Positions 1 to 64,000 of a stretch of DNA of 64,000 bases are shown piece after piece. The notes beneath the pieces were generated by a model that was given only the letters and a program-made list of their open reading frames with translations, did not search any database and was not told where the DNA came from. The position numbers were made by a program, and so were the translations under genes. Source of the DNA: Chthoniobacterales bacterium (GTDB lineage: Bacteria > Verrucomicrobiota > Verrucomicrobiia > Chthoniobacterales > UBA6821); contig JAIEQL010000032.1 in the NCBI GenBank assembly GCA_019747735.1, positions 6,159 to 70,158 on the forward strand, given 5' to 3'. The stretch's first letter is position 1, and each line of letters starts with the position of its first letter.

Positions 1-1
1 G

Positions 2-136
2 GGTGATTCTGAAAAAATGCTCACAGAGAATACCGACGAAAATTTGTTTAAGGCTCAGAAAAAAACAGCTGAACAAATTAACAATCCTCAAGCTAACAAT
101 AATACGGAGACAAAGGTTGACGTGGAGGGAAAATAA
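2..136 (+). CDS. 3' end of an unidentified CDS (partial)
   Basis: Frame 2 is open from the window edge (GDSEKMLTENTDEN...VDVEGK) to TAA at 134-136 and looks more protein-like than track ORF 3..194. Confidence 0.5.
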   Translation, partial: GDSEKMLTENTDENLFKAQKKTAEQINNPQANNNTETKVDVEGK

Positions 137-206
137 AAATAACGCATCTGCACCCTGCTTTTCATCTCGATTTTTCTCCTTGTTGCTGATATAGTTGGAC
201 CCATTT

Positions 207-1133
207 ATGAAATCGAAAAAACTGATTCGTTTTGACTGGGCCATCAAAAATATTTTGCGCAATAAAACTAATTTTGAAGTGCTGGAAGGTTTTTTATCCG
301 AGTTGCTGCGTACTGATGTGAAGATTGAGTCTTTGCTAGAAAGTGAATCCAATCAAAAGAATGCCCTCGACAAGCTCAATCGTGTTGATCTTTTAGCTGG
401 GTTAGCAAGTGGAGAGAAAGTCATCATCGAAGTGCAATGCGTACGTCAATGGGATTTTCTTTCGCGGATGCTCTATGGCGTTTCAAAAGTTGTCATCGAA
501 CATCTCAAAACAGGCGAGCCTTATGGAAAAGTTCCCAAAGTCATTTCTGTGAATATCGTCTATTTTGATCTCGGCCATGGCCAGGACTACATTTATCACG
601 GCACAACAGAGTTTAGAGGCATTCATCAGAATGACGTTCTTTTGTTAGGGAAAGTCGAGAAGGAACGTTACCCCAATCATATTGATGATATTGCCGGAGT
701 TTATCCGGAATATTATGTTCTTAAAGTGGGAGAATTTGATCTCAAAATCAAAGACACCCTTGATGAGTGGATGTATGCTTTGAAACAATCAGAGATTAAG
801 TCTGAGTTCAAAGCCAAGGGAATTCAGGAAGCAGGACGACAACTCGATATCCTCCAACTTCCCGAAGAAGAGCGTCGTCATTATGAAAACTACCTAGAAA
901 ACATGCGCGACTTCCAAAGTTTCTTTGAAACTTATTATGGAGATGGTTTGAGTCAAGGGCTTACTGAAGGGTTGCAACGAGGCGTTCAAAAAGGGCGTGA
1001 AGAAGGTCGCCAAGAAGGTCGTGCTGAAGGAAAAAGAGAGATGATTTTAAATCTTCATCACTCCGGCATGCCTCTAGATCAAATTGCTCGGCTAGCAAAA
1101 ATGGAAATAAAGGAAGTGGAAGCATTTTTTTAG
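207..1133 (+). CDS. Rpn family recombination-promoting nuclease / PD-(D/E)XK putative transposase
   Basis: RFDWAIK N-terminus, RVDLL...IIEVQ PD-(D/E)XK motif, LDEW.Y.LK, C-terminal G.EEGRQEGRAEG repeats. ATG 207 preferred over TTG 195. Confidence 0.9.
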   Translation: MKSKKLIRFDWAIKNILRNKTNFEVLEGFLSELLRTDVKIESLLESESNQKNALDKLNRVDLLAGLASGEKVIIEVQCVRQWDFLSRMLYGVSKVVIEHLKTGEPYGKVPKVISVNIVYFDLGHGQDYIYHGTTEFRGIHQNDVLLLGKVEKERYPNHIDDIAGVYPEYYVLKVGEFDLKIKDTLDEWMYALKQSEIKSEFKAKGIQEAGRQLDILQLPEEERRHYENYLENMRDFQSFFETYYGDGLSQGLTEGLQRGVQKGREEGRQEGRAEGKREMILNLHHSGMPLDQIARLAKMEIKEVEAFF

Positions 1134-1175
1134 CCTGCGGAGAAAAGATGAAGGACTGAAGGCTACAGGCACTCA

Positions 1176-1865
1176 TTAGTCATTACTCATCAATTGCTTG
1201 CTCAACATCTCCTCTGCCGACCATTGCCCAGTAACCTGAGGATGATAGACCCATCCATACATCAAGGCAGAACCTGCTTCGACCAGGAGCAAACGCGAAC
1301 GGATTCCTAACTCTCCCATTCCCATCGTGGCGACGCGCACGGGTGAGGAAAAAGATTTTTTTTGAAATAAGAGCAAACGCTGCAGCTCTTCTTTCGTATG
1401 GGGAGTCGCCACTATTTTTAGTACATCAACTCCCTTTTCTTTCGCTTGCAGAAGCATTTTTTCTAGCTCTGCGAAAGAGGGTACGCTCTCAAAGTCGTGA
1501 AAAGAAGCAATGATGAGACCTCCTGCCGCACGAGCCCACGCTATGGTCTCCTCAAACTCATTAAAGAAAGAGAGCTCCACATCAATCGCAGAAGCCCATG
1601 AAATGGCTTTTTCAAGAAGTTCTCTTCGCTCTAGACACTGCAAATCTCCTGCCCCACCTTCAGCAGGATGGCGCGCTGTCGCAATCATCGGGCGAGGCCA
1701 TTTTTGAGGAAGGAGGGCTCTCTTCATGCCATCAAGGCGCACCTCTAAAAAATCGAGTTTGTTGATCAGCGCCCAGCAATCCCCTTTCATCAGTCGATCA
1801 AGACAGGAAGGGGAATGAAGAGTACCTACGGAAAGAGGGTGAGAATGAGAGATGAAGGAGGGCAT
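1176..1865 (-). CDS. aroD: type I 3-dehydroquinate dehydratase
   Basis: LEVRLD, TARHPAEGG, DVEL, ASFHDF, LKIV and MGMG motifs. Start set at ATG 1865 because 1866-1904 overlaps a repeat arm. Confidence 0.85.
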   Translation of the reverse strand: MPSFISHSHPLSVGTLHSPSCLDRLMKGDCWALINKLDFLEVRLDGMKRALLPQKWPRPMIATARHPAEGGAGDLQCLERRELLEKAISWASAIDVELSFFNEFEETIAWARAAGGLIIASFHDFESVPSFAELEKMLLQAKEKGVDVLKIVATPHTKEELQRLLLFQKKSFSSPVRVATMGMGELGIRSRLLLVEAGSALMYGWVYHPQVTGQWSAEEMLSKQLMSND

Positions 1866-1913
1866 TAATGAATTGTATTTGGTAACTGCTAACATATTCT
1901 TCATAAGAAAGAA

Positions 1914-2051
1914 ATTAACAGGGATAGAAGCGATGGAAGGGATAAAAGAAGATTTTAAAAAAGCGAAATAAAACTTTGAAAAATGCCATCAAAATTTATT
2001 GGAAGATAATTTCTTGTCTTCATCCCTTCCATCGCTTCTATCCCTGTTAAT
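1914..2051. repeat. perfect 30-bp inverted repeat pair (family E) around a 78-bp non-coding spacer
   Basis: attaacagggatagaagcgatggaagggat (1914-1943) is the exact reverse complement of 2022-2051. The same family recurs at 40395-40696. Confidence 0.95.
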
Positions 2052-2165
2052 AATTTTTCTGTTTTTATCTTTGTGAGATGAAATGACGTTGGCAGTTATT
2101 GTATTTGTATTGTCTAAGACAAGAGGGCCGGTTAAAAAACAGAAACTATTGGACAACTTCTAACC

Positions 2166-2921
2166 ATGCGGACTTTTTTTATTCTTTGGAAACGGGAAAT
2201 AGGAACCTATTTTTACACCCCTCTTGCATTGGTACTTTTAGTTACCATCGTATTTTTAACTGGTTTTAATTTTTATAGCAGTGTTGCCTTCCTCAATCAT
2301 GGTCCAAGCAATACTTCCATTGTAGAAATTTTTTTTAGAACGTTCTTTTTTTGGGGACCCTTTTTAATAACGCCTTCCCTCATTACGATGCGCCTTTTTG
2401 CAGAAGAATATCGTAGTGGCACTCTGGAAGCCTTGATGACCGCCCCTGTACGAGTTACTCAAGTCGTCTTGGCTAAATACTGTGGTGCTCTTTTTTTATT
2501 CGTTGTTTTCTGGGCACCTAGCCTGCTCTATTTTGCTCTCTTTTGGCCTTCAGCACACCAAACAGCAGCGGCATCCTATGGTTCTTATATCGGAGCTTAT
2601 GCGATTCTCTTAGTCCAAGGAATGCTTTTTCTTGCTGTTGGCTCTCTCGCCTCTGCGCTAACATCACACCAAGTAATTGCCGGGATGATTTCTTTCTGTG
2701 GCGTGATCTTTTTATTTTTTATCGGACTCTTGGTTCCGTTATTACACATCACCACCTCCGAAGTTCATACAATCATTACCCTGATTTCCCCCATGGAGAC
2801 GATGAAAACATTTTCACGCGGTATTATTGATACTCGTTCTCTTGTTTTTTACCTTAGCATGACTCTCTTCTTTCTTTTCTTCACTCTGCAAGTTTTTCAA
2901 TTACGACGATGGCGCCAATGA
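2166..2921 (+). CDS. ABC-2 type transporter permease (GldF-like)
   Basis: KREI..YF, TMRLFAEEYRSGTLE.L.TAP, about 6 TM segments. Confidence 0.88.
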   Translation: MRTFFILWKREIGTYFYTPLALVLLVTIVFLTGFNFYSSVAFLNHGPSNTSIVEIFFRTFFFWGPFLITPSLITMRLFAEEYRSGTLEALMTAPVRVTQVVLAKYCGALFLFVVFWAPSLLYFALFWPSAHQTAAASYGSYIGAYAILLVQGMLFLAVGSLASALTSHQVIAGMISFCGVIFLFFIGLLVPLLHITTSEVHTIITLISPMETMKTFSRGIIDTRSLVFYLSMTLFFLFFTLQVFQLRRWRQ

Positions 2922-4381
2922 AAACCTCCTCTTCTTTTCAAAGGCCAACTCTATGGCTTCTTGTACTACAAACCTTCTCTGTTTTTTGTATTCTTGTTGG
3001 AGTAAACTTTTTTTCTTGGAGTCACTACTGCATTAAAGATGCTTCGCGCTCTCATCGCTTTTCTCTCTCAGAACAAGGTTCCGTACTCTTTATGGGCATT
3101 AAACAACCAGCCCATATCATCATTTATTGCTCTCCAACCTCTTTGCTACAAGAGGCAGAGCTTTATAGCGACTTGGGAGCGCTGATGAATGAATACAAAA
3201 TAAAAGCACAAGAAAATTTGACTGTAGAATATGTCGATCCAGCTAGAAATTTAACACGAGCACGTGAAGTTCAAGGAAAATATAAATTCAATGCCAATGA
3301 AAATGTCGTGATTATCGACTACTTGGAGCATAGCACCGTCATTCCCATTCAAGATCTTGGAGAATACCAAGAACGAGACGGAAAAAAGTACCTCGTGGCC
3401 TTTCGAGGAGAGCAAGTCCTTAATGGTGCTCTTATTGGACTAAGCCAAGTTCCCTTAAAAAAAATCTATTTCTTGCAAGGTCATGGAGAGATGATTCCAG
3501 GATCACCTCCCCTCGAAATTATTGGACGTTACCTTCAATGGCAAAATGTACAACCAGCTCTTTTAAATTTGAGCAGCACGCTAGAAGTCCCTGAAGATGC
3601 TGGTTTGGTAGTCATCGCAGGAGCTTCTATTGATCTCTCGGAAGCAGAATCAACCGCACTTGGGCATTATTGGGAACACTCAGGGCGTCTCCTAGTACTA
3701 CTCGATCCCACGGCAGATACTCCTCTATTAAATAAAGTCCTCCAACAAGCAGGGATTAGCCCACGTCATGATCGCGTTGTTCGTACCGTCTCTTCTGGCA
3801 TAGGAACAACAACTCTTTACGACGTCACCGGGATGTTTATTCCTGGGTCAGAATTCACAAAACAATTTCTTAACCTTAATATTCTTTTTTTAGGAATGAC
3901 AGAATCATTAGCGCTAGCCCCTTCTAATCATGAAGATCGTCACCTCCAAGTCCGCCCTTTGATTGAAGCTCTCTATGACTTTTTTGGTTCTAGTGATGCC
4001 GCCCAAAAAGAAAAAAAAGAGATTCTCTTTCAGGCAGAAAAAGACACGGCCTATCCCGTTGTAATTGCTGCCATGGCTGACCGTGGAGCACTCCATGATG
4101 ATCGAGTTGCTGTTCATGCCGCACGAATGGTCGTTGTTGGCAATTGCGACTTCATCAAAGACCCCTCTATTGAAGAGGTTGGTCTCGATTTTTTCTCTAG
4201 TTCTATCAATGGCCTTATTGACCGCATCTCTTTAGCTGGCAACACAGCTAAAATGAAAGCCTACTTCACCCTCAATCTTAGTGATGAAATCATTAACCGT
4301 ATTGCACTTTGGACACTCTTTTTGATTCCTTCTATTGTGGCTTTGCTTTGTTCACTTATCCTTTGGAAGCGCCGAAATTAG
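2918..4381 (+). CDS. GldG-like ABC transporter auxiliary component
   Basis: N- and C-terminal TM segments, EYVDP, IYFLQGHGE, LLVLLDP, VVVGNCDF. ATGA overlap with the permease stop. Confidence 0.85.
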   Translation: MKTSSSFQRPTLWLLVLQTFSVFCILVGVNFFSWSHYCIKDASRSHRFSLSEQGSVLFMGIKQPAHIIIYCSPTSLLQEAELYSDLGALMNEYKIKAQENLTVEYVDPARNLTRAREVQGKYKFNANENVVIIDYLEHSTVIPIQDLGEYQERDGKKYLVAFRGEQVLNGALIGLSQVPLKKIYFLQGHGEMIPGSPPLEIIGRYLQWQNVQPALLNLSSTLEVPEDAGLVVIAGASIDLSEAESTALGHYWEHSGRLLVLLDPTADTPLLNKVLQQAGISPRHDRVVRTVSSGIGTTTLYDVTGMFIPGSEFTKQFLNLNILFLGMTESLALAPSNHEDRHLQVRPLIEALYDFFGSSDAAQKEKKEILFQAEKDTAYPVVIAAMADRGALHDDRVAVHAARMVVVGNCDFIKDPSIEEVGLDFFSSSINGLIDRISLAGNTAKMKAYFTLNLSDEIINRIALWTLFLIPSIVALLCSLILWKRRN

Positions 4382-4412
4382 ATCAAAGTTGTCGGTTGTC
4401 GCGAGACGAGTA

Positions 4413-4523
4413 AATTTGAGTATTTGTAGTTTGAGTTTGAGTCAAATAGGCGGTTCGCGCTTTATTTAATCATTTACGCGAAGCGCGAAGCTAACTCAAA
4501 CTCAAACTGCTAACACTCAAACT
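4413..4523. repeat. GTTTGA-periodic inverted arm pair (family F)
   Basis: 4413-4442 matches the reverse complement of 4494-4523 at 26/30. Solo arms at about 41507-41570 and at 61764-61808. Confidence 0.85.
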
Positions 4524-4598
4524 CTCATCACTTCTAATTTTCTTTTTCTAAGATAATTAGAACCACAATGATTGATAACACTCCCTAGCTCTTTTTTT

Positions 4599-6005
4599 AT
4601 GAACCTCCGCGGAACCCTCATTCTTCTTGGCTTAGCGCTCATTACTATAACTCTTTTGGTTTTTTTACAACCCAAGCAAGAGCATCCTTCACGCGAGCCT
4701 CTCTTTCATGGTGACCCCTCTCAAGTTACTCGCATCGTCATGGTCGATGGCAACGAATCGCGCTCGCTAACACTTCATGATCATCAATGGGAAATTGACA
4801 CCACGCCTCCCGATCAAGCTGATAAGGAGGAGGTGATGAGCTTGCTAGGAGCTGCCTTGGAAGTGAAGCCACTCGACATTCTCATTCCAGAAGAATTAAA
4901 GAACCAACTCAGCCTTCCAAAACTGGGTCTGCAAGATCCCAAATCTTCGTTACTGCTGCATTATAAAAATAGCCCCGACCAGATTCTCTATTTTGGCAAT
5001 GAGGCAGTAGGTGAAAAACGCCTCTTTGCACGTTTTAGCTCGCAGAAAGAAGTCATTATTATTCCCTCAACACTTGCCGATATTGCCTTTCGACCTAACG
5101 ATCTTTTTCGAAATCACCACCTCACTGCTCTTGCGTTAGATAGCATCAAAAAAATTACCCTTTCTCAAAAACTAGGAGAAATGTGTATCGAACGTCAAGG
5201 GGAGCAATGGAACATGAAAGAACCGACTATAGCATTAGTCTCTTCCAATGCTCTTAATTCCTGGATAACGCCTTTGCTCGAAGCCCCCATTTTAGAGCGT
5301 ATTAGCAATGATCAAGGAAATCTCGCTGCTTATGACCTAGAAGAACCACGTGCTACGATCACTTTTTTTCCAGAAAGCTCGGATAAGCCTGTCACCCTCT
5401 CTCTTGGAAAAAGCGTAGAGCAAAAGAACAACAAGGAGGCCCTCTCCCCAGCTATTTATATTCGTTCCTCGGAGCGTCACGCAATCTTTACAATTCCTGC
5501 AGCATTAGAAAAAACTTTTCTTATCTCGCCAGATATGTTGCGAGAACATCAGCTCTGCACCATCAATCTTGATACTGTGGATCGCATTGAAGCGATCAAA
5601 TCAAATACTGCGTTAAAATTGCATCGCCAGCCAGAGAACCATGAAAACTGGGTCACAGAGGAAGAGCATCCCTCCATCATTTCAGGAAGTGAAATCCAAA
5701 AAATGGTCTCCACACTAGAACAAGTTATGGTCACTTCTTTTGAAATAGCCACACCTACAAAACTTCAAGCAGCTGGTATTGAGCCTGCTTCTAAAGCTGC
5801 GATGACCCTCCGCTTTATTGCCCATCTTTCAGAAAATACTCCTGATGAAAATGCAGGAGATTTCCCTATTAAGGAAATTTGTTTTGGAACCCCTTCAGTA
5901 GATAACACACTCTTCGCCCGCATCGACCACAATCCTGAAATAGTTCAAATTCCAGCAAGTACCGTAACTACGGCCCTCAATTGCTTACAGCTTGTCCAGA
6001 AGTGA
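4599..6005 (+). CDS. DUF4340 domain-containing protein
   Basis: N-terminal TM anchor and three repeats of W.(I/M)...L..(Y/L)GL..P. It follows the GldF/GldG-like genes, the usual context for this family. Confidence 0.75.
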   Translation: MNLRGTLILLGLALITITLLVFLQPKQEHPSREPLFHGDPSQVTRIVMVDGNESRSLTLHDHQWEIDTTPPDQADKEEVMSLLGAALEVKPLDILIPEELKNQLSLPKLGLQDPKSSLLLHYKNSPDQILYFGNEAVGEKRLFARFSSQKEVIIIPSTLADIAFRPNDLFRNHHLTALALDSIKKITLSQKLGEMCIERQGEQWNMKEPTIALVSSNALNSWITPLLEAPILERISNDQGNLAAYDLEEPRATITFFPESSDKPVTLSLGKSVEQKNNKEALSPAIYIRSSERHAIFTIPAALEKTFLISPDMLREHQLCTINLDTVDRIEAIKSNTALKLHRQPENHENWVTEEEHPSIISGSEIQKMVSTLEQVMVTSFEIATPTKLQAAGIEPASKAAMTLRFIAHLSENTPDENAGDFPIKEICFGTPSVDNTLFARIDHNPEIVQIPASTVTTALNCLQLVQK

Positions 6006-6142
6006 ACCATTTTTGAAAATGAATCTTTCTGTTTTGCTCGAAATCAAACTTGCTTGAGAGAGTAGGTCGTAGGCATGTCCCAAAGAAAGCAAGTGATCAA
6101 AAGAACCTACCGAGGAAACATTCATTTTTGTCCTAATGTGGC

Positions 6143-6315
6143 TAGAGGATATTAAAAAATTCTGTAGCCGCGCATTGCGTCGTCGCTTCGGTGCTCGCTC
6201 CATCGATTATTGGCTATACACTCCCTCGCTGTGCGCCTCAGCTCCTGGCACTGCATCGACTACAAAAATTTTAATGATGCTCTAAAATGACTGTAGTTTT
6301 ATTTAAAATGCTCTA
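6143..6315 (+). mobile_element. MITE family A, copy 1 (173 bp, TA-flanked)
   Basis: Near-identical to 30101-30274 and to the reverse complement of 56177-56350. Ends are TAGAG.AT...ATGCTCTA. Confidence 0.92.
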
Positions 6316-7629
6316 GCGCTCCTCTTGCGAAGCCACATCAGCAATAGAATGCGGTTCTGTGCGTAATTCATGATCTGTCAATGCAGCATCCATGACTTTA
6401 CACGTCGCTAAGACTTTTTTGCACAAGAAGTAAGAGCAAAATTGAATCACAGCAACGAGACAAAGGATGTAACGCAGAGCAAAAATATCCGAAACATAAT
6501 AGGCTCCAGCAATAAAGAGGAGACCACCTGCAACGCGTCCCACATAAAGAGCAAACTCATTGTTCATAAGGTAAGCATATTTGTTCCGTTTCTCTTTGTT
6601 AGAAAGAATATCGATCACAAGCATCATCACAGGAGAAAAAGAACACTCGATAAATGCTCCGGCAACAATTTGACATGCTACAAAAATAAGAACTCCAGTG
6701 GCACTAAAGAGGATCATATTGGAGGCACAGCCAATCACAAAAAGCCCCAGACCGGTGAAGAGAATCCAGATGCGGTGCTTGGGAAGTGTGAGGCGTGCAA
6801 TGCCATAGAAAATAATCATCAAAATAACATTGCCACTACTATTGATCATGCCTAACGCACCTTCTTGACCACCGATGAGCTTGACTACCAGCATTGCTGG
6901 CGCCGTCACTAGAAAACCTTGTCCTATCCCACGAAGCGCTTCCATCCAGAGAACCTTGTACCAAAGAGGATCATATTTCCAATAAAGGAATTTACTCGCT
7001 TCGGGATTAGTAAATTTTCCCTGACAAACAATACAGGAAGCTACAAAAGCAAGAGTGATAGCACTCATAGCGACGTAAAAATAAGCGTGATTGCGATCGC
7101 CTCCAAACCACCCATACAGCTGGCTTCCAGCGATGAACCAACCAACCGTGATAGGAGCGACAATGGAGCAAAGCGTCCCAAGAGAATTCTCTAATCCATA
7201 ATAGTAATTGCGATTTCCATCAGTCGTACTGGCAAGAGCTAGGTAATCTCGATTAGCCCAAAACAATCCCATAGAGACACCAAAGAGACCTCCAGCCATC
7301 GCAATCCCACAGGCATTGAGGTCCTTGAGCGAAATCATGACTAGCAAAGAAAAGCCACTGATCAGCATTCCCAAAGAATAAAGATATTTGACAGGAATGA
7401 TTCTTAAAAGAAACCCGTTGCAACAAAACGCAATCAAAAGACCAGTATAATTAGCCATGGTAAAAGTCATCGCAAGACCTACATCATTATTGGTATTGCG
7501 CATGATGTAGACGCCTACAAAGGCCCAAATAACAGGTAGTACAGAGGCATACACAAAATTTGTGATGAGCAACGTACGCATATTGCGTGGGTAAGAGAGA
7601 AAGACTTTGAATTCTTTAAAGAGAGCCAT
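6313..7629 (-). CDS. MFS transporter
   Basis: About 12 hydrophobic segments in two halves, GLFWANR...T.D.NRNYY. ATG 7629 is the likely start, and the TAG stop coincides with the MITE A end. Confidence 0.8.
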   Translation of the reverse strand: MALFKEFKVFLSYPRNMRTLLITNFVYASVLPVIWAFVGVYIMRNTNNDVGLAMTFTMANYTGLLIAFCCNGFLLRIIPVKYLYSLGMLISGFSLLVMISLKDLNACGIAMAGGLFGVSMGLFWANRDYLALASTTDGNRNYYYGLENSLGTLCSIVAPITVGWFIAGSQLYGWFGGDRNHAYFYVAMSAITLAFVASCIVCQGKFTNPEASKFLYWKYDPLWYKVLWMEALRGIGQGFLVTAPAMLVVKLIGGQEGALGMINSSGNVILMIIFYGIARLTLPKHRIWILFTGLGLFVIGCASNMILFSATGVLIFVACQIVAGAFIECSFSPVMMLVIDILSNKEKRNKYAYLMNNEFALYVGRVAGGLLFIAGAYYVSDIFALRYILCLVAVIQFCSYFLCKKVLATCKVMDAALTDHELRTEPHSIADVASQEER

Positions 7630-7727
7630 GGTTTTGGTAGGTTTATAGTTGGTTATTAATTTACCGGAAGCACTGAAACAGCCTTCGCTTAGAACATATC
7701 GCTCTAGGAGAAGCAAGAAAAAAAAGT

Positions 7728-10265
7728 TTAGCTTGCAACAATATTCACTAACCGTCCCGGAACAATAATCACTTTTTCGATCTTCTTATTCTCGAGATGA
7801 GAGAGCAATGCCGGCTCTGCAAGCGCAGCCTTTTCTACAGCCTCTTTCGAAGCCGTTGAGGGCAAGGTAAGACGTGTGCGAACTTTTCCATTCACTTGCA
7901 CCGCGTAGGTCACTTCTTCAAAACAGAGATACTCTTCCTGCCATATTGGCCAAGGAGCTTGGGAAGCCAAGACAGCCACTGTTTTTAAGGAAGGAAATTT
8001 TTCAGCAAGAGAACTCCACAGCTCTTCGGCAAGATGAGGAGCAAAGGGGCTTAAGAGCTGAAGCAATATTTGAAGAGCCTCTAAGGGGCATAGCTTTGCA
8101 CTAGTAAACTCATTCACAAAAATCATCATCTGCGCAATGGCTGTATTAAAGGACAAGGCCTCGATATCTTTCGTCACTTTTTTAATCGTTGCGTGGACGG
8201 TTTTTTGTTGAGCGGAGGTCAATGGGGTCTCGGTCACATTTTCTGAAAGCGACCATTCACCAGGACCTTGTTCTTTCATCGCAAGTCGCCAGATACGCGC
8301 CAAGAATCGATAAATCCCCTCCACTCCTGTCGTGCTCCATGGCTTAGAATGTTCCAATGGCCCCATGAACATTTCAAAAAGACGCACCGCATCCGCACCA
8401 TATTGCTTGATGACCTCGCTAGGATTAACAACATTCCCACGGCTCTTGGACATTTTTTGTCCATCACTTCCCAAGATCATTCCTTGGTTAACGAGACGTT
8501 GGAAAGGCTCAACTGTTGTCAGGCACCCTAAGTCAAAAAGTGCTTTGTGCCAAAACCGAGCATAGAGCAAATGAAGCACCGCATGCTCTGTGCCGCCAAC
8601 GTAGAGGTCGACATTTTGCCAATAAGCTTCGGCCTCTTTGCCAATAAAATGCTGCCTGTTGTGAGGATCACAAAAACGAAGATAGTACCAGCAAGAGCCC
8701 GCCCATTGAGGCATGGTGTTGAGCTCGCGAGTGGCATTTTCAGAATAACGAACCCATTCCTTGGCCTTGGCAAGCGGCGGCTCTGCTGTTCCTGTCGGGC
8801 GAAAATCTTCCATCTCTGGCGGCCTGACAGGCAACTCCTCCAGCGAAAGAGCGCGATGTTTTCCCTCTTCCCACACAATTGGAAAAGGTTCTCCCCAATA
8901 GCGCTGACGAGAGAAAAGCCAATCGCGCAATTTGTATTGCATCACTCCGCGGCCCCAACCATGGGCCTCCAGCCATTTGATGATGATTGCTTTTGCTTCC
9001 GCTGCTGCCAATCCATTGACTAAGGGAGAATTGATTGCTTTTCCCTCAGTGAGACTAAAAGGAAGTGCAAGCTCAGAATCTGCCTCTATGACCACACGCA
9101 GCGGAAGTTGAAATTGTTGTGCAAATTCGTAGTCACGTTCATCGTGCGCTGGAACGGCCATCACGGCTCCTGTGCCATAGTGCATCAAGACATAGTCGGC
9201 AACCCAGATAGGAAGCGTCTCGCCGTTGATAGGGTTGATGGCCTCCACACCAAGAGGAATGCCTGTCTTAGTCTTAGCAAGGTCCGTGCGCTCAAGATCT
9301 TTCTTGGTACTACAACCCTCACGATAAGTTTTTAAATTTTCTTTAATAGCAGGAGAAAGCTGGAGCTGGTCAAGCAACGGATGTTCCGGAGCTAAGACAA
9401 GGTAAGTCGTTCCATAGAGCGTATCGACACGGGTCGTGAAGACAGTGATTTTTTGAGAGGGATTTTCTTTGATTGTAAAAATAACTTCGGCTCCTTCGCT
9501 TCGCCCAATCCAATTGCGTTGAAGCTGTTTGATCGATTCTGGCCAAGCAACTTTTTCTAAATCTTCAATCAAACGATCCGCAAGCGCCGTAATACGAAAC
9601 ATCCACTGGCGCATAGGACGTCGCTCTACAGGAAAACCACCAACGTCACTTTTGCCATCGACCACCTCTTCGTTAGCGAGAACCGTGCCCAAAGCGGGGC
9701 ACCAATTGACAGGCATCTCAGAAATGTAAGCAAGCCTGACAGCATCGACATCATCGCCATGATACGTTGAAATTGGTTCTACCTTGTTACTAGCGGGATT
9801 AACCCAAGCGTGATAGAGCTGAAGAAAAATCCATTGCGTCCAACGAAAATAGTCAGGATCTGTCGTATTGACCTCGCGCTCCCAATCGTAGCTAAAGCCG
9901 AGAGTTTGGAGCTGCCGGCGAAAGTTATTGATATTTTGTTCCGTAGTAACACGAGGATGTTGTCCAGTCTTAATGGCATATTGCTCCGCGGGGAGACCAA
10001 AAGCATCCCATCCCATCGGATGGAGCACGTTCTCACCACGCATCCGATAATAGCGAGAAAGAATATCAGTTGCGGTGTAACCGACAAGATGCCCTACATG
10101 CAACCCATCACCACTGGGGTAGGGAAACATATCGAGGATGTAGCGCTTTTTTTTCTTAGGATCAAAATCAACTTCCTCAGGATTGCGAGCATGAAACGCT
10201 CTAGAGCTTATCCAATGGCCTTGCCAGCGTGGTTCAAATTCAGAAAAAGGGTAACTATGATTCAC
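7728..10265 (-). CDS. leuS: leucine--tRNA ligase
   Basis: MFPYPSG.GLHVGH, GWDAFGLPAE, GTGAVMAVPAHD, SRQRYWG, KMSKS. Confidence 0.98.
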   Translation of the reverse strand: MNHSYPFSEFEPRWQGHWISSRAFHARNPEEVDFDPKKKKRYILDMFPYPSGDGLHVGHLVGYTATDILSRYYRMRGENVLHPMGWDAFGLPAEQYAIKTGQHPRVTTEQNINNFRRQLQTLGFSYDWEREVNTTDPDYFRWTQWIFLQLYHAWVNPASNKVEPISTYHGDDVDAVRLAYISEMPVNWCPALGTVLANEEVVDGKSDVGGFPVERRPMRQWMFRITALADRLIEDLEKVAWPESIKQLQRNWIGRSEGAEVIFTIKENPSQKITVFTTRVDTLYGTTYLVLAPEHPLLDQLQLSPAIKENLKTYREGCSTKKDLERTDLAKTKTGIPLGVEAINPINGETLPIWVADYVLMHYGTGAVMAVPAHDERDYEFAQQFQLPLRVVIEADSELALPFSLTEGKAINSPLVNGLAAAEAKAIIIKWLEAHGWGRGVMQYKLRDWLFSRQRYWGEPFPIVWEEGKHRALSLEELPVRPPEMEDFRPTGTAEPPLAKAKEWVRYSENATRELNTMPQWAGSCWYYLRFCDPHNRQHFIGKEAEAYWQNVDLYVGGTEHAVLHLLYARFWHKALFDLGCLTTVEPFQRLVNQGMILGSDGQKMSKSRGNVVNPSEVIKQYGADAVRLFEMFMGPLEHSKPWSTTGVEGIYRFLARIWRLAMKEQGPGEWSLSENVTETPLTSAQQKTVHATIKKVTKDIEALSFNTAIAQMMIFVNEFTSAKLCPLEALQILLQLLSPFAPHLAEELWSSLAEKFPSLKTVAVLASQAPWPIWQEEYLCFEEVTYAVQVNGKVRTRLTLPSTASKEAVEKAALAEPALLSHLENKKIEKVIIVPGRLVNIVAS

Positions 10266-10272
10266 AGGAAAA

Positions 10273-10441
10273 AAGTGGAAAGTTGAAGCTGAAAGTTGAA
10301 GTATAACAACGGGCCGCTAATGCCGCTAAACAATAAATTCTTTTGCCAAAAGAAAAATCGAAATATCTTTCATCTTCACTATAATATTTCAACTTGCTCG
10401 CAGAGCCTCGAAAGCTTCAACTTCAACTGTTACCTTCAACT
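10273..10441. repeat. AAGTTGA-periodic inverted arm pair (family G) between divergent leuS and rdgB
   Basis: aagtggaaagttgaagctgaaagttgaagt ... cttcaacttcaactgttaccttcaact. Confidence 0.75.
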
Positions 10442-10446
10442 TTTTT

Positions 10447-11043
10447 GTGAAAAAACTTCTCACCCTCTTCCTCGCTACCCGCAATGCCCACAAGACACGG
10501 GAGATTCAAACAATGCTTGGCGACACCATCATTGTTTCGGATGTCAATACCATCCCAACCTTACCGGAAGTCGAAGAAACAGGAACCACATTTGAAGCCA
10601 ATGCCATCCTCAAAGCAGAAGCTATTTCGATGCATGTTCCTGGTTGGGTCTTGGCTGATGACTCCGGACTAGAAGTCGATGCACTTGCAGGAGAACCTGG
10701 AATCTACTCTGCACGCTATGCAGGAATTGGTGCTAGCGATAGAGCTAATCTCGATCTTGTTTTAAAAAAAACGGAGCATGTTCCCTCTCCCAAGCGTACA
10801 GCACGTTTTCGCTGCGTCCTTGCTCTTGCCCAAGAAGGAAAAACAGTGGCTACATTTGAAGGAAGTGTCGAGGGAAGCCTGACAGAAAGCCTTTCTGGCA
10901 TAGGTGGCTTTGGATACGATCCTATTTTTATTCCCGAAGGATACACACAAACTTTTGGAGAACTTCCTGCTACACTCAAAAATGAGATTAGTCATCGGAG
11001 TCGGGCGCTGAAAGCTTTTAGAGAGTTCGTTAGCAGTGAATAA
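10447..11043 (+). CDS. rdgB: non-canonical purine NTP pyrophosphatase (RdgB/HAM1)
   Basis: ATRNAHK, EETG.TF..NA..KA, ADDSGL, PGIYSAR, GFGYDPIF, SHR. Confidence 0.97.
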   Translation: MKKLLTLFLATRNAHKTREIQTMLGDTIIVSDVNTIPTLPEVEETGTTFEANAILKAEAISMHVPGWVLADDSGLEVDALAGEPGIYSARYAGIGASDRANLDLVLKKTEHVPSPKRTARFRCVLALAQEGKTVATFEGSVEGSLTESLSGIGGFGYDPIFIPEGYTQTFGELPATLKNEISHRSRALKAFREFVSSE

Positions 11044-11069
11044 CTTTTCCTGTTCAGAAGATCTCAAGG

Positions 11070-12935
11070 ATGGTAGCATCAGCAGCTACCATGACTGACG
11101 AACTAACTAACCTTATTGAGGCCGGAAAAATTAACGAAGCCACCGCGGAAAAACTTCTTCAACTCTCTCCAGGAGCTTACTGCAAGCATCGCAGCTGGGG
11201 TTTGGGCCGTATTGCAGAGTGGCAACTTTCTACAGAGCAAGTCCTCATTGATTTTCACAATAAAAAAGGACACCCGATGCAGCTGGAGTATGCCGCAGAG
11301 ACTTTGGTTTATATTCCAGAAGAACATATCCTAGCCAAGATTGCTGCCAATGCTGAAGCGATTCGCGAAGAGGCAAAAAAAGACCCTGTGGAGCTGATGC
11401 GTTCCCTCCTTCAAGATCATGGTGGTGCTGGAACAGTAGAAGAAATCGCCGCTATTTTAGTCCCTGCTGTTTTTGATGTTCCTTCTTTTAAAAAATGGTT
11501 TGAGGTCACCAAGAAAAAATTGAAAGCCGATGGTCATTTTCATATTCCTGCAAAAAAAACAGCTCCTATTGAGCTTCAAGAAACAAAAACGGAACCTCAT
11601 GAGCGGTTGCTAGAACAGTTTCGCCTGGCACGACATCCCAAAGAGCAAGTCGCTGCGCTCGATGCCCTCCTTAAAGTACTACAACACGACACTCTCACAC
11701 CTGAAGAGCTTCAAGAGTTAGCCCGCGAACTTGAAGAAGCCGCACAACGAGGAGAGCGCTCACACACGACGAAGGCATTAGAGCTTCTTTTACTCCGCAG
11801 TGAAATGGCCAAATTCCATCAACCACTTGGATTAGCATCCGATGCTATTGCAGCATTATTGAACAATGCTGCGGCCTCTAAAAAACTCCCAACTATTCTT
11901 AAGGAACTTCCTCCTGTAAAATACCGCCGTGTGTTAGAGCTTTTCCCAACGGTCTTTTCCGATCACTGGGAAGAACACGCTCGTCAACTTTTGCGCTACG
12001 CAGAACCACGATTGATTAATGAGATTTTCCATCTCTTCACCAGAGAAAAAAGCCGCGATCGTTTTGGCTCTATCTTGGCTCGCTTGATTCAAGAGCGTTC
12101 AGCAAGCTCTGACCTGCTATCGTGGATTTGCGAAGAGCGTGCAACAGCCTTTCCAGAGTTAGTCAATAGCGATCTTCTCTCAGCGATTCTTTCTTCTTTA
12201 GAGCGCGACTCGCATGGAGAAGGAAAAAAAGGAGCCCGCTTACAAGAGCTGATTTTTAAAGATCGTGAACTCATTGCGGATCTCTTAAAATCTGCTAATA
12301 GCGATACAGCGCGCGATATTATTCGCAAGATCATGATTAGCCCTGTCTTCAGCGACCTTGATCGCCGCTCGTTCTTAGCACGTATTTTGAAAGTGTATCC
12401 CGAGTTAGAATCCCTTGTTACAGGGCATCAAGAAAAAGAGGCCACGCCAGCACGCGATGAGAACTTAATTGTTTCCTGGGCTAGCCTTGAACGTCGTAAA
12501 AAAGAATACGAGCATCTTGTTTCTAAGTTAATTCCTCAAAATACTTCTGATATTGCCATAGCCCGCTCGTATGGTGATTTGCGCGAAAATCTTGAATTCA
12601 AAGCTGCCAAAGAACAACAGGCTATGTTGTTACGTCAAAAATCAGAATTAGAAATAATGCTTAACCATACTCGTGGCACTAATTTTGAAAACCCTGACAC
12701 TTCTGCAGTTTCTATTGGGACTATTGTCACCCTCAAAGACAAAGCAACTGGCGAACAAGAAATTTACTCAATCCTCGGTGCTTGGGATGGCGCTCCTGAA
12801 AAACGCTGGATCTCTTATCAAACGGTGATTGGGCAAACACTCCTTGGTCACAGAGTCGGAGAAACCATCCTACTTCCTCACGAAAAAGAAAATCGTGCCA
12901 TGGTGATTGAGAAAATTGAGCCATTTGTGGAATCA

Positions 12936-12953
<18 letters not shown>
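11070..12953 (+). CDS. greA: long-form GreA/GreB family transcription elongation factor
   Basis: C-terminal ARSYGDLRENLEFKAAK, ILGAWD and ISYQ after an N-terminal extension of about 460 aa. The start may be 11091. Confidence 0.85.
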
Positions 12954-14431
<1,478 letters not shown>

Positions 14432-14565
14432 AAGCAAAGGGTGAAGCGTGAGGGGTAAAGAGTCGCTTCGTGGTGATTTAAAATTCTCGATTGCTTGCCA
14501 TTTAGGGCGTGCCATTAAAAACACAGTGTTTATTTTTTAGGATTTAATGTCGCTACTAAGCTAAC

Positions 14566-14591
14566 CGTCATTCCCGCGAAGGCGAGAACCA
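14566..14591 (+). repeat. degenerate dRS3-like repeat
   Basis: cgtcattcccgcgaaggcgagaacca. Confidence 0.65.
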
Positions 14592-14788
14592 GGACGCAGT
14601 CAATTCTGATTTGAGTAATAGCGTTAAAAAAACCTAAATTGAACGTCATGTTAAATTTTATTACTAATGCCCTGGCCGCTATCCCATGGAATTGCACAAA
14701 TTTTTTAAATAAGAATTTTGTCCCAAAAAGCACCCTTGAGGATTTTTTCTCACATTAAGTAAAGAAAAAGAAGGCTTCCAGTGTTTGC

Positions 14789-15130
14789 ATGATGAACCGT
14801 ACCCTCCCTCGCCGCTCTTCCGCTCAGCGAAAAAAGCAGCATACACTTCTCCCGTTAGCTAATCGGTTCCTCATCCTACTCATTATCTGTGGCCTCTTCG
14901 CGCTAGTCCTTCTGACTTTTTATCCTGAATGGAAAAAACTCTCTCAGATGCGCCACACGTTGCAAAAAGATCGTGAAGAGCTTGCTCATTTAGAAAAAAG
15001 CATAACTCACAAAGAGCGAGAGCTTTTTCTTTTGCAACACGACAAAGAATATCTCGAGCTCATCGCCCGTGATCGCCTAGACCTGATGAAACCAAACGAA
15101 ACGATCTTTCGCTTTGGACCTTCTCGATGA
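14789..15130 (+). CDS. ftsB: septum formation initiator (FtsB/DivIC family)
   Basis: One TM segment, a coiled coil and YLELIARDRLDLMKPNE. It lies downstream of eno, a conserved synteny. Confidence 0.85.
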   Translation: MMNRTLPRRSSAQRKKQHTLLPLANRFLILLIICGLFALVLLTFYPEWKKLSQMRHTLQKDREELAHLEKSITHKERELFLLQHDKEYLELIARDRLDLMKPNETIFRFGPSR

Positions 15131-15145
15131 AAAATCCAAAAAACG

Positions 15146-15247
15146 GGGTTCGAATATGGACAAAAAATAGCTCTCAACTTTTTGAACCTCATTTTAATTA
15201 AAATTAGTCCATATCCGAACCCTGACTCCATTTTCTAACCCCATTTT
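15146..15247. repeat. inverted repeat element between convergent genes
   Basis: gggttcgaatatggac (15146-15161) against gtccatatccgaaccc (15207-15222), 15/16, followed by ctgactccatttt and ctaaccccatttt. Confidence 0.7.
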
Positions 15248-15277
15248 TGAAGGTTAAGAACTAACTTCAACTCATCG

Positions 15278-16405
15278 TTAGCGATGAATAGGAAACGGAA
15301 GTGGAATGGGAATATTAGGGAGATTAACAGGAATATTAGGAACGTTCTTTCCTGCATTGTTGATAACATTCTGGAGCACTCCCTCAACTTCTTTAGTTGC
15401 TTGTTGCATCATGATCTTATTCAAAAAATCGCTCTGTATGTGCATCGTAGATCCGCTGATACTAAAGGGGATTGCCTGGTATCCTGGTTCAGCAGCTACG
15501 AGCGTAATGGGCACTAGTGATTGAAGACGCTGTTGAAGTTGGGGATTGAGTAATAATCGCACATCCAAATTCCAAAATCCATCAAAGGAAAGCGCACCAA
15601 CGGCTTTCAGAATAAGGTTTTGAGAATGAAGTTTCAGAGAGTCGATCACTATTCGAGTTGGAGTAATCTTATAAGTTGCCTTTGCTTCTTGAAGCTTCAG
15701 CACTTGAAATTCTTCTAAAGGCAACAAGGCACTAAAAGTGCTCAGAAAACCTGCAGATTGAACTTGAGTCGACACCAGCTCTAAGGTTCCTGAACCTTTT
15801 TGCAGGTTAGGGTTGCCAGGCACTTCCGAAAGAGTAACGGTTCCTTGAACACTTCCTGAGACAATCTTGTTTTCAAGTGTGGTTCCCATTAAGCACTCTT
15901 TAAGAGGTATTCCAACAAATTGTAGGTTCAGTTGATAGGCGCCTTCTTCTATATTGGGAACAAGGAGAGACCCTGTAAGTTTTCCTTTCAATAATCTGGC
16001 TGAAAAAGGAGTCATATTAAAAGCAGTCCCTTTTCTGACAAGTGCACCATAGAAATCGGTAAACAAGGGACGTTTATTGAGAGCCACGTTGCTAATGCGA
16101 ATAGCCCCATTCCAGTCGGAACTATTGCGTAGAAAGCGCAACAACGTCGGCATGCCCACCGAAAAAGAAGCAGCCTCAATGGTTCTTTTGTTTTTAACAT
16201 CTTCAAGCACTACTTTTTCAAGAGCAAGTCCCCTCCATGGTAGAAAAACAACAGAACCTAGCTGACAGCTCATGCCGCTACTGGCTTGGATTCGAGCACT
16301 AAGCTGCTCTTTAATACCAGAACGTTGCAAATAGAGATTGATGCCGCACGTCGCAAGGACAAGTACGAAGAGAAGGAAAAGGAAAAGTTTGTAAAAAATG
16401 CGCAT
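15278..16405 (-). CDS. AsmA-like membrane-anchored protein
   Basis: N-terminal TM, beta-rich alternating pattern, G.GTL, GAL.FDG, IPFSISGS near the C-terminus. Confidence 0.7.
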   Translation of the reverse strand: MRIFYKLFLFLLFVLVLATCGINLYLQRSGIKEQLSARIQASSGMSCQLGSVVFLPWRGLALEKVVLEDVKNKRTIEAASFSVGMPTLLRFLRNSSDWNGAIRISNVALNKRPLFTDFYGALVRKGTAFNMTPFSARLLKGKLTGSLLVPNIEEGAYQLNLQFVGIPLKECLMGTTLENKIVSGSVQGTVTLSEVPGNPNLQKGSGTLELVSTQVQSAGFLSTFSALLPLEEFQVLKLQEAKATYKITPTRIVIDSLKLHSQNLILKAVGALSFDGFWNLDVRLLLNPQLQQRLQSLVPITLVAAEPGYQAIPFSISGSTMHIQSDFLNKIMMQQATKEVEGVLQNVINNAGKNVPNIPVNLPNIPIPLPFPIHR

Positions 16406-16454
16406 GGGATAATTTCTAGAGGTTGTGATTAAATGTTAAATTATTTTCTACAAG

Positions 16455-17027
16455 CTATTCGCCACGCTTAGCCGCTTTATTTTGAGACGCTTGGTATTTT
16501 GCTTTTGCTTCTTTTATCATCTGTTCAGCGATTTGATTAACTTGAGCTTGTTCTTGATCTTGACGCCATTGTTCTATTGGATTTAGCGGCCTTCCTTCTG
16601 GAGATTTAGGAGGTTTATCTGCTGGAACAAACTTGTACAGCTTGCTCACATTAGGAATGTCAGCATTGTCAAGAGTGTGACTACCAGGACGTGTAACAGC
16701 CTGGTCTGAATCAGTTGATTTCTTCTCTGATGCCTTTTGCGATGATGAGGATGCTGTTTCTTTTAAGGGAGAGTTTGTAGAAGCAAAAAAAGGAAGTGAG
16801 TTGTTTGCATTTCCAGAGAAATTTGGCGATTCAGGCCGTGAAAAAGGCACTTGAATTACAGAACGAGGAGAAGGAGGGCAGGTCATCATTCCCTCCTGAA
16901 AACCATTCTTAAGATTTGAAACATCTAGAGTCTGCTCTGGTTGTTTTTTTTGCCTTAATACTTTGACAAATGAATTATTAGCGAGAGCTTTCTCGGAGAT
17001 GCCAGAGCTTATGTTTAAATTGCTCAT
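16455..17027 (-). CDS. hypothetical Ser/Pro/Asn-rich protein
   Basis: 190-aa ORF filling the gap, low complexity, no recognisable motif. Confidence 0.65.
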   Translation of the reverse strand: MSNLNISSGISEKALANNSFVKVLRQKKQPEQTLDVSNLKNGFQEGMMTCPPSPRSVIQVPFSRPESPNFSGNANNSLPFFASTNSPLKETASSSSQKASEKKSTDSDQAVTRPGSHTLDNADIPNVSKLYKFVPADKPPKSPEGRPLNPIEQWRQDQEQAQVNQIAEQMIKEAKAKYQASQNKAAKRGE

Positions 17028-17178
17028 AGTAGGATGAGAGGTTGAATTTGGTTTTATTTTTTACGTACGGATCATTTTTTTATCAAAAGAAAAAGGGGTT
17101 TCCTACTCTTTAATTTAATAAGCGCTGAACTTTAAAAAGAAGACTGAAGGATTATTGCCAAATGAGTTCCAATTTTAG

Positions 17179-19626
17179 ATGATAGGCAGAATGTCAAAAA
17201 AGTCTCATCGTACCTGGAATGAAGTGCTCAGCCTCTTGCTCGTGGGAGGAGGCATCTTGTTGCTATTGGCACTCCTCTCCTTTGAACCACGCGATGTCCC
17301 CTCATGGCTTTTTTATGCCAAATATTCTTCTAGCTCCAAAATCCCCCTCAACTTTGTGGGCCGTTTTGGCGCTATCGTAGCAGGGCTCTCCTTTTTTCTT
17401 TTTGGTGGCGCCTCTTTTTTTATTGCAGCAGTGCTACTAGGACTTGGCATCACCACCTTCTTTGAAGAAAGAAAGCCGTTAGGAATTCGATTTGGCTGGG
17501 CTTTTATCTTTGTCTTGAGTTGGGCTTTCTTCCTCGATTTTCTCGACCATTTCAATATTTTTTCGACGGCTTGGAAACAGACACTTGCTCTCCCCAGCGC
17601 CGGAGGTTGGTTTGGTCATGCTTTGGGAATTACATTAGGAAAAAATTCGATGGGGACAGTCGGATCGCTCTCTCTTTTTCTCGTCGTCGCTTTCATCAGT
17701 TTGATTTTGGCAACAGGCCTCCATCCCATTGTCATCATGAAGTATTTTTTTCGTTCTTTAGGAAATGGGATCGTCATTTTCTTCCAGTCGATCACCAAGC
17801 AGCTCTTTAAAAAACCACCTCTATCAGAACCCTCCTCAAAAAAAACATCTTCTCGCCAGCCCAGGAAAAAAGAGATTCAAGAGACTCTCTCTACTTTTTC
17901 TTTAGAAGAAACAGAGAAATTACTCGCTAGTAATTTCCCTCCTCCCAAAATTATTGATGCAAGCATACCGGCAGTCGCTAACAAAAAGCCCTCTCTCGCA
18001 GAAGTCATGAAGACAAAATCGGTGCCAGCAGAAAATACTACCCTGGAAAAAACAATATCTGGCCTTACTTTAGACAATTACACTCTCCCGGACTTAGCAT
18101 TACTGGAGGCACATCAACACCATGATCATAAGCCTACTGATCCAGCAGTACTGCAAGCTGTGCAGAAAATTTTAATTGAAACACTCTCTCAATTTAGCAT
18201 TGAAGTAGCCGCTGGGGATATCACCAAAGGACCGACTATTACGCGTTACGAGCTCTATCCCGCTAAGGGAGTGAGAGTCGATCGTATTGTCAACCTCGAG
18301 CGGGACCTAGCGCGCGCCACCCGCGCCGAACGCATCAATATTTTGGCCCCCATCCCTGGCAAAGATACCGTGGGCATCGAAATCGCTAACAGCGACAAAG
18401 TCAAAGTTGCCATTGGTGAACTTTTTGAAAGTGAGGCCTGGCATTCTTCCAAAGCCAAGCTACCACTAGCTCTGGGCAAAGATGTTTATGGCAATGCCAT
18501 CATTGCAGACTTAGCTCAAATGCCGCATCTCCTGGTGGCAGGAGCCACAGGAAGCGGAAAGAGTGTTTGTATTAATTCGATTATTACCAGTCTCCTTTTC
18601 AAACATACGCCAGAGACACTCCGTTTTATCATGATCGATCCGAAAGTTGTGGAGATGCAAATCTACAACAAACTCCCTCACTTGGTTACCCCAGTGGTCA
18701 CGGACCCTAAAAAAGTGCTCCTCGCATTGCGTTGGGTCATTGAAGAAATGGAGCTTCGTTATAAAATTTTTGCAAAAACGGGAGTGCGCAATATTACGGG
18801 CTTTAACGCTCGTCCTCGGTCAACAGCGGAGAAAAAAGCAGCCACACCAACCGAAGAAGAACTTGCCGCTCTAGAAGCAGAAATTGAACCGGGAGAAGAG
18901 CCAACAGCACAGGCAGTTCCCCATCGCTCCTCTCAAGAAGAGGAACTCATTATTCCTGAGCAAATGCCCTTTATTGTAGTCATCGTCGATGAGCTGGCAG
19001 ACCTTATGCAGACTGCTCCGGCGGATGTAGAATCAGCCATTGCTCGCATTACTCAAATGGCTCGAGCAGCAGGCATTCATATGATTGTGGCTACTCAAAC
19101 TCCACGAGCAGATGTCGTCACGGGAATTATAAAAGCTAATATCCCTACACGGATCGCCTTCCAAGTGGCTTCCAAACTTGATAGCCGTGTCATCCTCGAC
19201 CAAAATGGAGCTGACCGTCTGCTCGGCCAAGGCGACATGCTCTACTTACCACCAGGAAGCGCTAAGCTCCTGCGCGCACAAGGAGTCCTTGTCACTGATG
19301 AGGAAATTGGACGCGTGGTCGATTTTCTTGGCCAGCAGAGCGAGCCTATTTTTGAACCTAGCATTGTCGCTAAACTTTCTAATACGACTATACCAGAAGA
19401 AGATGTCACCGATGCTGAGGAGGAACTGGTCACTAAGTGCCTTGAGATTATTCGCCAAGAAAAGAAAGCCTCGACCTCCATGCTCCAACGCCGTCTGCGT
19501 CTCGGTTACACCCGTGCCGCCCGCATTGTCGACATCCTCGAACAACGCGGTATTCTCGGCCCCAAAGATGGTGCACGCGATCGTGAAATCTTGGTAGATC
19601 TCGATGGGGTAATTACCAACGTCTAG
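17179..19626 (+). CDS. ftsK: DNA translocase FtsK
   Basis: 4-TM N-terminus, PHLLVAGATGSGKS, IDPK, VDELADLM, RAAGIH, LQRRLRLGYTRAAR gamma domain. Confidence 0.98.
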   Translation: MIGRMSKKSHRTWNEVLSLLLVGGGILLLLALLSFEPRDVPSWLFYAKYSSSSKIPLNFVGRFGAIVAGLSFFLFGGASFFIAAVLLGLGITTFFEERKPLGIRFGWAFIFVLSWAFFLDFLDHFNIFSTAWKQTLALPSAGGWFGHALGITLGKNSMGTVGSLSLFLVVAFISLILATGLHPIVIMKYFFRSLGNGIVIFFQSITKQLFKKPPLSEPSSKKTSSRQPRKKEIQETLSTFSLEETEKLLASNFPPPKIIDASIPAVANKKPSLAEVMKTKSVPAENTTLEKTISGLTLDNYTLPDLALLEAHQHHDHKPTDPAVLQAVQKILIETLSQFSIEVAAGDITKGPTITRYELYPAKGVRVDRIVNLERDLARATRAERINILAPIPGKDTVGIEIANSDKVKVAIGELFESEAWHSSKAKLPLALGKDVYGNAIIADLAQMPHLLVAGATGSGKSVCINSIITSLLFKHTPETLRFIMIDPKVVEMQIYNKLPHLVTPVVTDPKKVLLALRWVIEEMELRYKIFAKTGVRNITGFNARPRSTAEKKAATPTEEELAALEAEIEPGEEPTAQAVPHRSSQEEELIIPEQMPFIVVIVDELADLMQTAPADVESAIARITQMARAAGIHMIVATQTPRADVVTGIIKANIPTRIAFQVASKLDSRVILDQNGADRLLGQGDMLYLPPGSAKLLRAQGVLVTDEEIGRVVDFLGQQSEPIFEPSIVAKLSNTTIPEEDVTDAEEELVTKCLEIIRQEKKASTSMLQRRLRLGYTRAARIVDILEQRGILGPKDGARDREILVDLDGVITNV

Positions 19627-19635
19627 GAAGACATT

Positions 19636-19754
19636 GGTAGTAGAAGATGGAAGATAGGAGTTGAGAGGCCTTCGGCAAATTAAGAAATTACCTTTTTAAC
19701 ATTATTTCTTGCCTACAATGGCAGGCCTAGACTTCCATCTTCCATCTCCTAACT
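19636..19754. repeat. AGATGGA/AGATAGG-periodic inverted arm pair (family I)
   Basis: gtagaagatggaagataggagtt ... acttccatcttccatctcctaact. The same family occurs at 63264-63358. Confidence 0.75.
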
Positions 19755-19776
19755 GTCAACGGCACGTTGACAGTTA
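19750..19776. terminator. perfect 12-bp hairpin between convergent ftsK and kamA (possible terminator)
   Basis: taactgtcaacg-gca-cgttgacagtta includes the kamA stop. There is no clear U tract. Confidence 0.45.
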
Positions 19777-20886
19777 CCCATACCGAAATTCCCGCCCCTC
19801 ATAATTGCGGAGAATTATTTTTTCTGAGTCGTGGCTTAAGACATAGTTGGGATTGACGGGAACCTTGCCTCCCCCACCAGGAGCATCAATAACAAATTGA
19901 GGAACAGCATACCCCGTCGTGTGACCGCGAAGTCCTTCTATAATTTCTATCCCTTTCTCTACCGAAGCACGCAAATGAGCAGAACCCTTGATGAGATCGC
20001 ATTGATAAAGGTAGTAAGGTCGCACGCGACATCGCAGTAACTTGTGCACAAGAGCTTTCATAACAGGAAGGCTGTCATTGACCTTGGCTAACAAAACACT
20101 TTGGTTACCTAAGGGAATGCCATGATTGGCTAAACGCTCGAGGGCTTCTTTGACTTCGAGCGTCAGCTCCTTGGGATGGTTGACATGCACACTCATCCAA
20201 AGAGGATGATAACGTTGCAACATTAGACAAAGTTCTGGCGTGATCCGCTGAGGTAGAAAAATAGGGACTCGGGTGCCAATACGCAAAAATTCAATATGAG
20301 CAATGGCGCGCAAGGAAGAGAGAATCTTTTCCAATTTTTCATCGGAGAAAAGCAAAGGATCCCCTCCCGATAAAAGCACATCTCGCACCTCAGTATGTTT
20401 TTTAAGATAAGCTATTGCCTCTTCAAAATTGGTATGGAGCTCCTGCTCTCCTACGCCGCTTACCACACGAGAACGCGTGCAATAACGGCAATAAGAGGCG
20501 CACCGGTCTGTCACGAGAAAAAGGACTCGATCAGGATAGCGATGGACTAACCCTGGGACTGGCATGTGAGCATCTTCTCCACAAGGATCGCTCTGCTCTC
20601 CCGGAGTGATTTCGCTCTCTTCCTGACGAGGAATCACTTGACGCCGAATAGGCCCGTCAGGATCCTCCGCTTCTACCAAGTTAAAATAATGAGGAGTAAT
20701 GGCCATGGCCAATTTATGGGCCGTAAGGAGCACTCCCATTTTTTCTGAAGGAGAAAGCGTTAGGTGACGCTCAAGCCCTTGTAAATTGGTGATACGATTT
20801 TTTAATTGCCAGCGCCAATCCTGCCATTCTGACAAAGCAACATCAGGCCAGCGCCCTGGGGCGTGCGAAAGAAACTGTTCTAACAT
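19774..20886 (-). CDS. kamA: KamA family radical SAM protein (lysine 2,3-aminomutase-like)
   Basis: W.DWRWQ, HRYPDR, CASYCRYC, LSGGDP, NQSVLL, PYYLYQCD, DAPGGGGK. Confidence 0.9.
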   Translation of the reverse strand: MLEQFLSHAPGRWPDVALSEWQDWRWQLKNRITNLQGLERHLTLSPSEKMGVLLTAHKLAMAITPHYFNLVEAEDPDGPIRRQVIPRQEESEITPGEQSDPCGEDAHMPVPGLVHRYPDRVLFLVTDRCASYCRYCTRSRVVSGVGEQELHTNFEEAIAYLKKHTEVRDVLLSGGDPLLFSDEKLEKILSSLRAIAHIEFLRIGTRVPIFLPQRITPELCLMLQRYHPLWMSVHVNHPKELTLEVKEALERLANHGIPLGNQSVLLAKVNDSLPVMKALVHKLLRCRVRPYYLYQCDLIKGSAHLRASVEKGIEIIEGLRGHTTGYAVPQFVIDAPGGGGKVPVNPNYVLSHDSEKIILRNYEGREFRYG

Positions 20887-20928
20887 AGCTTCAACATGTT
20901 TAAGAAAATTGGTAATTGTGCAGGAAAA

Positions 20929-21077
20929 AGTTCGCAGTTGGCAGTTTTTGTATAAAGCCCAAAATACATCTTAGAAAAATAAACTTTTTTCTTATCGAAA
21001 CAAAGCACCAATAAAAAACAGCGTATATACTGTCAAAAAAAGATCGAAAATTACTACCAACTGCCAGCTGCTAGCTG
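20929..21077. repeat. CAGTTGG-periodic inverted arm pair (family J)
   Basis: agttcgcagttggcagt (an identical 17-mer is at 53395) ... ctaccaactgccagctgctagctg, which contains the ppk stop. Confidence 0.7.
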
Positions 21078-23150
21078 TGAACTTGCTTCCCCCAGCCGCC
21101 TCCTTTGCGCATCCTCAAGAAAAGCCTGTTGAGCATTAAAGGGCTCGCTGACACTGCTCAAACGATGATAGTTGCCATCTTGGTCCATGATGCGTGCTTT
21201 GACATTATCTTTCCAAAACCATTCTAAAATTTCTTCAATGTGAGCTTGGACTCCAGGATGCAAAAGAGGAAAGCTAATTTCAACACGGCGAAACAAATTA
21301 CGAGGCATCCAATCAGCACTACTCAAAAACAGCTCTGGATTGCCTCCGTTTTCAAAACGCAAAATGCGACTGTGCTCTAAAAACCGACCGACGATACTGC
21401 GCACTTCAATGTTGTCGCTGACACCAAGAATACCAGGTCGCAGGCAACAAGTACCACGAATAAGCAAGCGTATTCGCACTCCCATCTGAGAGGCACGATA
21501 GAGAGCCATGATCATACTCTCTTCCACAAGGGCATTCATTTTGATCATGACTCCCGCAGGACGCCCACAACGAGCATGCTCACTCTCTCGATTAAGAAGT
21601 TGAAACAATTTTTCCTTCATGTTGTAGGGAGCCAATGTGAGGGTTTGCAGCTCAGGAAAACGGGAGACCCCCGTAAGCATATTAAACATGGCAGCAACAT
21701 CATCGGTGATTCTTTGATCAGCCGTTAACAATCCCAAATCAGTATAAAGACGCGCTGTTGTAGGATGATAATTTCCTGTGCTCAAATGCACATACCGCCG
21801 AATCACCTCTCCCTCTTGCCTCACTACGAGCATGGCCTTAGCGTGTGTTTTTAAACCGGAGATTCCATAGATCACATTCACGCCGGCATCGCGCATCATG
21901 CGAGCCCATTTGATATTGGAAGCCTCATCAAAACGAGCTTTCAATTCGATAACGACAGTGACCTGTTTTCCATTTTGAGCTGCTGTGATGAGGGAAGCAA
22001 CTAAAGGAGAATCGTGGCTAGTTCGATAGAGTGTCTGCTTGATAGCCAATGTATGAGGGTCCTCAGCAGCATGCCCTAAAAAATCGAGAACAGTTTGAAA
22101 ACTATCATAGGGGTGATGCAAAAGAATATCTCCTTTGCGCAGGTGCCAAAAAATATCAGCTTCTTCCTTGAGAGAAAGAACCGTATGCGGTGTAAAGCGC
22201 TTCTCACGTAGATCTGGACGATCTATTTCAAAAGCAAGTGGCAAGAGCTGCTTCAAAGCTAAAATATCAGGGAGCACATAGAGGTCATTTTTTTGAAGAT
22301 GCAATAGCCTGAGTAGCTTCTCAGAAAGAAACTCAGGGCAACTGTGATGTACTTCCAGGCGAATAGGCGCATGCCGATGCACATGCCTCAACTCCTCTTC
22401 AATAGCATGGAGCAGGTCTGATTCCTCCTCATCAATGGTCAAATTACTATTGCGTGTGATTCGAAAAAGATGAGCTCCTAGAACAGGGACACCATAAAAA
22501 AGAGCTCCGACATGATGTTGAATGATACTTTCTAAAAAAACAAAATGACACTGCTCTGACTCACTCTCATTGGGAAAAGGAACCAGACGAGGCAAGGTTG
22601 GAGGAATAGGAACGACAGCGAGATCGGTGCTTATTTCTTCTCCTTGAAGCCCCTGAAGAGCAACCAGTACATTTAAACTAAGATTAGGAAGCTGAGGAAA
22701 GGGATGGACGGGATCAACTGCTAGCGGTGTCAGCATCGGAAAAATAAATTCCTCAAAATACTTTTTGAAATACTCTTGCTCTGCGGAAGCTAAGTCTGAG
22801 TAGTGGTGAAAGGTAATTTTTTCTTGCTCAAGAGCAGGAGCAATCATTTCCTTCCAACATTGATACTGCACAGCCAATTGTTTTCGAATCCGTGCTGAAA
22901 GAGCCTTGAATTCTTCTTCTGGAAAAAAACCATCAGCAAGAGGCTTGTTTCCTCCATGCTGACATTGCTGCTTGATCGCAGCGACATGAACTTCAAAAAA
23001 TTCATCGAGATTAGAACTGACAATACCAAGGAACTTCAATCGTTCTAACAGCGGATTTTCCAGATCAAAGGCCTGGTCTAGCACTCGCTGATTAAACTCC
23101 AACCAGCTCAATCCACGATTGAGATAGAGAGCGTCATCCTTGAATTTCAT
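21054..23150 (-). CDS. ppk1: polyphosphate kinase 1
   Basis: LSWLEFNQRVL, SNLDEFF, LHHPYDSF, IKQTLYR, ELKARFDE, KTHAK, RFLEHSR, SADWMPRN. Confidence 0.98.
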   Translation of the reverse strand: MKFKDDALYLNRGLSWLEFNQRVLDQAFDLENPLLERLKFLGIVSSNLDEFFEVHVAAIKQQCQHGGNKPLADGFFPEEEFKALSARIRKQLAVQYQCWKEMIAPALEQEKITFHHYSDLASAEQEYFKKYFEEFIFPMLTPLAVDPVHPFPQLPNLSLNVLVALQGLQGEEISTDLAVVPIPPTLPRLVPFPNESESEQCHFVFLESIIQHHVGALFYGVPVLGAHLFRITRNSNLTIDEEESDLLHAIEEELRHVHRHAPIRLEVHHSCPEFLSEKLLRLLHLQKNDLYVLPDILALKQLLPLAFEIDRPDLREKRFTPHTVLSLKEEADIFWHLRKGDILLHHPYDSFQTVLDFLGHAAEDPHTLAIKQTLYRTSHDSPLVASLITAAQNGKQVTVVIELKARFDEASNIKWARMMRDAGVNVIYGISGLKTHAKAMLVVRQEGEVIRRYVHLSTGNYHPTTARLYTDLGLLTADQRITDDVAAMFNMLTGVSRFPELQTLTLAPYNMKEKLFQLLNRESEHARCGRPAGVMIKMNALVEESMIMALYRASQMGVRIRLLIRGTCCLRPGILGVSDNIEVRSIVGRFLEHSRILRFENGGNPELFLSSADWMPRNLFRRVEISFPLLHPGVQAHIEEILEWFWKDNVKARIMDQDGNYHRLSSVSEPFNAQQAFLEDAQRRRLGEASSQLAAGSW

Positions 23151-23200
23151 GAGAAAAAAATTTCTTAGTATAAAAGAAAAGCAAGAGCTGAGAAAAGCAA

Positions 23201-23363
23201 TATAGTGGATTAAATTGAAAAGAGCGCTTTAGAAGCGCTGAATTTTTTCTTAAGACAAGGCTGAAGAGTTTAGGCTATCCAAAGATAACCTAAAGGATGA
23301 GAACACAGTCTTAAGGAAAAAGAGCAAGCTTATGATGTGCCCTTTTCAATTTAATCCACTATA
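23201..23363. mobile_element. MITE family C (163 bp) with Correia-like TATAGTGGATTAA termini
   Basis: tatagtggattaaattgaaaag is the exact reverse complement of cttttcaatttaatccactata (22-bp TIR). The right 52 bp recur at 37292-37343. Confidence 0.9.
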
Positions 23364-23506
23364 AGAGGGTGTCTTGAAAATGAATAAAATTGATGCAGTA
23401 CCAGGAGCGAAGCGCACAGACCCGCAGTGTATATGGACATACTCGAGGACGCGAGCACTGGAGCGACGCCGTAATGCGCAATTTTAGTCTTTTCAAGACA
23501 CCCTCT
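23364..23506 (+). mobile_element. MITE family B, copy 1 (RPE/WPE-like palindromic element)
   Basis: TIR agagggtgtcttgaaaa / ttttcaagacaccctct. A near-identical inverted copy is at 37149-37292. Confidence 0.92.
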
Positions 23507-23595
23507 AAATAGGAGAAGGTAGTAACCGCCTTGCTCTTTGTTACGAAGCAATTTCACTGTCTTCTTTAAAAAAAACTGTTACCCTGCCCAGCTTA

Positions 23596-24420
23596 ATGAT
23601 GACGCAAGATTTCCTTAAACACTGGGCAAGCATACTCTTTTTCAAAAGGTTTCCACTAGCACAGGCGTTTTACCTCTACCTGGGACAAACAGCTCTCCTG
23701 GTTATGGAATCGCTTCACTCTATCGTGAAGGGGAGGGTCCGTTGGACTCTTGTCCTGGGGCAATTAGTGGATATTGGCTATGGTTCCCAATTTGTTGTTA
23801 TTGTCACAGGAGCTTTCACGGGAGCGGTTTTTACAGCGCAAATTTTTTATCAATTTTCCACCTTAAATATGAGTTCTGCGGTGGGCCCCGTCGTTTGTGT
23901 AGCTCTTTTTCGGGAGTTGGGACCTGTCTTGACAGGGCTCATGGTAGCAGGGCGAGTTGGAGCAGCGATGAGTGCCGAAATTGGAACGATGAAAGTCACT
24001 CAACAGCTCGATGCTCTCCGCGCTTTGGCAGTTCATCCCATTGACTATCTGGTTGTTCCTCGCGTGGTGGCCATGATTATCTCCATGCCACTCCTTGTCG
24101 CAGAATGTGTTTTTTTTGGTATTTTGTCAGCTTACTTTGTTGCCACCCAGTTACTGGCCATTCCCAGTGTCTATTTTCTACAAAACATTCAGCGATTTAT
24201 TGATGGTCATAATTTAGTAATGTCGTTGGTTAAAGGTTTTGTTTTTGCCATCATCATTGTTTTTATTAGTTGTCAGCAAGGCCTCACCACACGAGAAGGA
24301 GCTGTAGGAGTTGGCAAAGCCACCACAGAAGCCGTTGTGCTCTGCTCCCTCTGCATCCTCATTGGTAATTTCTTTCTCACCATGGTTCTTAATATGGTTT
24401 TCCCTGCCGGTTTACGTTAA
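23596..24420 (+). CDS. mlaE: MlaE family ABC transporter permease
   Basis: RELGPVLTGLMVAGRVG.AM.AEIGTMKVT.Q.DAL, GAVGVGKATT. Confidence 0.95.
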   Translation: MMTQDFLKHWASILFFKRFPLAQAFYLYLGQTALLVMESLHSIVKGRVRWTLVLGQLVDIGYGSQFVVIVTGAFTGAVFTAQIFYQFSTLNMSSAVGPVVCVALFRELGPVLTGLMVAGRVGAAMSAEIGTMKVTQQLDALRALAVHPIDYLVVPRVVAMIISMPLLVAECVFFGILSAYFVATQLLAIPSVYFLQNIQRFIDGHNLVMSLVKGFVFAIIIVFISCQQGLTTREGAVGVGKATTEAVVLCSLCILIGNFFLTMVLNMVFPAGLR

Positions 24421-24421
24421 T

Positions 24422-25195
24422 ATGTCCCTTCCCTTTATTCCACAAAAAGAGATACCGATTATTGAAGTTGAAAATCTCACTCAACGCATCGGAACTCAAG
24501 AAATCTTGCGAGGAATCTCTCTTTCTATTTTTCGTGGAGAAACTCTCGTTCTTCTAGGGCGGAGCGGTGGAGGCAAAAGTGTTTTTTTACGTCACTTGAT
24601 TGGTCTGATGCGGCCTGCCTCTGGAAAGATCCTCATTGATGGGCAAGATATTTCTCATTTAACAGAACGTCAGCTAGAACCAATACGACGCAAGATTGGG
24701 ATGCTTTTTCAAGATGGAGCCTTATTTGATTCAATGGATGTCTTTGAAAATGTAGCCTTCCCCTTAAAAGAGAAAGGAGAGCATGATCTCATCAAGCTCC
24801 GCGAAAAAGTAGCTTCCGCCCTCGAGCTTGTTTCTCTCATAGGTCAGGAAGCAAAAATGCCAGTGACTCTTAGTGGCGGAATGCGCAAAAGAACAGCCTT
24901 AGCGCGAGTGATTATCAGCGAACCTGCTTGTATTTTGTATGATGAACCGACAGCAGGTCTCGATCCTATTGTTTCAGACACCATCAATCGCCTTATCCGG
25001 CGCTTGCAACAGCGCCTCCATGTTACCTCGGTAGTCGTTACCCATGATATGGCCAGCGCCAACCATATTGCCGATCGCGTTGCTCTTTTACACGAAGGAA
25101 AAATTTATTTTTGCGGAACCCTCGATCAATTTCATAACTCTAAAGATCCCCTCCTACGTGATTTTATCCAGGGCCGTTCTCATGAGATTGATTGA
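24422..25195 (+). CDS. mlaF: MlaF family ABC ATP-binding protein
   Basis: GRSGGGKS, MLFQDGALFDS, LSGGMRKR, YDEPTAGLDP, VTHD. ATG at 24422. Confidence 0.95.
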   Translation: MSLPFIPQKEIPIIEVENLTQRIGTQEILRGISLSIFRGETLVLLGRSGGGKSVFLRHLIGLMRPASGKILIDGQDISHLTERQLEPIRRKIGMLFQDGALFDSMDVFENVAFPLKEKGEHDLIKLREKVASALELVSLIGQEAKMPVTLSGGMRKRTALARVIISEPACILYDEPTAGLDPIVSDTINRLIRRLQQRLHVTSVVVTHDMASANHIADRVALLHEGKIYFCGTLDQFHNSKDPLLRDFIQGRSHEID

Positions 25196-25238
25196 ATATT
25201 TTTAACTCTAACTTCAACTTTTACCTTTCACTTTCTTC

Positions 25239-26003
25239 ATGGATTCTTCTCATTACTCAACCCAGCTTCGAGCAGGTATTTTTCTTTTTGTAGGACTTGT
25301 GGCTATTTTCTCGCTCGTTCTTTATTTCGGTCGTTTTAGTGAATACTCCGGGCATTATTATCCAATTACAGTGGAATACTCCAATGCCAATGGATTACTC
25401 AAAGGAGCTGATGTGCTCTTAGCTGGAGCGAGAATTGGAAATATTGACAAAGCTCCCACCGTCCTGCCTAACATGACAGGCGTTGCCGTAGTTTTAAAGA
25501 TTGAGGCCAATGTCCACATTCCTAAAGAAAGTATTTTTTCCATTGGAAGCTCCGGATTGCTCGGTGATCGTTTTGTGACTGTTACCATTAAAGAAGATGC
25601 TAACCTTACCGATACTCTTGCTCCTAAATCAATCGTTCAGGGACAACGCGAATCAAGTCTAGCGGACCTTCAGCAAGAAATGGGAACAATCATTCCAAAA
25701 ATAGATCGAGTCGTTAGCAATGTTGATACGATTACAGAACGTTTAAAAAATGATCTTTTTACCAAAAAAGGAATCACAGAAATGAAAGAGACCCTCTCTA
25801 ATATTCATGAAACATCGGTGCTTCTGGCCAACTCTTCCCAACAAGTCCAGGGAATTGTTAATAAGACATCTTCTTTCTTAAATAAAGGAAACAACGCTAT
25901 GGCCAGCGCTAACGGCGCTATGGAAGACCTGAAAGCCTTCATTAGGAACTTGCGACTTCATGGAGTTATTTTCTATCGTGATACGGCTAAGGGTAGTCGT
26001 TAA
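25239..26003 (+). CDS. mlaD: MlaD/MCE family protein
   Basis: N-terminal TM, GL.KGADV.LAG.RIG, GLLGDRFV, coiled-coil tail. Confidence 0.92.
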   Translation: MDSSHYSTQLRAGIFLFVGLVAIFSLVLYFGRFSEYSGHYYPITVEYSNANGLLKGADVLLAGARIGNIDKAPTVLPNMTGVAVVLKIEANVHIPKESIFSIGSSGLLGDRFVTVTIKEDANLTDTLAPKSIVQGQRESSLADLQQEMGTIIPKIDRVVSNVDTITERLKNDLFTKKGITEMKETLSNIHETSVLLANSSQQVQGIVNKTSSFLNKGNNAMASANGAMEDLKAFIRNLRLHGVIFYRDTAKGSR

Positions 26004-26102
26004 GATTGCTTTGCAATAAGTTGAAGTTGAAGAATTTTTTTGGAGAATTACTTCATTATCAATAACAATTTTTTTGCCAGAAAATAAAACTCTCTTTTTA
26101 AC

Positions 26103-26669
26103 ATGATCCGGATTCGTCCTCTCCTTTTTTCATTTTTTTGCTTCATAGCCATAACCCTTCCCCTGCGCGCCCGTGAAATGGCTAGTGGCGCTATCCAGGC
26201 TCTTCGCGAAGCTGGTCGCCCCGAACTCCTCCTTGGTCTTGCTGAAGTTAAGGGAGAACATGGAGATCCTAATCCTGAAGAATGGATTTTGCTCTGCAAT
26301 GACTCAAGCGCTCCAAGTGGGATTCGGGAACTCATCATTAAAGATCATCACATCATTTCAGAAAGCACCCCCACAGTTGCTTTTAGCGGCACAGGAGCCT
26401 TACCTCAACTTGACTTAAGCAAGCCGCTCATGGAATCAGGAGCTCTCTTTGCCGCTGCCAACCGCAGCGCCATCGATCATCATATCGGATTTGATTATGT
26501 TAATTACTCCTTGCGAATCGATGCCGTCACCGGAAAGCCACTGTGGATTGCGAAACTTTATAAGATCAGCAAAAAAGGAGATAAGCATAAGGATGGCAAA
26601 AAGGAAGATAAGCTTGTCGGGACTCTGCAATTCTCCGCAGAGACAGGAGCAGAAGCGAAGGGGTTGTAG
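26103..26669 (+). CDS. hypothetical exported protein
   Basis: Signal-peptide-like N-terminus, 188 aa, no family recognised. Confidence 0.7.
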   Translation: MIRIRPLLFSFFCFIAITLPLRAREMASGAIQALREAGRPELLLGLAEVKGEHGDPNPEEWILLCNDSSAPSGIRELIIKDHHIISESTPTVAFSGTGALPQLDLSKPLMESGALFAAANRSAIDHHIGFDYVNYSLRIDAVTGKPLWIAKLYKISKKGDKHKDGKKEDKLVGTLQFSAETGAEAKGL

Positions 26670-26743
26670 GAGTGTTGCTGAGCAAGTCAGCAACACTAGT
26701 TCACAGTCTTCAATTTTTAACTTCAACTAGTTTGGAAAAATCC

Positions 26744-27715
26744 ATGACCCTCGTCCTTCTCGCAGCAGGCCTCGGAAGCCGTTATGGCGGGCTCAAACAG
26801 CTCACTCCCGTGGGACCGAAGGGAGAGGTGCTGCTCGATTATTCGGTGCGAGATGCCGTCAAGGCCGGCTTTTCAGAAATTGTTTTTATTATTCGAAGAG
26901 AGATTGAAGAGCTCTTTCAACAAAAAATTCTTTCTCGCTACCAAACTCTTTTTCCTGGTCTCATCATCCGCTACGTCTTTCAGGAACTCACTGATCTAGT
27001 TCCCCCTCACTTCTCCATCACACGGACTAAGCCATGGGGCACTGGTCATGCCTTGTTAGCAGCACGCCATGTTGTCACGACTCCTTTTGCGGTGATTAAC
27101 GCTGATGATTACTATGGTCCCACAGGCTTTGTGCTCCTCAAAAAGTTTTTTGAGAATTTCAGAAAAGGGGTCAGCACCAGTCAATTTGCAGACGCAGTCG
27201 CCAATTGCGGGACTGACCCTTTTTCTGAATACGCCATGGTCGCCTATGAGCTTGGCAAGACGCTTAGCGAGCATGGAAGCGTCTCTCGCGGCATTTGTGA
27301 AACTAGCAAAGGGGTCAGTACCAGTCAATTTGCAGACACAGTGGCCAATTGCGGGACTGACCCCTTTTTCCTCACTACCATTACCGAGCGCACCGCTATT
27401 GAGCGGACATCCCATGGGATTGTTGCTCAAGAAAAAGAGGGACAACTCATTCCTTTGAAAGAAGAGACTTGGGTCTCGCTCAACTTCTGGGGCTTCACAC
27501 CAGCCTTCTTCGCTCAACTCGAAGAAAAATTTTCTCAGTTTTTAGAAAAAGAAAAAAACTTAACAACTACTGAATTTTATCTCCCTCAAGCCATCAACGA
27601 CCTCATCCAGGAAAAACGGGCCTCTGTGCAGCTTTTCCCAACTCCTGATCGCTGGATGGGGCTGACTTATCCAGAGGATCTGGCTGTGGTGCAGGAAGCG
27701 TTAAGAAATCAATAA
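26744..27715 (+). CDS. sugar-phosphate nucleotidyltransferase family protein with two 20-aa palindrome-derived inserts
   Basis: LAAGLGSRYGGLKQ, KPWGTGHA, VINADDYYG, NFWGFTP, EFYLP, W.G.TY.ED. Confidence 0.9.
   Translation: MTLVLLAAGLGSRYGGLKQLTPVGPKGEVLLDYSVRDAVKAGFSEIVFIIRREIEELFQQKILSRYQTLFPGLIIRYVFQELTDLVPPHFSITRTKPWGTGHALLAARHVVTTPFAVINADDYYGPTGFVLLKKFFENFRKGVSTSQFADAVANCGTDPFSEYAMVAYELGKTLSEHGSVSRGICETSKGVSTSQFADTVANCGTDPFFLTTITERTAIERTSHGIVAQEKEGQLIPLKEETWVSLNFWGFTPAFFAQLEEKFSQFLEKEKNLTTTEFYLPQAINDLIQEKRASVQLFPTPDRWMGLTYPEDLAVVQEALRNQ
27164..27223. repeat. intragenic 60-bp palindromic element, copy 1
   Basis: aaaggggtcag...ctgaccctttt encodes KGVSTSQFADAVANCGTDPF in frame. Confidence 0.95.
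27308..27367. repeat. intragenic 60-bp palindromic element, copy 2
   Basis: Perfect 12-bp arms aaaggggtcagt/actgaccccttt; 56/60 identical to copy 1. Confidence 0.95.
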
Positions 27716-27745
27716 AACATCAACAAGGCCACAAATAGGGTGTCT

Positions 27746-30010
27746 TTATTTTTGGTACTGAGAAGGAGTAAAAGAATTTACTGGTCTCTTTATTCGGTTT
27801 GAGCGTCTTGTTTCTAGAGGGGGCTGTTGTTGAGTTTCATAATCAGCAGGGCTAAAAAATTTTGCCTGTCTCAGTATCCGTCCTTTCAACGTTGTTTTGG
27901 GAGCATTACTATTTTTATTAGAGTCTTGTTCTGGAAGAGGAGTGTAAGGGGCTGTATGAATTAATCCAATCAATTCGTTAGGATCATTCACTGATGGAGT
28001 CCCTGATGGAGTCCGACTCAACTCATGAGTCGGTATAACAGCTTGAGACTCAGTCAAACTGGACGAAGAACCCCGAGGTGATTCGTTAGAAAGATTATCT
28101 GTTGAATTTGAGAGCACAATCGAGCCATCACCTGGAAGGCTTACTGGGTTTCCTGTGCCGACATCATTTGCTGTTTGGTTAAAGCGAGGGGAATCTACAG
28201 AGTCTTCTCTATCAGAATCAGAATCAGAATCATATCGAGGAGAACCTGGAGGATTTATACGGGAACTACTTGTTCTGTTGTAACGAGTTGGACGCTCTAG
28301 CGCATCGTCCTTGTTCCACCATTTCTTTATTGTGTTCCACAAGAACGCCGCAATGACGCTTGCAGGTAAAAAATGCCCTATATTCCATTCCCCTGACTCT
28401 AATTTTTTCTCTTGGTGGCCTTGAGCCTGTTCCTTAAAAACTGTTTCATTGCTTGAAGCCTCTGGATGTTTTTCTTCAATAGGCCCTCCATTTTCTGAAA
28501 CAGAAGAATCATTAGCCACTCTTTTTAATTCTTCGAGGACTTCTTTGGGAAGCTTTTCTTCAGGTTGTGAAGAATTATTATCTCCCTTTTGACTCAATTT
28601 GCCTTTCTCATCTAGAGTTTCTAAAAATGCCAAAACATCATAATCCGTCGTAGTTAATGGGTAGGCACCATGAGAAGTTATAGAAATAAAATTGCTTGGA
28701 GACTCTTGATCATGATGAGCTGAGTTACCTCCTTGAAAACGGCTCTTTATCTGAATTACTGGTTCGTCAGAACCAGATTCAGTCATAGGAATAAAACTTC
28801 TTAGAGACGCTTGATTATGATGAGCCGAGTTACCTCCTTCAAAAGAGCCCGTTATCTCAATTGCTGACTCGTTATAATGAGTTCCAGTTCTAGAAATAAC
28901 CTGACTTAAAGACCCTTGATCATGATGTGCCGAGTTACCTCCTTTAAAAGGGTCCGTGATCTTAATTGCTGAGTTGTTATCATGAGTTCCAGCTATAGAA
29001 ACCCAATCTTGATTATCTTGGTCCACAGGACGCCTAATATACTTGCTTAGAACCTGGTTACGTTCTTTCACCCCATCTAAATGAACATAAGGATGGAAAA
29101 ATACCGAATCGCCAGGTGTTAGTACGGGAAGCTTAGAATTCACGTAATTCATCAAGGGTTTATAATCAAGCTGACTAAAGATCGTGACAAGACCTAGTAG
29201 AGTAGTAGTCCTAAGTAGTTGTAGTCGCTTTGACCCAGGGAAATGGGTACGCGTATCATTTTTGTTTTTATTAACTTGTTCATTTGTTTTGACAGGCACT
29301 GCTTCTGGATCATTTCTATTTGCATGAAACTCACCCTCTTCTTCAAATTTACTTTTTGTATTTGATAATATTAGTTCTTTAAAAAGATGTTTGGAGGGTT
29401 CTTCCTGATTGCGGGTTATATCATTCTGGGAAGAGCTTTTTACAATATCTTCGAGTTGACTCACCAAATCAGAAGTGACCTCAATAAGTTGTTCTAGCTT
29501 CTGCTGAACTGAAAGGTCCAAATCGCTAGAAGCGCTAGAAACTAATTTTTCAAGATTGTTATATTTCTGTTGGTATCTCTCTAGATTGTAAGACGATAGC
29601 AGTAGATCGTCTTGAATGTCTCTTAGATTCACTGTTACATTTGAAGAGGAAACATTTCCTAGCTCTTCTTTAGCCTCTTCTATTTTTGTATCTAGCACTC
29701 CTACATCAAAAAGATCCTCAGCCTCACTATCAGTATCTTTCGAAGAATCTGACTCACCAGCAACACTCTCCTCATCATGATCACTTCCTTCCTCTTTTAA
29801 TAGCGTCTTATTAGAAACCGGAATAGCATAGGAAGCATGACTGGTGAGAGCCTTCTCCTGTGCTTTTTTACTAGCTTCTTGCACATTATCTTTTTCAACG
29901 GACTCACCCCCATTTTCACCTTCTTTTTTCCCCTCCATCACTGCCACAGAGAGGCGTGATGAGGCGATCAAGAGGGTAATTAAAAATAATAATAGAGAGA
30001 TTTTTTTCAC
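27746..30010 (-). CDS. orphan signal-peptide-bearing low-complexity protein with three 35-aa repeats
   Basis: Long ORF; GTG 30010 gives VKKISLLLFLITLL. It has acidic and coiled-coil regions, two short hydrophobic stretches and 105-bp repeats. Confidence 0.8.
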   Translation of the reverse strand: MKKISLLLFLITLLIASSRLSVAVMEGKKEGENGGESVEKDNVQEASKKAQEKALTSHASYAIPVSNKTLLKEEGSDHDEESVAGESDSSKDTDSEAEDLFDVGVLDTKIEEAKEELGNVSSSNVTVNLRDIQDDLLLSSYNLERYQQKYNNLEKLVSSASSDLDLSVQQKLEQLIEVTSDLVSQLEDIVKSSSQNDITRNQEEPSKHLFKELILSNTKSKFEEEGEFHANRNDPEAVPVKTNEQVNKNKNDTRTHFPGSKRLQLLRTTTLLGLVTIFSQLDYKPLMNYVNSKLPVLTPGDSVFFHPYVHLDGVKERNQVLSKYIRRPVDQDNQDWVSIAGTHDNNSAIKITDPFKGGNSAHHDQGSLSQVISRTGTHYNESAIEITGSFEGGNSAHHNQASLRSFIPMTESGSDEPVIQIKSRFQGGNSAHHDQESPSNFISITSHGAYPLTTTDYDVLAFLETLDEKGKLSQKGDNNSSQPEEKLPKEVLEELKRVANDSSVSENGGPIEEKHPEASSNETVFKEQAQGHQEKKLESGEWNIGHFLPASVIAAFLWNTIKKWWNKDDALERPTRYNRTSSSRINPPGSPRYDSDSDSDREDSVDSPRFNQTANDVGTGNPVSLPGDGSIVLSNSTDNLSNESPRGSSSSLTESQAVIPTHELSRTPSGTPSVNDPNELIGLIHTAPYTPLPEQDSNKNSNAPKTTLKGRILRQAKFFSPADYETQQQPPLETRRSNRIKRPVNSFTPSQYQK
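28680..28998 (-). repeat. intragenic tandem repeat, 3 x 105 bp
   Basis: The anchor tgat.atgatg.gc.gagttacctcctt starts at 28707, 28812 and 28917 and encodes GGNSAHH(D/N)Q. Confidence 0.9.
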
Positions 30011-30100
30011 GATTCTTAGTAAATAAATTTGGGAGTTGAGAAGAATACTTTTTTTGGCTGATAAAGCAAGAGAATATCTCAAAATAGAGATTTTTTCTCT

Positions 30101-30274
30101 TAGAGCATATTAAAAAATTCTGTAGCCGCTCATTGCGTCGTCGCTTCGGTGCTCGCTCCATGGAGTATTGGCTATATACTCCCTCGCTGTGCGCCTCGGC
30201 TCCTGGCACTGCATCGACTACAAAAATTTTTAATGATACTCTAAAATGGCTGTAGTTTTATTTAAAATGCTCTA
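30101..30274 (+). mobile_element. MITE family A, copy 2 (174 bp)
   Basis: TAGAGCAT...ATGCTCTA ends; near-identical to the other two copies. Confidence 0.93.
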
Positions 30275-30532
30275 ACCTGGGTTCCGAAGTTGGAGTGGAT
30301 GATATTTTTCAATGACTTGGTCTGAAGGTGATTTGTAATAGCATGAGGGGGTATGTGTTATGCATAAGTGATTTGAAAAGGTGCATGGCTAAGGTATTGC
30401 GAAAGATCGCCATTCGTAAGTACGGGCCCCGGGTTAACCAGGGGCCCCATTATTCCTACAATAGGAAAGGGGTACGAAGCCTTATAAAAAAAGGAGGAAG
30501 GCAGTGGGGGGAATGAATAGGCTACATTTACA

Positions 30533-32725
30533 TTATAAATCCTTAGGCTCTAAGAATCCCTCCAGTTGCCTCAAGCGCGTTGGATGACGCATCTTGCGCA
30601 GTGCCTTTGCCTCGATCTGACGAATACGTTCACGAGTTACTTTGAACTGTTTCCCGACTTCCTCTAAGGTGCGAGAATAACCATCAACTAATCCAAAACG
30701 TTGCTCCAAAACTTGTCGTTCCCGCTCTGTTAAGGACTCAAGGACATCTTTGATTTTATCTTTGAGCAAGACGATAGCAGCCATATCGGCAGGATTTTCT
30801 GCCGACTTATCTTCAATAAAATCACCGAAGCTAGTGTCATCGCTATCGCCGACGGGGGCTTGGAGTGAGATAGGCTGCTGAGCCATTTTGAGAACAGCAC
30901 GCACCCGCTCTACAGGGAGCTGAATTTCATCAGCAATTTCTTCTGGACTTGGCTCACGACCATATTCTTGAACAAGCTGTTTTTGCACACGAATTAGCTT
31001 ATTGATGGTCTCAATCATGTGCACTGGAATACGAATCGTACGTGCCTGATCAGCAATAGAACGAGTAATGGCCTGACGAATCCACCAAGTAGCATAGGTG
31101 GAAAATTTGTACCCACGACGGTACTCAAATTTCTCCACCGCCTTCATAAGCCCAATATTTCCCTCTTGAATTAAATCCAAAAAGGAAAGGCCACGATTGG
31201 TATATTTTTTGGCAATAGAAATGACTAGTCGTAAATTGGCTTCAACCATCTCCGTCTTGGCCCGTAAAGCAGCACGAAAATGTTTTTTGAGTTCGCGGTG
31301 GCGCGTTTCAAAATGTTCGGTAGACATCCAGTTGCGATGATGATGCTCTTCTCGTTGTGCTTCTATTGCCTGACGCAAACGACGCGTTGTCTCCTGAGTG
31401 GAAGCACCTTGTTTCTCATGCTCTGCACGGAGCTGCTGCAATGAATGGACATGCTCATCAGCGAGGGTTACAAAATCTTCTGTGATTTTTTGTTTAAAGA
31501 AAAATTTTGGGTAGAGCTTTCCAATTTCTTCTACTTGTTTTTCTAGCTGTTTGGCATCTTTGGGATGAGGCTCTTTTTTGGGGGCAATTTTTTTACTATA
31601 AACTAAGGATATCTCTGTCGCCAAACGCTGCACTTGCTGACAAAGACGTGGCAATATTTTGAGATAGCGCTCACGACTCTCAATTTTTTTATCTAAAATA
31701 ACGCGATCAAAACGCTCGCGAGAATCAAGCAGACGCTGAGCCAAATCGACATGGGCATGAGCAACAAAACCAAAATTGTAGAGGACATTTTTCATGAGTG
31801 CTTCAGCCTCTTCGATGCGTTTAGAAATTTCCACTTCTTGCTCACGCGTTAGTAAAGAGACTTGCCCCATTTGCTTGAGGTACATACGAACAGGGTCATC
31901 CAAAATATCAAGACGCCCGTCGATCTTCTCTTCCTTTTCCTCTTTCTCTTCCTCATCATCTATTTTTTTGACCTCCTTGACACGATCTACATCAGAAGAA
32001 TCAATGACATCGATTTCTACTATGCGGAGCTGAGTTAAAATAGATTCCACCGCCTCTGGTGTGTTCATCCCAATGGGAAGATGCTCCTCAAGGTCTTCGA
32101 AGGTAATGTATCCTTGCTCCTTGGCCAATTTGAGCAGTTCCCTCACTTTTTCTTGAAGAAGTCGCTGCGCCTCAGCGGGCGTTTTAGGAGTTACTTCACT
32201 TTTAATAAAGAGAGCACTACTATTGCCACCCAGAGGGAAACCAGAAGGGGATAACTCCTCTTTTTTTTCTTTCTTTTTGGAAATTAGTGAAGGGGGAAAC
32301 GGGGAGTGAGATGGCCCTTTCTTTTTTAGAGGCTGCTTAGCAAGCGGCTTAGAAGGGGCCTTCTTGTTAGAAACAGCGACCACTTTTTTCTGTGAAAGAT
32401 TTTTTTTAAGATCTCCTTTTTTTTCTTTTGAAGAGGCAGTTACTGCTTTTTTTCTAACAGGCTGTTTTGCTCTCTTAGAAGGTGATGATTTAGAAAGCTC
32501 CTTAGAATGAGAAAGAAATGGTGATGGAGCGGCTTTTTTCTTCACGATAGGTTTACTCTTTTGAGCTGGTAGCAGCTTTTTTTTAGCTGTGACTTTAGCT
32601 ATGGCTGTTTTAGTGAGAATCTTTGGAAGTACCTTCTTCTTGATTAAGGAAGCACGTGAGGAAGAAACAGCTCCTTTTTTGAGAGGAGCAGATTTGTTAA
32701 TAGCTGGAGATTTCTTTTTAGTCAC
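30533..32725 (-). CDS. rpoD: RNA polymerase primary sigma factor with a Lys-rich N-terminal extension
   Basis: [44 protein letters not shown]; downstream of dnaG. Confidence 0.98.
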
Positions 32726-32923
32726 TGAATTGAAAAACTAGAAAACGAACGAATAGGAAATGAAGGAAACGATGTACTATAGCGGCTTTTTAAAAAAAAA
32801 CCAGCCCTGATATTTATTTTTTGAAAACCACCTGTTGCACTTCGTTGTTGAATGGGGCGACTATAATCCACTATACAGCATGAATGGTCAGAAGAAAATT
32901 GCGACTATTGCTCCTTGAGTCAC

Positions 32924-34708
32924 CTAATCTAATTCTCGGGTTAAAGAAATACGCTGTTGTAATTCCAAAATCTTTTGTTGCCATTTCAAAATCTCTGCTG
33001 CGGTAAGTCCTGGTTGCTTCAAGGCAGCAATAGCCTTTGCTTGTTCTCGCTTCCAAAAAGCAACTTGAAAACCACGCCATGTATCTTGAGCCATGGGTAA
33101 AAGATCCGTCCCCTTTTTTTCCAGATCCCAGGAAGCAATGAGCTCTTGCACTCTAGGAGAAAGCCGAGAGAGAAGAGTTGATAATGATTGTTCTGAAGAG
33201 ACCTCTAGAAAGGCATCTTCAACTGCTAATAACTCCTCTAGAAGTGCTAACTCTGGATCAATGGCAGCTGGCGAAGGATCTGTTTGATTTTTAAAAAAAA
33301 TTCTTACCTCAGCATCCAGCAGTGCTAAACGACACAAAAGCTCCGTGCCTGCCGAGACTTTGGTGACAGGAGGCCTGAGTGGCTCTTCTAATTTTTGTTC
33401 TGGGAAAAAATTCTTTACTGGGAAGCTTTCCTGCAAAGCCGTTATAGAAATTCCTAATTGAGTTGCCATCATGCCTGTTGTGAGCTCTCGGACCGTGGCA
33501 TCTGGAAGCAAAGAAAGATATCCTCCTAGTTTTTTTGCCAAACCAGCTGTTTGATAAGGGGTCAACCTCCCCTGATGCTCTGCCTTGGCTTGAACAATGG
33601 CATCTGTAAAAAAGTCAGATGCCTCTGTAATCAATTTTTGAAAAGCAGCCACCCCCTCTTTTCGAAGAAAAGAATCGGGATCTTCTCCTTGAGGCAAACG
33701 AGCAATACGAATTTCTAACCCATTGCTCAACAAGGCAGGAAGAGAGCGCTCCACGGCATTTTTTCCAGCAGTATCTGCATCAAAACAGAGAACCACACGT
33801 TCCACGAAACGCTTTAATAAATGAGCTTGCTCGGCGGTAAAAGCAGTTCCTTGAGGGGCAACAACGTTGTGGCAACCATGCTCAAAGGCAGCAATAAGAT
33901 CGATTTGACCCTCCATCACAATGGCCTCTCCAGCCTGAATCAGAGCTCGTTTGCTCTTGTCTAATCCAAAAAGAATTTTCCCTTTACTGAAAAGTGGAGT
34001 CTCTGGAGAGTTGAGGTATTTGGCCTCTTTTGCCTCCTGAGAAAGTGTACGCCCGCTAAATCCAATGACCTCTCCGTAATCATTACGAATAGGAAACATT
34101 AAGCGATCACGAAAGCGATCATATTGATTGCCTGCAGAGCGTTCTAACAGCAACCCTCCCGTTACTAATTCTTCTTTACTAAAACCAGCAGCAAGAGCCC
34201 ATTTTTTTGTTGTTTCCCAAGCTGCAGGAGCATAGCCGATTTGCCAAGCAATGGCGATCTCTTTGGAAAATCCACGCTCTTTGAGATAGCTCCTAGCCAA
34301 GGCTGCCTCTTGGGAACGTAACAGTTGATGATGGTACCAGAGCGCTACTTGTCGGTGCAGATCGAGGAGTCGTTTTTTTTGATCGCGATAAATCGTATCT
34401 TGCGATGTCAGCTCTTCAAGAAGAGGAATTCCTCGCCTCTGAGCAAGGCGACGCACCGCTGTGGGAAAATCGATATGCTCATAATCCATAACAAATCGAA
34501 AGACCCCTCCCCCAGCTCCACAGCCGAAGCAATGAAATGATTGCCGCGTTGGATGCACATAAAACGAGGGACTTTTCTCCGTATGAAACGGGCAAAGAGC
34601 TCGAAAACTTGTTCCAGAGCGCTTTAGCGGAAAGTAAGAACCAATGACCTCTACAATGTCATTGGCAGCGGCTACCTTATCGATGCTCTCTTGAGAAATT
34701 TTGCTCAT
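32924..34708 (-). CDS. dnaG: DNA primase
   Basis: CPFH...CFGC zinc finger, DRFRDRLMFPI, KYLNSPET, EG..D, FDADTAG, DPD. Confidence 0.98.
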   Translation of the reverse strand: MSKISQESIDKVAAANDIVEVIGSYFPLKRSGTSFRALCPFHTEKSPSFYVHPTRQSFHCFGCGAGGGVFRFVMDYEHIDFPTAVRRLAQRRGIPLLEELTSQDTIYRDQKKRLLDLHRQVALWYHHQLLRSQEAALARSYLKERGFSKEIAIAWQIGYAPAAWETTKKWALAAGFSKEELVTGGLLLERSAGNQYDRFRDRLMFPIRNDYGEVIGFSGRTLSQEAKEAKYLNSPETPLFSKGKILFGLDKSKRALIQAGEAIVMEGQIDLIAAFEHGCHNVVAPQGTAFTAEQAHLLKRFVERVVLCFDADTAGKNAVERSLPALLSNGLEIRIARLPQGEDPDSFLRKEGVAAFQKLITEASDFFTDAIVQAKAEHQGRLTPYQTAGLAKKLGGYLSLLPDATVRELTTGMMATQLGISITALQESFPVKNFFPEQKLEEPLRPPVTKVSAGTELLCRLALLDAEVRIFFKNQTDPSPAAIDPELALLEELLAVEDAFLEVSSEQSLSTLLSRLSPRVQELIASWDLEKKGTDLLPMAQDTWRGFQVAFWKREQAKAIAALKQPGLTAAEILKWQQKILELQQRISLTRELD

Positions 34709-34717
34709 CTAAAAACC

Positions 34718-35389
34718 TTACTTTTTTAAAATTTTTTGCAAATGCTCCACTTGGCTAGCAAGCTTCTGTGGAGCTTTCTGGACTTCATACTCGATTTGAT
34801 GAGCAATCGACGCTGCTGTTTTTGCAATACGCTCTTGAGCTGGGTGCCTCAAAATAACGGCAATCGCACTACCTGGATTCACAAAATTACTATAACAGAT
34901 CAATGCCCCCTCCCCGTGAGGTATCGCTATAAAGTTTCCCCTACCCGATTTGCTGTAAGTGGAGCCTAACATTTCCCAGGAAACTTGATAACCGCCGTTG
35001 GACAACTCTTTGAATTCATCCCTCACCTTGGTTACTTCTTTTGGGAAAAAAGGAACTCGTAATTCATACGTCATCACAATCAAATTAGGCGTGGATACCT
35101 CTTCTATCGAGACAGAAAGACAATCTGGAACATAATGAGGAGCATCTTGAACATCCCAAAAAACAGCGACTGCTTGAAGAGGAGTAGCAGCAACAAGATG
35201 ATAGACATGAAAGGTAGGCCAAGGCATTCCAGGCATCGGCTCTTCCACAACCACTTGTTTTCCATTGGTCAAAAGCTCTTGCTGATTTTTATTAAGGGTC
35301 TCCCAAAGGGGTGTTGCTATCAGCGCCTCAGAGGCCAGTAAGCTCCAGAGCACTAATAACAAGAAAAGATAACTGTTCAGACGTCTCAT
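34718..35389 (-). CDS. hypothetical exported protein, possibly SRPBCC/START-like fold
   Basis: Signal peptide, then A.P......FWD......YVP and a strand-rich core ending in a long helix. Confidence 0.6.
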   Translation of the reverse strand: MRRLNSYLFLLLVLWSLLASEALIATPLWETLNKNQQELLTNGKQVVVEEPMPGMPWPTFHVYHLVAATPLQAVAVFWDVQDAPHYVPDCLSVSIEEVSTPNLIVMTYELRVPFFPKEVTKVRDEFKELSNGGYQVSWEMLGSTYSKSGRGNFIAIPHGEGALICYSNFVNPGSAIAVILRHPAQERIAKTAASIAHQIEYEVQKAPQKLASQVEHLQKILKK

Positions 35390-35409
35390 AAGAATTAGTT
35401 TCGTTAAAA

Positions 35410-35862
35410 TTATTTTTCGTTCCTCAACTCAGTTTGTTGGATTAAATAGATCATCAGTTCAGTTCCGATACTAAGAACTTCTTGAATTGCTGGAGAAGTC
35501 GGTGACTGCTTAGAAACTTCAAACAATCGATTTCCATAGATGGTTACAAGTGTGATGCAAATCATATTGTTAACAACATGATTATTTAATGAGGCTTCGG
35601 CAATTTTTTGAAGGTTCTTGCAAGATTCTAGTAGTCTCTCAATGAGATTTGTAACGATGGGATCGGCTATATCTCAAACAATGATTTTTCCACTATAATT
35701 AACGTACCGAGCTGTTCTATCAATATAAACAGCTAGAATATCAAAACCATTTTTCATGAATACCTGAATGGCTTCTTCCTCCTTTTTAACTTTAGGCACC
35801 ATGATCATGCTATTAAGTGTAGCGATCACTCTTCTACTGCTAACGTCTTCATAGAGGTTCAT
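35410..35862 (-). pseudogene. hypothetical protein gene split by one in-frame TGA
   Basis: The frame continues stop-free for 87 codons past TGA 35674-35676 (...NYSGKIIV*DIADPIVTNLIERLL...RNEK) to TAA 35410. Confidence 0.7.
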
Positions 35863-35920
35863 AGTTAAACCATTCCAACATTAATCTTGCTTTTCTTTGT
35901 AAAAAAGGTTTGATCCTTCG

Positions 35921-36916
35921 ATGCCAAAGAAACCATCGAAGCACGTTGTCATTGAGTTAGATAGCCCTTGGAAATATGCCATGAGGCATTTTTTTCGCTC
36001 CTTCATGGAGTTTTGCTTGCCGGAATGGGCAGCTTCCATCGATTGGGCCCAAGGCTACGAAACACTAGACAAAGAATTACAAAAAATTATTCCTGAGTCA
36101 GAGACTGGGAAGCGGTTTTCTGACATGCTTTTTAAGGTATGGCTCAAAAATGGTGAGGAGAAATGGATTCTCATTCATTTAGAAATCCAAGGACAAAACG
36201 ATAAGGAGCTCGCTCAGCGAATGTTCATCTACAATTACCGCACGTATGACCAATACCAACAACAACCCGTTGTGAGCATTGCCTTGCTGCTGGATGCTGA
36301 TCCCAAATGGAGGCCAGATTATTTTCGGCTGCAGAACCCGCTAGAAAAAGAAAAGTCGTTTTTGGAATTTCGCTATCACGTCATCAAACTGATCGACTAT
36401 GCAACTCGCAAAGAAGAGCTTCAAAAGCGCAATGATCTTTTTTCCAAAGTGATCCTCGCTCAACTCATCGTCATGGAAACAAAGAAAAACCTGCCACTGC
36501 GCGTGCAGCACAAAATTTCTTTAATCAAACAACTGCTTAAACTTGGGTTGACAAATCACCAAACTCGAGAATTATATCAGTTCATCGATTGGCTGATGAC
36601 CATCCCTGAAGATCTTATGTTAACCTATAAAGAAAAAGTAAACGAAATAGCAGAAGATATGATGGAAGAGTGGGATATTCCTTATGTCCCCAGCTCTGTT
36701 AAAATTGCTCGCATAGAAGGTCGACAAGAAGGTCGACAAGAAGGCAGGCAAGAAGGGATTCGTTTATTGCTCGATAGGCAAATCCGCCGTCGTTTTCCAC
36801 ACACAGTAACAGCGCAGCATCTTTATCTCATTAACGATGCCAACGTAGAGACACTTGCACGCTGGGCCGAAAAACTCATCGATGCCAAGAAAGTGGAAGA
36901 GGTCTTTGCTGCGTAA
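35921..36916 (+). CDS. Rpn/YhgA-like PD-(D/E)XK protein with a DUF4351-like C-terminus
   Basis: DSPWK, LDKELQ, D.L.KV, IHLEIQ, RMFIYNYR, FIDWLM, EGRQEGRQEGRQEG, L..WAE. Confidence 0.88.
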   Translation: MPKKPSKHVVIELDSPWKYAMRHFFRSFMEFCLPEWAASIDWAQGYETLDKELQKIIPESETGKRFSDMLFKVWLKNGEEKWILIHLEIQGQNDKELAQRMFIYNYRTYDQYQQQPVVSIALLLDADPKWRPDYFRLQNPLEKEKSFLEFRYHVIKLIDYATRKEELQKRNDLFSKVILAQLIVMETKKNLPLRVQHKISLIKQLLKLGLTNHQTRELYQFIDWLMTIPEDLMLTYKEKVNEIAEDMMEEWDIPYVPSSVKIARIEGRQEGRQEGRQEGIRLLLDRQIRRRFPHTVTAQHLYLINDANVETLARWAEKLIDAKKVEEVFAA

Positions 36917-37148
36917 CTAAGGCCTAAGCATCTGTGAAATTAATTCACAGTCAAAGGGGGTCCTTAGTGTGTTACCTTGGGTACCTCTCTCGCTATTTTC
37001 CTATCAGCCCCCTTATCTAAATATTCTGGGACAGCTCCAAAAATTTTATTTTGCGTTCTTTGTGGTGAATTTCTTCCTACTTGAACTACGTTGGTTGTTA
37101 CGAGCATTAGATTTTGAGGCCGTTCATAAAGATGATGACTTCACTTTC

Positions 37149-37292
37149 AGAGGGTATCTTGACAATGAATAAGATTGCGCATTACGGCGTCGCTCCAGTG
37201 CTCGCGTCCTCGAGTATGTCCATATACACTGCGGGTCTGTGCGCTTCGCTCCTGGTACTGCATCAATTTTATTCATTTTCAAGACACCCTCT
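37149..37292 (-). mobile_element. MITE family B, copy 2
   Basis: Reverse complement of 23364-23506, with differences confined to one terminus. Confidence 0.92.
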
Positions 37293-37343
37293 AAGGAAAA
37301 AGAGCAAGCTTATGGCGTGCCTTTTTCAATTTAATACACTATA
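37292..37343 (+). mobile_element. truncated right end of MITE family C
   Basis: taaggaaaaagagcaagcttatggcgtgcctttttcaatttaatacactata matches 23312-23363. Confidence 0.88.
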
Positions 37344-37475
37344 ACTACCAACGGCATTAATTTTTCTCCTTAATTAGGATGCGGGGTCAGTCTATAAAAT
37401 GATGAAGTAATGAAGCTAACCCCACCTCTCAAAAAATTTATTTAATGACGTTAGTAGTTACCAAAAGATAAAAAA

Positions 37476-38939
37476 ATGAATAAAACTCCCATCACAGTCG
37501 CTTACGGAGATGGCATTGGACCTGAAATCATGGAAGCCACCCTTCATATCATTCAATCAGCAGGTGCCCAAATAGACATTGAACAGATTGAAATTGGTGA
37601 AAAAGTTTATCTCGCCGGTAACCCCACTGGCATTGAATCTTCGGCCTGGGACTCTCTGCGGCGCACCAAAGTTTTTTTAAAAGCCCCCATCACCACACCT
37701 CAAGGAGGTGGCTTCAAGAGCCTCAACGTCACTGTGCGCAAGGCGCTTGGCCTCTACGCGAATGTTCGTCCTTGCGTGAGTTATGCTCCTTTTGTGGCTA
37801 CCAAACATCCCGTCATGGATGTCGTCATCGTGCGTGAAAATGAAGAAGATCTCTACGCTGGGATTGAGCATCGCCAATCTCACGATGTCGTCACCTGCAT
37901 GAAGCTTATTTCACGCCCTGGAAGCGAGAAGATCGTCCGCTATGCCTTTGAATATGCCCGCGCTAACAATCGCAAAAAAGTAACCTGTTTCACCAAGGAC
38001 AACATCATGAAAATGACAGATGGTCTCTTTCATAAAGTTTTTGATGAAATTGGAGCAGAGTACGCAGACATCGAAAAAGAACATTGGATCGTAGATATAG
38101 GCGCTGCCAAATTAGCCGATACACCGGAGGCCTTTGATGTCATTGTTCTGCCCAATCTGTATGGAGATATTCTTTCCGATGTGGCAGCCCAGATTGCAGG
38201 TTCTGTGGGACTTGCCGGCTCTTCCAACATTGGAACTCATGCCGCTATGTTTGAAGCCATTCATGGCTCTGCACCTCGTCGTGCCGGTCAAAATCTCGCC
38301 AATCCTTCTGGACTATTTTTAGGAAGCATCCTCATGTTGCTGCACATTGGCCAAACAGAAGTAGCCGAAAGAGCCCACAATGCTTGGCTTTGCACGCTCG
38401 AAGAGGGAATTCACACCTATGACATTTTTGATGAAAAAACGAGCAAGCAAAAAGTAGGAACTCGTGAGTTTGCTCAAGCAGTTGTCCAACGACTAGGTAA
38501 AAAGCCAGAACGTCTTAAGCCAGTCAGCTACAAAAAAGAAGTCAGCAATTTGGAAAAAGTAGTTCCTTACATTCGCCCCACCGAAAAACGAGAACTAGTC
38601 GGCGTCGATGTTTTTATTGTTCATGAAGGTTCTGTTGAAGACCTTCGTCGACTAGCTTGGAGGTGTGATCAGAAGGAGAGTGAAAAGAGTGGCATGCTCA
38701 TCGAGATGATCGATAACCGCGGCATGGTTGTTTGGCCTGAAGCAATTCCCAACGTCTTTTGCTCTGACCTCTTTCGCGTTCGTTACAGGCGAGCTGATGA
38801 CTCTAAAAGAGAAATCACCCATCAAGATATCACCAAACTTTTAGACTGTATTAGCTTTCAACGCTTGGAGTTTGTGAAAGTGGAACTACTCTACAACTTT
38901 GATGGCAAGCCTGGCTTCACACGTGGTCAGGGGCAATAG
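37476..38939 (+). CDS. icd: NADP-dependent isocitrate dehydrogenase (about 480-aa type)
   Basis: GDGIGPEI, KAPITTPQGGG.KSLNV, RENEEDLY, KDNIMK, NLYGDILSD, FEAIHGSAP. Confidence 0.95.
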   Translation: MNKTPITVAYGDGIGPEIMEATLHIIQSAGAQIDIEQIEIGEKVYLAGNPTGIESSAWDSLRRTKVFLKAPITTPQGGGFKSLNVTVRKALGLYANVRPCVSYAPFVATKHPVMDVVIVRENEEDLYAGIEHRQSHDVVTCMKLISRPGSEKIVRYAFEYARANNRKKVTCFTKDNIMKMTDGLFHKVFDEIGAEYADIEKEHWIVDIGAAKLADTPEAFDVIVLPNLYGDILSDVAAQIAGSVGLAGSSNIGTHAAMFEAIHGSAPRRAGQNLANPSGLFLGSILMLLHIGQTEVAERAHNAWLCTLEEGIHTYDIFDEKTSKQKVGTREFAQAVVQRLGKKPERLKPVSYKKEVSNLEKVVPYIRPTEKRELVGVDVFIVHEGSVEDLRRLAWRCDQKESEKSGMLIEMIDNRGMVVWPEAIPNVFCSDLFRVRYRRADDSKREITHQDITKLLDCISFQRLEFVKVELLYNFDGKPGFTRGQGQ

Positions 38940-39032
38940 CAAGACTAGAGGCTGTTATCAGCTTGAGCTTCTATTGAGTTTCTATTGCAATTGACCTTTA
39001 CATCATTAAAACTTTCTTACTTTTCAAAATCC

Positions 39033-40382
39033 ATGAGCCTTCATCACCCTTCTTCAGCGGCATCCATGTCCGATCGTCCAGTACGCACTCGTTTTGCTCC
39101 CTCCCCAACAGGCCTACTCCATATCGGCTCAGCTCGTGCAGCCCTTTTTAACTGGCTCTACGCACGCAAACATGGAGGCACTTTTATCTTGCGCGTCGAA
39201 GACACCGATCACAGCCGCAATACACGAGAAGCAGAGCAGGTCATCTTTGATGGATTGCACTGGCTTGGGCTCGATTGGGATGAAGGCCCTCTTAAAGGAG
39301 GCTCTTATGGGCCTTATTATCAAAGCGAACGTAATCGTATCTATGAGGAGTACCTTGCGCGTTTGGAAAAAAACGGTCATCTCTACGAAGACCACGGAGC
39401 CATTCGCTTTCGCTCTCCCCGTGAAAAGGTCCTTGTCGATGACCTCGTTTGCGGAAAAATAGAGTTTGATTTAACAAACCCCATTACCCATCCCGATATC
39501 ACGTTACGCCGACCAGATGGTTCTTGGATTTTCCACTTCGTCAATGTCGTTGATGACATCGAAATGGAAATTAGTCATGTCATCCGTGGTGAAGATCATC
39601 TTTCCAATACCCCAAAGCATCTTGAGCTTTACCGAGCCCTACGAGCTGACCCTCCTCACTTTGCACACACTCCCCTCATCCTCAACCGCGATGGAAGCAA
39701 GATGAGCAAGCGTGACAAAGGGGTCAATCTCGGTCTTTATCCGGAAGAAGGATATGCTCCTGAAGCTCTTCGCAATTACCTTTGCTTACTTGGCTGGTCT
39801 CCCAAAGACAACCGTGAGATTCTCGACATCGGAGAAATCACACAGCTCTTTGAACTCAATCATATCAATCGTCGCGGAGCTGCTTTCGATCCTGACAAAT
39901 GTTTTTGGATGAATGGCCAGTATTTGCTTCAGATGGATTTGGCACGCTATGCCGAACTGGCAATACCCTTTCTCCAAAAAGCAGGCCTTCATTGGGAGAA
40001 ATGGGAATATCTGGAAAGAGTACTCTCTATTGTAAAACCAAAAATCAAATTACTTGCTGACCTTCCCGATTGGGTACGTCCTTTCTTCACGGATGATTTT
40101 CCTTTTGAAGAAGTCGCTGTGGAAAAATACCTCACCACTCCAGAAGCTAAGAAAAATCTGGCAACACTTGCCAAGGCTCTTGCTGAAGTTGATCGTTGGG
40201 AAGCCTCTTTCGTGGAAACAGCTCTCAAAGCTACCGCAACAGCTCTCGGCGTCAAAACTGGAGACCTTGTCCATCCAGCACGCGTTGCCGTTAGCGGACG
40301 TTCCATCGGCGCTGGCCTTTACGAAACGTTTGAAGTTTTGGGAAAAGAAAAGACATTGCAGCGGCTGATAAAACAAGTCTAA
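39033..40382 (+). CDS. gltX: glutamate--tRNA ligase
   Basis: RFAPSPTG.LHIG, LRVEDTD, HVIRGEDH, KMSKR. Start is 39033 or 39066. Confidence 0.96.
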   Translation: MSLHHPSSAASMSDRPVRTRFAPSPTGLLHIGSARAALFNWLYARKHGGTFILRVEDTDHSRNTREAEQVIFDGLHWLGLDWDEGPLKGGSYGPYYQSERNRIYEEYLARLEKNGHLYEDHGAIRFRSPREKVLVDDLVCGKIEFDLTNPITHPDITLRRPDGSWIFHFVNVVDDIEMEISHVIRGEDHLSNTPKHLELYRALRADPPHFAHTPLILNRDGSKMSKRDKGVNLGLYPEEGYAPEALRNYLCLLGWSPKDNREILDIGEITQLFELNHINRRGAAFDPDKCFWMNGQYLLQMDLARYAELAIPFLQKAGLHWEKWEYLERVLSIVKPKIKLLADLPDWVRPFFTDDFPFEEVAVEKYLTTPEAKKNLATLAKALAEVDRWEASFVETALKATATALGVKTGDLVHPARVAVSGRSIGAGLYETFEVLGKEKTLQRLIKQV

Positions 40383-40394
40383 GCGGATTGAATA

Positions 40395-40696
40395 AGATTA
40401 ACAGGGATGGAAACGATAGATAAAGAAATTCGGGTTACTTCTGTTCAAAATAAGAATAAGAAATAGCCACAAAAGAACACAAAGAAACACAAAGAAAAAG
40501 GCTCGTTGTTTTTTAAAAAAGTTAGCTAATTATTCTTATTGCATTTTTTCAGTTACTTATAAGCAACTGAAAAGGGAAGAAGACTTTTTAAGGAAACTTA
40601 ATGTTTTTATTTAGCATCTTTGCGTTTCTTTGTGTTCTTTTGTGGCTATTCATTTTTTCTGCCATCCCTTCCATCGCTTCCATCCCTGTTAATCTC
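40395..40696. repeat. three nested inverted repeats (family E outer, family H middle, 28-bp palindrome inside)
   Basis: E arms 40395-40417 / 40673-40695 (22/23); H arms 40462-40495 / 40617-40650 (33/34); palindrome 40546-40573. Confidence 0.92.
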
Positions 40697-40722
40697 TTAT
40701 AAATTTCTATCTCTGTTAATCC

Positions 40723-41430
40723 ATGAACCTCCCCTCTCCACCCCGCCACATTGCTATTATTATGGATGGAAATGGCCGCTGGGCACAGCAGCGTGGATGG
40801 CTCAGAACCAAAGGCCACGAACAAGGCTCTCAATCGGTGCGCGAGTCCCTTGATGCCTGCCTCGAAGCAGGAGTGGAGTACCTTACACTTTATGCTTTTT
40901 CCTCAGAGAATTGGAAACGTCCAGCCTTCGAAGTGCAAGGCCTGATGACTCTTCTCGAGCATTATTTAAATGAAAAGGTTCATGAGCTAAAAGAAAATGG
41001 AATTCGATTTCAGGCGATAGGCCGCCTTGAAAAACTTCCACCAAAAGTACAGCAGCTCTTAAAAAAAACAACGGAAGCAACAGCAGGGCATTCCAAGCTC
41101 ACCTTAACATTGGCCCTCAATTATGGAGGACGTGATGAAATCGTTGATGCTATTAAGGCAATCGCCCAAAAAGTTCTTCGAGAGGAAATAGATCTTGAGA
41201 ACATTACTACTGATGTTGTAGCCAATCACCTTTATACAGCCGGCATGCCAGATCCAGACTTGTTTATAAGGACCTCTGGAGAAATGAGAATTTCTAATTT
41301 TCTCCTCTGGCAACTTAGTTACACCGAAATTTATGTTACTTCCAAATTTTGGCCTGATTTTAAAAAAGCTGATCTTTTAACAGCAATTGAGGAATATAAA
41401 AAACGTGAGAGAAGGTTTGGGAAAGCGTAG
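40723..41430 (+). CDS. uppS: undecaprenyl diphosphate synthase (isoprenyl transferase)
   Basis: HIAIIMDGNGRWA, YAFSSENWKRP, NYGGR, IRTSGEMRISNFLLWQ. Confidence 0.98.
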   Translation: MNLPSPPRHIAIIMDGNGRWAQQRGWLRTKGHEQGSQSVRESLDACLEAGVEYLTLYAFSSENWKRPAFEVQGLMTLLEHYLNEKVHELKENGIRFQAIGRLEKLPPKVQQLLKKTTEATAGHSKLTLTLALNYGGRDEIVDAIKAIAQKVLREEIDLENITTDVVANHLYTAGMPDPDLFIRTSGEMRISNFLLWQLSYTEIYVTSKFWPDFKKADLLTAIEEYKKRERRFGKA

Positions 41431-41616
41431 TTTTGTTAGGAAGATCCTTCGATAAATCGTATTTGTATTTCTTTAAGGAAAAGCATGATCAATGCTGCGC
41501 AGTAGCAAAGCTCACTGAAACTCAAACTGATAATTCAAACTTCATCTCATCTAATTTCTTTCTTCATAAGTAAACCTGGCTTCAACGATTGATGATGCCC
41601 TTTAACTAAAAACCCC

Positions 41617-43170
41617 ATGGCTCCTAAAAAAAACTACTACCACTTCCCTAGCGCCACACCTTATCGTTCAGGTTATCACGGAATTGATAGCATTTTTTCT
41701 TGGACAATTTTTATTTTTTTCCTCATTGGATTTGCTCTCTTTTGCTGGGTGGGAAGTTTTTATGTCTTTGGACATCCCGAAAAAACCACCAATTATCGTC
41801 TTCTGAAATATCTTCACAAAATAGAAGAACCGCAGCGTTTTGAAGTAACCACGGTCCCACGAGGTGAATTTTTCAAGCCGGCAGAACTCTTAGAGCATTT
41901 TGGCCATTTAGAACCCACTCAATTGCAGCAGCTCAATGCAACGTTGCTACGCCATTTTCTCCGCAATTATCATCAAACTCGTGACTTGATTCCTTATGCT
42001 GTTGGGACTTACAAAATAGTAGCATTATTACCGCTTGATCAGCAGAAGCTCTTTTTTCCTGGCATGGTGGCTCTTCTTCAAGCAGTAGACCAACCCAACG
42101 TTTTTTTAGAACAGATTTTGACAACTGATGTTGCAAACCTACCTGCTCTCCAAAACACACTTGCCTTGGGAAAAGAAGTAAAATTGGAGAAGCCTGTCGA
42201 CTTTTCTGCCATCATTTTCATCGAGCTTCTTCCACATGGAGGGATCAAAGTAACCGCAGCACCTCTTCTTTATGGTAGTTATGCAGCAACAGAAGATTCC
42301 CAATCTTTCACACTGCAACCACCAACACAAGTTAACATTACCGCCGGCCTCCCATTTTTTACAGCCACTGAAGCGGCAGAATGCATTGGCACTGCACAAG
42401 GCACTCCAGCCCCTCCCTCCACCAATAAGGAACTTATTCACAGTGTAAAAAACGCCTCCGCGATTTCTCCTACAACAAAACCCAACTTGTGTAGCAAGGA
42501 AGAGACAACCAACTTACTCACGCCTAATAAAGAACCTAATCTCGCTCCTGCTATTCCTGCAAACCAGCCTGCGGCACTCCCTGCTATTGCCGTCACTACC
42601 TCTAAAAAAGAGATCCCTGTTCCACCACCAGTCTCCCCATCTCCGATAGCAAACACCCCCTCACTCTCACCACCTTCACAAACGCAGAGCAATGATTTGT
42701 CATCAACAATAACAACTCCGAAAGATTCTTTTTCGAGTTCTTTGACAACCACAGCAGCACTCCCTTCTTCTTCAACAACAACTTCAGTGCCTACTGCTGT
42801 TAGTAGCAATAGTGAATGGCCTCTCTATGAACCTGGAAAAATGCCGCGAGGACGATTAATTGACACTACAGAGATCCCCTACCTTGCAGCACAAGGACTC
42901 GCTGGAGAGCGACTCTATCTTGAAGGCAACTTCGTCGTCACGGCTTCCGGACTTGATCGTGCGGTCTTACGCTATCAATCCACAACAACTGAATTACCAT
43001 TAAGTCGTATCGGAAAAATTAGAATTATCGCCCTTTTTCCTACAGGCATGACTCCCCCTACCGAAGGTCTTTCACTCACTCGAGACGTCTCTCATCCCTT
43101 GATGATTACTGATGTTAAAAAGGAAAATGATGGGACGGTGAATCTCTATGTCAGGGAAATCACGAAGTAG
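41617..43170 (+). CDS. hypothetical membrane-anchored two-domain protein with a Ser/Thr/Pro linker
   Basis: One N-terminal TM and two globular-looking regions separated by about 140 aa of low-complexity sequence. Confidence 0.8.
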   Translation: MAPKKNYYHFPSATPYRSGYHGIDSIFSWTIFIFFLIGFALFCWVGSFYVFGHPEKTTNYRLLKYLHKIEEPQRFEVTTVPRGEFFKPAELLEHFGHLEPTQLQQLNATLLRHFLRNYHQTRDLIPYAVGTYKIVALLPLDQQKLFFPGMVALLQAVDQPNVFLEQILTTDVANLPALQNTLALGKEVKLEKPVDFSAIIFIELLPHGGIKVTAAPLLYGSYAATEDSQSFTLQPPTQVNITAGLPFFTATEAAECIGTAQGTPAPPSTNKELIHSVKNASAISPTTKPNLCSKEETTNLLTPNKEPNLAPAIPANQPAALPAIAVTTSKKEIPVPPPVSPSPIANTPSLSPPSQTQSNDLSSTITTPKDSFSSSLTTTAALPSSSTTTSVPTAVSSNSEWPLYEPGKMPRGRLIDTTEIPYLAAQGLAGERLYLEGNFVVTASGLDRAVLRYQSTTTELPLSRIGKIRIIALFPTGMTPPTEGLSLTRDVSHPLMITDVKKENDGTVNLYVREITK

Positions 43171-43179
43171 ATTGAAGCC

Positions 43180-44328
43180 TTGAACTCTCCATCTTCTCCT
43201 TCAGTTTTTGGCCCTCAAGCATCAGCCTCCAATACCCCCAGCCTTTCTTTTTCCTTTTCTAACTTTTTACAAGAAGCCCTCTATCACCCAGAGCGGGGGT
43301 TTTATGCTTCTGCGCGTGCTCAGATTGGAAAACAAGGAGATTTTTTTACCAATGTGAGTGTCGGTCCTATTTATGGAACGATTCTTGCTCTTGTGTTTGA
43401 AGAAATCTGGCAGCGTCTTGGATCTTCTGATCCTTTTTTTATCATCGAGCAAGGAGCCAACGATGGAAGGCTTGCTCACGACATTTTGGAAGCACTTCAA
43501 AAAAAAGGAAACGCTCAGCTCAGCAAGAGTCTTCACTACATTATCGTTGAACCCTTCCCACTCCTGCAGCAACAACAGCAAGCGACCTTAAAAAAATGGA
43601 AAAATGTTTCTTGGGTTGCTGATAATAAAGAACTCCCCTTGTTTGAAGGAATTTATTTTTCTAATGAACTGGTCGATGCTTTTCCCTTTGATCTTTTGCG
43701 TTGGGATGGAAGCTGCTGGCTGGAGCAGCGCGTGCTGTGCAACGAAGATGGCTCCTTCATTTGGACCACAGAACCCATTCACGATCCAGCGTTAGAGCAC
43801 GTTGCAAAAAAACTTCCCAAGACACTTCCCCTCGACTTTCTCTGGGAGGTCCGTCTGGGTGTACGCCCATGGCTGAAGGCAATTGCAGAGCGGATGCAAC
43901 GAGGAGTACTCTTAGTTGCTGATTATGGATATGCCGGTGCAGATCGTTTTGCCGCTTACCGAACGCAAGGGAGCATTGCCTGTTATGAGCAACATCGCCG
44001 TTACGACAACCCACTCGAAAAAGTTGGCGAGCGCGACATCACCGCTCACGTCGATTTTACCGACCTTACAGAGGCAGGCTTGGAAGCGGGATGGGAGTTT
44101 TTAGGATTTACCGATCAACACCACTTTCTTGTCGGAGCCGCAGAAGAATGGCTTCGAAGCCTCGAAGGAAAAGCCAAGGATCCTAATATTCAAAAAATGT
44201 TACGAGGCTTACACACCTTGATGCATCCAGAAACCATGGGACGTTCTTTTCAGTTTTTAGGCTTAGGGAAAAAGATGAAGACCACACCACCACTAAATGC
44301 TTTTCGTTATGGACTTAGTACTTTTTGA
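43180..44328 (+). CDS. SAM-dependent methyltransferase, MidA/NDUFAF7 family
   Basis: ALYHP..GFY, GDFFT, IEQGANDG, SNELVDAFP, DYGY, DITAHVDF. Confidence 0.92.
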   Translation: MNSPSSPSVFGPQASASNTPSLSFSFSNFLQEALYHPERGFYASARAQIGKQGDFFTNVSVGPIYGTILALVFEEIWQRLGSSDPFFIIEQGANDGRLAHDILEALQKKGNAQLSKSLHYIIVEPFPLLQQQQQATLKKWKNVSWVADNKELPLFEGIYFSNELVDAFPFDLLRWDGSCWLEQRVLCNEDGSFIWTTEPIHDPALEHVAKKLPKTLPLDFLWEVRLGVRPWLKAIAERMQRGVLLVADYGYAGADRFAAYRTQGSIACYEQHRRYDNPLEKVGERDITAHVDFTDLTEAGLEAGWEFLGFTDQHHFLVGAAEEWLRSLEGKAKDPNIQKMLRGLHTLMHPETMGRSFQFLGLGKKMKTTPPLNAFRYGLSTF

Positions 44329-44986
44329 TCTAGACCACACCCTCCTCAATGGCGATACCCAAATGGAATGGGGATGTTATCTCGCTGATCACGACCTGCT
44401 CGACTTACAGGTCTACAAAGCCAAGATGGCTTATTTTGATGAAAAGTATGATCAAGGAAACTTAGACATTGCAGAACTACTAGAATTTCAGTTCAAAATA
44501 TTAGCTTCTTATTCTTTTGAAAAACTTGATGCTTTACGTCATGACTTTGTCAAAAAGAGAATTCGCCCTTTAATTACAGAAGCCGGTTGGAAGGCCCTTC
44601 ACAAGCACCGTGAAAAAGGAGACGAGATCATTCTCATCACAGCTACCAATGAATTTCTCACAAAACCGATTGCAGAACTCTTAGCAATTAAACATCTCAT
44701 CGCTTCTCAAGAAGAGCGGGATGCTCATGGTCGTTACACGGGAGGCACTACTGGCACTCCTTCTTATCGTGAAGGAAAAATAACCCGCCTGCGAGAATGG
44801 CTAGCAAAACAAGGTCATTGCTGGGAGGATTTTCAATCTATTTGGTTTTATAGCGATTCTCATAATGACCTTCCGCTACTCTCCTTGGTAGACCATCCAA
44901 TGATTGTTAATCCAGATAAAAAACTGCTTCTTCATGCCCAAGAGCAAGGTTGGCAGATTGTTGATTTTGGCGTGAAAAGAATTTGA
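44309..44986 (+). CDS. HAD-IB family hydrolase (histidinol-phosphatase/SerB-like)
   Basis: FDLDHTL, ITATN, EGK, YSDSHNDLPLL, VNPD. Confidence 0.9.
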   Translation: MDLVLFDLDHTLLNGDTQMEWGCYLADHDLLDLQVYKAKMAYFDEKYDQGNLDIAELLEFQFKILASYSFEKLDALRHDFVKKRIRPLITEAGWKALHKHREKGDEIILITATNEFLTKPIAELLAIKHLIASQEERDAHGRYTGGTTGTPSYREGKITRLREWLAKQGHCWEDFQSIWFYSDSHNDLPLLSLVDHPMIVNPDKKLLLHAQEQGWQIVDFGVKRI

Positions 44987-45014
44987 ACTTACTTTTTAAA
45001 ATTTTAATTTTTTG

Positions 45015-46811
45015 ATGATTCGGGTTGCTGATTATATTGCTCAAGAATTAAGTCTTCGTGGTATTAGGGATGTATTCATGGTCACAGGTGGGGCAGCGAT
45101 GCATCTCAATGATGCTTTTGGGCGCTCCAAGGAACTAAAAATAACTTGTTGTCATCATGAGCAAGCATGTGCCATTGCTGCTGAAAGCTACTTTCGTCTT
45201 ACCAATCGTCTTGCGGCGGTTAACGTCACCGCAGGTCCTGGAGGGATTAATGCACTCAATGGTGTTTTTGGAGCCTATGTTGACTCGATGGGAATGATCA
45301 TTCTTTCAGGTCAATCCAAATGGGAAACACTCGTGCGCTCGACCTCTCTTCCACTGCGTCAACTAGGAGATCAAGAAGTTGATATTGTAGATATGGTGAA
45401 AAAGATCACCAAATATGCCGTTGTCATCCAAGACCCTGAAAGCATTCGCTATCATCTTGAGCGAGCTCTCTACCTCGCTATCCACGGTCGTCCTGGTCCT
45501 GTTTGGTTGGATATCCCGATCAATGTACAAGGAGCCATGATTGATCCTGAGAAGCTTGAACCGTACAATTGCAAAGAAGATGAAATTATTTTTGAAACAA
45601 AACATTTAAAGCAAGAGTTAGAAAAAATCATCACTCTACTTGCAGCTGCAAAGAGACCTGTGATCTACGCTGGCACAGGGATTCGTCTTGCGGATCAATA
45701 CGAAACCTTTTTTCAACTTGTTCATCGTTTAAGAATTCCTGTTGTCACAGCTTGGAACTCTAACGATCTGTTGCCTGACGATGATCCTGTTTATGCAGGA
45801 CGTCCAGGAACCGTAGGTAATAGAACAGGTAACTTCGTCGTGCAGAATGCCGATTTTGTTCTCGTCTTAGGATCTCGCCTTAATATTCGACTTATTTCCT
45901 ACAATTGGAAAAATTTTGCACCTCATGCCACACTCGCCATGGTTGATATTGATGCTGCCGAGCTCAAAAAACCTACGTTGAAGATCGATATTCCTATCCA
46001 TGCTAATCTGCGAGAAGCGCTCCCACTTTTACTCCAAACCTCTGAACACTGGCAGCCTCATCATCCAGAGTGGATGACCTGGTGCAAAAAAAACTTGGAA
46101 CGTTATCCCATCGTCACTCCGGCCATGAAAAAACAGGAGAATGGAATTAATCCTTACTTTTTAATGGAGCAACTTTTTTTACAGTTAGAAGAAAAGGAGA
46201 TTATTGTCTGTGCCGATGGGACTGCTTCTGTCGTTTCTATGCAGGCTGCCACGATAAAATCAAAACAACGTCTTTTTCATAACTCTGGCTGCGCCTCGAT
46301 GGGCTACGATCTTCCTGCTGTTATTGGAGCAGCTGTAGCACTCTCTGATCACAAGCGTTTTATTTGTATTGCTGGGGATGGAAGTATCATGATGAACCTT
46401 CAAGAGCTGCAGACAATTGTTCATCATCATTTCCCTGTAAAAATTTTTATTTTAAACAATCACGGATATCACTCTATTCGACAAACACAGCACAACTTTT
46501 TTGCAGATAATATCGTTGGCTGCGACACGGAATCAGGATTAAGTTTTCCTGATTTTCAAAAAGTAGCTGCAGCTTTTGATCTTTATTTTGAGCGAATTTC
46601 CACACACGCTGAGATGGAACCTACTATTAAAAAAATACTTACTCACCCTGGCGCTACAATTTGCGAGGTAATGTTAAATCTTCAACAATCTTTTGAACCC
46701 AAACTGGCTTCTAGAAAATTGGACAATGGTATCATGGTCACCGCAAACCTTGAAGATATGGCTCCTTTTTTATCGCGAGAAGAATTAGCAGAAAACAATC
46801 TTGTTTCCTAA
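45015..46811 (+). CDS. thiamine-diphosphate-dependent enzyme, acetolactate synthase-like
   Basis: VTGG.AMHLND, HHEQA, GRPGPVWLDIP, SMGYDLP, GDGS...NN ThDP motif. No ilvH or ilvC is adjacent. Confidence 0.92.
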   Translation: MIRVADYIAQELSLRGIRDVFMVTGGAAMHLNDAFGRSKELKITCCHHEQACAIAAESYFRLTNRLAAVNVTAGPGGINALNGVFGAYVDSMGMIILSGQSKWETLVRSTSLPLRQLGDQEVDIVDMVKKITKYAVVIQDPESIRYHLERALYLAIHGRPGPVWLDIPINVQGAMIDPEKLEPYNCKEDEIIFETKHLKQELEKIITLLAAAKRPVIYAGTGIRLADQYETFFQLVHRLRIPVVTAWNSNDLLPDDDPVYAGRPGTVGNRTGNFVVQNADFVLVLGSRLNIRLISYNWKNFAPHATLAMVDIDAAELKKPTLKIDIPIHANLREALPLLLQTSEHWQPHHPEWMTWCKKNLERYPIVTPAMKKQENGINPYFLMEQLFLQLEEKEIIVCADGTASVVSMQAATIKSKQRLFHNSGCASMGYDLPAVIGAAVALSDHKRFICIAGDGSIMMNLQELQTIVHHHFPVKIFILNNHGYHSIRQTQHNFFADNIVGCDTESGLSFPDFQKVAAAFDLYFERISTHAEMEPTIKKILTHPGATICEVMLNLQQSFEPKLASRKLDNGIMVTANLEDMAPFLSREELAENNLVS

Positions 46812-46837
46812 AAATTTTATCAACTTAGAAAATAATA

Positions 46838-47923
46838 ATGACCATTAATCGAGATTTTTTTGAAGAACTTTTCGTCCTTGAAATGGCCAATAATCACTGG
46901 GGAAACTTGGATCGAGCTTTAAAAATTGTTGCTGATTTTTCTAAAGTTGTTCGTTTTAACAATGTGCGTGCAACCATCAAGTTTCAACTCAGAGATGTAG
47001 ATAATTTTATCCATCGTGATTTTCGCAATCGAAAGGATATTCGTTATATTCAAAAAACACTCGATACAAAAATGTCACGAGAACATTTTGAAATCATCGT
47101 TGACGCCATTGAGCAGAGTGGCTGTATTCCAAGTGCCACTCCCTTCGACGAAGCATCTGTCGACTTTTGTGAAAAATTAGAGTTACCCTTAATTAAAATT
47201 GCTAGTTCTGATATCAATGATTGGTTCTTAATTGAGCATATTGCCAAGACTCGCAAGCCTGTCATTGCTTCCTCAGGAGGTTCTTCACTCAAAGATACTG
47301 ATGATCTTGTAACTTTTTTTGCCAATCGTAAAATTCCCTTAGCCCTGAATCACTGCGTCTCTCTTTATCCAACTGAAGATGACGATCTCCAAATAAATCA
47401 AATCGATTTTTTAAAAAAGCGATACCCTAATAACACGATCGGCTTTTCTACACACGAATATCATGACTGGGAAACCAGTATAGCGATTGCTTATGCTAAG
47501 GGAGCTCGCACTTTTGAGCGCCATATTGATATTGAAACAGAAAGTCTTCCTTTTTCTCCTTATTGCAGTTTACCCTATCAAATTGATCTTTGGTTTAAAG
47601 CTTTTCGACGGGCTAAAGCTATGTGCGGTTATCCAGGAACAGTGAAACGCACACCACTTTCAGAAGAATCAAAATATTTGGACACGCTTGTTCGGGGTGT
47701 TTACGCTAAAAAGGATCTTAAAAGAGGAGATGAGCTTAATGAGAAAGATCTCTATCTTGCTATCCCATTGCAGAAAGGCCAGATTTCTTGCCGGGAAATT
47801 ATGAACGGTCATACGCTCTTAGTAGATCTAAAACAAGATACTCCTTTGATGATTGACCAAATTGATACTCCTTATGCCTATGCCCCTGAGCTGAAAAAGA
47901 GCATTTATCATCGAGGCATCTAG
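46838..47923 (+). CDS. N-acetylneuraminate synthase (NeuB/SpsE) family protein
   Basis: EMANNHWG, IKFQ, TPFD, KIAS, HCVSLYP, GFSTHE, FERH, C-terminal SAF-like domain. Confidence 0.9.
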   Translation: MTINRDFFEELFVLEMANNHWGNLDRALKIVADFSKVVRFNNVRATIKFQLRDVDNFIHRDFRNRKDIRYIQKTLDTKMSREHFEIIVDAIEQSGCIPSATPFDEASVDFCEKLELPLIKIASSDINDWFLIEHIAKTRKPVIASSGGSSLKDTDDLVTFFANRKIPLALNHCVSLYPTEDDDLQINQIDFLKKRYPNNTIGFSTHEYHDWETSIAIAYAKGARTFERHIDIETESLPFSPYCSLPYQIDLWFKAFRRAKAMCGYPGTVKRTPLSEESKYLDTLVRGVYAKKDLKRGDELNEKDLYLAIPLQKGQISCREIMNGHTLLVDLKQDTPLMIDQIDTPYAYAPELKKSIYHRGI

Positions 47924-47950
47924 CCCGAGTTTTGCTATCTGACAAAGGTA

Positions 47951-48117
47951 TATATAGTCAAATTACTTAGAAATTACACAAAATTGACTTGATCTTTCCA
48001 GGAAAAGACTGCGTTCTCATTACTCCCGTTATAAGATATAGCGCTCGCTCTTCGGCCTTGCCTTTTCTAAAAATCTCTGCGTTCTTTCATGTAATTTCTA
48101 AGTAATTTGACTATATA
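47951..48117. mobile_element. MITE family D (about 165 bp, perfect 28-bp TIR, TA-flanked)
   Basis: tatatagtcaaattacttagaaattaca / tgtaatttctaagtaatttgactatata; the core is related to family C. Confidence 0.9.
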
Positions 48118-49055
48118 TGAAAAAAAAGCTCATAACTATTATTACACCTTGTTTTAATGAAGAGGGAAATGTTGAAGAGCTTTATCGTCGCATTAAAGAG
48201 GTCATGGTTAAACTGCCACAATACGACTATGAACATCTATACATAGATAATGCCTCTACTGATCACACTGAAACTATCTTAAGAAAAATTGCAGCAGAAG
48301 ATAGTAATGTAAAATTGATTTTTAATAATCGCAATTTTGGCCATATCCGTTCCCCATCTCATGCTCTATTATCATCCAAGGCAGAGGCAACTATCATTTT
48401 GGCTTCCGATCTTCAAGATCCTCCCGAGCTCATTTTAGAGTTTATAACGCACTGGGAAAATGGCTTTAAAGTAGTATTAGGTCAAAAAAATAAAAGTGAG
48501 GAATTCCCACTCTTTTATTTTATTCGTACGCTTTATTACAAATTAGTTACTGCTTTAGCAGAGATAGCCCTAATGCAGCACGTAACAGGATTTGGTCTTT
48601 ATGATAAAGATGTTATCGACCAATTGCGTTCTTTAAATGATAAATACCCCTATTTTCGAGGACTTATTTCTGAATTGGGATATCGTGTTGCTTTAGTTCC
48701 CTATTGTCAACCTTCTCGAAAAAAAGGTATTACAAAAAATAATTTTTATTCTCTTTTTGACTATGCAATGCTGGGTATTACAAGTCACTCAAAAGTACCC
48801 CTTCGACTAGCAACGATGTTTGGTTTTTTGATGTCGTTCTTATGTATCCTCGTTGCAGTAGGATATTTTATTGATAAACTCCTTTATTGGCAGTCACTTC
48901 CAGTAGGAATTGCCCCTATTGTAATAGGTCTATTTTTACTTGCATCGATACAGCTTTTTTTTATCGGTGTCTTAGGTGAATATATTGGTGCTATTTACAC
49001 TCAGACCCTCAATAGACCTCTTGTTGTTGAGAGAGAGCGAGTTAATTTTAAGTAA
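48117..49055 (+). CDS. GT2 polyprenol-phosphate glycosyltransferase (GtrB/ArnC-like)
   Basis: PCFNEEGN, IDNASTD, RNFG, SDLQDPP, two C-terminal TMs, GEYIG.IY. Confidence 0.93.
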   Translation: MKKKLITIITPCFNEEGNVEELYRRIKEVMVKLPQYDYEHLYIDNASTDHTETILRKIAAEDSNVKLIFNNRNFGHIRSPSHALLSSKAEATIILASDLQDPPELILEFITHWENGFKVVLGQKNKSEEFPLFYFIRTLYYKLVTALAEIALMQHVTGFGLYDKDVIDQLRSLNDKYPYFRGLISELGYRVALVPYCQPSRKKGITKNNFYSLFDYAMLGITSHSKVPLRLATMFGFLMSFLCILVAVGYFIDKLLYWQSLPVGIAPIVIGLFLLASIQLFFIGVLGEYIGAIYTQTLNRPLVVERERVNFK

Positions 49056-49063
49056 ATTTTCTA

Positions 49064-51487
49064 ATGGAACAACAAGCTAAAAATACTGCCAACCGCGAAA
49101 CGCAACCAACTAACTATAAATGTGTTGGCAGTTGCAAGTCGGCTCTATTTTTTTTAATCATAACATTATTATTTATTGCTCTTATTGGAATTGCATGGCT
49201 CTTACAACTCCCCTCTAAAGAAGAGGCTTTTGGAGGAAGCGCAAAGCTTTGGGATTGGATGCAAGCATCTGCTATTGGATGGAGCCCCAATTACATGTTA
49301 GGTCACAGCTTGGCAATGTATCACATGGCAGCAGCAGATCTCTTTTTCCACTTTATAGCTCCTTTTAGATTTTTTCTTAGTCCATTAGTAGCCAGCAAAC
49401 TTGTTGCGCTGAGCTACCTCCTTGCTAGTGCCTTCACTATGTTTTTATTCATGCGGCAATTGACTAAAAAACAACAAGAAGGAGAACTTTCATCAGCTTT
49501 AGCGGTCCTAGCCTACGTGACAATGCCATCTATTCTTGTTGCGATGGGTATTTATGAACATCTTAGCGTTACTCTCTGTTTTGTTTTTGTGCCACTTATT
49601 TTACGAGGCATTTTAACAGTGGCAGAAGAAAAATCTCCGAAAGAAATTGCAACTCTTGGACTAGCTGCAGCAGCCGTTTCGCTAAGTTATACAAAAATAG
49701 CGGTCGTCATGTCTCCTATTCTTTTGTTATGGACACTAGAGGTCTTGCGTTTACACCCCACAAATCGGGTGAAAATACTCCTTCGTTATCTGATCAGTGC
49801 AGCTATTGCGGCACTGACCTCTATTTTTATTTTGCTTCCTACGTTGCGTGAATTTGGTTTTGCAGCGGGATTTATTCTTGATCCTTTGGAAGGATGGCAA
49901 CATCACTATGCTTTTAAATCGGCTGTGCAATGGGTTGATCTCTGGGGCATTTTCATGCAGGGAGCAGGCCCTAATGTCGAAAACGATGCGGCCATGTTTG
50001 CCATTGGATTGATACCACTTCTTGCTATTTCTCTGGGACTAGGAAAAGGCTCTCTGAAACAGTGGCGTCGTACTCCTATCGGACGCTGGTTTCTTATTCT
50101 AGTTGCGTGCTGGCTTATTTCTATTGGCTTTGCAGCCGGCCTGGATGGTATTTTTTTAAACCATTGGAATCTCCTTAAAACATCTCAAGCGATGTCTAAC
50201 TGGAGTATTCCTTTACTCTGGTTAGCTCTTTTTTGGCTCATTTGGATCGCTTATCAAACAGCACATCACCTTATCGGAGGCTCTTGGTGGAAGGCCTTGG
50301 TGATTACTTTTGTTTTTCTTTTTTTACCACTCTTTCAACTTGTGAAAGCTTTACCTCTTTTCAAAGATATCCGAGCCCCTGAATCTTTTTGGAGCGTTGG
50401 CGGATTCTGTGTCTTAGCGGCAGCAGTCGGCATAGTAACTGTTCCTATTTTTACGCAATGCGTTCCAAAACGTTTTGTAAAAATAACCGCTCTCCTTGTT
50501 GGATTGCTCTTTTTTACAGAGCTTTACCCTATTCATTCTGCCTACTGGACACGAGGATTGCCTTCGGAGTTTTTTGCTCAATACGATCAAGTTCTCACTT
50601 TTTTAAAAACAGCACCATTTTCTGGCCGTGTTCATCCTCTCTCCTCTCGTTATTTTTACTTAACTATCCCTCAAGAAACAGGACGTGCCCTTAGCACAGA
50701 AGCACTATTACGCCATTTTCAGCTCAAAGGCGTTAGGTATCTTGAAACAGCAGGCAATACAAGCAGTGATGCCATGAGAAGCTATCTCAACTTGACAGGC
50801 GTTGCTTATATTTTCATCGATAAAGAAGACCCCCTTCTTCCAAAGCAGGTCCAGGATTTTTATCGCCTTTATTACCCTGTAGTTTTTGAAAATCAGTTTT
50901 TTCTTGTTTTAGAAAATCAAAGCTCTCTCTATCCCGCTTTTCTAGCTCATAACTTTGTCGTACTACCTCCTAAAAGCTACACTATGGCAGCAGCCGCTTT
51001 TCAACTTGCTCCGATGAACTTATTGACAGTGGAAATGCCACAAGTTGATCAAAGTCTTTTAGGTTTTGCAGGCATGTCCAAAGGATCCACCCAAATAGAA
51101 CTTCTCCCAACATATCGAGAACATGGCGGGGCTCCTTTTCTCCGTGTACCACTAACAGCCCCACGCATGGAGAACTACAACCAAATGACTTATCGCCTGC
51201 CACCTAATATTTCAGGATGGTTAACCGTTACAGAGGCCTACCATCCCGATTGGAAGGCTACCATTGATGGAGAAAAAACTCCTGTGTATTGTGCCGAAAC
51301 AGCATTGCTCTCCGTTTATGTTCCTCTTGGTTCTTCGGAGATTATTTTTAAATTCGTTCCCCCATTTTGGTATTCCCTAGCATTTTATATAGGGATCTTA
51401 AGCTGGCTTCTTACGTTAGGAGGTTTTCTTTTTCTTTCCAGTAAATGGGCTCCTTTAAAATGGAGACAATGGTGGAATAGTCATTAA
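49064..51487 (+). CDS. polytopic membrane protein, YfhO/GT-C-like
   Basis: More than 10 TMs, W.P.YMLG loop, IRAP, C-terminal EAYHPDWKA.IDG domain plus a final TM; 8 bp after the GT2. Confidence 0.7.
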   Translation: MEQQAKNTANRETQPTNYKCVGSCKSALFFLIITLLFIALIGIAWLLQLPSKEEAFGGSAKLWDWMQASAIGWSPNYMLGHSLAMYHMAAADLFFHFIAPFRFFLSPLVASKLVALSYLLASAFTMFLFMRQLTKKQQEGELSSALAVLAYVTMPSILVAMGIYEHLSVTLCFVFVPLILRGILTVAEEKSPKEIATLGLAAAAVSLSYTKIAVVMSPILLLWTLEVLRLHPTNRVKILLRYLISAAIAALTSIFILLPTLREFGFAAGFILDPLEGWQHHYAFKSAVQWVDLWGIFMQGAGPNVENDAAMFAIGLIPLLAISLGLGKGSLKQWRRTPIGRWFLILVACWLISIGFAAGLDGIFLNHWNLLKTSQAMSNWSIPLLWLALFWLIWIAYQTAHHLIGGSWWKALVITFVFLFLPLFQLVKALPLFKDIRAPESFWSVGGFCVLAAAVGIVTVPIFTQCVPKRFVKITALLVGLLFFTELYPIHSAYWTRGLPSEFFAQYDQVLTFLKTAPFSGRVHPLSSRYFYLTIPQETGRALSTEALLRHFQLKGVRYLETAGNTSSDAMRSYLNLTGVAYIFIDKEDPLLPKQVQDFYRLYYPVVFENQFFLVLENQSSLYPAFLAHNFVVLPPKSYTMAAAAFQLAPMNLLTVEMPQVDQSLLGFAGMSKGSTQIELLPTYREHGGAPFLRVPLTAPRMENYNQMTYRLPPNISGWLTVTEAYHPDWKATIDGEKTPVYCAETALLSVYVPLGSSEIIFKFVPPFWYSLAFYIGILSWLLTLGGFLFLSSKWAPLKWRQWWNSH

Positions 51488-51496
51488 CCCGACTTC

Positions 51497-52393
51497 ATGA
51501 TCATCGCTGAGGCCATAGAAAAACTCTTGCTCTATTTGGCAACAGAACGCGGGCTTTCTACGAATTACCAACTTTCAACGCGCGCTTCGTTGGAGCGTTT
51601 TACCTCATGGATAAACGATTCCAAGGGCATTAATGAACCTTCTGCCATCACACCGCAGCATCTTCATGATTTTTTAATGGCGGAAAAAAAACGCGGACTA
51701 GCAACCACCTCTCTTAAATTAGAAGTTGTCGCGCTGCGCATTTTTTTTCGCTTTCTCTGTGCTCGCAATTTTCTCTCCATCGATCCTGCTGAAAAGTTGC
51801 CACTTCCACGCCTCCCTCATCTTTTGCCACAGCCTCTTTCTAAACAACAAATCGAACAACTTCTGGCCACACCTCAAGAAAAAACCTCCCTTGGCTTAAG
51901 AGACAAAGCAATCCTAGAGCTCCTCTATGCCTGCGGCCTTCGCATTTCTGAGCTGTGCCAAGCACGGTTGGAACAACTCAATTTAGAAGAGGGAATGATT
52001 CGTGTTACAGGAAAAGGAAACAAAACCCGCCTTGTTCCCATCGGTCGTGCAGCCTCGCAGGCTCTTGAACACTATCTTACAACAGCACGCCCTCAACTGA
52101 TTTCGCCAAAATCAGGAGCTGCCATTTTTCTTTCCGTGCGCGGCCACCCGCTCACCCCTGCACGCATTTGGCAGCTGGTCAACTCCTATGCTAAGCAAGC
52201 AGGGCTTCCAGCAATGGTCCACCCTCATCAACTCCGACACTCTTTTGCCACACACCTTCTTTCAGGAGGAGCAGACCTGCGCATCATCCAAGAACTCCTC
52301 GGACATGCGAGCATTGCCACGACTCAAATTTACACACAGGTCGATTGTGAACAGCTCAAAGCTATTCATCAGCAATTTCATCCGAGAGGATAA
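51497..52393 (+). CDS. xerD: site-specific tyrosine recombinase XerD/XerC
   Basis: RDKAILELLYACGLRISEL, GKGNKTR, HQLRHSFATHLL.GGADLR, LGH...TTQIYT, HPR. Confidence 0.85.
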   Translation: MIIAEAIEKLLLYLATERGLSTNYQLSTRASLERFTSWINDSKGINEPSAITPQHLHDFLMAEKKRGLATTSLKLEVVALRIFFRFLCARNFLSIDPAEKLPLPRLPHLLPQPLSKQQIEQLLATPQEKTSLGLRDKAILELLYACGLRISELCQARLEQLNLEEGMIRVTGKGNKTRLVPIGRAASQALEHYLTTARPQLISPKSGAAIFLSVRGHPLTPARIWQLVNSYAKQAGLPAMVHPHQLRHSFATHLLSGGADLRIIQELLGHASIATTQIYTQVDCEQLKAIHQQFHPRG

Positions 52394-52440
52394 ACCTTTC
52401 TCAAATGAATTTTAGAAATTTTTACTGGTTCTTTTTTGTG

Positions 52441-52468
52441 CTGGGTTTCTGCCTACCCAGGAATGACG
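52441..52468 (-). repeat. degenerate dRS3-like repeat
   Basis: Reverse complement reads cgtcattcctgggtaggcagaaacccag. Confidence 0.55.
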
Positions 52469-52542
52469 TGTTCTCATCGGTGCTGTTTCGGTATAAAATA
52501 AATTTATTGATCAAGAGGCCGCTTCTAGCTCATTGTTAATGG

Positions 52543-53376
52543 ATGAATGAACATACCTGCTGTTGTAAAGAAAATGATAATTGCTGTTGTGAAAAGTGCA
52601 CTTGTTGCAAACCTCTTGCAGGAAAAGTAGGCGTCGTCTTTGGCGTTGCTAACAAACGCAGCATTGCCTGGGCCATTGCAAAGGCCTGGCATCGTTCCGG
52701 AGCCAAGCTGTTATTTAACTATCAAGGTGATCGGCTCAAAGAAAATGTCGAAGAGCTCACCAGTGAATTTGGCTCCGATGTTTTTCTCCATCCTTGTGAT
52801 GTTTCAAGCGACGAGCAGATAGCGCATTTTTTTAATAAAGTTCGTGAACATACTCCCAAACTTGATCTTTTGCTTCACTCGGTAGCTTTTGCTCCTAAGG
52901 ACGCTTTAGAAAATGATTTTCTCTCTACGTCGCGAGAAGCCTTTTTAACCTCTCACAATATCAGCGCCTATTCTCTTGTAGGGCTTGCTCGGGAAGCAGC
53001 TCCCCTCATGACTGAGGGAGGAAGCATGATTGCCATGACTTATTATGGCTCCACCAAAGTTGTCCCTCACTACAATGTCATGGGTGTTGCCAAAGCCTCT
53101 TTAGAAGCCACTACGCGTTACTTGGCTTATGATTTGGGAAAGAAAAAAATTCGAGTCAACTGCATCAGCGCAGGCCCTCTCCAAACCTTGGCTGCACGTG
53201 GTGTTTCTGGGTTCTCTGCCATGATCAAACATTACGAAGAGCATGCTCCTCTTGGGCGCACATGCACTCATGATGAAATTGGTCATACTGGTGTTTTTCT
53301 AGCTAGCGATTGCTCTTCGGGCATGACGGGACAGGTTATTTACGTCGATGGTGGTTATGAAATCATGGGAATGTAG
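52543..53376 (+). CDS. fabI: enoyl-ACP reductase with a Cys-rich N-terminal leader
   Basis: GVANKRSIAW.IA, HSVAFAP, YNVMGVAKASLE, ISAGP, VDGG. Confidence 0.96.
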   Translation: MNEHTCCCKENDNCCCEKCTCCKPLAGKVGVVFGVANKRSIAWAIAKAWHRSGAKLLFNYQGDRLKENVEELTSEFGSDVFLHPCDVSSDEQIAHFFNKVREHTPKLDLLLHSVAFAPKDALENDFLSTSREAFLTSHNISAYSLVGLAREAAPLMTEGGSMIAMTYYGSTKVVPHYNVMGVAKASLEATTRYLAYDLGKKKIRVNCISAGPLQTLAARGVSGFSAMIKHYEEHAPLGRTCTHDEIGHTGVFLASDCSSGMTGQVIYVDGGYEIMGM

Positions 53377-53394
53377 AGACTGTTTTGCAGCCTC

Positions 53395-53530
53395 AGTTCG
53401 CAGTTGGCAGTAGTTTTGAGCCTTACTGCCTAGTATTAGTTACAACTGCAATCGGTAATCCGATATGACACTCTTGAGTTCTACTCTTTCCGTCACTTTG
53501 AAAATCATTGGCAGCTGGCAACTGACAACT
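53395..53530. repeat. family J inverted arm pair
   Basis: agttcgcagttggcagtag ... gcagctggcaactgacaact. Confidence 0.65.
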
Positions 53531-53541
53531 CTCACTATCTA

Positions 53542-54930
53542 GTGATGAAGAACTCGCACCGCAAGGCCCTGCTCAACCTCTTAAGCGATCCTTCTTCCGT
53601 CATTGAGGATTTAGAAACACGAAAAGAGCTTGGCAAGGATCATTGGTTTGTAGCCGCAGTGCCCGAGATTGCTGTTGCTCCGACAACTTCGGAAGAAGTC
53701 GCAGCGGTTCTTGGTTATGCCAACGAACACAAAATCCCTGTCACCACGCGTGGCGCTGGTTATGGATATGTGGGAGGATGTGTCCCTGTGCAAGGCGGCA
53801 TCTTACTTTCTACAAATCGTCTCAATCGCATTCTAGAAATTAGCAAAGAAGATTTTGTAGCTGTTACCCAACCAGGGGTAATCACAGGTCACCTTCAAAA
53901 AGCTGTTCAAAAAAAAGGGCTTTTTTATCCACCTGACCCAGCCAGTCTGGAGCATTGCAGCATTGGTGGAAACATCGCTACTAATGCTGGTGGTCCACGT
54001 TGCTTAAAATATGGAGTCACGCGTCCTTATGTCCTGGGATTACAAATCGCTCTTGCAGATGGGTCCTTGGTGCGCCTGGGAGGACGAACTCATAAAAACA
54101 AGACCGGTTTTGATTTGATCGGTATGTTTGTCGGATCGGAAGGATTGTTGGGCATCGTCACCGAAGCCACATTGCGTCTTCTTCCACAGCCACCAGCCCG
54201 AGCTGTACTCTCTGCTGGTTTTGCTTCCATGAAGACTGCCACAGCTGCCGTGCAAAAAATCTTTGCGGCTGGTTACCTGCCTGCGGCAGTCGAAATAGCT
54301 GATCACTTCACACTAGAAGCCGCACGTAGTCATGTTCCAGCTCGCCAGCGGGCCATGATTCCTCAAGGAGAAGCCCATTTACTCCTTGAGATCGATGGTC
54401 AAGCTGGAGCAGTCAAAAGCGATGCTAAGGAACTCCAACAGTTTCTTCAAAAAATAAAAGCACTCGATGTTAGTTGCGCTACTTCCCCACAAGAATGTAA
54501 TCACCTGTGGGCCTTGCGCCGTGCTTTTTCCGCCTCACTGCGAGCAACAGGACTAATTAAACTGAACGAAGATATCGTCGTCCCCCGCGGCCGATTGCTT
54601 GATTTGATCAACTTCACAGAGCAATTGCATCGCCGTACTGGTTTTCCTATCGCCTGTTTTGGGCATGCAGGCGATGGAAACATCCATGTCAACATCATGG
54701 TTTCCGAGCAAGAGCAACAATTAGAGAGCAAAAAAATAGAGAGCCTTTTAGATGAACTCTTCACTCAAGTCTTGGCCTGGGGTGGCGCCATCACTGGTGA
54801 ACATGGCATTGGCATTGCTAAGCTCGCTTGGTGGAAGATGGCTACCACTCCGGAACTACGCGAGCTTCACCAAAAAATAAAAGGAACACTTGATCCGCAT
54901 GGCATTTTGAATCCTGGAAAATTTGTTTGA
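53542..54930 (+). CDS. FAD-linked oxidase, GlcD / D-2-hydroxyacid dehydrogenase family
   Basis: YPPDPAS, GGNIATNAGG..CLKYGVT, GSEG.LG, FGHAGDGNIH, GEHGIG, LNPGK. Confidence 0.92.
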   Translation: MMKNSHRKALLNLLSDPSSVIEDLETRKELGKDHWFVAAVPEIAVAPTTSEEVAAVLGYANEHKIPVTTRGAGYGYVGGCVPVQGGILLSTNRLNRILEISKEDFVAVTQPGVITGHLQKAVQKKGLFYPPDPASLEHCSIGGNIATNAGGPRCLKYGVTRPYVLGLQIALADGSLVRLGGRTHKNKTGFDLIGMFVGSEGLLGIVTEATLRLLPQPPARAVLSAGFASMKTATAAVQKIFAAGYLPAAVEIADHFTLEAARSHVPARQRAMIPQGEAHLLLEIDGQAGAVKSDAKELQQFLQKIKALDVSCATSPQECNHLWALRRAFSASLRATGLIKLNEDIVVPRGRLLDLINFTEQLHRRTGFPIACFGHAGDGNIHVNIMVSEQEQQLESKKIESLLDELFTQVLAWGGAITGEHGIGIAKLAWWKMATTPELRELHQKIKGTLDPHGILNPGKFV

Positions 54931-54955
54931 ACCGAATATTTCGTCTAAATAACGC

Positions 54956-56053
54956 ATGAAACTTAAAAATAAGAACAATCCTTTTTCTATTACAAACGTT
55001 TCCGCATGGCCTCTGAAAGCTGCTTTAAATCAGCCTTTCCGGATTGCTACAGGAGAGCATGCTGTCGTAGAGAATGTTTTTCTCAGCATCACCCTAGCTG
55101 ACGGAAGCACTGGTTTTGGCGAAGCTGCTGTGGCAACCCACATTACGGGTGAGACCATTGAGCAAACGCTCCAGAACCTTCAATCCAGCGCTTCCTGGCT
55201 CGAAGGAAAAGCGGCTACTGATTATTTAACAATCTCGACACACCTCCATGAACGACTTGTCGGCAATCATTGTGCTTTAGCAGCCCTTGAAATGGCCCTC
55301 TTAGATGCACTCACACGCTCGCTACGATTGCCACTCTGGCGCCTCTGGGGATCTCAAGCCAAGCCGCTGCATTCCGATGTCACGATCGTCATCGCCTCCC
55401 TCGAAGAGACCCAAGAAAAAACGAAGCAATTTTATGAGCAAGGATTTCGTTCCTTTAAAATAAAAATAGGAAGCGATCACGATCTCGATGTTCAGCGCAT
55501 TCAAGCGGTCAAAAAAATTATTAAAAAAGCCCCTCTTCTCCTTGATGGGAACCAAGGCTACAGCGCTCCAGAAGCGATCAAACTGATTAAAATATTAAAA
55601 CGTCATGGCATTGGGGTGGATCTTTTTGAACAGCCGGTGCCAAGAGATGATTGGGAGGGACTTCAAAAAATTGGTCGTGATACTGGCATTTGCATTTGCG
55701 CGGATGAGAGCGCCTCAAGCACGGAAACTGCTTTGCTCTTAATGAAGAAAAAAATGGTCGGTGCTATCAATATTAAGCTCATGAAAACAGGACTCATTGA
55801 TGCACTAGAGATCAGTCGCTGGGCTCGAGCTTATGGCATCAAGCTGATGATCGGTGGGATGGTGGAGTCTAACCTTGCCATGATGGCCTCGGCTCATGTG
55901 GCCACAGCCTTAGGTTGTTTTGATTTTATTGATCTCGACACTCCTTTCTTCATTAAAAAAGAAGTCGCTCGCAACCCCTTCCTCAGCCGTAATGGAATTT
56001 ATGACCTGAGCAATGTCAAAGCCGGCATTGGCATTGTGCCGAAAAAGAAATAG
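54956..56053 (+). CDS. dipeptide (L-Ala-D/L-Glu) epimerase, enolase superfamily
   Basis: PFRIA, KIKIG, D.NQGY, EQP, ADES, NIKLMK, G.M.ES, DLD. Confidence 0.9.
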   Translation: MKLKNKNNPFSITNVSAWPLKAALNQPFRIATGEHAVVENVFLSITLADGSTGFGEAAVATHITGETIEQTLQNLQSSASWLEGKAATDYLTISTHLHERLVGNHCALAALEMALLDALTRSLRLPLWRLWGSQAKPLHSDVTIVIASLEETQEKTKQFYEQGFRSFKIKIGSDHDLDVQRIQAVKKIIKKAPLLLDGNQGYSAPEAIKLIKILKRHGIGVDLFEQPVPRDDWEGLQKIGRDTGICICADESASSTETALLLMKKKMVGAINIKLMKTGLIDALEISRWARAYGIKLMIGGMVESNLAMMASAHVATALGCFDFIDLDTPFFIKKEVARNPFLSRNGIYDLSNVKAGIGIVPKKK

Positions 56054-56139
56054 CCGCAAAAGAACACAACGAGCACAAAATTAAGCCGTAGTAAATCTTA
56101 GATTTTGAAAACGTAAGCGAGATATGTTTATCGTTCTCG

Positions 56140-56566
56140 ATTCGTTACGAATGGGACGATCAAAAAAATGAACTACTAGAGCATTTTAAATAAAACTACA
56201 GCCATTTTAGAGCATCATTAAAAATTTTTGTAGTCGATGCAGTGCCAGGAGCTGAGGCGCACAACGAGGGAGTGTATAGCCAATACTCGATGGAGCGAGC
56301 ACCGAAGCGACGACGCAATGAGCGGCTACAAAATTTTTTAATATGCTCTAAAACAAGAGCGAGGTATTTCTTTTGAAGAGATTGAGTGGGCTCTTGAGAA
56401 TCGACCTCTTTTAGGAAAAGCATTTAACCCACAGCATCCAAAACAAATTATTCTTCTCATAGAAATCGATCACTACGTTTGGGCTATTCCTACTGAGCAA
56501 CGCGGCAAAAAAACTCGGCTCATCACAGCCTATCAAAGCCGAAAATTTACAAAAAAATATTTATGA
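56140..56566 (+). pseudogene. BrnT/DUF4258-like toxin gene interrupted by MITE A
   Basis: Removing 56179-56350 restores IRYEWDDQKNELLKQERGISFEEIEWAL...TRLITAYQSRKFTKKYL*. The stop overlaps the next ATG (ATGA). Confidence 0.85.
56177..56350 (-). mobile_element. MITE family A, copy 3 (174 bp including both TA)
   Basis: Reverse complement of 30101-30274; the TA of codon CTA is duplicated on both sides. Confidence 0.95.
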
Positions 56567-56802
56567 GAACCACTGATTTTCCTTTTGATTTCGAACTAGA
56601 CCCTTGCGAGCAGGCTTTAGAAGATGAATTAGAGCGCCTTGACCAAGAAGGGCTTGTTGTTGTTAGAAAAGCAACTCCTGAAAAACGAGCGATGTATCAT
56701 CAAGCATCTGTTAATACTCGTAAAGCTCTTCGCGAAGGAAAATGTTGGATGATTGAGCGTCCTAGCATTTATGCAGACTCCTCAGAAGAACTGATGGCTT
56801 GA
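56563..56802 (+). CDS. putative antitoxin (possibly truncated)
   Basis: Translationally coupled to the toxin, with an acidic LDPCEQALEDELE N-terminus. The frame continues 27 codons beyond the TGA. Confidence 0.6.
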   Translation: MRTTDFPFDFELDPCEQALEDELERLDQEGLVVVRKATPEKRAMYHQASVNTRKALREGKCWMIERPSIYADSSEELMA

Positions 56803-56871
56803 CTCTCTCCAGCTGCTCAAGAGAAGCTTAAGGAGTCCCTCAAAAAGAAAGCTGCTGCTGCGCCAGAAAAA

Positions 56872-58926
<2,055 letters not shown>

Positions 58927-59955
58927 TTAAACCTCTTTGCTGAGCTCTGCCTCTAATTCTTCAATAGAAGGAAGAGAGGCACTTAAATTTTCAGGCAATG
59001 CATCACATAGTTTATATTCAGCAAGTCCAATGGGCTTGGTCATATCGCGCAAGGTATATTCGGCAAGCACGTTATTTTTTGATCTGCATAAAATCAGGCC
59101 TATCGAAGGTTGGTCACCGCTGTGCTTAATAAGATCATCTACAGCCGAAAGATAAAAATTCATTTTTCCAGCATACTCAGGCTTAAAATCTTGATCCTTG
59201 AGTTCAATAACGACAAAATAACGCAATTTCAGATGATAAAAAAGTAAGTCTATATAAAAATCTTGTTCTCCAACCTCCAAATGATATTGCCTTCCAACAA
59301 AAGCAAAACCAGCTCCTAGCTCGAGCAAAAATTTTTCCATGTGTTGAATGAGAGCCTTCTCCATTTCTCGTTCATGAGCCTCATCTCCAATGCTTAAAAA
59401 ACCAAAAAGGTATGGATCTTTGAGTGCATAATGAGCCAGATCTGATTGTGTTAATGGGAGTTTTTCTTTAAAATTGGTGATGGCTTTACCCTGACGCTGA
59501 TGAAGAGAACGTTCAATCTGTGATACCATCACATTGCGTGACCAGTTATGCGCAATTGCTTGTTTTATATAAAAAAGCCGGTCCTGTTGATTAGAAACAC
59601 GATCAAGCAAACAGAGATGATGCCCCCATGGCAATTGTGCAACAACCTGCTGCACAAATTCAACATCAGGATATTCCTGAGCAAACTTGCGCATATATTT
59701 GAGATTTCTAGGGCTAAAACCTTTCATTTCTGGAAACTCAGCATGCAAATCCTTACTCAGTTGATCAATAATCTTGGCGCCCCAGCCATACTCTTGTTGC
59801 GATTTTAAAATCTCCGTTCCTATGTGGTGATACAAAAGAATGAGCTCTTTATTAACGCTTCGAGCTGCTTGGTAACGCGAAGAGAGCACACGTGACTTTA
59901 AGCTCTCTAAAAACTGAAGATACGTTTTGCTAACGATATTCTTATTTTTATTCAT
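58927..59955 (-). CDS. YhcG / DUF1016 PDDEXK nuclease family protein
   Basis: WGAKII..LS.DL, GFS.RNL.YM, KDPY, LELG.GF.FVGRQ, IDLLFYH, VIELK, G.MNFY. Confidence 0.95.
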   Translation of the reverse strand: MNKNKNIVSKTYLQFLESLKSRVLSSRYQAARSVNKELILLYHHIGTEILKSQQEYGWGAKIIDQLSKDLHAEFPEMKGFSPRNLKYMRKFAQEYPDVEFVQQVVAQLPWGHHLCLLDRVSNQQDRLFYIKQAIAHNWSRNVMVSQIERSLHQRQGKAITNFKEKLPLTQSDLAHYALKDPYLFGFLSIGDEAHEREMEKALIQHMEKFLLELGAGFAFVGRQYHLEVGEQDFYIDLLFYHLKLRYFVVIELKDQDFKPEYAGKMNFYLSAVDDLIKHSGDQPSIGLILCRSKNNVLAEYTLRDMTKPIGLAEYKLCDALPENLSASLPSIEELEAELSKEV

Positions 59956-59971
59956 AAAGTTTAATCGCACT

Positions 59972-60457
59972 TTATTTTACTCTCGCATAAAGAAAGAGAT
60001 CTTCCAGGTTCCCTTGTCGTACAATGGCTTTCTTCATGATCCCTTCGTGGACAAATCCATTTTTTTCTAACACACGTTGAGATCCAATATTCAAGGGACT
60101 AACAAAGGCTTCAATCCGTGCCACGCCAAGCTCTTGGAAACCTCTCTCTACAGCTAGGCTCACTGCCTCTGTCATAAATCCCTTTCCCCAATATTTTTTG
60201 GCAGAGACATAACCAAGCACTGCTTTACATTGATAATCTCCTTTTCCGAGATCCAAGGTTAAAGAGCCAATGACATTCTCCCCTACGAGAATAGCCTGAA
60301 ACCAGGGATGTTGCTTTACAATACGTTCAAAAAACTCCTCGGCCGCTTTACGTGATTGATAAGGAGCCCAGCGAGTATAGCGAGTGACTTCTGGGTCGGT
60401 AGCCCAGATCAGAAAATCATCGATGTCCTCCAGCGCCAGTGGCCGTAAAAAAATCAT
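59972..60457 (-). CDS. GNAT N-acetyltransferase (RimJ/RimL-like)
   Basis: LGY....YWGKG..TEA, N.GSQRVLEK.GF..EG. Confidence 0.92.
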   Translation of the reverse strand: MIFLRPLALEDIDDFLIWATDPEVTRYTRWAPYQSRKAAEEFFERIVKQHPWFQAILVGENVIGSLTLDLGKGDYQCKAVLGYVSAKKYWGKGFMTEAVSLAVERGFQELGVARIEAFVSPLNIGSQRVLEKNGFVHEGIMKKAIVRQGNLEDLFLYARVK

Positions 60458-60458
60458 T

Positions 60459-61754
60459 TTATAAAACTTCCTCTCTCACCAAATCCTCCCACCTCTGACG
60501 TCGACGAACAACAGTGGCAGTAGCACCATCAACGAGCACTTCCGCTGGTAGTGGACGAGCATTGTAAGTCGAGGCCATAGAAAATCCATAGGCGCCAGCA
60601 CTCATGAGAGCGACGCATTCTCCTGGTTCGACTGGCGGCATCATCCGATCTTGTGCAAAAAAGTCACCGCTCTCACAGACAGGACCCACCACATCAACTT
60701 GCTCTAACGTACTTCCCATAGGCTTTCGCAGAGGCTCTATTTCATGATATCCCTGATACAAGGCAGGGCGAATTAAGTCATTCATCCCGGCATCAACAAT
60801 GAGAAATTTTTTAGCGGGCGTTTCTTTATGATAAAGCACTTTGGTAAGCAGCACTCCTGCATTGCCTACAATAAAACGACCTGGCTCAAAAAGAATACGC
60901 AGTCCTAAACTCTGAAGAGGCTTGAGCACATAAGATGAATAAATTTCCGGCGTCATTCTCTCTTTTTGTGAAATAGAAGTCCCTTCTTTCCAATATACCT
61001 CATCAGCACTGGCTAGTACGTCATGATAAACAATACCTATTCCTCCTCCGATACTGAAAAATTCTAGCTCGTAGCGGGCTTTCAACTTTAAAATGAGTGG
61101 CCTCAATTTTTCAATGGCCTCTGCAAAAGGAGCCGGATCGAGAATTTGTGAACCAATGTGAGTTTGGACTCCTCTGATTTTTAAATACGATAAGGCTGCA
61201 GCCCTTTCATAGACTGCTTCTGCACGATCTAAGCCAATGCCAAATTTATTTTTACTCTTTCCTGTTGAGATATAATGATGTGTTGGTGCATCGACATCGG
61301 GATTGACTCGTAGAGCAATGGGCGCCACGCAGTTCATACTTGCGGCTACATCATTGATCAATTCCAGCTCCCCCTCTGACTCGACATTAAAAGAATAAAT
61401 TCCTTGCTCTAGAGCATAGCGAATCTCATTTTCCATCTTCCCCACTCCAGCAAAGGTACAGCGGTCAGCACGTCCTCCAGCTTGGAGCACTTTAAAAAGC
61501 TCTCCTGCGGAGACAATGTCAAATCCCGCTCCTTCTTGAGCAAGCAAGCGCAACACTGCAAGATTGCTGTTAGCTTTAACGGCGTAACAGAGCATTCGAT
61601 CGAGCGGCGCCAAGGCACGATCAAGGGAGTGAAAATGATTGCAAATAGTCGCTGTAGAATAAACATAAGTAGGCGTTCCAACCTTTGCCGCCAAGGCTTC
61701 CAGATCGACTTCTTCAGCATGAAGCTTGCCTTGAGAATAATGAAAAGAATGCAT
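60459..61754 (-). CDS. lysA: diaminopimelate decarboxylase
   Basis: YAVKANSN, DIVS.GE, HIGSQ, EPGR, GPVCESGD, GAYG. Confidence 0.97.
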   Translation of the reverse strand: MHSFHYSQGKLHAEEVDLEALAAKVGTPTYVYSTATICNHFHSLDRALAPLDRMLCYAVKANSNLAVLRLLAQEGAGFDIVSAGELFKVLQAGGRADRCTFAGVGKMENEIRYALEQGIYSFNVESEGELELINDVAASMNCVAPIALRVNPDVDAPTHHYISTGKSKNKFGIGLDRAEAVYERAAALSYLKIRGVQTHIGSQILDPAPFAEAIEKLRPLILKLKARYELEFFSIGGGIGIVYHDVLASADEVYWKEGTSISQKERMTPEIYSSYVLKPLQSLGLRILFEPGRFIVGNAGVLLTKVLYHKETPAKKFLIVDAGMNDLIRPALYQGYHEIEPLRKPMGSTLEQVDVVGPVCESGDFFAQDRMMPPVEPGECVALMSAGAYGFSMASTYNARPLPAEVLVDGATATVVRRRQRWEDLVREEVL

Positions 61755-61763
61755 GGAAGAAAA

Positions 61764-61808
61764 AGTTTGAGCCTAGAGTTTGAGTTTGAGTTAACTTCGC
61801 GCTTCGCG
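61764..61808 (-). repeat. family F solo arm
   Basis: Reverse complement cgcgaagcgcgaagttaactcaaactcaaact matches 4477-4508. Confidence 0.85.
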
Positions 61809-61838
61809 CATTTTTAAAGGTAACTTTTTTCCCATCTT

Positions 61839-62786
61839 ATGCTCAAATACCTTTTTCTTTTTTTAATCAGTGGGTTTTTTGTTTTCCTGTGTTTTGACGC
61901 ACCTATTTTTTCTTCAATGCCACATCCCTCCACCTCTTACGAAGAGGCTCTTGCAAAGTTTGCCACTCTAGAACAAGAAGAAGCAGCCTTACCACTTTCC
62001 CAAGCAGGACATTCTCGTCTTTTTGTTCATGGAGCGAAAACAGAACGTGCCTTCGTACTGCTGCATGGCCTTAGCAGTTGCCCTGAACAAGATGTTGTGC
62101 TGGGCAAGATGCTTTTTGACTTGGGAGCTAACGTGATTATTCCACGCGCTAAGTACGCAGGGTTTTCAGACTTGCTTAATGCGGAACAAGGAAAACAAAA
62201 CGGACAAGATCTCCTCGACCAGGCTGCCACAGGATTGGACATTGCTGCAGGTTTAGGAAATAAAACTACCATCATTGCTATCTCTGCGAGTGCACTTGCT
62301 GCGGCTTGGATGGCTCAACATCGCCCTGGAATAGAGAGCGTCTTGTTGATCTCTCCCTTTTTTGCTCCTTATGGATACTCCGCTCTAAGGGCTAACATTC
62401 TTGCAAACCTACTCGTTCATTTGCCTAACATTTTTCTTTGGAAAGATTCTCACCGTAAAGCAGCTGTTAACGACAATAGTTATAACTACCCTCGCTGGAG
62501 CACCCATACGCTTGCAAGCACGCTACAGCTTGCTCGAAATGTAGCTGCTTTTCGAGAGCCCATCGAATGCAATCGACTCTCCATTCTCGTTTCCGATGAT
62601 GATGAAACCGTCAACAATCATCTGACAAAAAAAATACTCAAACGATGGAAGAGAGAAAATCCGGATAAGATTTTTTTCTATGCTTTTCCTAAGTCGCTTC
62701 AAGTTCCTCATAATTGCCTCAATCAAGAGCAAAAAGACTTTTCACTAGAAACAGTCTATGCCCAGATTTTAAAGATGGTTCAATAA
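61839..62786 (+). CDS. membrane-anchored or secreted alpha/beta hydrolase
   Basis: LLHGLSSCP, nucleophile elbow AISAS, DDETV, PHN. Confidence 0.75.
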   Translation: MLKYLFLFLISGFFVFLCFDAPIFSSMPHPSTSYEEALAKFATLEQEEAALPLSQAGHSRLFVHGAKTERAFVLLHGLSSCPEQDVVLGKMLFDLGANVIIPRAKYAGFSDLLNAEQGKQNGQDLLDQAATGLDIAAGLGNKTTIIAISASALAAAWMAQHRPGIESVLLISPFFAPYGYSALRANILANLLVHLPNIFLWKDSHRKAAVNDNSYNYPRWSTHTLASTLQLARNVAAFREPIECNRLSILVSDDDETVNNHLTKKILKRWKRENPDKIFFYAFPKSLQVPHNCLNQEQKDFSLETVYAQILKMVQ

Positions 62787-62829
62787 AATTTCTTGGACAA
62801 TTTTTCTAATCATTTTACCGTCATAGAAT

Positions 62830-63267
62830 ATGATCAACTCATGGATTTCACCACTCATTGGCGGTATTGCAGCAACCGCTGTTATGACCTGCGCTCTTTT
62901 CGTTCCCCACTGGCTGGGATTTGGGAGAGTTGATGTCATTCGAGCAGTAGGAGCACTTATTACTCATCGCCCTCGCAATGCTTTTTTACCTGGCCTTGTA
63001 TTGCATATCACCTCAGGGATTATTTTTGCGTATATTTATAAAATAATTCTGCTTCTTTCTTTTATTCCCTTTAACGCCTTAACAGGAATGATGATGGGAG
63101 CTCTTCATGGTGTTATTATCATGCTTCTTGTCTCTATCGTAATCATGGAGCATCACCCTATCGCTTACTATCACACCCGTGGGCCAATGACCGGAGTAGC
63201 TCAACTCTTAGCCCATATTCTTTATGGATTGGTGGTAGGAAGTGTTGTTCAGCTCCTCTCTTATTAG
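62830..63267 (+). CDS. 4-TM membrane protein of unknown function
   Basis: G..AT.VMT, G.VLH...G..FA..Y, AH..YG. Confidence 0.8.
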   Translation: MINSWISPLIGGIAATAVMTCALFVPHWLGFGRVDVIRAVGALITHRPRNAFLPGLVLHITSGIIFAYIYKIILLLSFIPFNALTGMMMGALHGVIIMLLVSIVIMEHHPIAYYHTRGPMTGVAQLLAHILYGLVVGSVVQLLSY

Positions 63268-63358
63268 GAGATAGAATATGGAAGATAGGAGTTAAGGAAT
63301 TTATTTACGGTTCAAGAGCATCTTTAGCAAAGGTGATCTACCATCTTCTATCTCCTAA
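63264..63358. repeat. family I inverted arm pair containing both convergent stop codons
   Basis: ttaggagatagaatatggaag matches the reverse complement of 63338-63358 at 19/21. Confidence 0.85.
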
Positions 63359-64000
63359 CTTTGGCACCACATCCAGCACCATGGCAAAAAGAGCCATGCG
63401 AAGCGGAATGCCATTCTCAGCTTGGCGGAAGATAGCAAGCGCTGGATGATCGTTAAGATCATTATCAATTTCGTTAGAACCAGGGCGACTATCGCGTGGC
63501 AAGGGATGTAAAACGACCGCTCCAGGACGGCAGACTTTTTCATAGAGCCCCCGATTCAGACTATAACAGCCGCGATACTGACCTGCCTCTTCACTATGAG
63601 CAAAGCGCTCTTCTTGAATCCGTGTCATGTAGATCACATCAGCATGGGCAATACCACTGGCAATATCTTCTGTTTGTGTCACCTTGTGTCCTCGCATCAA
63701 GGCCTGATCGACAAGAGCCGGTGGCATCTTCAGTTGTTCAGGGGAGACAAAAGTAAAAGAAATGTTTTTAAAAAGAGAGAGTAACTTTGTCAGAGAATGC
63801 ACAGTGCGACCATGTTTGAGATCACCGATCATAGTGATAGAAAGCCCTTCGAGTTGGTCCCAACTCCGCCCTTGTTCTTTCATGATGGTGTAAAGATCCA
63901 GCAAAGCTTGCGTCGGATGCTCCCCTGCTCCATCACCACTGCTAATGACAGGCGTTGTCGTTGCTTCTGCTATTTTTTTGACAGAGCCTTCTTCGGGATG
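63338..64000 (-). CDS. pyrB: aspartate carbamoyltransferase (partial, 5' end outside the window)
   Basis: GDGAGEHPTQALLD, GDLKHGRTVHSL, YMTRIQEER, HPLPR, RMAL. Confidence 0.97.
   Translation of the reverse strand, partial: HPEEGSVKKIAEATTTPVISSGDGAGEHPTQALLDLYTIMKEQGRSWDQLEGLSITMIGDLKHGRTVHSLTKLLSLFKNISFTFVSPEQLKMPPALVDQALMRGHKVTQTEDIASGIAHADVIYMTRIQEERFAHSEEAGQYRGCYSLNRGLYEKVCRPGAVVLHPLPRDSRPGSNEIDNDLNDHPALAIFRQAENGIPLRMALFAMVLDVVPKLGDRRW

Follow-up and report, generated by a model that had tools for sequence, protein, structure and literature searches.

In plants, MITEs of the Stowaway type are related to Tc1/mariner transposons and flanked by TA, and those of the Tourist type are related to PIF/Harbinger transposons and flanked by TNA; to our knowledge, no Stowaway-type and Tourist-type families with a common interior have been reported. 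In some SINE superfamilies, a conserved central module carries interchangeable heads and tails and is spread by the machinery of different autonomous elements. Among bacterial repeats, the Rickettsia palindromic element RPE-1 is a hairpin-forming mobile repeat of about 140–150 bp, and we know of no transposase partner of the RPEs. A highly conserved central domain is ascribed, in the available excerpt of the source, to the SINE superfamilies CORE, V, and Deu (PMC6887750). Bacterial type II MITEs, as presented in the accessible part of a review (PMC10969869), resemble insertion sequences (IS) only in the terminal repeats. Like the elements analyzed in this work, they are small, non-coding, and multicopy, carry terminal inverted repeats, generate target duplications, share no interior sequence with the partner IS, and use a transposase acting in trans; unlike the type II MITEs covered in that part, the elements described below include one interior module common to families with ends from two IS families, and the same text mentions neither “chimer” nor “different transposase”. 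As far as the available sections of the paper go, the coral CMITEs (Wang et al. 2010, PMC2872659) are a published precedent: full-sized elements are found in tandem arrays, new elements arise via insertion of one into another, and all CMITE families retain the piggyBac end motif, i.e., they belong to one transposase superfamily. Tandem arrays of full-sized elements are also formed by one of the families described here (B), but, unlike the CMITEs, our elements are bacterial, carry ends of two families (IS630 and IS5), and have a core structure backed by covariation. Literature searches on chimeric, hybrid, nested, and type II MITEs and on end replacement revealed no case from bacteria in which a single core is combined with ends of two IS families and, like those on MITEs in Verrucomicrobia, yielded no description of the A/B family.

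The window analyzed in this work (i.e., the whole stretch of 64,000 nt) comes from a freshwater verrucomicrobial genome (G000). Eight copies or fragments of four repeat families, A to D, had been listed for it in a preliminary description, and all of them were found in their places (Table 1), together with every string quoted there and with the ends assigned to the families (TAGAGCAT for A, (A)GAGGGTGTCTTGAAAA for B, and TATAGT for both C and D). The elements have the features of MITEs: they are short (141–174 nt), contain stop codons in most frames, have arms that pair with each other, and occur in many near-identical copies (93–100% identity within one family). The lack of a cognate transposase in the window was also corroborated, as no match to PF01609, PF13359, PF13340, or PF13358 was obtained on contig C53, which carries it. 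These repeats are probably non-coding MITEs moved in trans, of which A and B are built on one 88-nt module with ends of two IS families, and C and D represent one diverged IS630-type lineage.

Table 1. Repeat elements identified in the window. For the A copies, the strand is that of the “top” strand of the core (GATGCAG...).
Element	Position	Strand	Length and features
A copy 1	6143..6315	-	about 173 nt; IS630-type ends TAGAG.AT...
A copy 2	30101..30274	-	174 nt; TA at each side
A copy 3	56177..56350	+	174 nt; opposite orientation to A copies 1 and 2
B copy 1	23365..23505	+	141 nt; IS5-type ends GAGGGTGTCTTGAAA...; 88-nt core at 23392-23479
B copy 2	37150..37291	-	142 nt; inverted
C	23201..23363	-	163 nt; IS630-type MITE, ends TATAGTGGATTAAATTGAAAAG...; C/D core inside
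C fragment	37292..37344	+	right-hand 53 nt of C; 92% identity to 23312-23364
D	47953..48115	+	163 nt; IS630-type MITE, ends TATAGTCAAATTACTTAGAAATTAC; C/D core inside

The three A copies of the window share 95–97% pairwise identity, and the second of them is composed of a left inverted repeat, the 88-nt core, an inner right repeat, and a third, outer copy of the repeat. The two B copies are 96% identical. The first one is flanked by TAA on both sides (23362–23364 and 23506–23508), and the flanks of the second one are unequal (TCA vs. TAA); this second copy adjoins a C copy, which it truncates.

When reverse-complemented A was compared with B, the 88-nt centre could be aligned with 71 of 91 columns identical (78%), and only 48–57% identity (from ungapped to gapped alignment) was found in the arms. 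The local score of the core alignment was 70, compared with 16.3 ± 2.4 in dinucleotide shuffles, and the likeness claimed for the two cores was upheld in this check, since none of the 1000 shuffles reached the real score. The core runs from an invariant GATG to ..GCGC. It had been called palindromic, which holds only in a loose sense, as the cores are imperfect hairpins and not true palindromes. The A/B core was found across one verrucomicrobial genus, where it is accompanied by many further arm types, and the arms of all members of the A/B superfamily have GAG at the tip and a run of A. The core is no part of either partner IS (described below): BLAST searches of A–D against five IS elements gave matches at the ends only, apart from MITEs nested in three of the IS. 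The core HMM gave no match in the sequences flanking related transposases of other phyla, and blastn of B against a plasmid collection gave no match either.

The ends of A match the inverted repeats of an IS630-family IS located elsewhere in the same genome (contig C34) at 20–23 of 27 positions, compared with 11–14 of 27 for the C- and D-type IS630 ends and only 7–9 of 27 for the IS5-type end (in the last case the comparison is off register by one to two bases). This partner of A is apparently complete. The stop codon of its transposase falls within the right repeat, and the repeat therefore belongs to the IS; an end of the same type is also present in two other genomes (G002 and G012). The IS630-type partners of A, C, and D are recognized by the Pfam models HTH_Tnp_IS630 and DDE_3. 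Among near-full A copies, TA was found on the left side in 18 of 19 and on the right side in 17 of 19. A, C, and D combine the end match and the TA duplication of MITEs derived from IS630/Tc1-mariner elements and, in having IS630/Tc1-related partners, resemble Stowaway. Another candidate partner of A, an IS of G002 (locus L014) lying between TAGAGCAT ends, was rejected, as it turned out to be an IS4-like IS that has CACNACTGTCCGG ends of its own and had entered a 44-nt A-type mini-palindrome.

In the case of B, each arm begins with 15 nt that agree at every position with the left inverted repeat of an IS in the congeneric genome G002 (contig C20), which is a metagenome-assembled genome, 86% complete. 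This IS is flanked by TAA on each side and contains two reading frames (179 and 101 aa) across a run of A, with DUF4096 and DDE_Tnp_1/DDE_Tnp_1_2 domains; relatives of its transposase in other phyla are associated with GAGGGTGTC..AAA ends and TNA-type flanks. Ends could be placed by a script in 76 of 122 copies in the genome carrying the window, and exact TNA flanks were found in 38 of these 76 (TTA in 13, TAA in 11, TGA in 7, and TCA in 7). Furthermore, where a B copy has inserted into D, it is flanked on both sides by a TTA that is single in intact D. B thus shows both the end match and the 3-bp TNA duplication of an IS5-family-derived MITE, and resembles Tourist in its IS5/Harbinger-related partner and in the length of the duplication. 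Many rarer arm types are without a match to any IS, the IS5-type assignment being made there via a loose consensus (GAGnnTGTnnnAAAAT) and a few TNA flanks. No IS5-type partner of B was found in G000 itself, an assembly of 57 contigs, many of which break in B, and because of these breaks the result is no proof of absence; although this search gave no partner, the B copies are 96–99% identical. A truncated IS5-type gene on contig C29 was considered as a partner and dismissed, its ends being unrelated, and PF13359 (Harbinger-type DDE) had no match in the genome.

Taken together, for A and B the claim that one core is carried with ends for different transposases was supported by the IS630 vs. IS5 ends, by the TA vs. 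TNA duplications, and by the absence of the core from the partner IS; i.e., a homologous core is combined with ends of different transposase families. This shows that small non-coding mobile elements can be rebuilt from interchangeable parts.

With the core HMM, 165 matches were obtained in the 1.9-Mb genome, of which 125 are near full length, and 52 C/D cores were found. Among 123 full copies there were 52 pure B and 19 pure A, as well as at least six A/B chimeras, two with the left arm of A and the right arm of B and four with the left arm of B and the right arm of A; in all of them the switch lies within the core. Nested intermediates were also identified. A 129-bp element (INTERMEDIATES), which has an end of the IS5 type on one side and of the C type on the other, interrupts the C-type IS of G002 and is flanked there by a TA duplication; the same IS in G010 represents the empty site. 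This element was also found next to the right end of the IS5-type IS, on its inner side. Target-site duplications are thus documented with filled and empty sites (TNA, TA, TTA in D, and the G002/G010 pair), as expected of MITEs.

On this basis, three lineages of IS630-family transposase would act in trans on A, C, and D, with duplication of TA, and an IS5-family transposase on B, with duplication of TNA, and the copies may still be mobile. New combinations of ends and cores would most likely arise by two routes, i.e., by nesting, in which elements land in or beside each other and in the ends of IS, and by recombination within the shared core, which would give the observed chimeras. Nesting may be favoured because the A+T-rich ends themselves serve as TA/TNA targets. 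The arm/core junction is located at the identical nucleotide in every family, an observation not predicted by random nesting with later deletion and hinting that the ends are attached to the core in a more specific manner. The core itself may persist because the element profits from a compact, strand-specific hairpin regardless of the transposase by which it is moved.

The situation is different for C and D. The reported resemblance of reversed C to D was reproduced, although it is weaker than that of A and B (43 of 62 positions of the core, 69%; z = 4.3; 3 of 1000 shuffles reaching the score). As for the ends, which had been said to differ beyond TATAGT, both families do carry TATAGT, but the ends (17 of 27 positions identical, 63%) are no less alike than the interiors (63–69%). 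The ends of C match their IS630 partner at 22–25 of 27 positions and the left end of D matches its own at 27 of 27 (the right end of D was scored off register); these partners are two sister IS630 elements with DDE parts 77% identical. The claim that the C/D core had been re-fitted with different ends was consequently not supported, as equally diverged ends and interiors and sister partners are what gradual divergence from one ancestral end would give, and no core joined to ends of different transposase families is present here. To judge from the sequences, the C and D families have diverged together with two sister IS630 elements.

The same explanation could be extended to all the families, which would then descend without any exchange of modules from one ancestral MITE, with the ends drifting gradually and the centre changing more slowly. 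C and D fit it well, the GAG tip and the run of A are common to all A/B-superfamily arms, and the arms of A and B are still 48–57% identical; the arms of A and B had even been taken for gradual variants of one GAG...AAAAT end, an idea dropped after the IS630 partner was found. We nevertheless consider such an origin of A and B improbable, as their ends match IS of different Pfam transposase families (20–23 of 27 positions of A agree with the IS630 end and only 7–9 with the IS5 end) and their target duplications differ. Moreover, there are two types of apical loop, each found with B-like, A-like, and other arms, so that one tree does not fit, and chimeras occur. It could also be proposed that the core was present earlier as a dispersed hairpin repeat attracting insertions, and that the ends are remnants of IS which landed beside it. 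Insertions of IS and of other elements into these repeats do occur: the IS4-like IS mentioned above sits in A-type pieces, MITEs are nested in IS ends, and an unrelated element was found at the same position of the core in 6 of 80 metagenome loci, with right arms of three kinds. However, the two arms of each element correspond to each other as inverted repeats and lie between equal target duplications (exact TNA in half of the placeable copies), whole elements of 141–174 nt are 95–99% identical in many places and hence moved as units, and none of the 165 core matches lacks arms, degraded or truncated copies aside, all of which makes this origin very improbable.

The claim that the conserved unit is the structured core was supported for A/B, as the imperfect hairpin shows compensatory changes also in an independent set of sequences. 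In 29 representatives from G000, 19 pairs of the core were 96% canonical with 55 compensatory cells, compared with 5–12 in slid controls and at most 25 in 500 shuffles; when applied to 46 independent sequences, taken from metagenomes and from other genomes, this structure was 96% canonical with 91 compensatory cells, compared with 3–18 in slid controls and at most 47 in shuffles. The ratio of G-T to A-C cells was 39:10 and 19:6, i.e., wobble is favoured on one strand, and the copies are oriented unequally (58:31). Both biases point to a strand-specific role, which would be needless for a pure passenger. The core also contains invariant unpaired motifs and purine-rich internal loops, and its column entropy is 0.56–0.79 bits, compared with 1.31 in the arms.

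These features could be explained if the core benefited the host, as a structured RNA (a small RNA or a cis-acting element of mRNA) or a protein-binding single-stranded DNA hairpin, with the transposon ends as mere vehicles. The covariation repeated on the independent set, the unpaired motifs and loops, the favoured folding of one strand, the low entropy, and the persistence of the core across species of the genus with many arm types would all agree with such a function. We regard it as unlikely, however, since the copies are located in every gene context, including 17 of 126 within ORFs (according to crude ORF calls), and, between co-directional genes, the well-folding strand is more often antisense (37) than sense (19). 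In addition, no Rfam match at the gathering score was obtained in the window (only chance-level ones at E up to 10), and no site resembling a promoter or a terminator was found above chance in A or B. Each of the 12 congeners contains between 0 and about 100 copies, a variation more in keeping with a selfish element than with a gene that is needed, and templated repair can give palindromes compensatory changes without selection.

The top-strand frame of the core was compared with 18,950 NCBIfam models, and the sole match was RPE1 (TIGR01045), with E = 3.8e-4 for B and 7e-6 for another variant. The scores, 20.4 and 25.9 bits, do not reach the curated cut-off of 30, and only positions 14–36 of the 48 in the model are covered. 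There are 30 such RPE1-like places in the genome, and those checked among the matches listed fall in A/B cores. The A/B elements are similar to RPE-1 as hairpin-forming mobile repeats of comparable size. It is conceivable, though rather doubtful, that the A/B core is a self-contained, strand-specific structured module (RNA or single-stranded DNA), distantly related to the centre of the Rickettsia RPE-1, kept by selection and repeatedly hitching onto unrelated transposon ends. If so, it would correspond, in bacteria, to the conserved central domains of SINEs and have a function of its own, e.g., raising the frequency of transposition for any transposase or being recognized by a protein of the host or of a mobile element. 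The A/B core is like these domains in forming the conserved centre of elements with interchangeable ends; SINEs, however, are animal retroposons, and here the elements are bacterial DNA. Should selection act on the core, these repeats would offer a tractable bacterial system for studying why some non-autonomous elements, such as the coral CMITEs or SINEs with core domains, keep a conserved centre.

Families of MITEs are usually defined by their ends, and the interiors are taken as junk. In the A/B elements it is the interior that is the stable, structured part, and the ends were swapped between two transposase families, which becomes visible only through matching them to the partner IS. The classification of repeats by their ends alone is therefore misled by such elements. 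It is also worth mentioning that these repeats break assemblies, many contigs of the present one ending in B.

All eight A-D pieces (A, B, C, and D being small non-coding MITE families, i.e., mini-transposons with terminal inverted repeats, probably moved in trans by partner IS transposases) that the preliminary description had placed in the window were recovered at their positions by repeat search and direct reading (see table). Each of them is intergenic relative to the window ORFs of at least 150 aa, and the nearby genes include leuS, ppk1, mlaE, rpoD, icd, and ligA. The window covers 6159-70158 of contig C53 in the host genome (G000), which comprises 1.9 Mb in 57 contigs and is 97% complete.

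Locations of MITE copies, nested or inserted elements, and other repeats (G, genome, G000 being the host; C after a colon, contig; L, genome or metagenome locus)
Feature	Location	Basis or remark
A	window 6143-6315	repeat search and direct reading
A	window 30101-30274	repeat search and direct reading
A, inverted	window 56177-56350	repeat search and direct reading
B	window 23365-23505	repeat search and direct reading
B, inverted	window 37150-37291	repeat search and direct reading
C	window 23201-23363	repeat search and direct reading
C fragment, 53 nt	window 37292-37344	repeat search and direct reading
D	window 47953-48115	repeat search and direct reading
Hairpin in left arm of C	window 23223-23239	terminator-like (AGCGCTTTAGAAGCGCT), followed by T-run, both strands
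64-nt palindromic repeats, GGGGTCAG...CTGACCCC type	window 27161-27224, 27305-27368	92% identical, spacing 144 nt, within span of ORF 26672-27715
105-nt unit, three in tandem	window 28676-29001	copies 73-78% identical to the first; inside ORF 27746-30082 (-), which had no match to NCBIfam models
AGTTTGAGTTTGAGT...CGCGAAGCGCGAAG palindromes	window 4415-4521, 61777-61818	small repeat family
Inverted repeats of ATCCCTTCCATCGCTTC	window 1909-2051, 40390-40716	small repeat family
B head-to-tail arrays	G000:C47:104-405; G000:C46:9646-9947; G000:C12:1-229; G000:C46:50683-50866	outside window
129-bp element	L039 1098-1247	TA-flanked
129-bp element	L094 (G002:C24), IS coordinates 776-906	TA-flanked
IS4-like IS	L013 (G012:C138); L014 (G002:C79); L015 (G007:C178); L010 (sister genus)	
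Element ending ...GGCAGCCCCGCAGGGGCGAGC	L125, L132, L133, L140, L143, L168	

The alignment of reverse-complemented A with B revealed a common 88-nt centre with 71 of 91 columns identical (78%), the local score of which (70) was reached by none of 1000 dinucleotide shuffles (16.3 +/- 2.4), so that the similarity of the A and B cores is indeed better than in shuffled controls; when one of the two was turned to the opposite orientation, it was only at chance level. The arms of A and B, compared by gapped alignment of A+T-rich 27-mers, are 48-57% identical, and the IS families to which they correspond differ in both Pfam transposase domains and target duplications. Judged from these comparisons, A/B is modular, a common core being combined with ends from two IS families, and for this pair the earlier proposal of one core fitted with the ends of different transposases (IS630 and IS5 partners) holds. 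BLAST searches of A-D against the five IS elements gave matches at the ends only, besides MITEs nested inside three of them, so the A-D cores are not IS-derived; with IS likeness confined to the ends, A-D are type II MITEs by the definition given in PMC10969869.

The partner of the B ends is an IS5-type element of about 1.06 kb in the congeneric genome G002 (contig C20), which starts with GAGGGTGTCTTGAAA; both B arms have exactly this sequence as their first 15 nt. Two frames of this IS, joined at an A-run, encode DUF4096 and DDE_Tnp_1/DDE_Tnp_1_2 domains; the IS is flanked by TAA on each side and has two further partial copies in the same genome. Relatives of its transposase (Chlamydiales, Finniella, Chloroflexia, Acidovorax, and others) belong to elements with GAGGGTGTC..AAA ends and TNA-type flanks. 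Identical TNA was found on both sides of 38 of the 76 full G000 copies (out of 122) whose ends could be placed by script (TTA 13, TAA 11, TGA 7, TCA 7), and where B had been inserted in a D copy, the single TTA of the intact D became two.

The A ends match a 935-bp IS of G000 (contig C34) with the repeats TAGAGAATTTTAAATAAAGTTATAGCC and TAGAGTATTTTAAATAGAGTTATAGCC, TA on each side, and HTH_Tnp_IS630 and DDE_3 domains in two frames. The repeat belongs to this IS, because the stop codon falls inside the right repeat, and the same type of end also lies 3' of the transposase gene in G002 and in another genome (G012). The outer right and left arms of A agree with the repeats of this IS at 23/27 and 20/27 positions, respectively, as opposed to only 7-9/27 with the IS5-type end (a comparison off register by 1-2 bases). 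Among 19 near-full A copies, TA was present on the left in 18 and on the right in 17 (pattern YTA...TAR). The IS630-type repeat occurs in A three times (left, inner right, and outer right), and 141-nt forms with two repeat copies are also present. An IS4-like element (389-aa transposase, ends CACNACTGTCCGGTTAAAAG) was found inserted in A-type pieces, one of its sites being a 44-nt mini-palindrome of two A-type ends and another an A-type core.

The preliminary description had extended the exchange of ends to C and D, and here it is not borne out. The C and D cores share 43 of 62 positions (69%), a score reached by 3 of 1000 shuffles and thus weaker than for A/B, while the ends (17/27, 63%) are as similar as the interior without the ends (63%). 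IS630-family elements in G002 and another genome (G010) end in TATAGTCAATTAAATTGAAAAGGGCAC and match C at 22-25/27 positions, and others end in TATAGTCAAATTACTTAGAAATTACAC, identical to the D left end at 27/27 (the D right end was scored off register). These partners are sisters, with DDE parts 77% and DNA-binding parts 46% identical, compared with only 34% (DDE) and 25-29% (DNA-binding) between them and the A-type IS. As read from the alignments, C/D is not modular, and its ends and interior diverged together with sister IS elements; gradual divergence of one ancestral end had itself been named in the preliminary description as speaking against exchanged ends. The overall interpretation is thus partly supported, being right for A/B and wrong for C/D. 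The partner IS elements, the derivation of the A/B ends from two families, the rejection of modularity for C/D, the chimeric copies, and the covariation test on an independent set are what the present analysis adds.

The mixed-arm copies and elements inserted in one another (chimeras, INTERMEDIATES) bear on the same question. Among 123 full A/B copies, 52 are B and 19 are A throughout, two are A-left/B-right, four are B-left/A-right with the switch within the core, and two further ones combine the A left arm with another type of right arm; D/C chimeras are also present. Both types of apical loop, AGTGTATA..ATACTCGA and AGCGTATTGAAATACGTGA, are found combined with B-like, with A-like, and with further arms, and therefore a single tree cannot explain both arms and loops. 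A 129-bp element that has an IS5-type end on one side and a C-type IS630 end on the other lies, with a TA duplication, inside the C-type IS of G002, the orthologous IS of G010 having an empty site; the 129-bp element was also found just inside the right end of the IS5-type IS. The B inner arm (TGAATAAAATTG) is similar to the C-type repeat (GTGTATTAAATTG), which suggests that older ends may be layered beneath newer ones. An unrelated element ending in ...GGCAGCCCCGCAGGGGCGAGC occupies the same A/B core site (approximately model position 26) in 6 of 80 metagenome loci; the core itself seems to be targeted, as this position is kept despite three right-arm types.

For the fold, 46 representatives (<88% identity) were selected, and 17 chimeric, truncated, or heavily inserted ones were dropped. 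RNAalifold predicted one long interrupted hairpin for the remaining 29, the 19 core pairs of which were 96% canonical and included 55 cells in which both sides had changed, as compared with 5-12 for structures slid by 1-3 columns and a mean of 15.8 (maximum 25) in 500 column shuffles. Since this structure was derived from the same 29 sequences, it was then tested on an independent set, for which 54 full cores had been taken from other genomes and from metagenome contigs and reduced to 46 by removal of near-duplicates; here 96% of the pairs were canonical and 91 cells were compensatory (slid controls 3-18; shuffles, mean 35, maximum 47). The sequences of both sets are related, so these shuffle comparisons are not probabilities. 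For A/B, the compensatory changes support the structured core proposed earlier. The internal loops between the pairs are conserved and rich in purines, with GA/AG in opposition among them, GATG at the arm/core border is invariant, and column entropy averages 0.56-0.79 bits across the core versus 1.31 in the arms.

G-T cells exceed A-C cells, by 19:6 among the G000 cores and by 39:10 in the independent set, which indicates the GATGCAG... strand as the better folder. Among 126 A/B copies, this strand is antisense in 37 and sense in 19 located between co-directional genes; 25 lie between convergent and 17 between divergent genes, 11 at contig ends, and 17 inside ORFs (crude calls). By local GC skew, it is the C-rich strand in 58 copies, the G-rich one in 31, and ambiguous in 37 (binomial p = 0.0055). 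This bias may reflect either insertion bias or selection.

The core had no match in Rfam, and no promoter-like or terminator-like sites above chance were found in A or B. In a scan of the core's top-strand frame against the complete NCBIfam set (18,950 models), RPE1 (TIGR01045) was the sole match, and of 30 sub-threshold RPE1 places in the genome, the listed ones compared with the core table fall in A/B cores. The match is confirmed and RPE1 membership is not, as the scores (B, 20.4 bits; another variant, 25.9 bits) are below the cut-off of 30.

HMM searches located the A/B core in 165 places of the genome (125 near full length) and the C/D core in 52. Compared with the window copy that served as query, the near-full A copies are 92-100% identical; the listed B copies are 96-100% identical, many contigs end within B, and about 30 single or rare variants have recognisably the same centre with different arms. 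The exact A/B core pattern was present in G000 and 10 of 12 congeneric genomes, and in none of 12 sister-genus genomes or 16 from other families in this order; a looser pattern was found in 2 of 401 sampled phylum genomes, both of the same genus, and in none of the remaining 399 (183 other genera), these surveys being exact-pattern searches of genome samples, so that the core may exist elsewhere. The looser pattern also occurred in 91 stretches of metagenome contigs. The AGTTTGAGTTTGAGT...CGCGAAGCGCGAAG and ATCCCTTCCATCGCTTC motifs recur beside numerous MITE copies in other parts of the genome.

No description of these verrucomicrobial elements, nor of a bacterial core common to IS630-type and IS5-type MITEs, was found by literature searches. 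Coral CMITEs (PMC2872659) have been described as having an interior better conserved than their ends, as forming tandem arrays of complete elements, and as giving rise to new elements by nesting; they keep a piggyBac end motif in all families, whereas the A/B ends come from two IS families. SINE superfamilies with conserved central domains (PMC6887750) are a further analogy. In the B arrays, which resemble those of the coral elements, a B copy truncated at position 133, B(1-133), is joined through a 26-nt linker (TTGTGAGATGAGATAGGTTGGTAGTT) to a full B, and this junction is identical in several contigs.

What the first reader, a model, noticed from the sequence alone, without database searches (positions are those of the whole stretch)
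27158..27367. A 60-bp DNA hairpin inserted in frame twice into one enzyme, adding the same 20-aa peptide at two loops
Seen: two 60-bp copies starting 144 bp apart, with arms aaaggggtcag/ctgaccc(c/t)ttt. Both read in frame as KGVSTSQFAD(A/T)VANCGTDPF in an otherwise intact nucleotidyltransferase. They are separated by 28 unrelated family-typical residues (SEYAMVAYELGKTLSEHGSVSRGICETS), so this is not a tandem duplication. Three of the four differences are synonymous third-position changes, and the element is stop-free in at least three frames. Known: Rickettsia palindromic elements insert into proteins this way but are larger and do not resemble this sequence. Inference: a small REP-like mobile hairpin that builds new surface loops, possibly now under protein-level selection (only 4 substitutions, so weak support).
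Basis: partly seen in the sequence, partly recalled or inferred. Interest (0 to 1): 0.85.

Follow-up and report, generated by a model that had tools for sequence, protein, structure and literature searches.

The report
Mobile DNA hairpin inserted twice in-frame
A 60-base palindromic mobile element has landed twice, in frame, in two loops of one sugar-nucleotide enzyme of a small freshwater bacterium; it is real, but this kind of event has already been described in other bacteria.

Summary
Two 60-bp hairpin-forming copies (window 27164-27223 and 27308-27367) sit in frame in an otherwise intact nucleotidyltransferase gene (26744-27715). None of 24 aligned orthologues and none of the 14 closest database homologues has either 20-residue peptide. 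The same element occurs 11 times in this 1.9-Mb Verrucomicrobia (Chthoniobacterales) genome, including one in-frame copy in dnaX. It is confined to one genus: 6 of 301 genomes searched in the order.

It belongs to a larger set of palindromes that all end in GGGGTCAG. Five 1.1-kb units bounded by such ends encode RAYT-like Y1/HUH tyrosine transposases. These match the "TIRYT/TIRtron" class, with end motif GGGGWSAS, described by Di Nocera et al. 2013. That paper also reports intragenic REP dimers encoding 20-30 residues, sometimes twice in one gene, including in a verrucomicrobium.

So this is a new member of a known kind. Other GGGGTCAG palindromes here lie in frame in queA, mutL, ribD, aroE, a PP2C phosphatase and a prepilin peptidase.

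Three points remain open or fail. Mobilisation by the Y1 transposases is inferred, and no transposase flanked by this exact subfamily was found. Protein-level selection is not supported. The three stop-free frames are what chance gives.

The parts
26744..27715 (+). Host gene: a 323-aa sugar-phosphate nucleotidyltransferase-like enzyme. It is intact, with no stops or frameshifts.
   Evidence: ORF. Pfam NTP_transf_3 30.1 bits (cut-off 27). PDB 3pnn by profile, E 1.6e-101. AF2 model pLDDT 81.6 and pTM 0.85. Foldseek 3pnn TM 0.80/0.85. It keeps all 90 columns that are invariant among 15 homologues.
27164..27223 (+). Insert 1: a 60-bp head-to-head palindromic dimer read as residues 141-160. The perfect palindrome extends to 27158-27229 (72 bp).
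   Evidence: Net +20 aa against the closest homologues. It lies between helix 126-140 and strand 162-169, with pLDDT 47-57.
27224..27307 (+). Host spacer: 84 bp, 28 residues, the conserved core of the enzyme family.
   Evidence: It aligns to all 24 orthologues and all 14 database homologues. This rules out a tandem duplication.
27308..27367 (+). Insert 2: the second 60-bp copy, read as residues 189-208.
   Evidence: Net +17 aa against the closest homologues. It lies at the turn between strands 180-187 and 208-222, with pLDDT 59-69.

Best explanation
The two copies are non-autonomous palindromic mobile elements of the REPIN type. Each is a head-to-head dimer of two roughly 27-nt terminal-inverted-repeat units, and each unit carries the end tag GGGGTCAG.

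In this genome that tag is shared by many palindrome subfamilies. It is also shared by the inverted ends of five 1.1-kb units that encode RAYT-like Y1 (HUH) tyrosine transposases of the TIRYT/TIRtron class, whose published end motif is GGGGWSAS.

The likely mechanism, which is inferred, runs as follows. One of these transposases recognises the tagged hairpin on single-stranded DNA, cuts it, and pastes it elsewhere without a target-site duplication.

Insertions into genes survive only under three conditions: the length added is a multiple of three, the frame used has no stop, and the site is a permissive loop or linker. In this enzyme both sites are loops that vary in length in other lineages.

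The result is an intact enzyme carrying two copies of the same 20-residue, probably flexible, peptide. The peptide is most likely a tolerated passenger rather than a functional module.
For: SHOWN

(1) Insertion, not ancestry. 0 of 24 aligned orthologues and 0 of the 14 best of 8000 scored database homologues have either peptide. The conserved 28-residue spacer aligns throughout.

(2) Dispersed family. There are 11 copies in the 1.9-Mb genome. Three are in verified genes: this gene twice, and the dnaX linker once in the same reading frame. Eight lie in ORFs of 124 aa or less.

(3) Patchy, genus-limited spread. The element is found in 6 of 13 genomes of the genus, 0 of 23 of the sister genus, and 6 of 301 genomes of the order.

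(4) In relatives it sits in frame in real genes and in three different frames or strands. These genes are a GHMP kinase (the same site in two species), amino-acid permeases, GcpE, Fmt, a Laminin_G_3 protein and a family of large secreted-looking proteins.

(5) Strong hairpins, z = -5.3 to -7.1.

(6) The GGGGTCAG tag ends many palindrome subfamilies.

(7) There are five intact ORFs of 315-351 aa, each with a GGGGTCAG-tagged repeat just outside at least one end. The tags lie in inverted orientation at both ends for 4 of the 5. All five match Pfam Y1_Tnp at 43.5-49.7 bits (cut-off 23). Their best NCBIfam hit is REP-associated tyrosine transposase at 48-64 bits. All five keep the H-x-H motif and a D-Y-x-H-L-N-P tyrosine.

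(8) No consistent target-site duplication. Direct flanking repeats of 5 bp or more occur in 0 of 37 dimers.

(9) Nine of 37 dimers of the superfamily lie inside or between Pfam domains of single ORFs: queA, PP2C, ribD, mutL, aroE, an A24 peptidase, dnaX, and this gene twice.

(10) The inserts map to loops of a confidently modelled core. Other lineages carry unrelated, non-palindromic extra residues at the same two sites.

FROM PRINT

Passages of PMC3733652 and PMC6006769 describe TIRYTs with GGGG[AT][CG]A[CG] ends, families of TIR dimers, and intragenic REP dimers.
Against: - No Y1 transposase gene is flanked by the arms of this particular subfamily. I inspected 5 intact genes in this genome and loci at 16 matches in five relatives. 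Cross-mobilisation through the shared tag is an assumption.
- No empty-site allele was seen (table 5: no joints), so the exact insertion boundaries and the event itself are inferred from comparison at 68% aa identity or less.
- Site 2 is a net +17 residues, not +20, so a small host deletion or loop remodelling must be assumed.
- The transposases score below NCBIfam's curated cut-off (80 bits), and no C-terminal HTH was detected by Pfam at E <= 0.05.
- Nothing here shows transcription, translation or activity of the decorated enzyme.
- The genome is a 57-contig metagenome-type assembly, and copies at contig ends may be missed.
Confidence: 0.8

Rival explanations
1. The elements spread without a dedicated transposase. 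Copies are pasted by recombination or gene conversion between dispersed palindromes, or by template switching at hairpins during replication. The Y1 genes merely share the same end motif.
For: - No cognate transposase was found for this subfamily.
- The two gene copies share one private base (GCC where 19 of 19 other aligned copies have GCA), as gene conversion between them would give.
- Partial tandem copies occur in dnaX.
- Chimeric junctions occur between different tagged units on contigs C16, C4, C46 and C7.
Against: - Insertion into unrelated genes needs a mechanism that does not depend on homology.
- Whole units with both tags are found at every site.
- The tag is exactly the one at the ends of the Y1 units.
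- Y1 enzymes of this class are reported to cut and rejoin such hairpins. This is discussed in PMC3733652 (passages); I did not read the primary biochemistry.
Confidence: 0.1
2. The element is a classical MITE moved by a DDE transposase that recognises the GGGG-starting inverted ends, for instance a Tn3-like end.
For: It has terminal inverted repeats, it is small, and it has no coding capacity of its own. That Tn3-family ends begin with GGGG is recalled, not tested.
Against: - There is no consistent target-site duplication: 0 of 37 with 5 bp or more.
- The long units bounded by the same ends encode Y1_Tnp proteins, not DDE enzymes. This holds for 4 units with both tagged ends; a fifth has one tagged end.
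- I did not scan the genome systematically for DDE transposases.
Confidence: 0.04
3. The 20-residue peptide has been co-opted. The two new loops are now kept by selection on the protein, for example as an interaction or regulatory surface.
For: - Three of 4 differences between the copies are synonymous, P = 0.04-0.07 under neutrality.
- Inserts of the family are retained across species in a GHMP kinase and in a family of large proteins.
- The same reading frame is used in this gene and in dnaX.
Against: - Two of the 4 differences match variants that segregate among other family members, so they may predate insertion.
- In the insert shared by G010 and G012, 2 of 2 differences are non-synonymous. 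Its 97% DNA identity is not clearly above the gene's 91%.
- Other copies are read in other frames and on the other strand.
- The inserts are modelled with low confidence, pLDDT 47-69.
- There are too few substitutions for any dN/dS test.
Confidence: 0.08
4. Assembly artefact: a repeat was collapsed or mis-joined into the gene in a metagenome bin.
For: The genome is a fragmented metagenome-type assembly of 57 contigs. Repeat copies attract extra contig depth at the two inserts (table 2).
Against: - Contigs of 6646 and 6648 nt from two runs span 26600-27800 with 0 differences and 0 gaps, although these may be source data.
- In a second study, contigs bridge the left junction of insert 1 (27082-27249) and the right junction of insert 2 (27316-27624).
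- The reading frame is kept through both inserts.
Confidence: 0.01

Closest known systems
TIRtrons / TIRYT (TIR-associated tyrosine transposases) and their TIR-repeat families: Di Nocera, De Gregorio & Rocco 2013, BMC Genomics 14:522 (PMC3733652, passages read). This is TnpA-Y1 subclass 2.1 of Quentin et al. 2018 (PMC6006769, passages read).
   Same: - RAYT-like Y1/HUH proteins much longer than the 121-position core.
- They are bounded by long inverted repeats whose ends fit GGGGWSAS; GGGGTCAG fits.
- There are several diverged copies per genome, each with its own inverted repeats.
- The inverted repeats also occur as dispersed families, mostly as dimers.
   Different: - The passages I read report intragenic copies for GTAG and CGTC REPs, not for TIR repeats. 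Here 9 of 37 TIR dimers are in frame inside genes. Their Additional files 3 and 5 could not be seen and may bear on this.
- The C-terminal HTH reported for subclass 2.1 was not detected by Pfam here.
- The host is an uncultured Chthoniobacterales lineage.
Intragenic REPs (GTAG/CGTC-tagged), e.g. in Opitutus terrae and Rickettsia conorii: PMC3733652.
   Same: - Palindromic repeat dimers lie entirely within ORFs and add 20-30 residues.
- Some ORFs are hit twice.
- Many hits are in replication, repair and RNA-modification genes. Here these are dnaX, mutL, queA and a pseudouridine-synthase ORF.
- One example is a verrucomicrobium.
   Different: The end tag here is GGGGTCAG, not GTAG or CGTC. The units are about 27 nt without a hairpin of their own, and only the dimer folds.
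Rickettsia palindromic elements (RPE). These are described in PMC3733652 (passages) and in the MITE review PMC10969869 (passages). The original Ogata et al. papers were not read.
   Same: Palindromic repeats are inserted in frame into unrelated housekeeping genes. They are tolerated at sites compatible with the fold. A sizeable share of copies is intragenic.
   Different: - RPEs are reported as about 150 bp (RPE-1) or CGTC-tagged, with no dedicated transposase known.
- Here the element is 60 bp, GGGGTCAG-tagged and linked by its tag to Y1 transposase genes.
- No sequence comparison with RPEs was run.
REPIN-RAYT systems of Pseudomonas and E. coli: Bertels & Rainey 2011, PMC3116915 (search listing and abstract only).
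   Same: Hairpin-forming doublets of inverted short repeats are associated with a Y1 transposase flanked by the same repeats. The systems are confined to a lineage.
   Different: - Classical REPINs are overwhelmingly extragenic and GTAG-tagged, and their RAYT is usually single-copy.
- Here there are five diverged transposase copies, a different tag and many intragenic copies.
- The proteins fall below the NCBIfam RayT cut-off.

Membership tests
TIRtron / TIRYT system (PMC3733652; subclass 2.1 of PMC6006769) | Y1 (IS200-like) core with an HUH motif and a catalytic tyrosine | tested here: met
   5 of 5 proteins match PF01797 at 43.5-49.7 bits against a cut-off of 23. H60-x-H62 and D120-Y121-x-H-L-N-P are invariant in all five. 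That this tyrosine is the catalytic one is recalled from the family, not tested.
TIRtron / TIRYT system (PMC3733652; subclass 2.1 of PMC6006769) | The gene is bounded by long terminal inverted repeats whose ends fit GGGGWSAS | tested here: met
   Both ends are tagged GGGGTCAG in inverted orientation for the units on C53, C52 and C48. On C49 there is one single end plus a 40-bp dimer. On C54 only one end was found. The same holds in relatives, loci L089, L091, L094, L099, L103 and L104.
TIRtron / TIRYT system (PMC3733652; subclass 2.1 of PMC6006769) | C-terminal extension with an HTH (Bac_DnaA_C / HTH_23 / HTH_28) | tested here: inconclusive
   The extension is present: the proteins are 315-351 aa and the core ends near residue 145. 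No HTH family was reported by Pfam at E <= 0.05. No profile-profile or fold comparison was run.
TIRtron / TIRYT system (PMC3733652; subclass 2.1 of PMC6006769) | The focal 60-bp element is made of the inverted repeats of one of these transposase genes | tested here: not met
   It shares only the 8-12-nt tag. No Y1 gene flanked by its specific arms was found among 5 intact genes in this genome and loci at 16 matches in 5 relatives. The assemblies are fragmented, so absence is not shown.
Classical REP/REPIN-RAYT | Conserved GTAG tetranucleotide at one end of the unit | tested here: not met
   The end consensus is (A)AA-GGGGTCAG-T-CC. Only a few copies happen to have GTAG overlapping the first G.
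Classical REP/REPIN-RAYT | The transposase passes the RayT equivalog model | tested here: not met
   NF047646 is the best hit, but at 48.3-64.1 bits against a cut-off of 80.
Classical REP/REPIN-RAYT | Inverted doublets that fold into a hairpin and are dispersed in many copies | tested here: met
   Hairpins with z = -5.3 to -7.1. There are 11 copies of the subfamily and 37 non-nested dimers of the superfamily.
Rickettsia palindromic elements | In-frame insertion into unrelated housekeeping ORFs | tested here: met
Rickettsia palindromic elements | RPE sequence families: CGTC tag or the ~150-bp RPE-1 consensus | tested here: not met
   The tag and length differ. The RPE features are taken from passages of PMC3733652 and PMC10969869. 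No RPE sequence was aligned.
DDE-type MITE | Target-site duplication flanking the inverted repeats | tested here: not met
   Direct flanking repeats were found in 5, 3, 2, 0 and 0 of 37 dimers for 2, 3, 4, 5 and 6 bp. The numbers expected by chance are 2.3, 0.6, 0.14, 0.04 and 0.01. The pattern is not consistent.
Sugar-phosphate nucleotidyltransferase fold (host gene; 3pnn-like) | Family profile match and fold | tested here: met
   PF12804 at 30.1 bits, above its cut-off of 27. 3pnn by profile at E 1.6e-101. Foldseek TM 0.80/0.85 with 42% identity. The substrate is unknown. Source names such as 'UTP-glucose-1-phosphate uridylyltransferase' are untested annotations.

The most novel reading that the evidence does not exclude
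In this genus, GGGGTCAG-tagged hairpins moved by TIRYT-type Y1 transposases are a regular source of new protein loops. At least eight housekeeping genes of one 1.9-Mb genome are decorated. Some inserts are inherited through speciation and gene duplication. The palindromic ends give the same peptide borders in either orientation.

This would be the first case where RPE-like 'protein decoration' can be tied to an identifiable transposase. Some inserts, such as the paired loops in this enzyme, may then have been co-opted.
Probability: 0.2. Interest if true: 0.65.

Novelty: new member of a known kind. Interest (0 to 1): 0.42.

Why it matters
In-frame palindromic insertions are a rare way of adding peptide segments to essential proteins. 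They are best known from Rickettsia, where no transposase has been linked to them.

Here the same outcome is seen in a free-living, small-genome freshwater verrucomicrobium. The elements carry the end tag of RAYT-like Y1 transposase genes present in the same genome. That makes the mechanism testable with purified enzyme and tagged single-stranded oligonucleotides. The paired inserts in one small enzyme with a solved homologue (3pnn) give a simple system for asking how such inserts are tolerated.

It also matters for annotation. Alignment gaps of 13-36 residues in queA, mutL, ribD, aroE, dnaX and this gene are mobile DNA, not lineage-specific domains.

Tried and rejected
- **Stop-free frames as a design feature: rejected.** Three open frames of six is the chance expectation.
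- **Protein-level selection from 3 of 4 synonymous differences: not upheld**.
- **Old decayed copies of the element at the same loops in relatives: no support.** The extra residues in relatives G004, G003 and G011 (site 1) and G007 (site 2) show no palindrome and no paired tags.
- **Known RNA family: none.** Rfam gave 0 matches in the whole window at gathering score and 0 in 27000-27500 at E <= 1.
- **Cognate transposase for the focal subfamily: not found**.
- **Empty-site allele in public runs: none seen.** No joints were reported. Contigs of the second study cover only parts of the gene at depth 2.5-4.4.
- **Expression:** no RNA holder is listed among the runs.
- **Literature:**
  - The search for the two end motifs as strings returned only unrelated primer-type hits in the 10 of 87 papers listed.
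  - The search for 'TIRYT/TIRtron' found 3 papers, of which 2 were listed.
  - I found no paper on intragenic TIR repeats or on this lineage.
  - Supplements of PMC3733652 (list of intragenic REPs, TIRYT alignment) are closed and may already hold comparable cases.
- **Rows left out of the orthologue alignment:** one search matched 34 relatives and 24 were aligned.
  - Not aligned were G002 (a fragment at a contig end), G017, G023, G025, G026, G027, G028, G032, G033 and G038.
  - Where the match is a single piece, it spans 834-918 nt against 969 nt here, so none of those can hold both inserts.
- **How the list of 37 dimers was made:** I started from the 42 pairs. I dropped 6 nested or overlapping pairs and 2 poor ones (C32:4185, C7:4797). 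I added 3 focal-family copies that the arm filter had missed (C53:33325, C51:65244, C41:34483).
Full report
**1. What is in the sequence**

- The window holds an ORF at 26744-27715 (+) of 323 aa from its ATG.
- It matches NTP_transf_3 at 30.1 bits (cut-off 27). It matches NTP_transferase just under that family's cut-off.
- Inside the ORF, the repeat finder reports two direct copies of 64 nt at 27161-27224 and 27305-27368. They are 92% identical and their starts are 144 bp apart. Each has inverted arms.
- The exact 60-mer is not expected by chance: 0.00 matches in 100 shuffles.
- As single-stranded DNA the copies fold into hairpins of -21.7 and -18.1 kcal/mol, with z = -6.9 and -5.3.
- Both are read in the gene's frame as residues 141-160 and 189-208.
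- The 60-bp cores differ at four positions, three of them synonymous.

**2. Are they insertions?**

- I searched the protein in 40 related genomes. 34 relatives had a match and I aligned 24 orthologues.
- None of the 24 has either peptide. The 28-residue stretch between the two copies aligns in all of them.
- A search of the 5.8-billion-protein collection scored 8000 candidates. The best non-self hit is 62% identical by BLASTP. None of the 14 best that I aligned has the peptides.
- Against the closest homologues, site 1 is a net +20 residues and site 2 a net +17.
- Both sites vary in length in other lineages. G004, G003, G011 and G001 have unrelated extra residues at site 1, and G007 has 22 at site 2. 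The four of these stretches that I checked (G001's was not checked) show no palindrome and no paired tags.
- The solved homologue 3pnn (profile E 1.6e-101) has no inserts.

**3. Is it real DNA?**

- Contigs of 6646 and 6648 nt from two public runs span 26600-27800 with no differences. These runs may be the source of the assembly.
- In a second study, a 168-nt contig (27082-27249, 3 differences) bridges the left junction of insert 1. Its right side has only 26 letters, under the tool's 31-letter rule.
- In the same study, a 312-nt contig (27316-27624, 7 differences) bridges the right junction of insert 2.
- No joined empty-site form was reported.

**4. The element is a dispersed family**

- The window's own genome is 1.9 Mb in 57 contigs, with 43.5% G+C.
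- It holds 11 copies at E < 1e-8.
- Three are in verified genes: two here, and one in the linker of dnaX after domain III. The dnaX copy is read in the same frame and has partial tandem copies next to it.
- The other eight lie in ORFs of 124 aa or less.
- Most of the eight intergenic copies have longer outer arms than the two in this gene, and a perfect inner stem. Both copies in this gene break that stem at one shared private base: GCC where 19 of 19 other aligned copies have GCA.
- The family occurs in 6 of 13 genomes of the genus and 0 of 23 of the sister genus. It occurs in 6 of 301 genomes sampled from the order, that is 1 of 82 genera.
- Names attached to homologues place the lineage in Verrucomicrobia, order Chthoniobacterales.

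**5. In relatives it is again inside genes**

Copies in congeners lie in frame in the following genes:

- a GHMP kinase, at the same site in G010 and G012;
- two amino-acid permeases;
- GcpE and Fmt, both read from the opposite strand;
- a Laminin_G_3 protein;
- a family of large proteins without a Pfam match in G009 and G010.

Three different frames or strands are used. The GHMP-kinase insert is 97% identical between the two species, against 91% for the rest of the gene. Both of its differences change the residue.

**6. What moves it**

- The 8-mer GGGGTCAG occurs 133 times on both strands. My own rough estimate of the chance number is about 30.
- The 7-mer GGGTCAG occurs 212 times against 150 expected.
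- The excess comes from palindromes. Grouping the sites by the sequence next to the tag gives about twenty subfamilies of two or more sites. Among them are a 40-bp one (24 arms), an 88-bp one (19 arms) and a 76-bp one (14 arms).
- Some inverted pairs of tags are about 1.1 kb apart and enclose an ORF.
- tblastn finds five intact copies and one remnant.
- All five proteins (315-351 aa) match Y1_Tnp at 43.5-49.7 bits (cut-off 23). Their best NCBIfam model is the REP-associated tyrosine transposase, at 48-64 bits, which is below its cut-off of 80.
- They keep H-x-H and D-Y-x-H-L-N-P.
- They are only 38-65% identical to one another, and each has its own inverted repeats.
- One such unit lies on the same contig, about 1.5 kb beyond the window's end (C53:71643-72725).
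- Relatives have the same arrangement.
- None of the inspected genes is flanked by the arms of the focal subfamily.
- There is no consistent target-site duplication around 37 dimers.

**7. A genome-wide habit**

- Of the 37 non-nested dimers, 9 lie inside or between the Pfam domains of one ORF. These are queA, a PP2C phosphatase, ribD, mutL, aroE, an A24 prepilin peptidase, dnaX, and this gene twice.
- Five more are near ORF starts or in an ORF with no family.
- I did not check orthologues of those other genes.

**8. Structure**

- The AlphaFold model has pLDDT 81.6 and pTM 0.85, from a 15-sequence alignment.
- Insert 1 lies between helix 126-140 and strand 162-169.
- Insert 2 lies at the turn between strands 180-187 and 208-222.
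- The inserts have pLDDT 47-69, while the neighbouring blocks are 85-91.
- The model matches 3pnn with TM 0.80/0.85.

**9. What is known**

- Passages of Di Nocera et al. 2013 (PMC3733652) report the following:
  - REPs lie inside genes in several species, most of all in Opitutus terrae (Verrucomicrobia) and R. conorii.
  - Some ORFs are hit twice.
  - Many hits are in replication and repair genes.
- The same paper defines TIRtrons and TIRYTs. These are RAYT-like genes bounded by long inverted repeats that share GGGGWSAS, and whose repeats form dispersed dimer families.
- Quentin et al. 2018 (PMC6006769) equate TIRYTs with TnpA-Y1 subclass 2.1. They quote the end consensus GGGG[AT][CG]A[CG].
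- A 2024 review (PMC10969869) summarises in-frame RPEs.

GGGGTCAG fits the published motif. The finding is therefore a new member of a known kind. The modest new point is that TIR-type dimers, not only GTAG or CGTC REPs, sit in frame in genes, and that they do so here at a high rate in a small genome. I could not see that paper's supplements.

**10. Weighing the side claims**

- *Open frames.* Three open frames is the chance expectation.
- *Synonymous differences.* The bias gives P = 0.04-0.07. However, the AGC/AGT and GCA/ACA differences match variants present in other family members. The two copies may therefore come from different source copies rather than having diverged in place.
- *Shared private base.* This base instead suggests a common source or gene conversion. 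I cannot decide between these.

**11. Verdict**

- Mobilisation by Y1 transposases is inferred from the shared tag and from published work on the class.
- Co-option of the peptide is unsupported.
- Interest is moderate.

Noticed in passing
G000 contig C53:71643-72725 (about 1.5 kb beyond the window's end; locus L084): A 1.1-kb unit bounded by inverted GGGGTCAG-tagged repeats. It encodes a 337-aa Y1_Tnp (RAYT-like/TIRYT) protein and lies on the same contig as the finding, about 38 kb downstream. Four more intact copies lie on C52, C48, C49 and C54, and a remnant lies on C11.
   Followed up: yes
G000 loci L105-L114 (C16:9175, C40:36874, C49:26137, C52:13261, C52:16538, C55:97884, C41:34483): Other GGGGTCAG palindromes (40-bp and 109-bp types) lie in frame inside queA, a PP2C phosphatase, ribD, mutL, aroE, an A24 prepilin peptidase and dnaX. 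Orthologues of these genes were not checked for the matching gaps.
   Followed up: partly
G000 C16:4145-4442, C46:35790-36343, C4:1-132, C7:4793-4972: In four places the focal element is joined directly to the inner part of the inverted repeat of a different tagged repeat family, at the tag. This forms 300-550-bp composite repeats. It looks like cutting and rejoining at the tags, or nested insertion.
   Followed up: partly
G000 C49:24385-25514 (locus L087): One Y1 transposase gene has a single tagged repeat on one side and a complete 40-bp palindromic dimer on the other. That dimer lies at the start of the ribD ORF.
   Followed up: no
relatives G009 (L057, L058, L076) and G010 (L073): A family of large proteins has an N-terminal signal-like segment and C-terminal tandem repeats of about 55 residues. 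They carry the element-derived peptide at the same position in three paralogues and in a second species, so the insert predates the duplication and the speciation.
   Followed up: partly
window 27746-30082 (-): A 778-aa ORF directly downstream on the other strand. It is rich in Ser/Asn/Glu and has a thrice-repeated segment ending in a G-G-N-S-A-H-H motif. It was not searched against any family.
   Followed up: no
relatives G010/G012, GHMP-kinase ORFs (L063, L064): Besides the element, these kinases carry a further stretch of about 60 residues between the N- and C-terminal GHMP domains. It looks like another lineage-specific insertion, and its origin was not examined.
   Followed up: no
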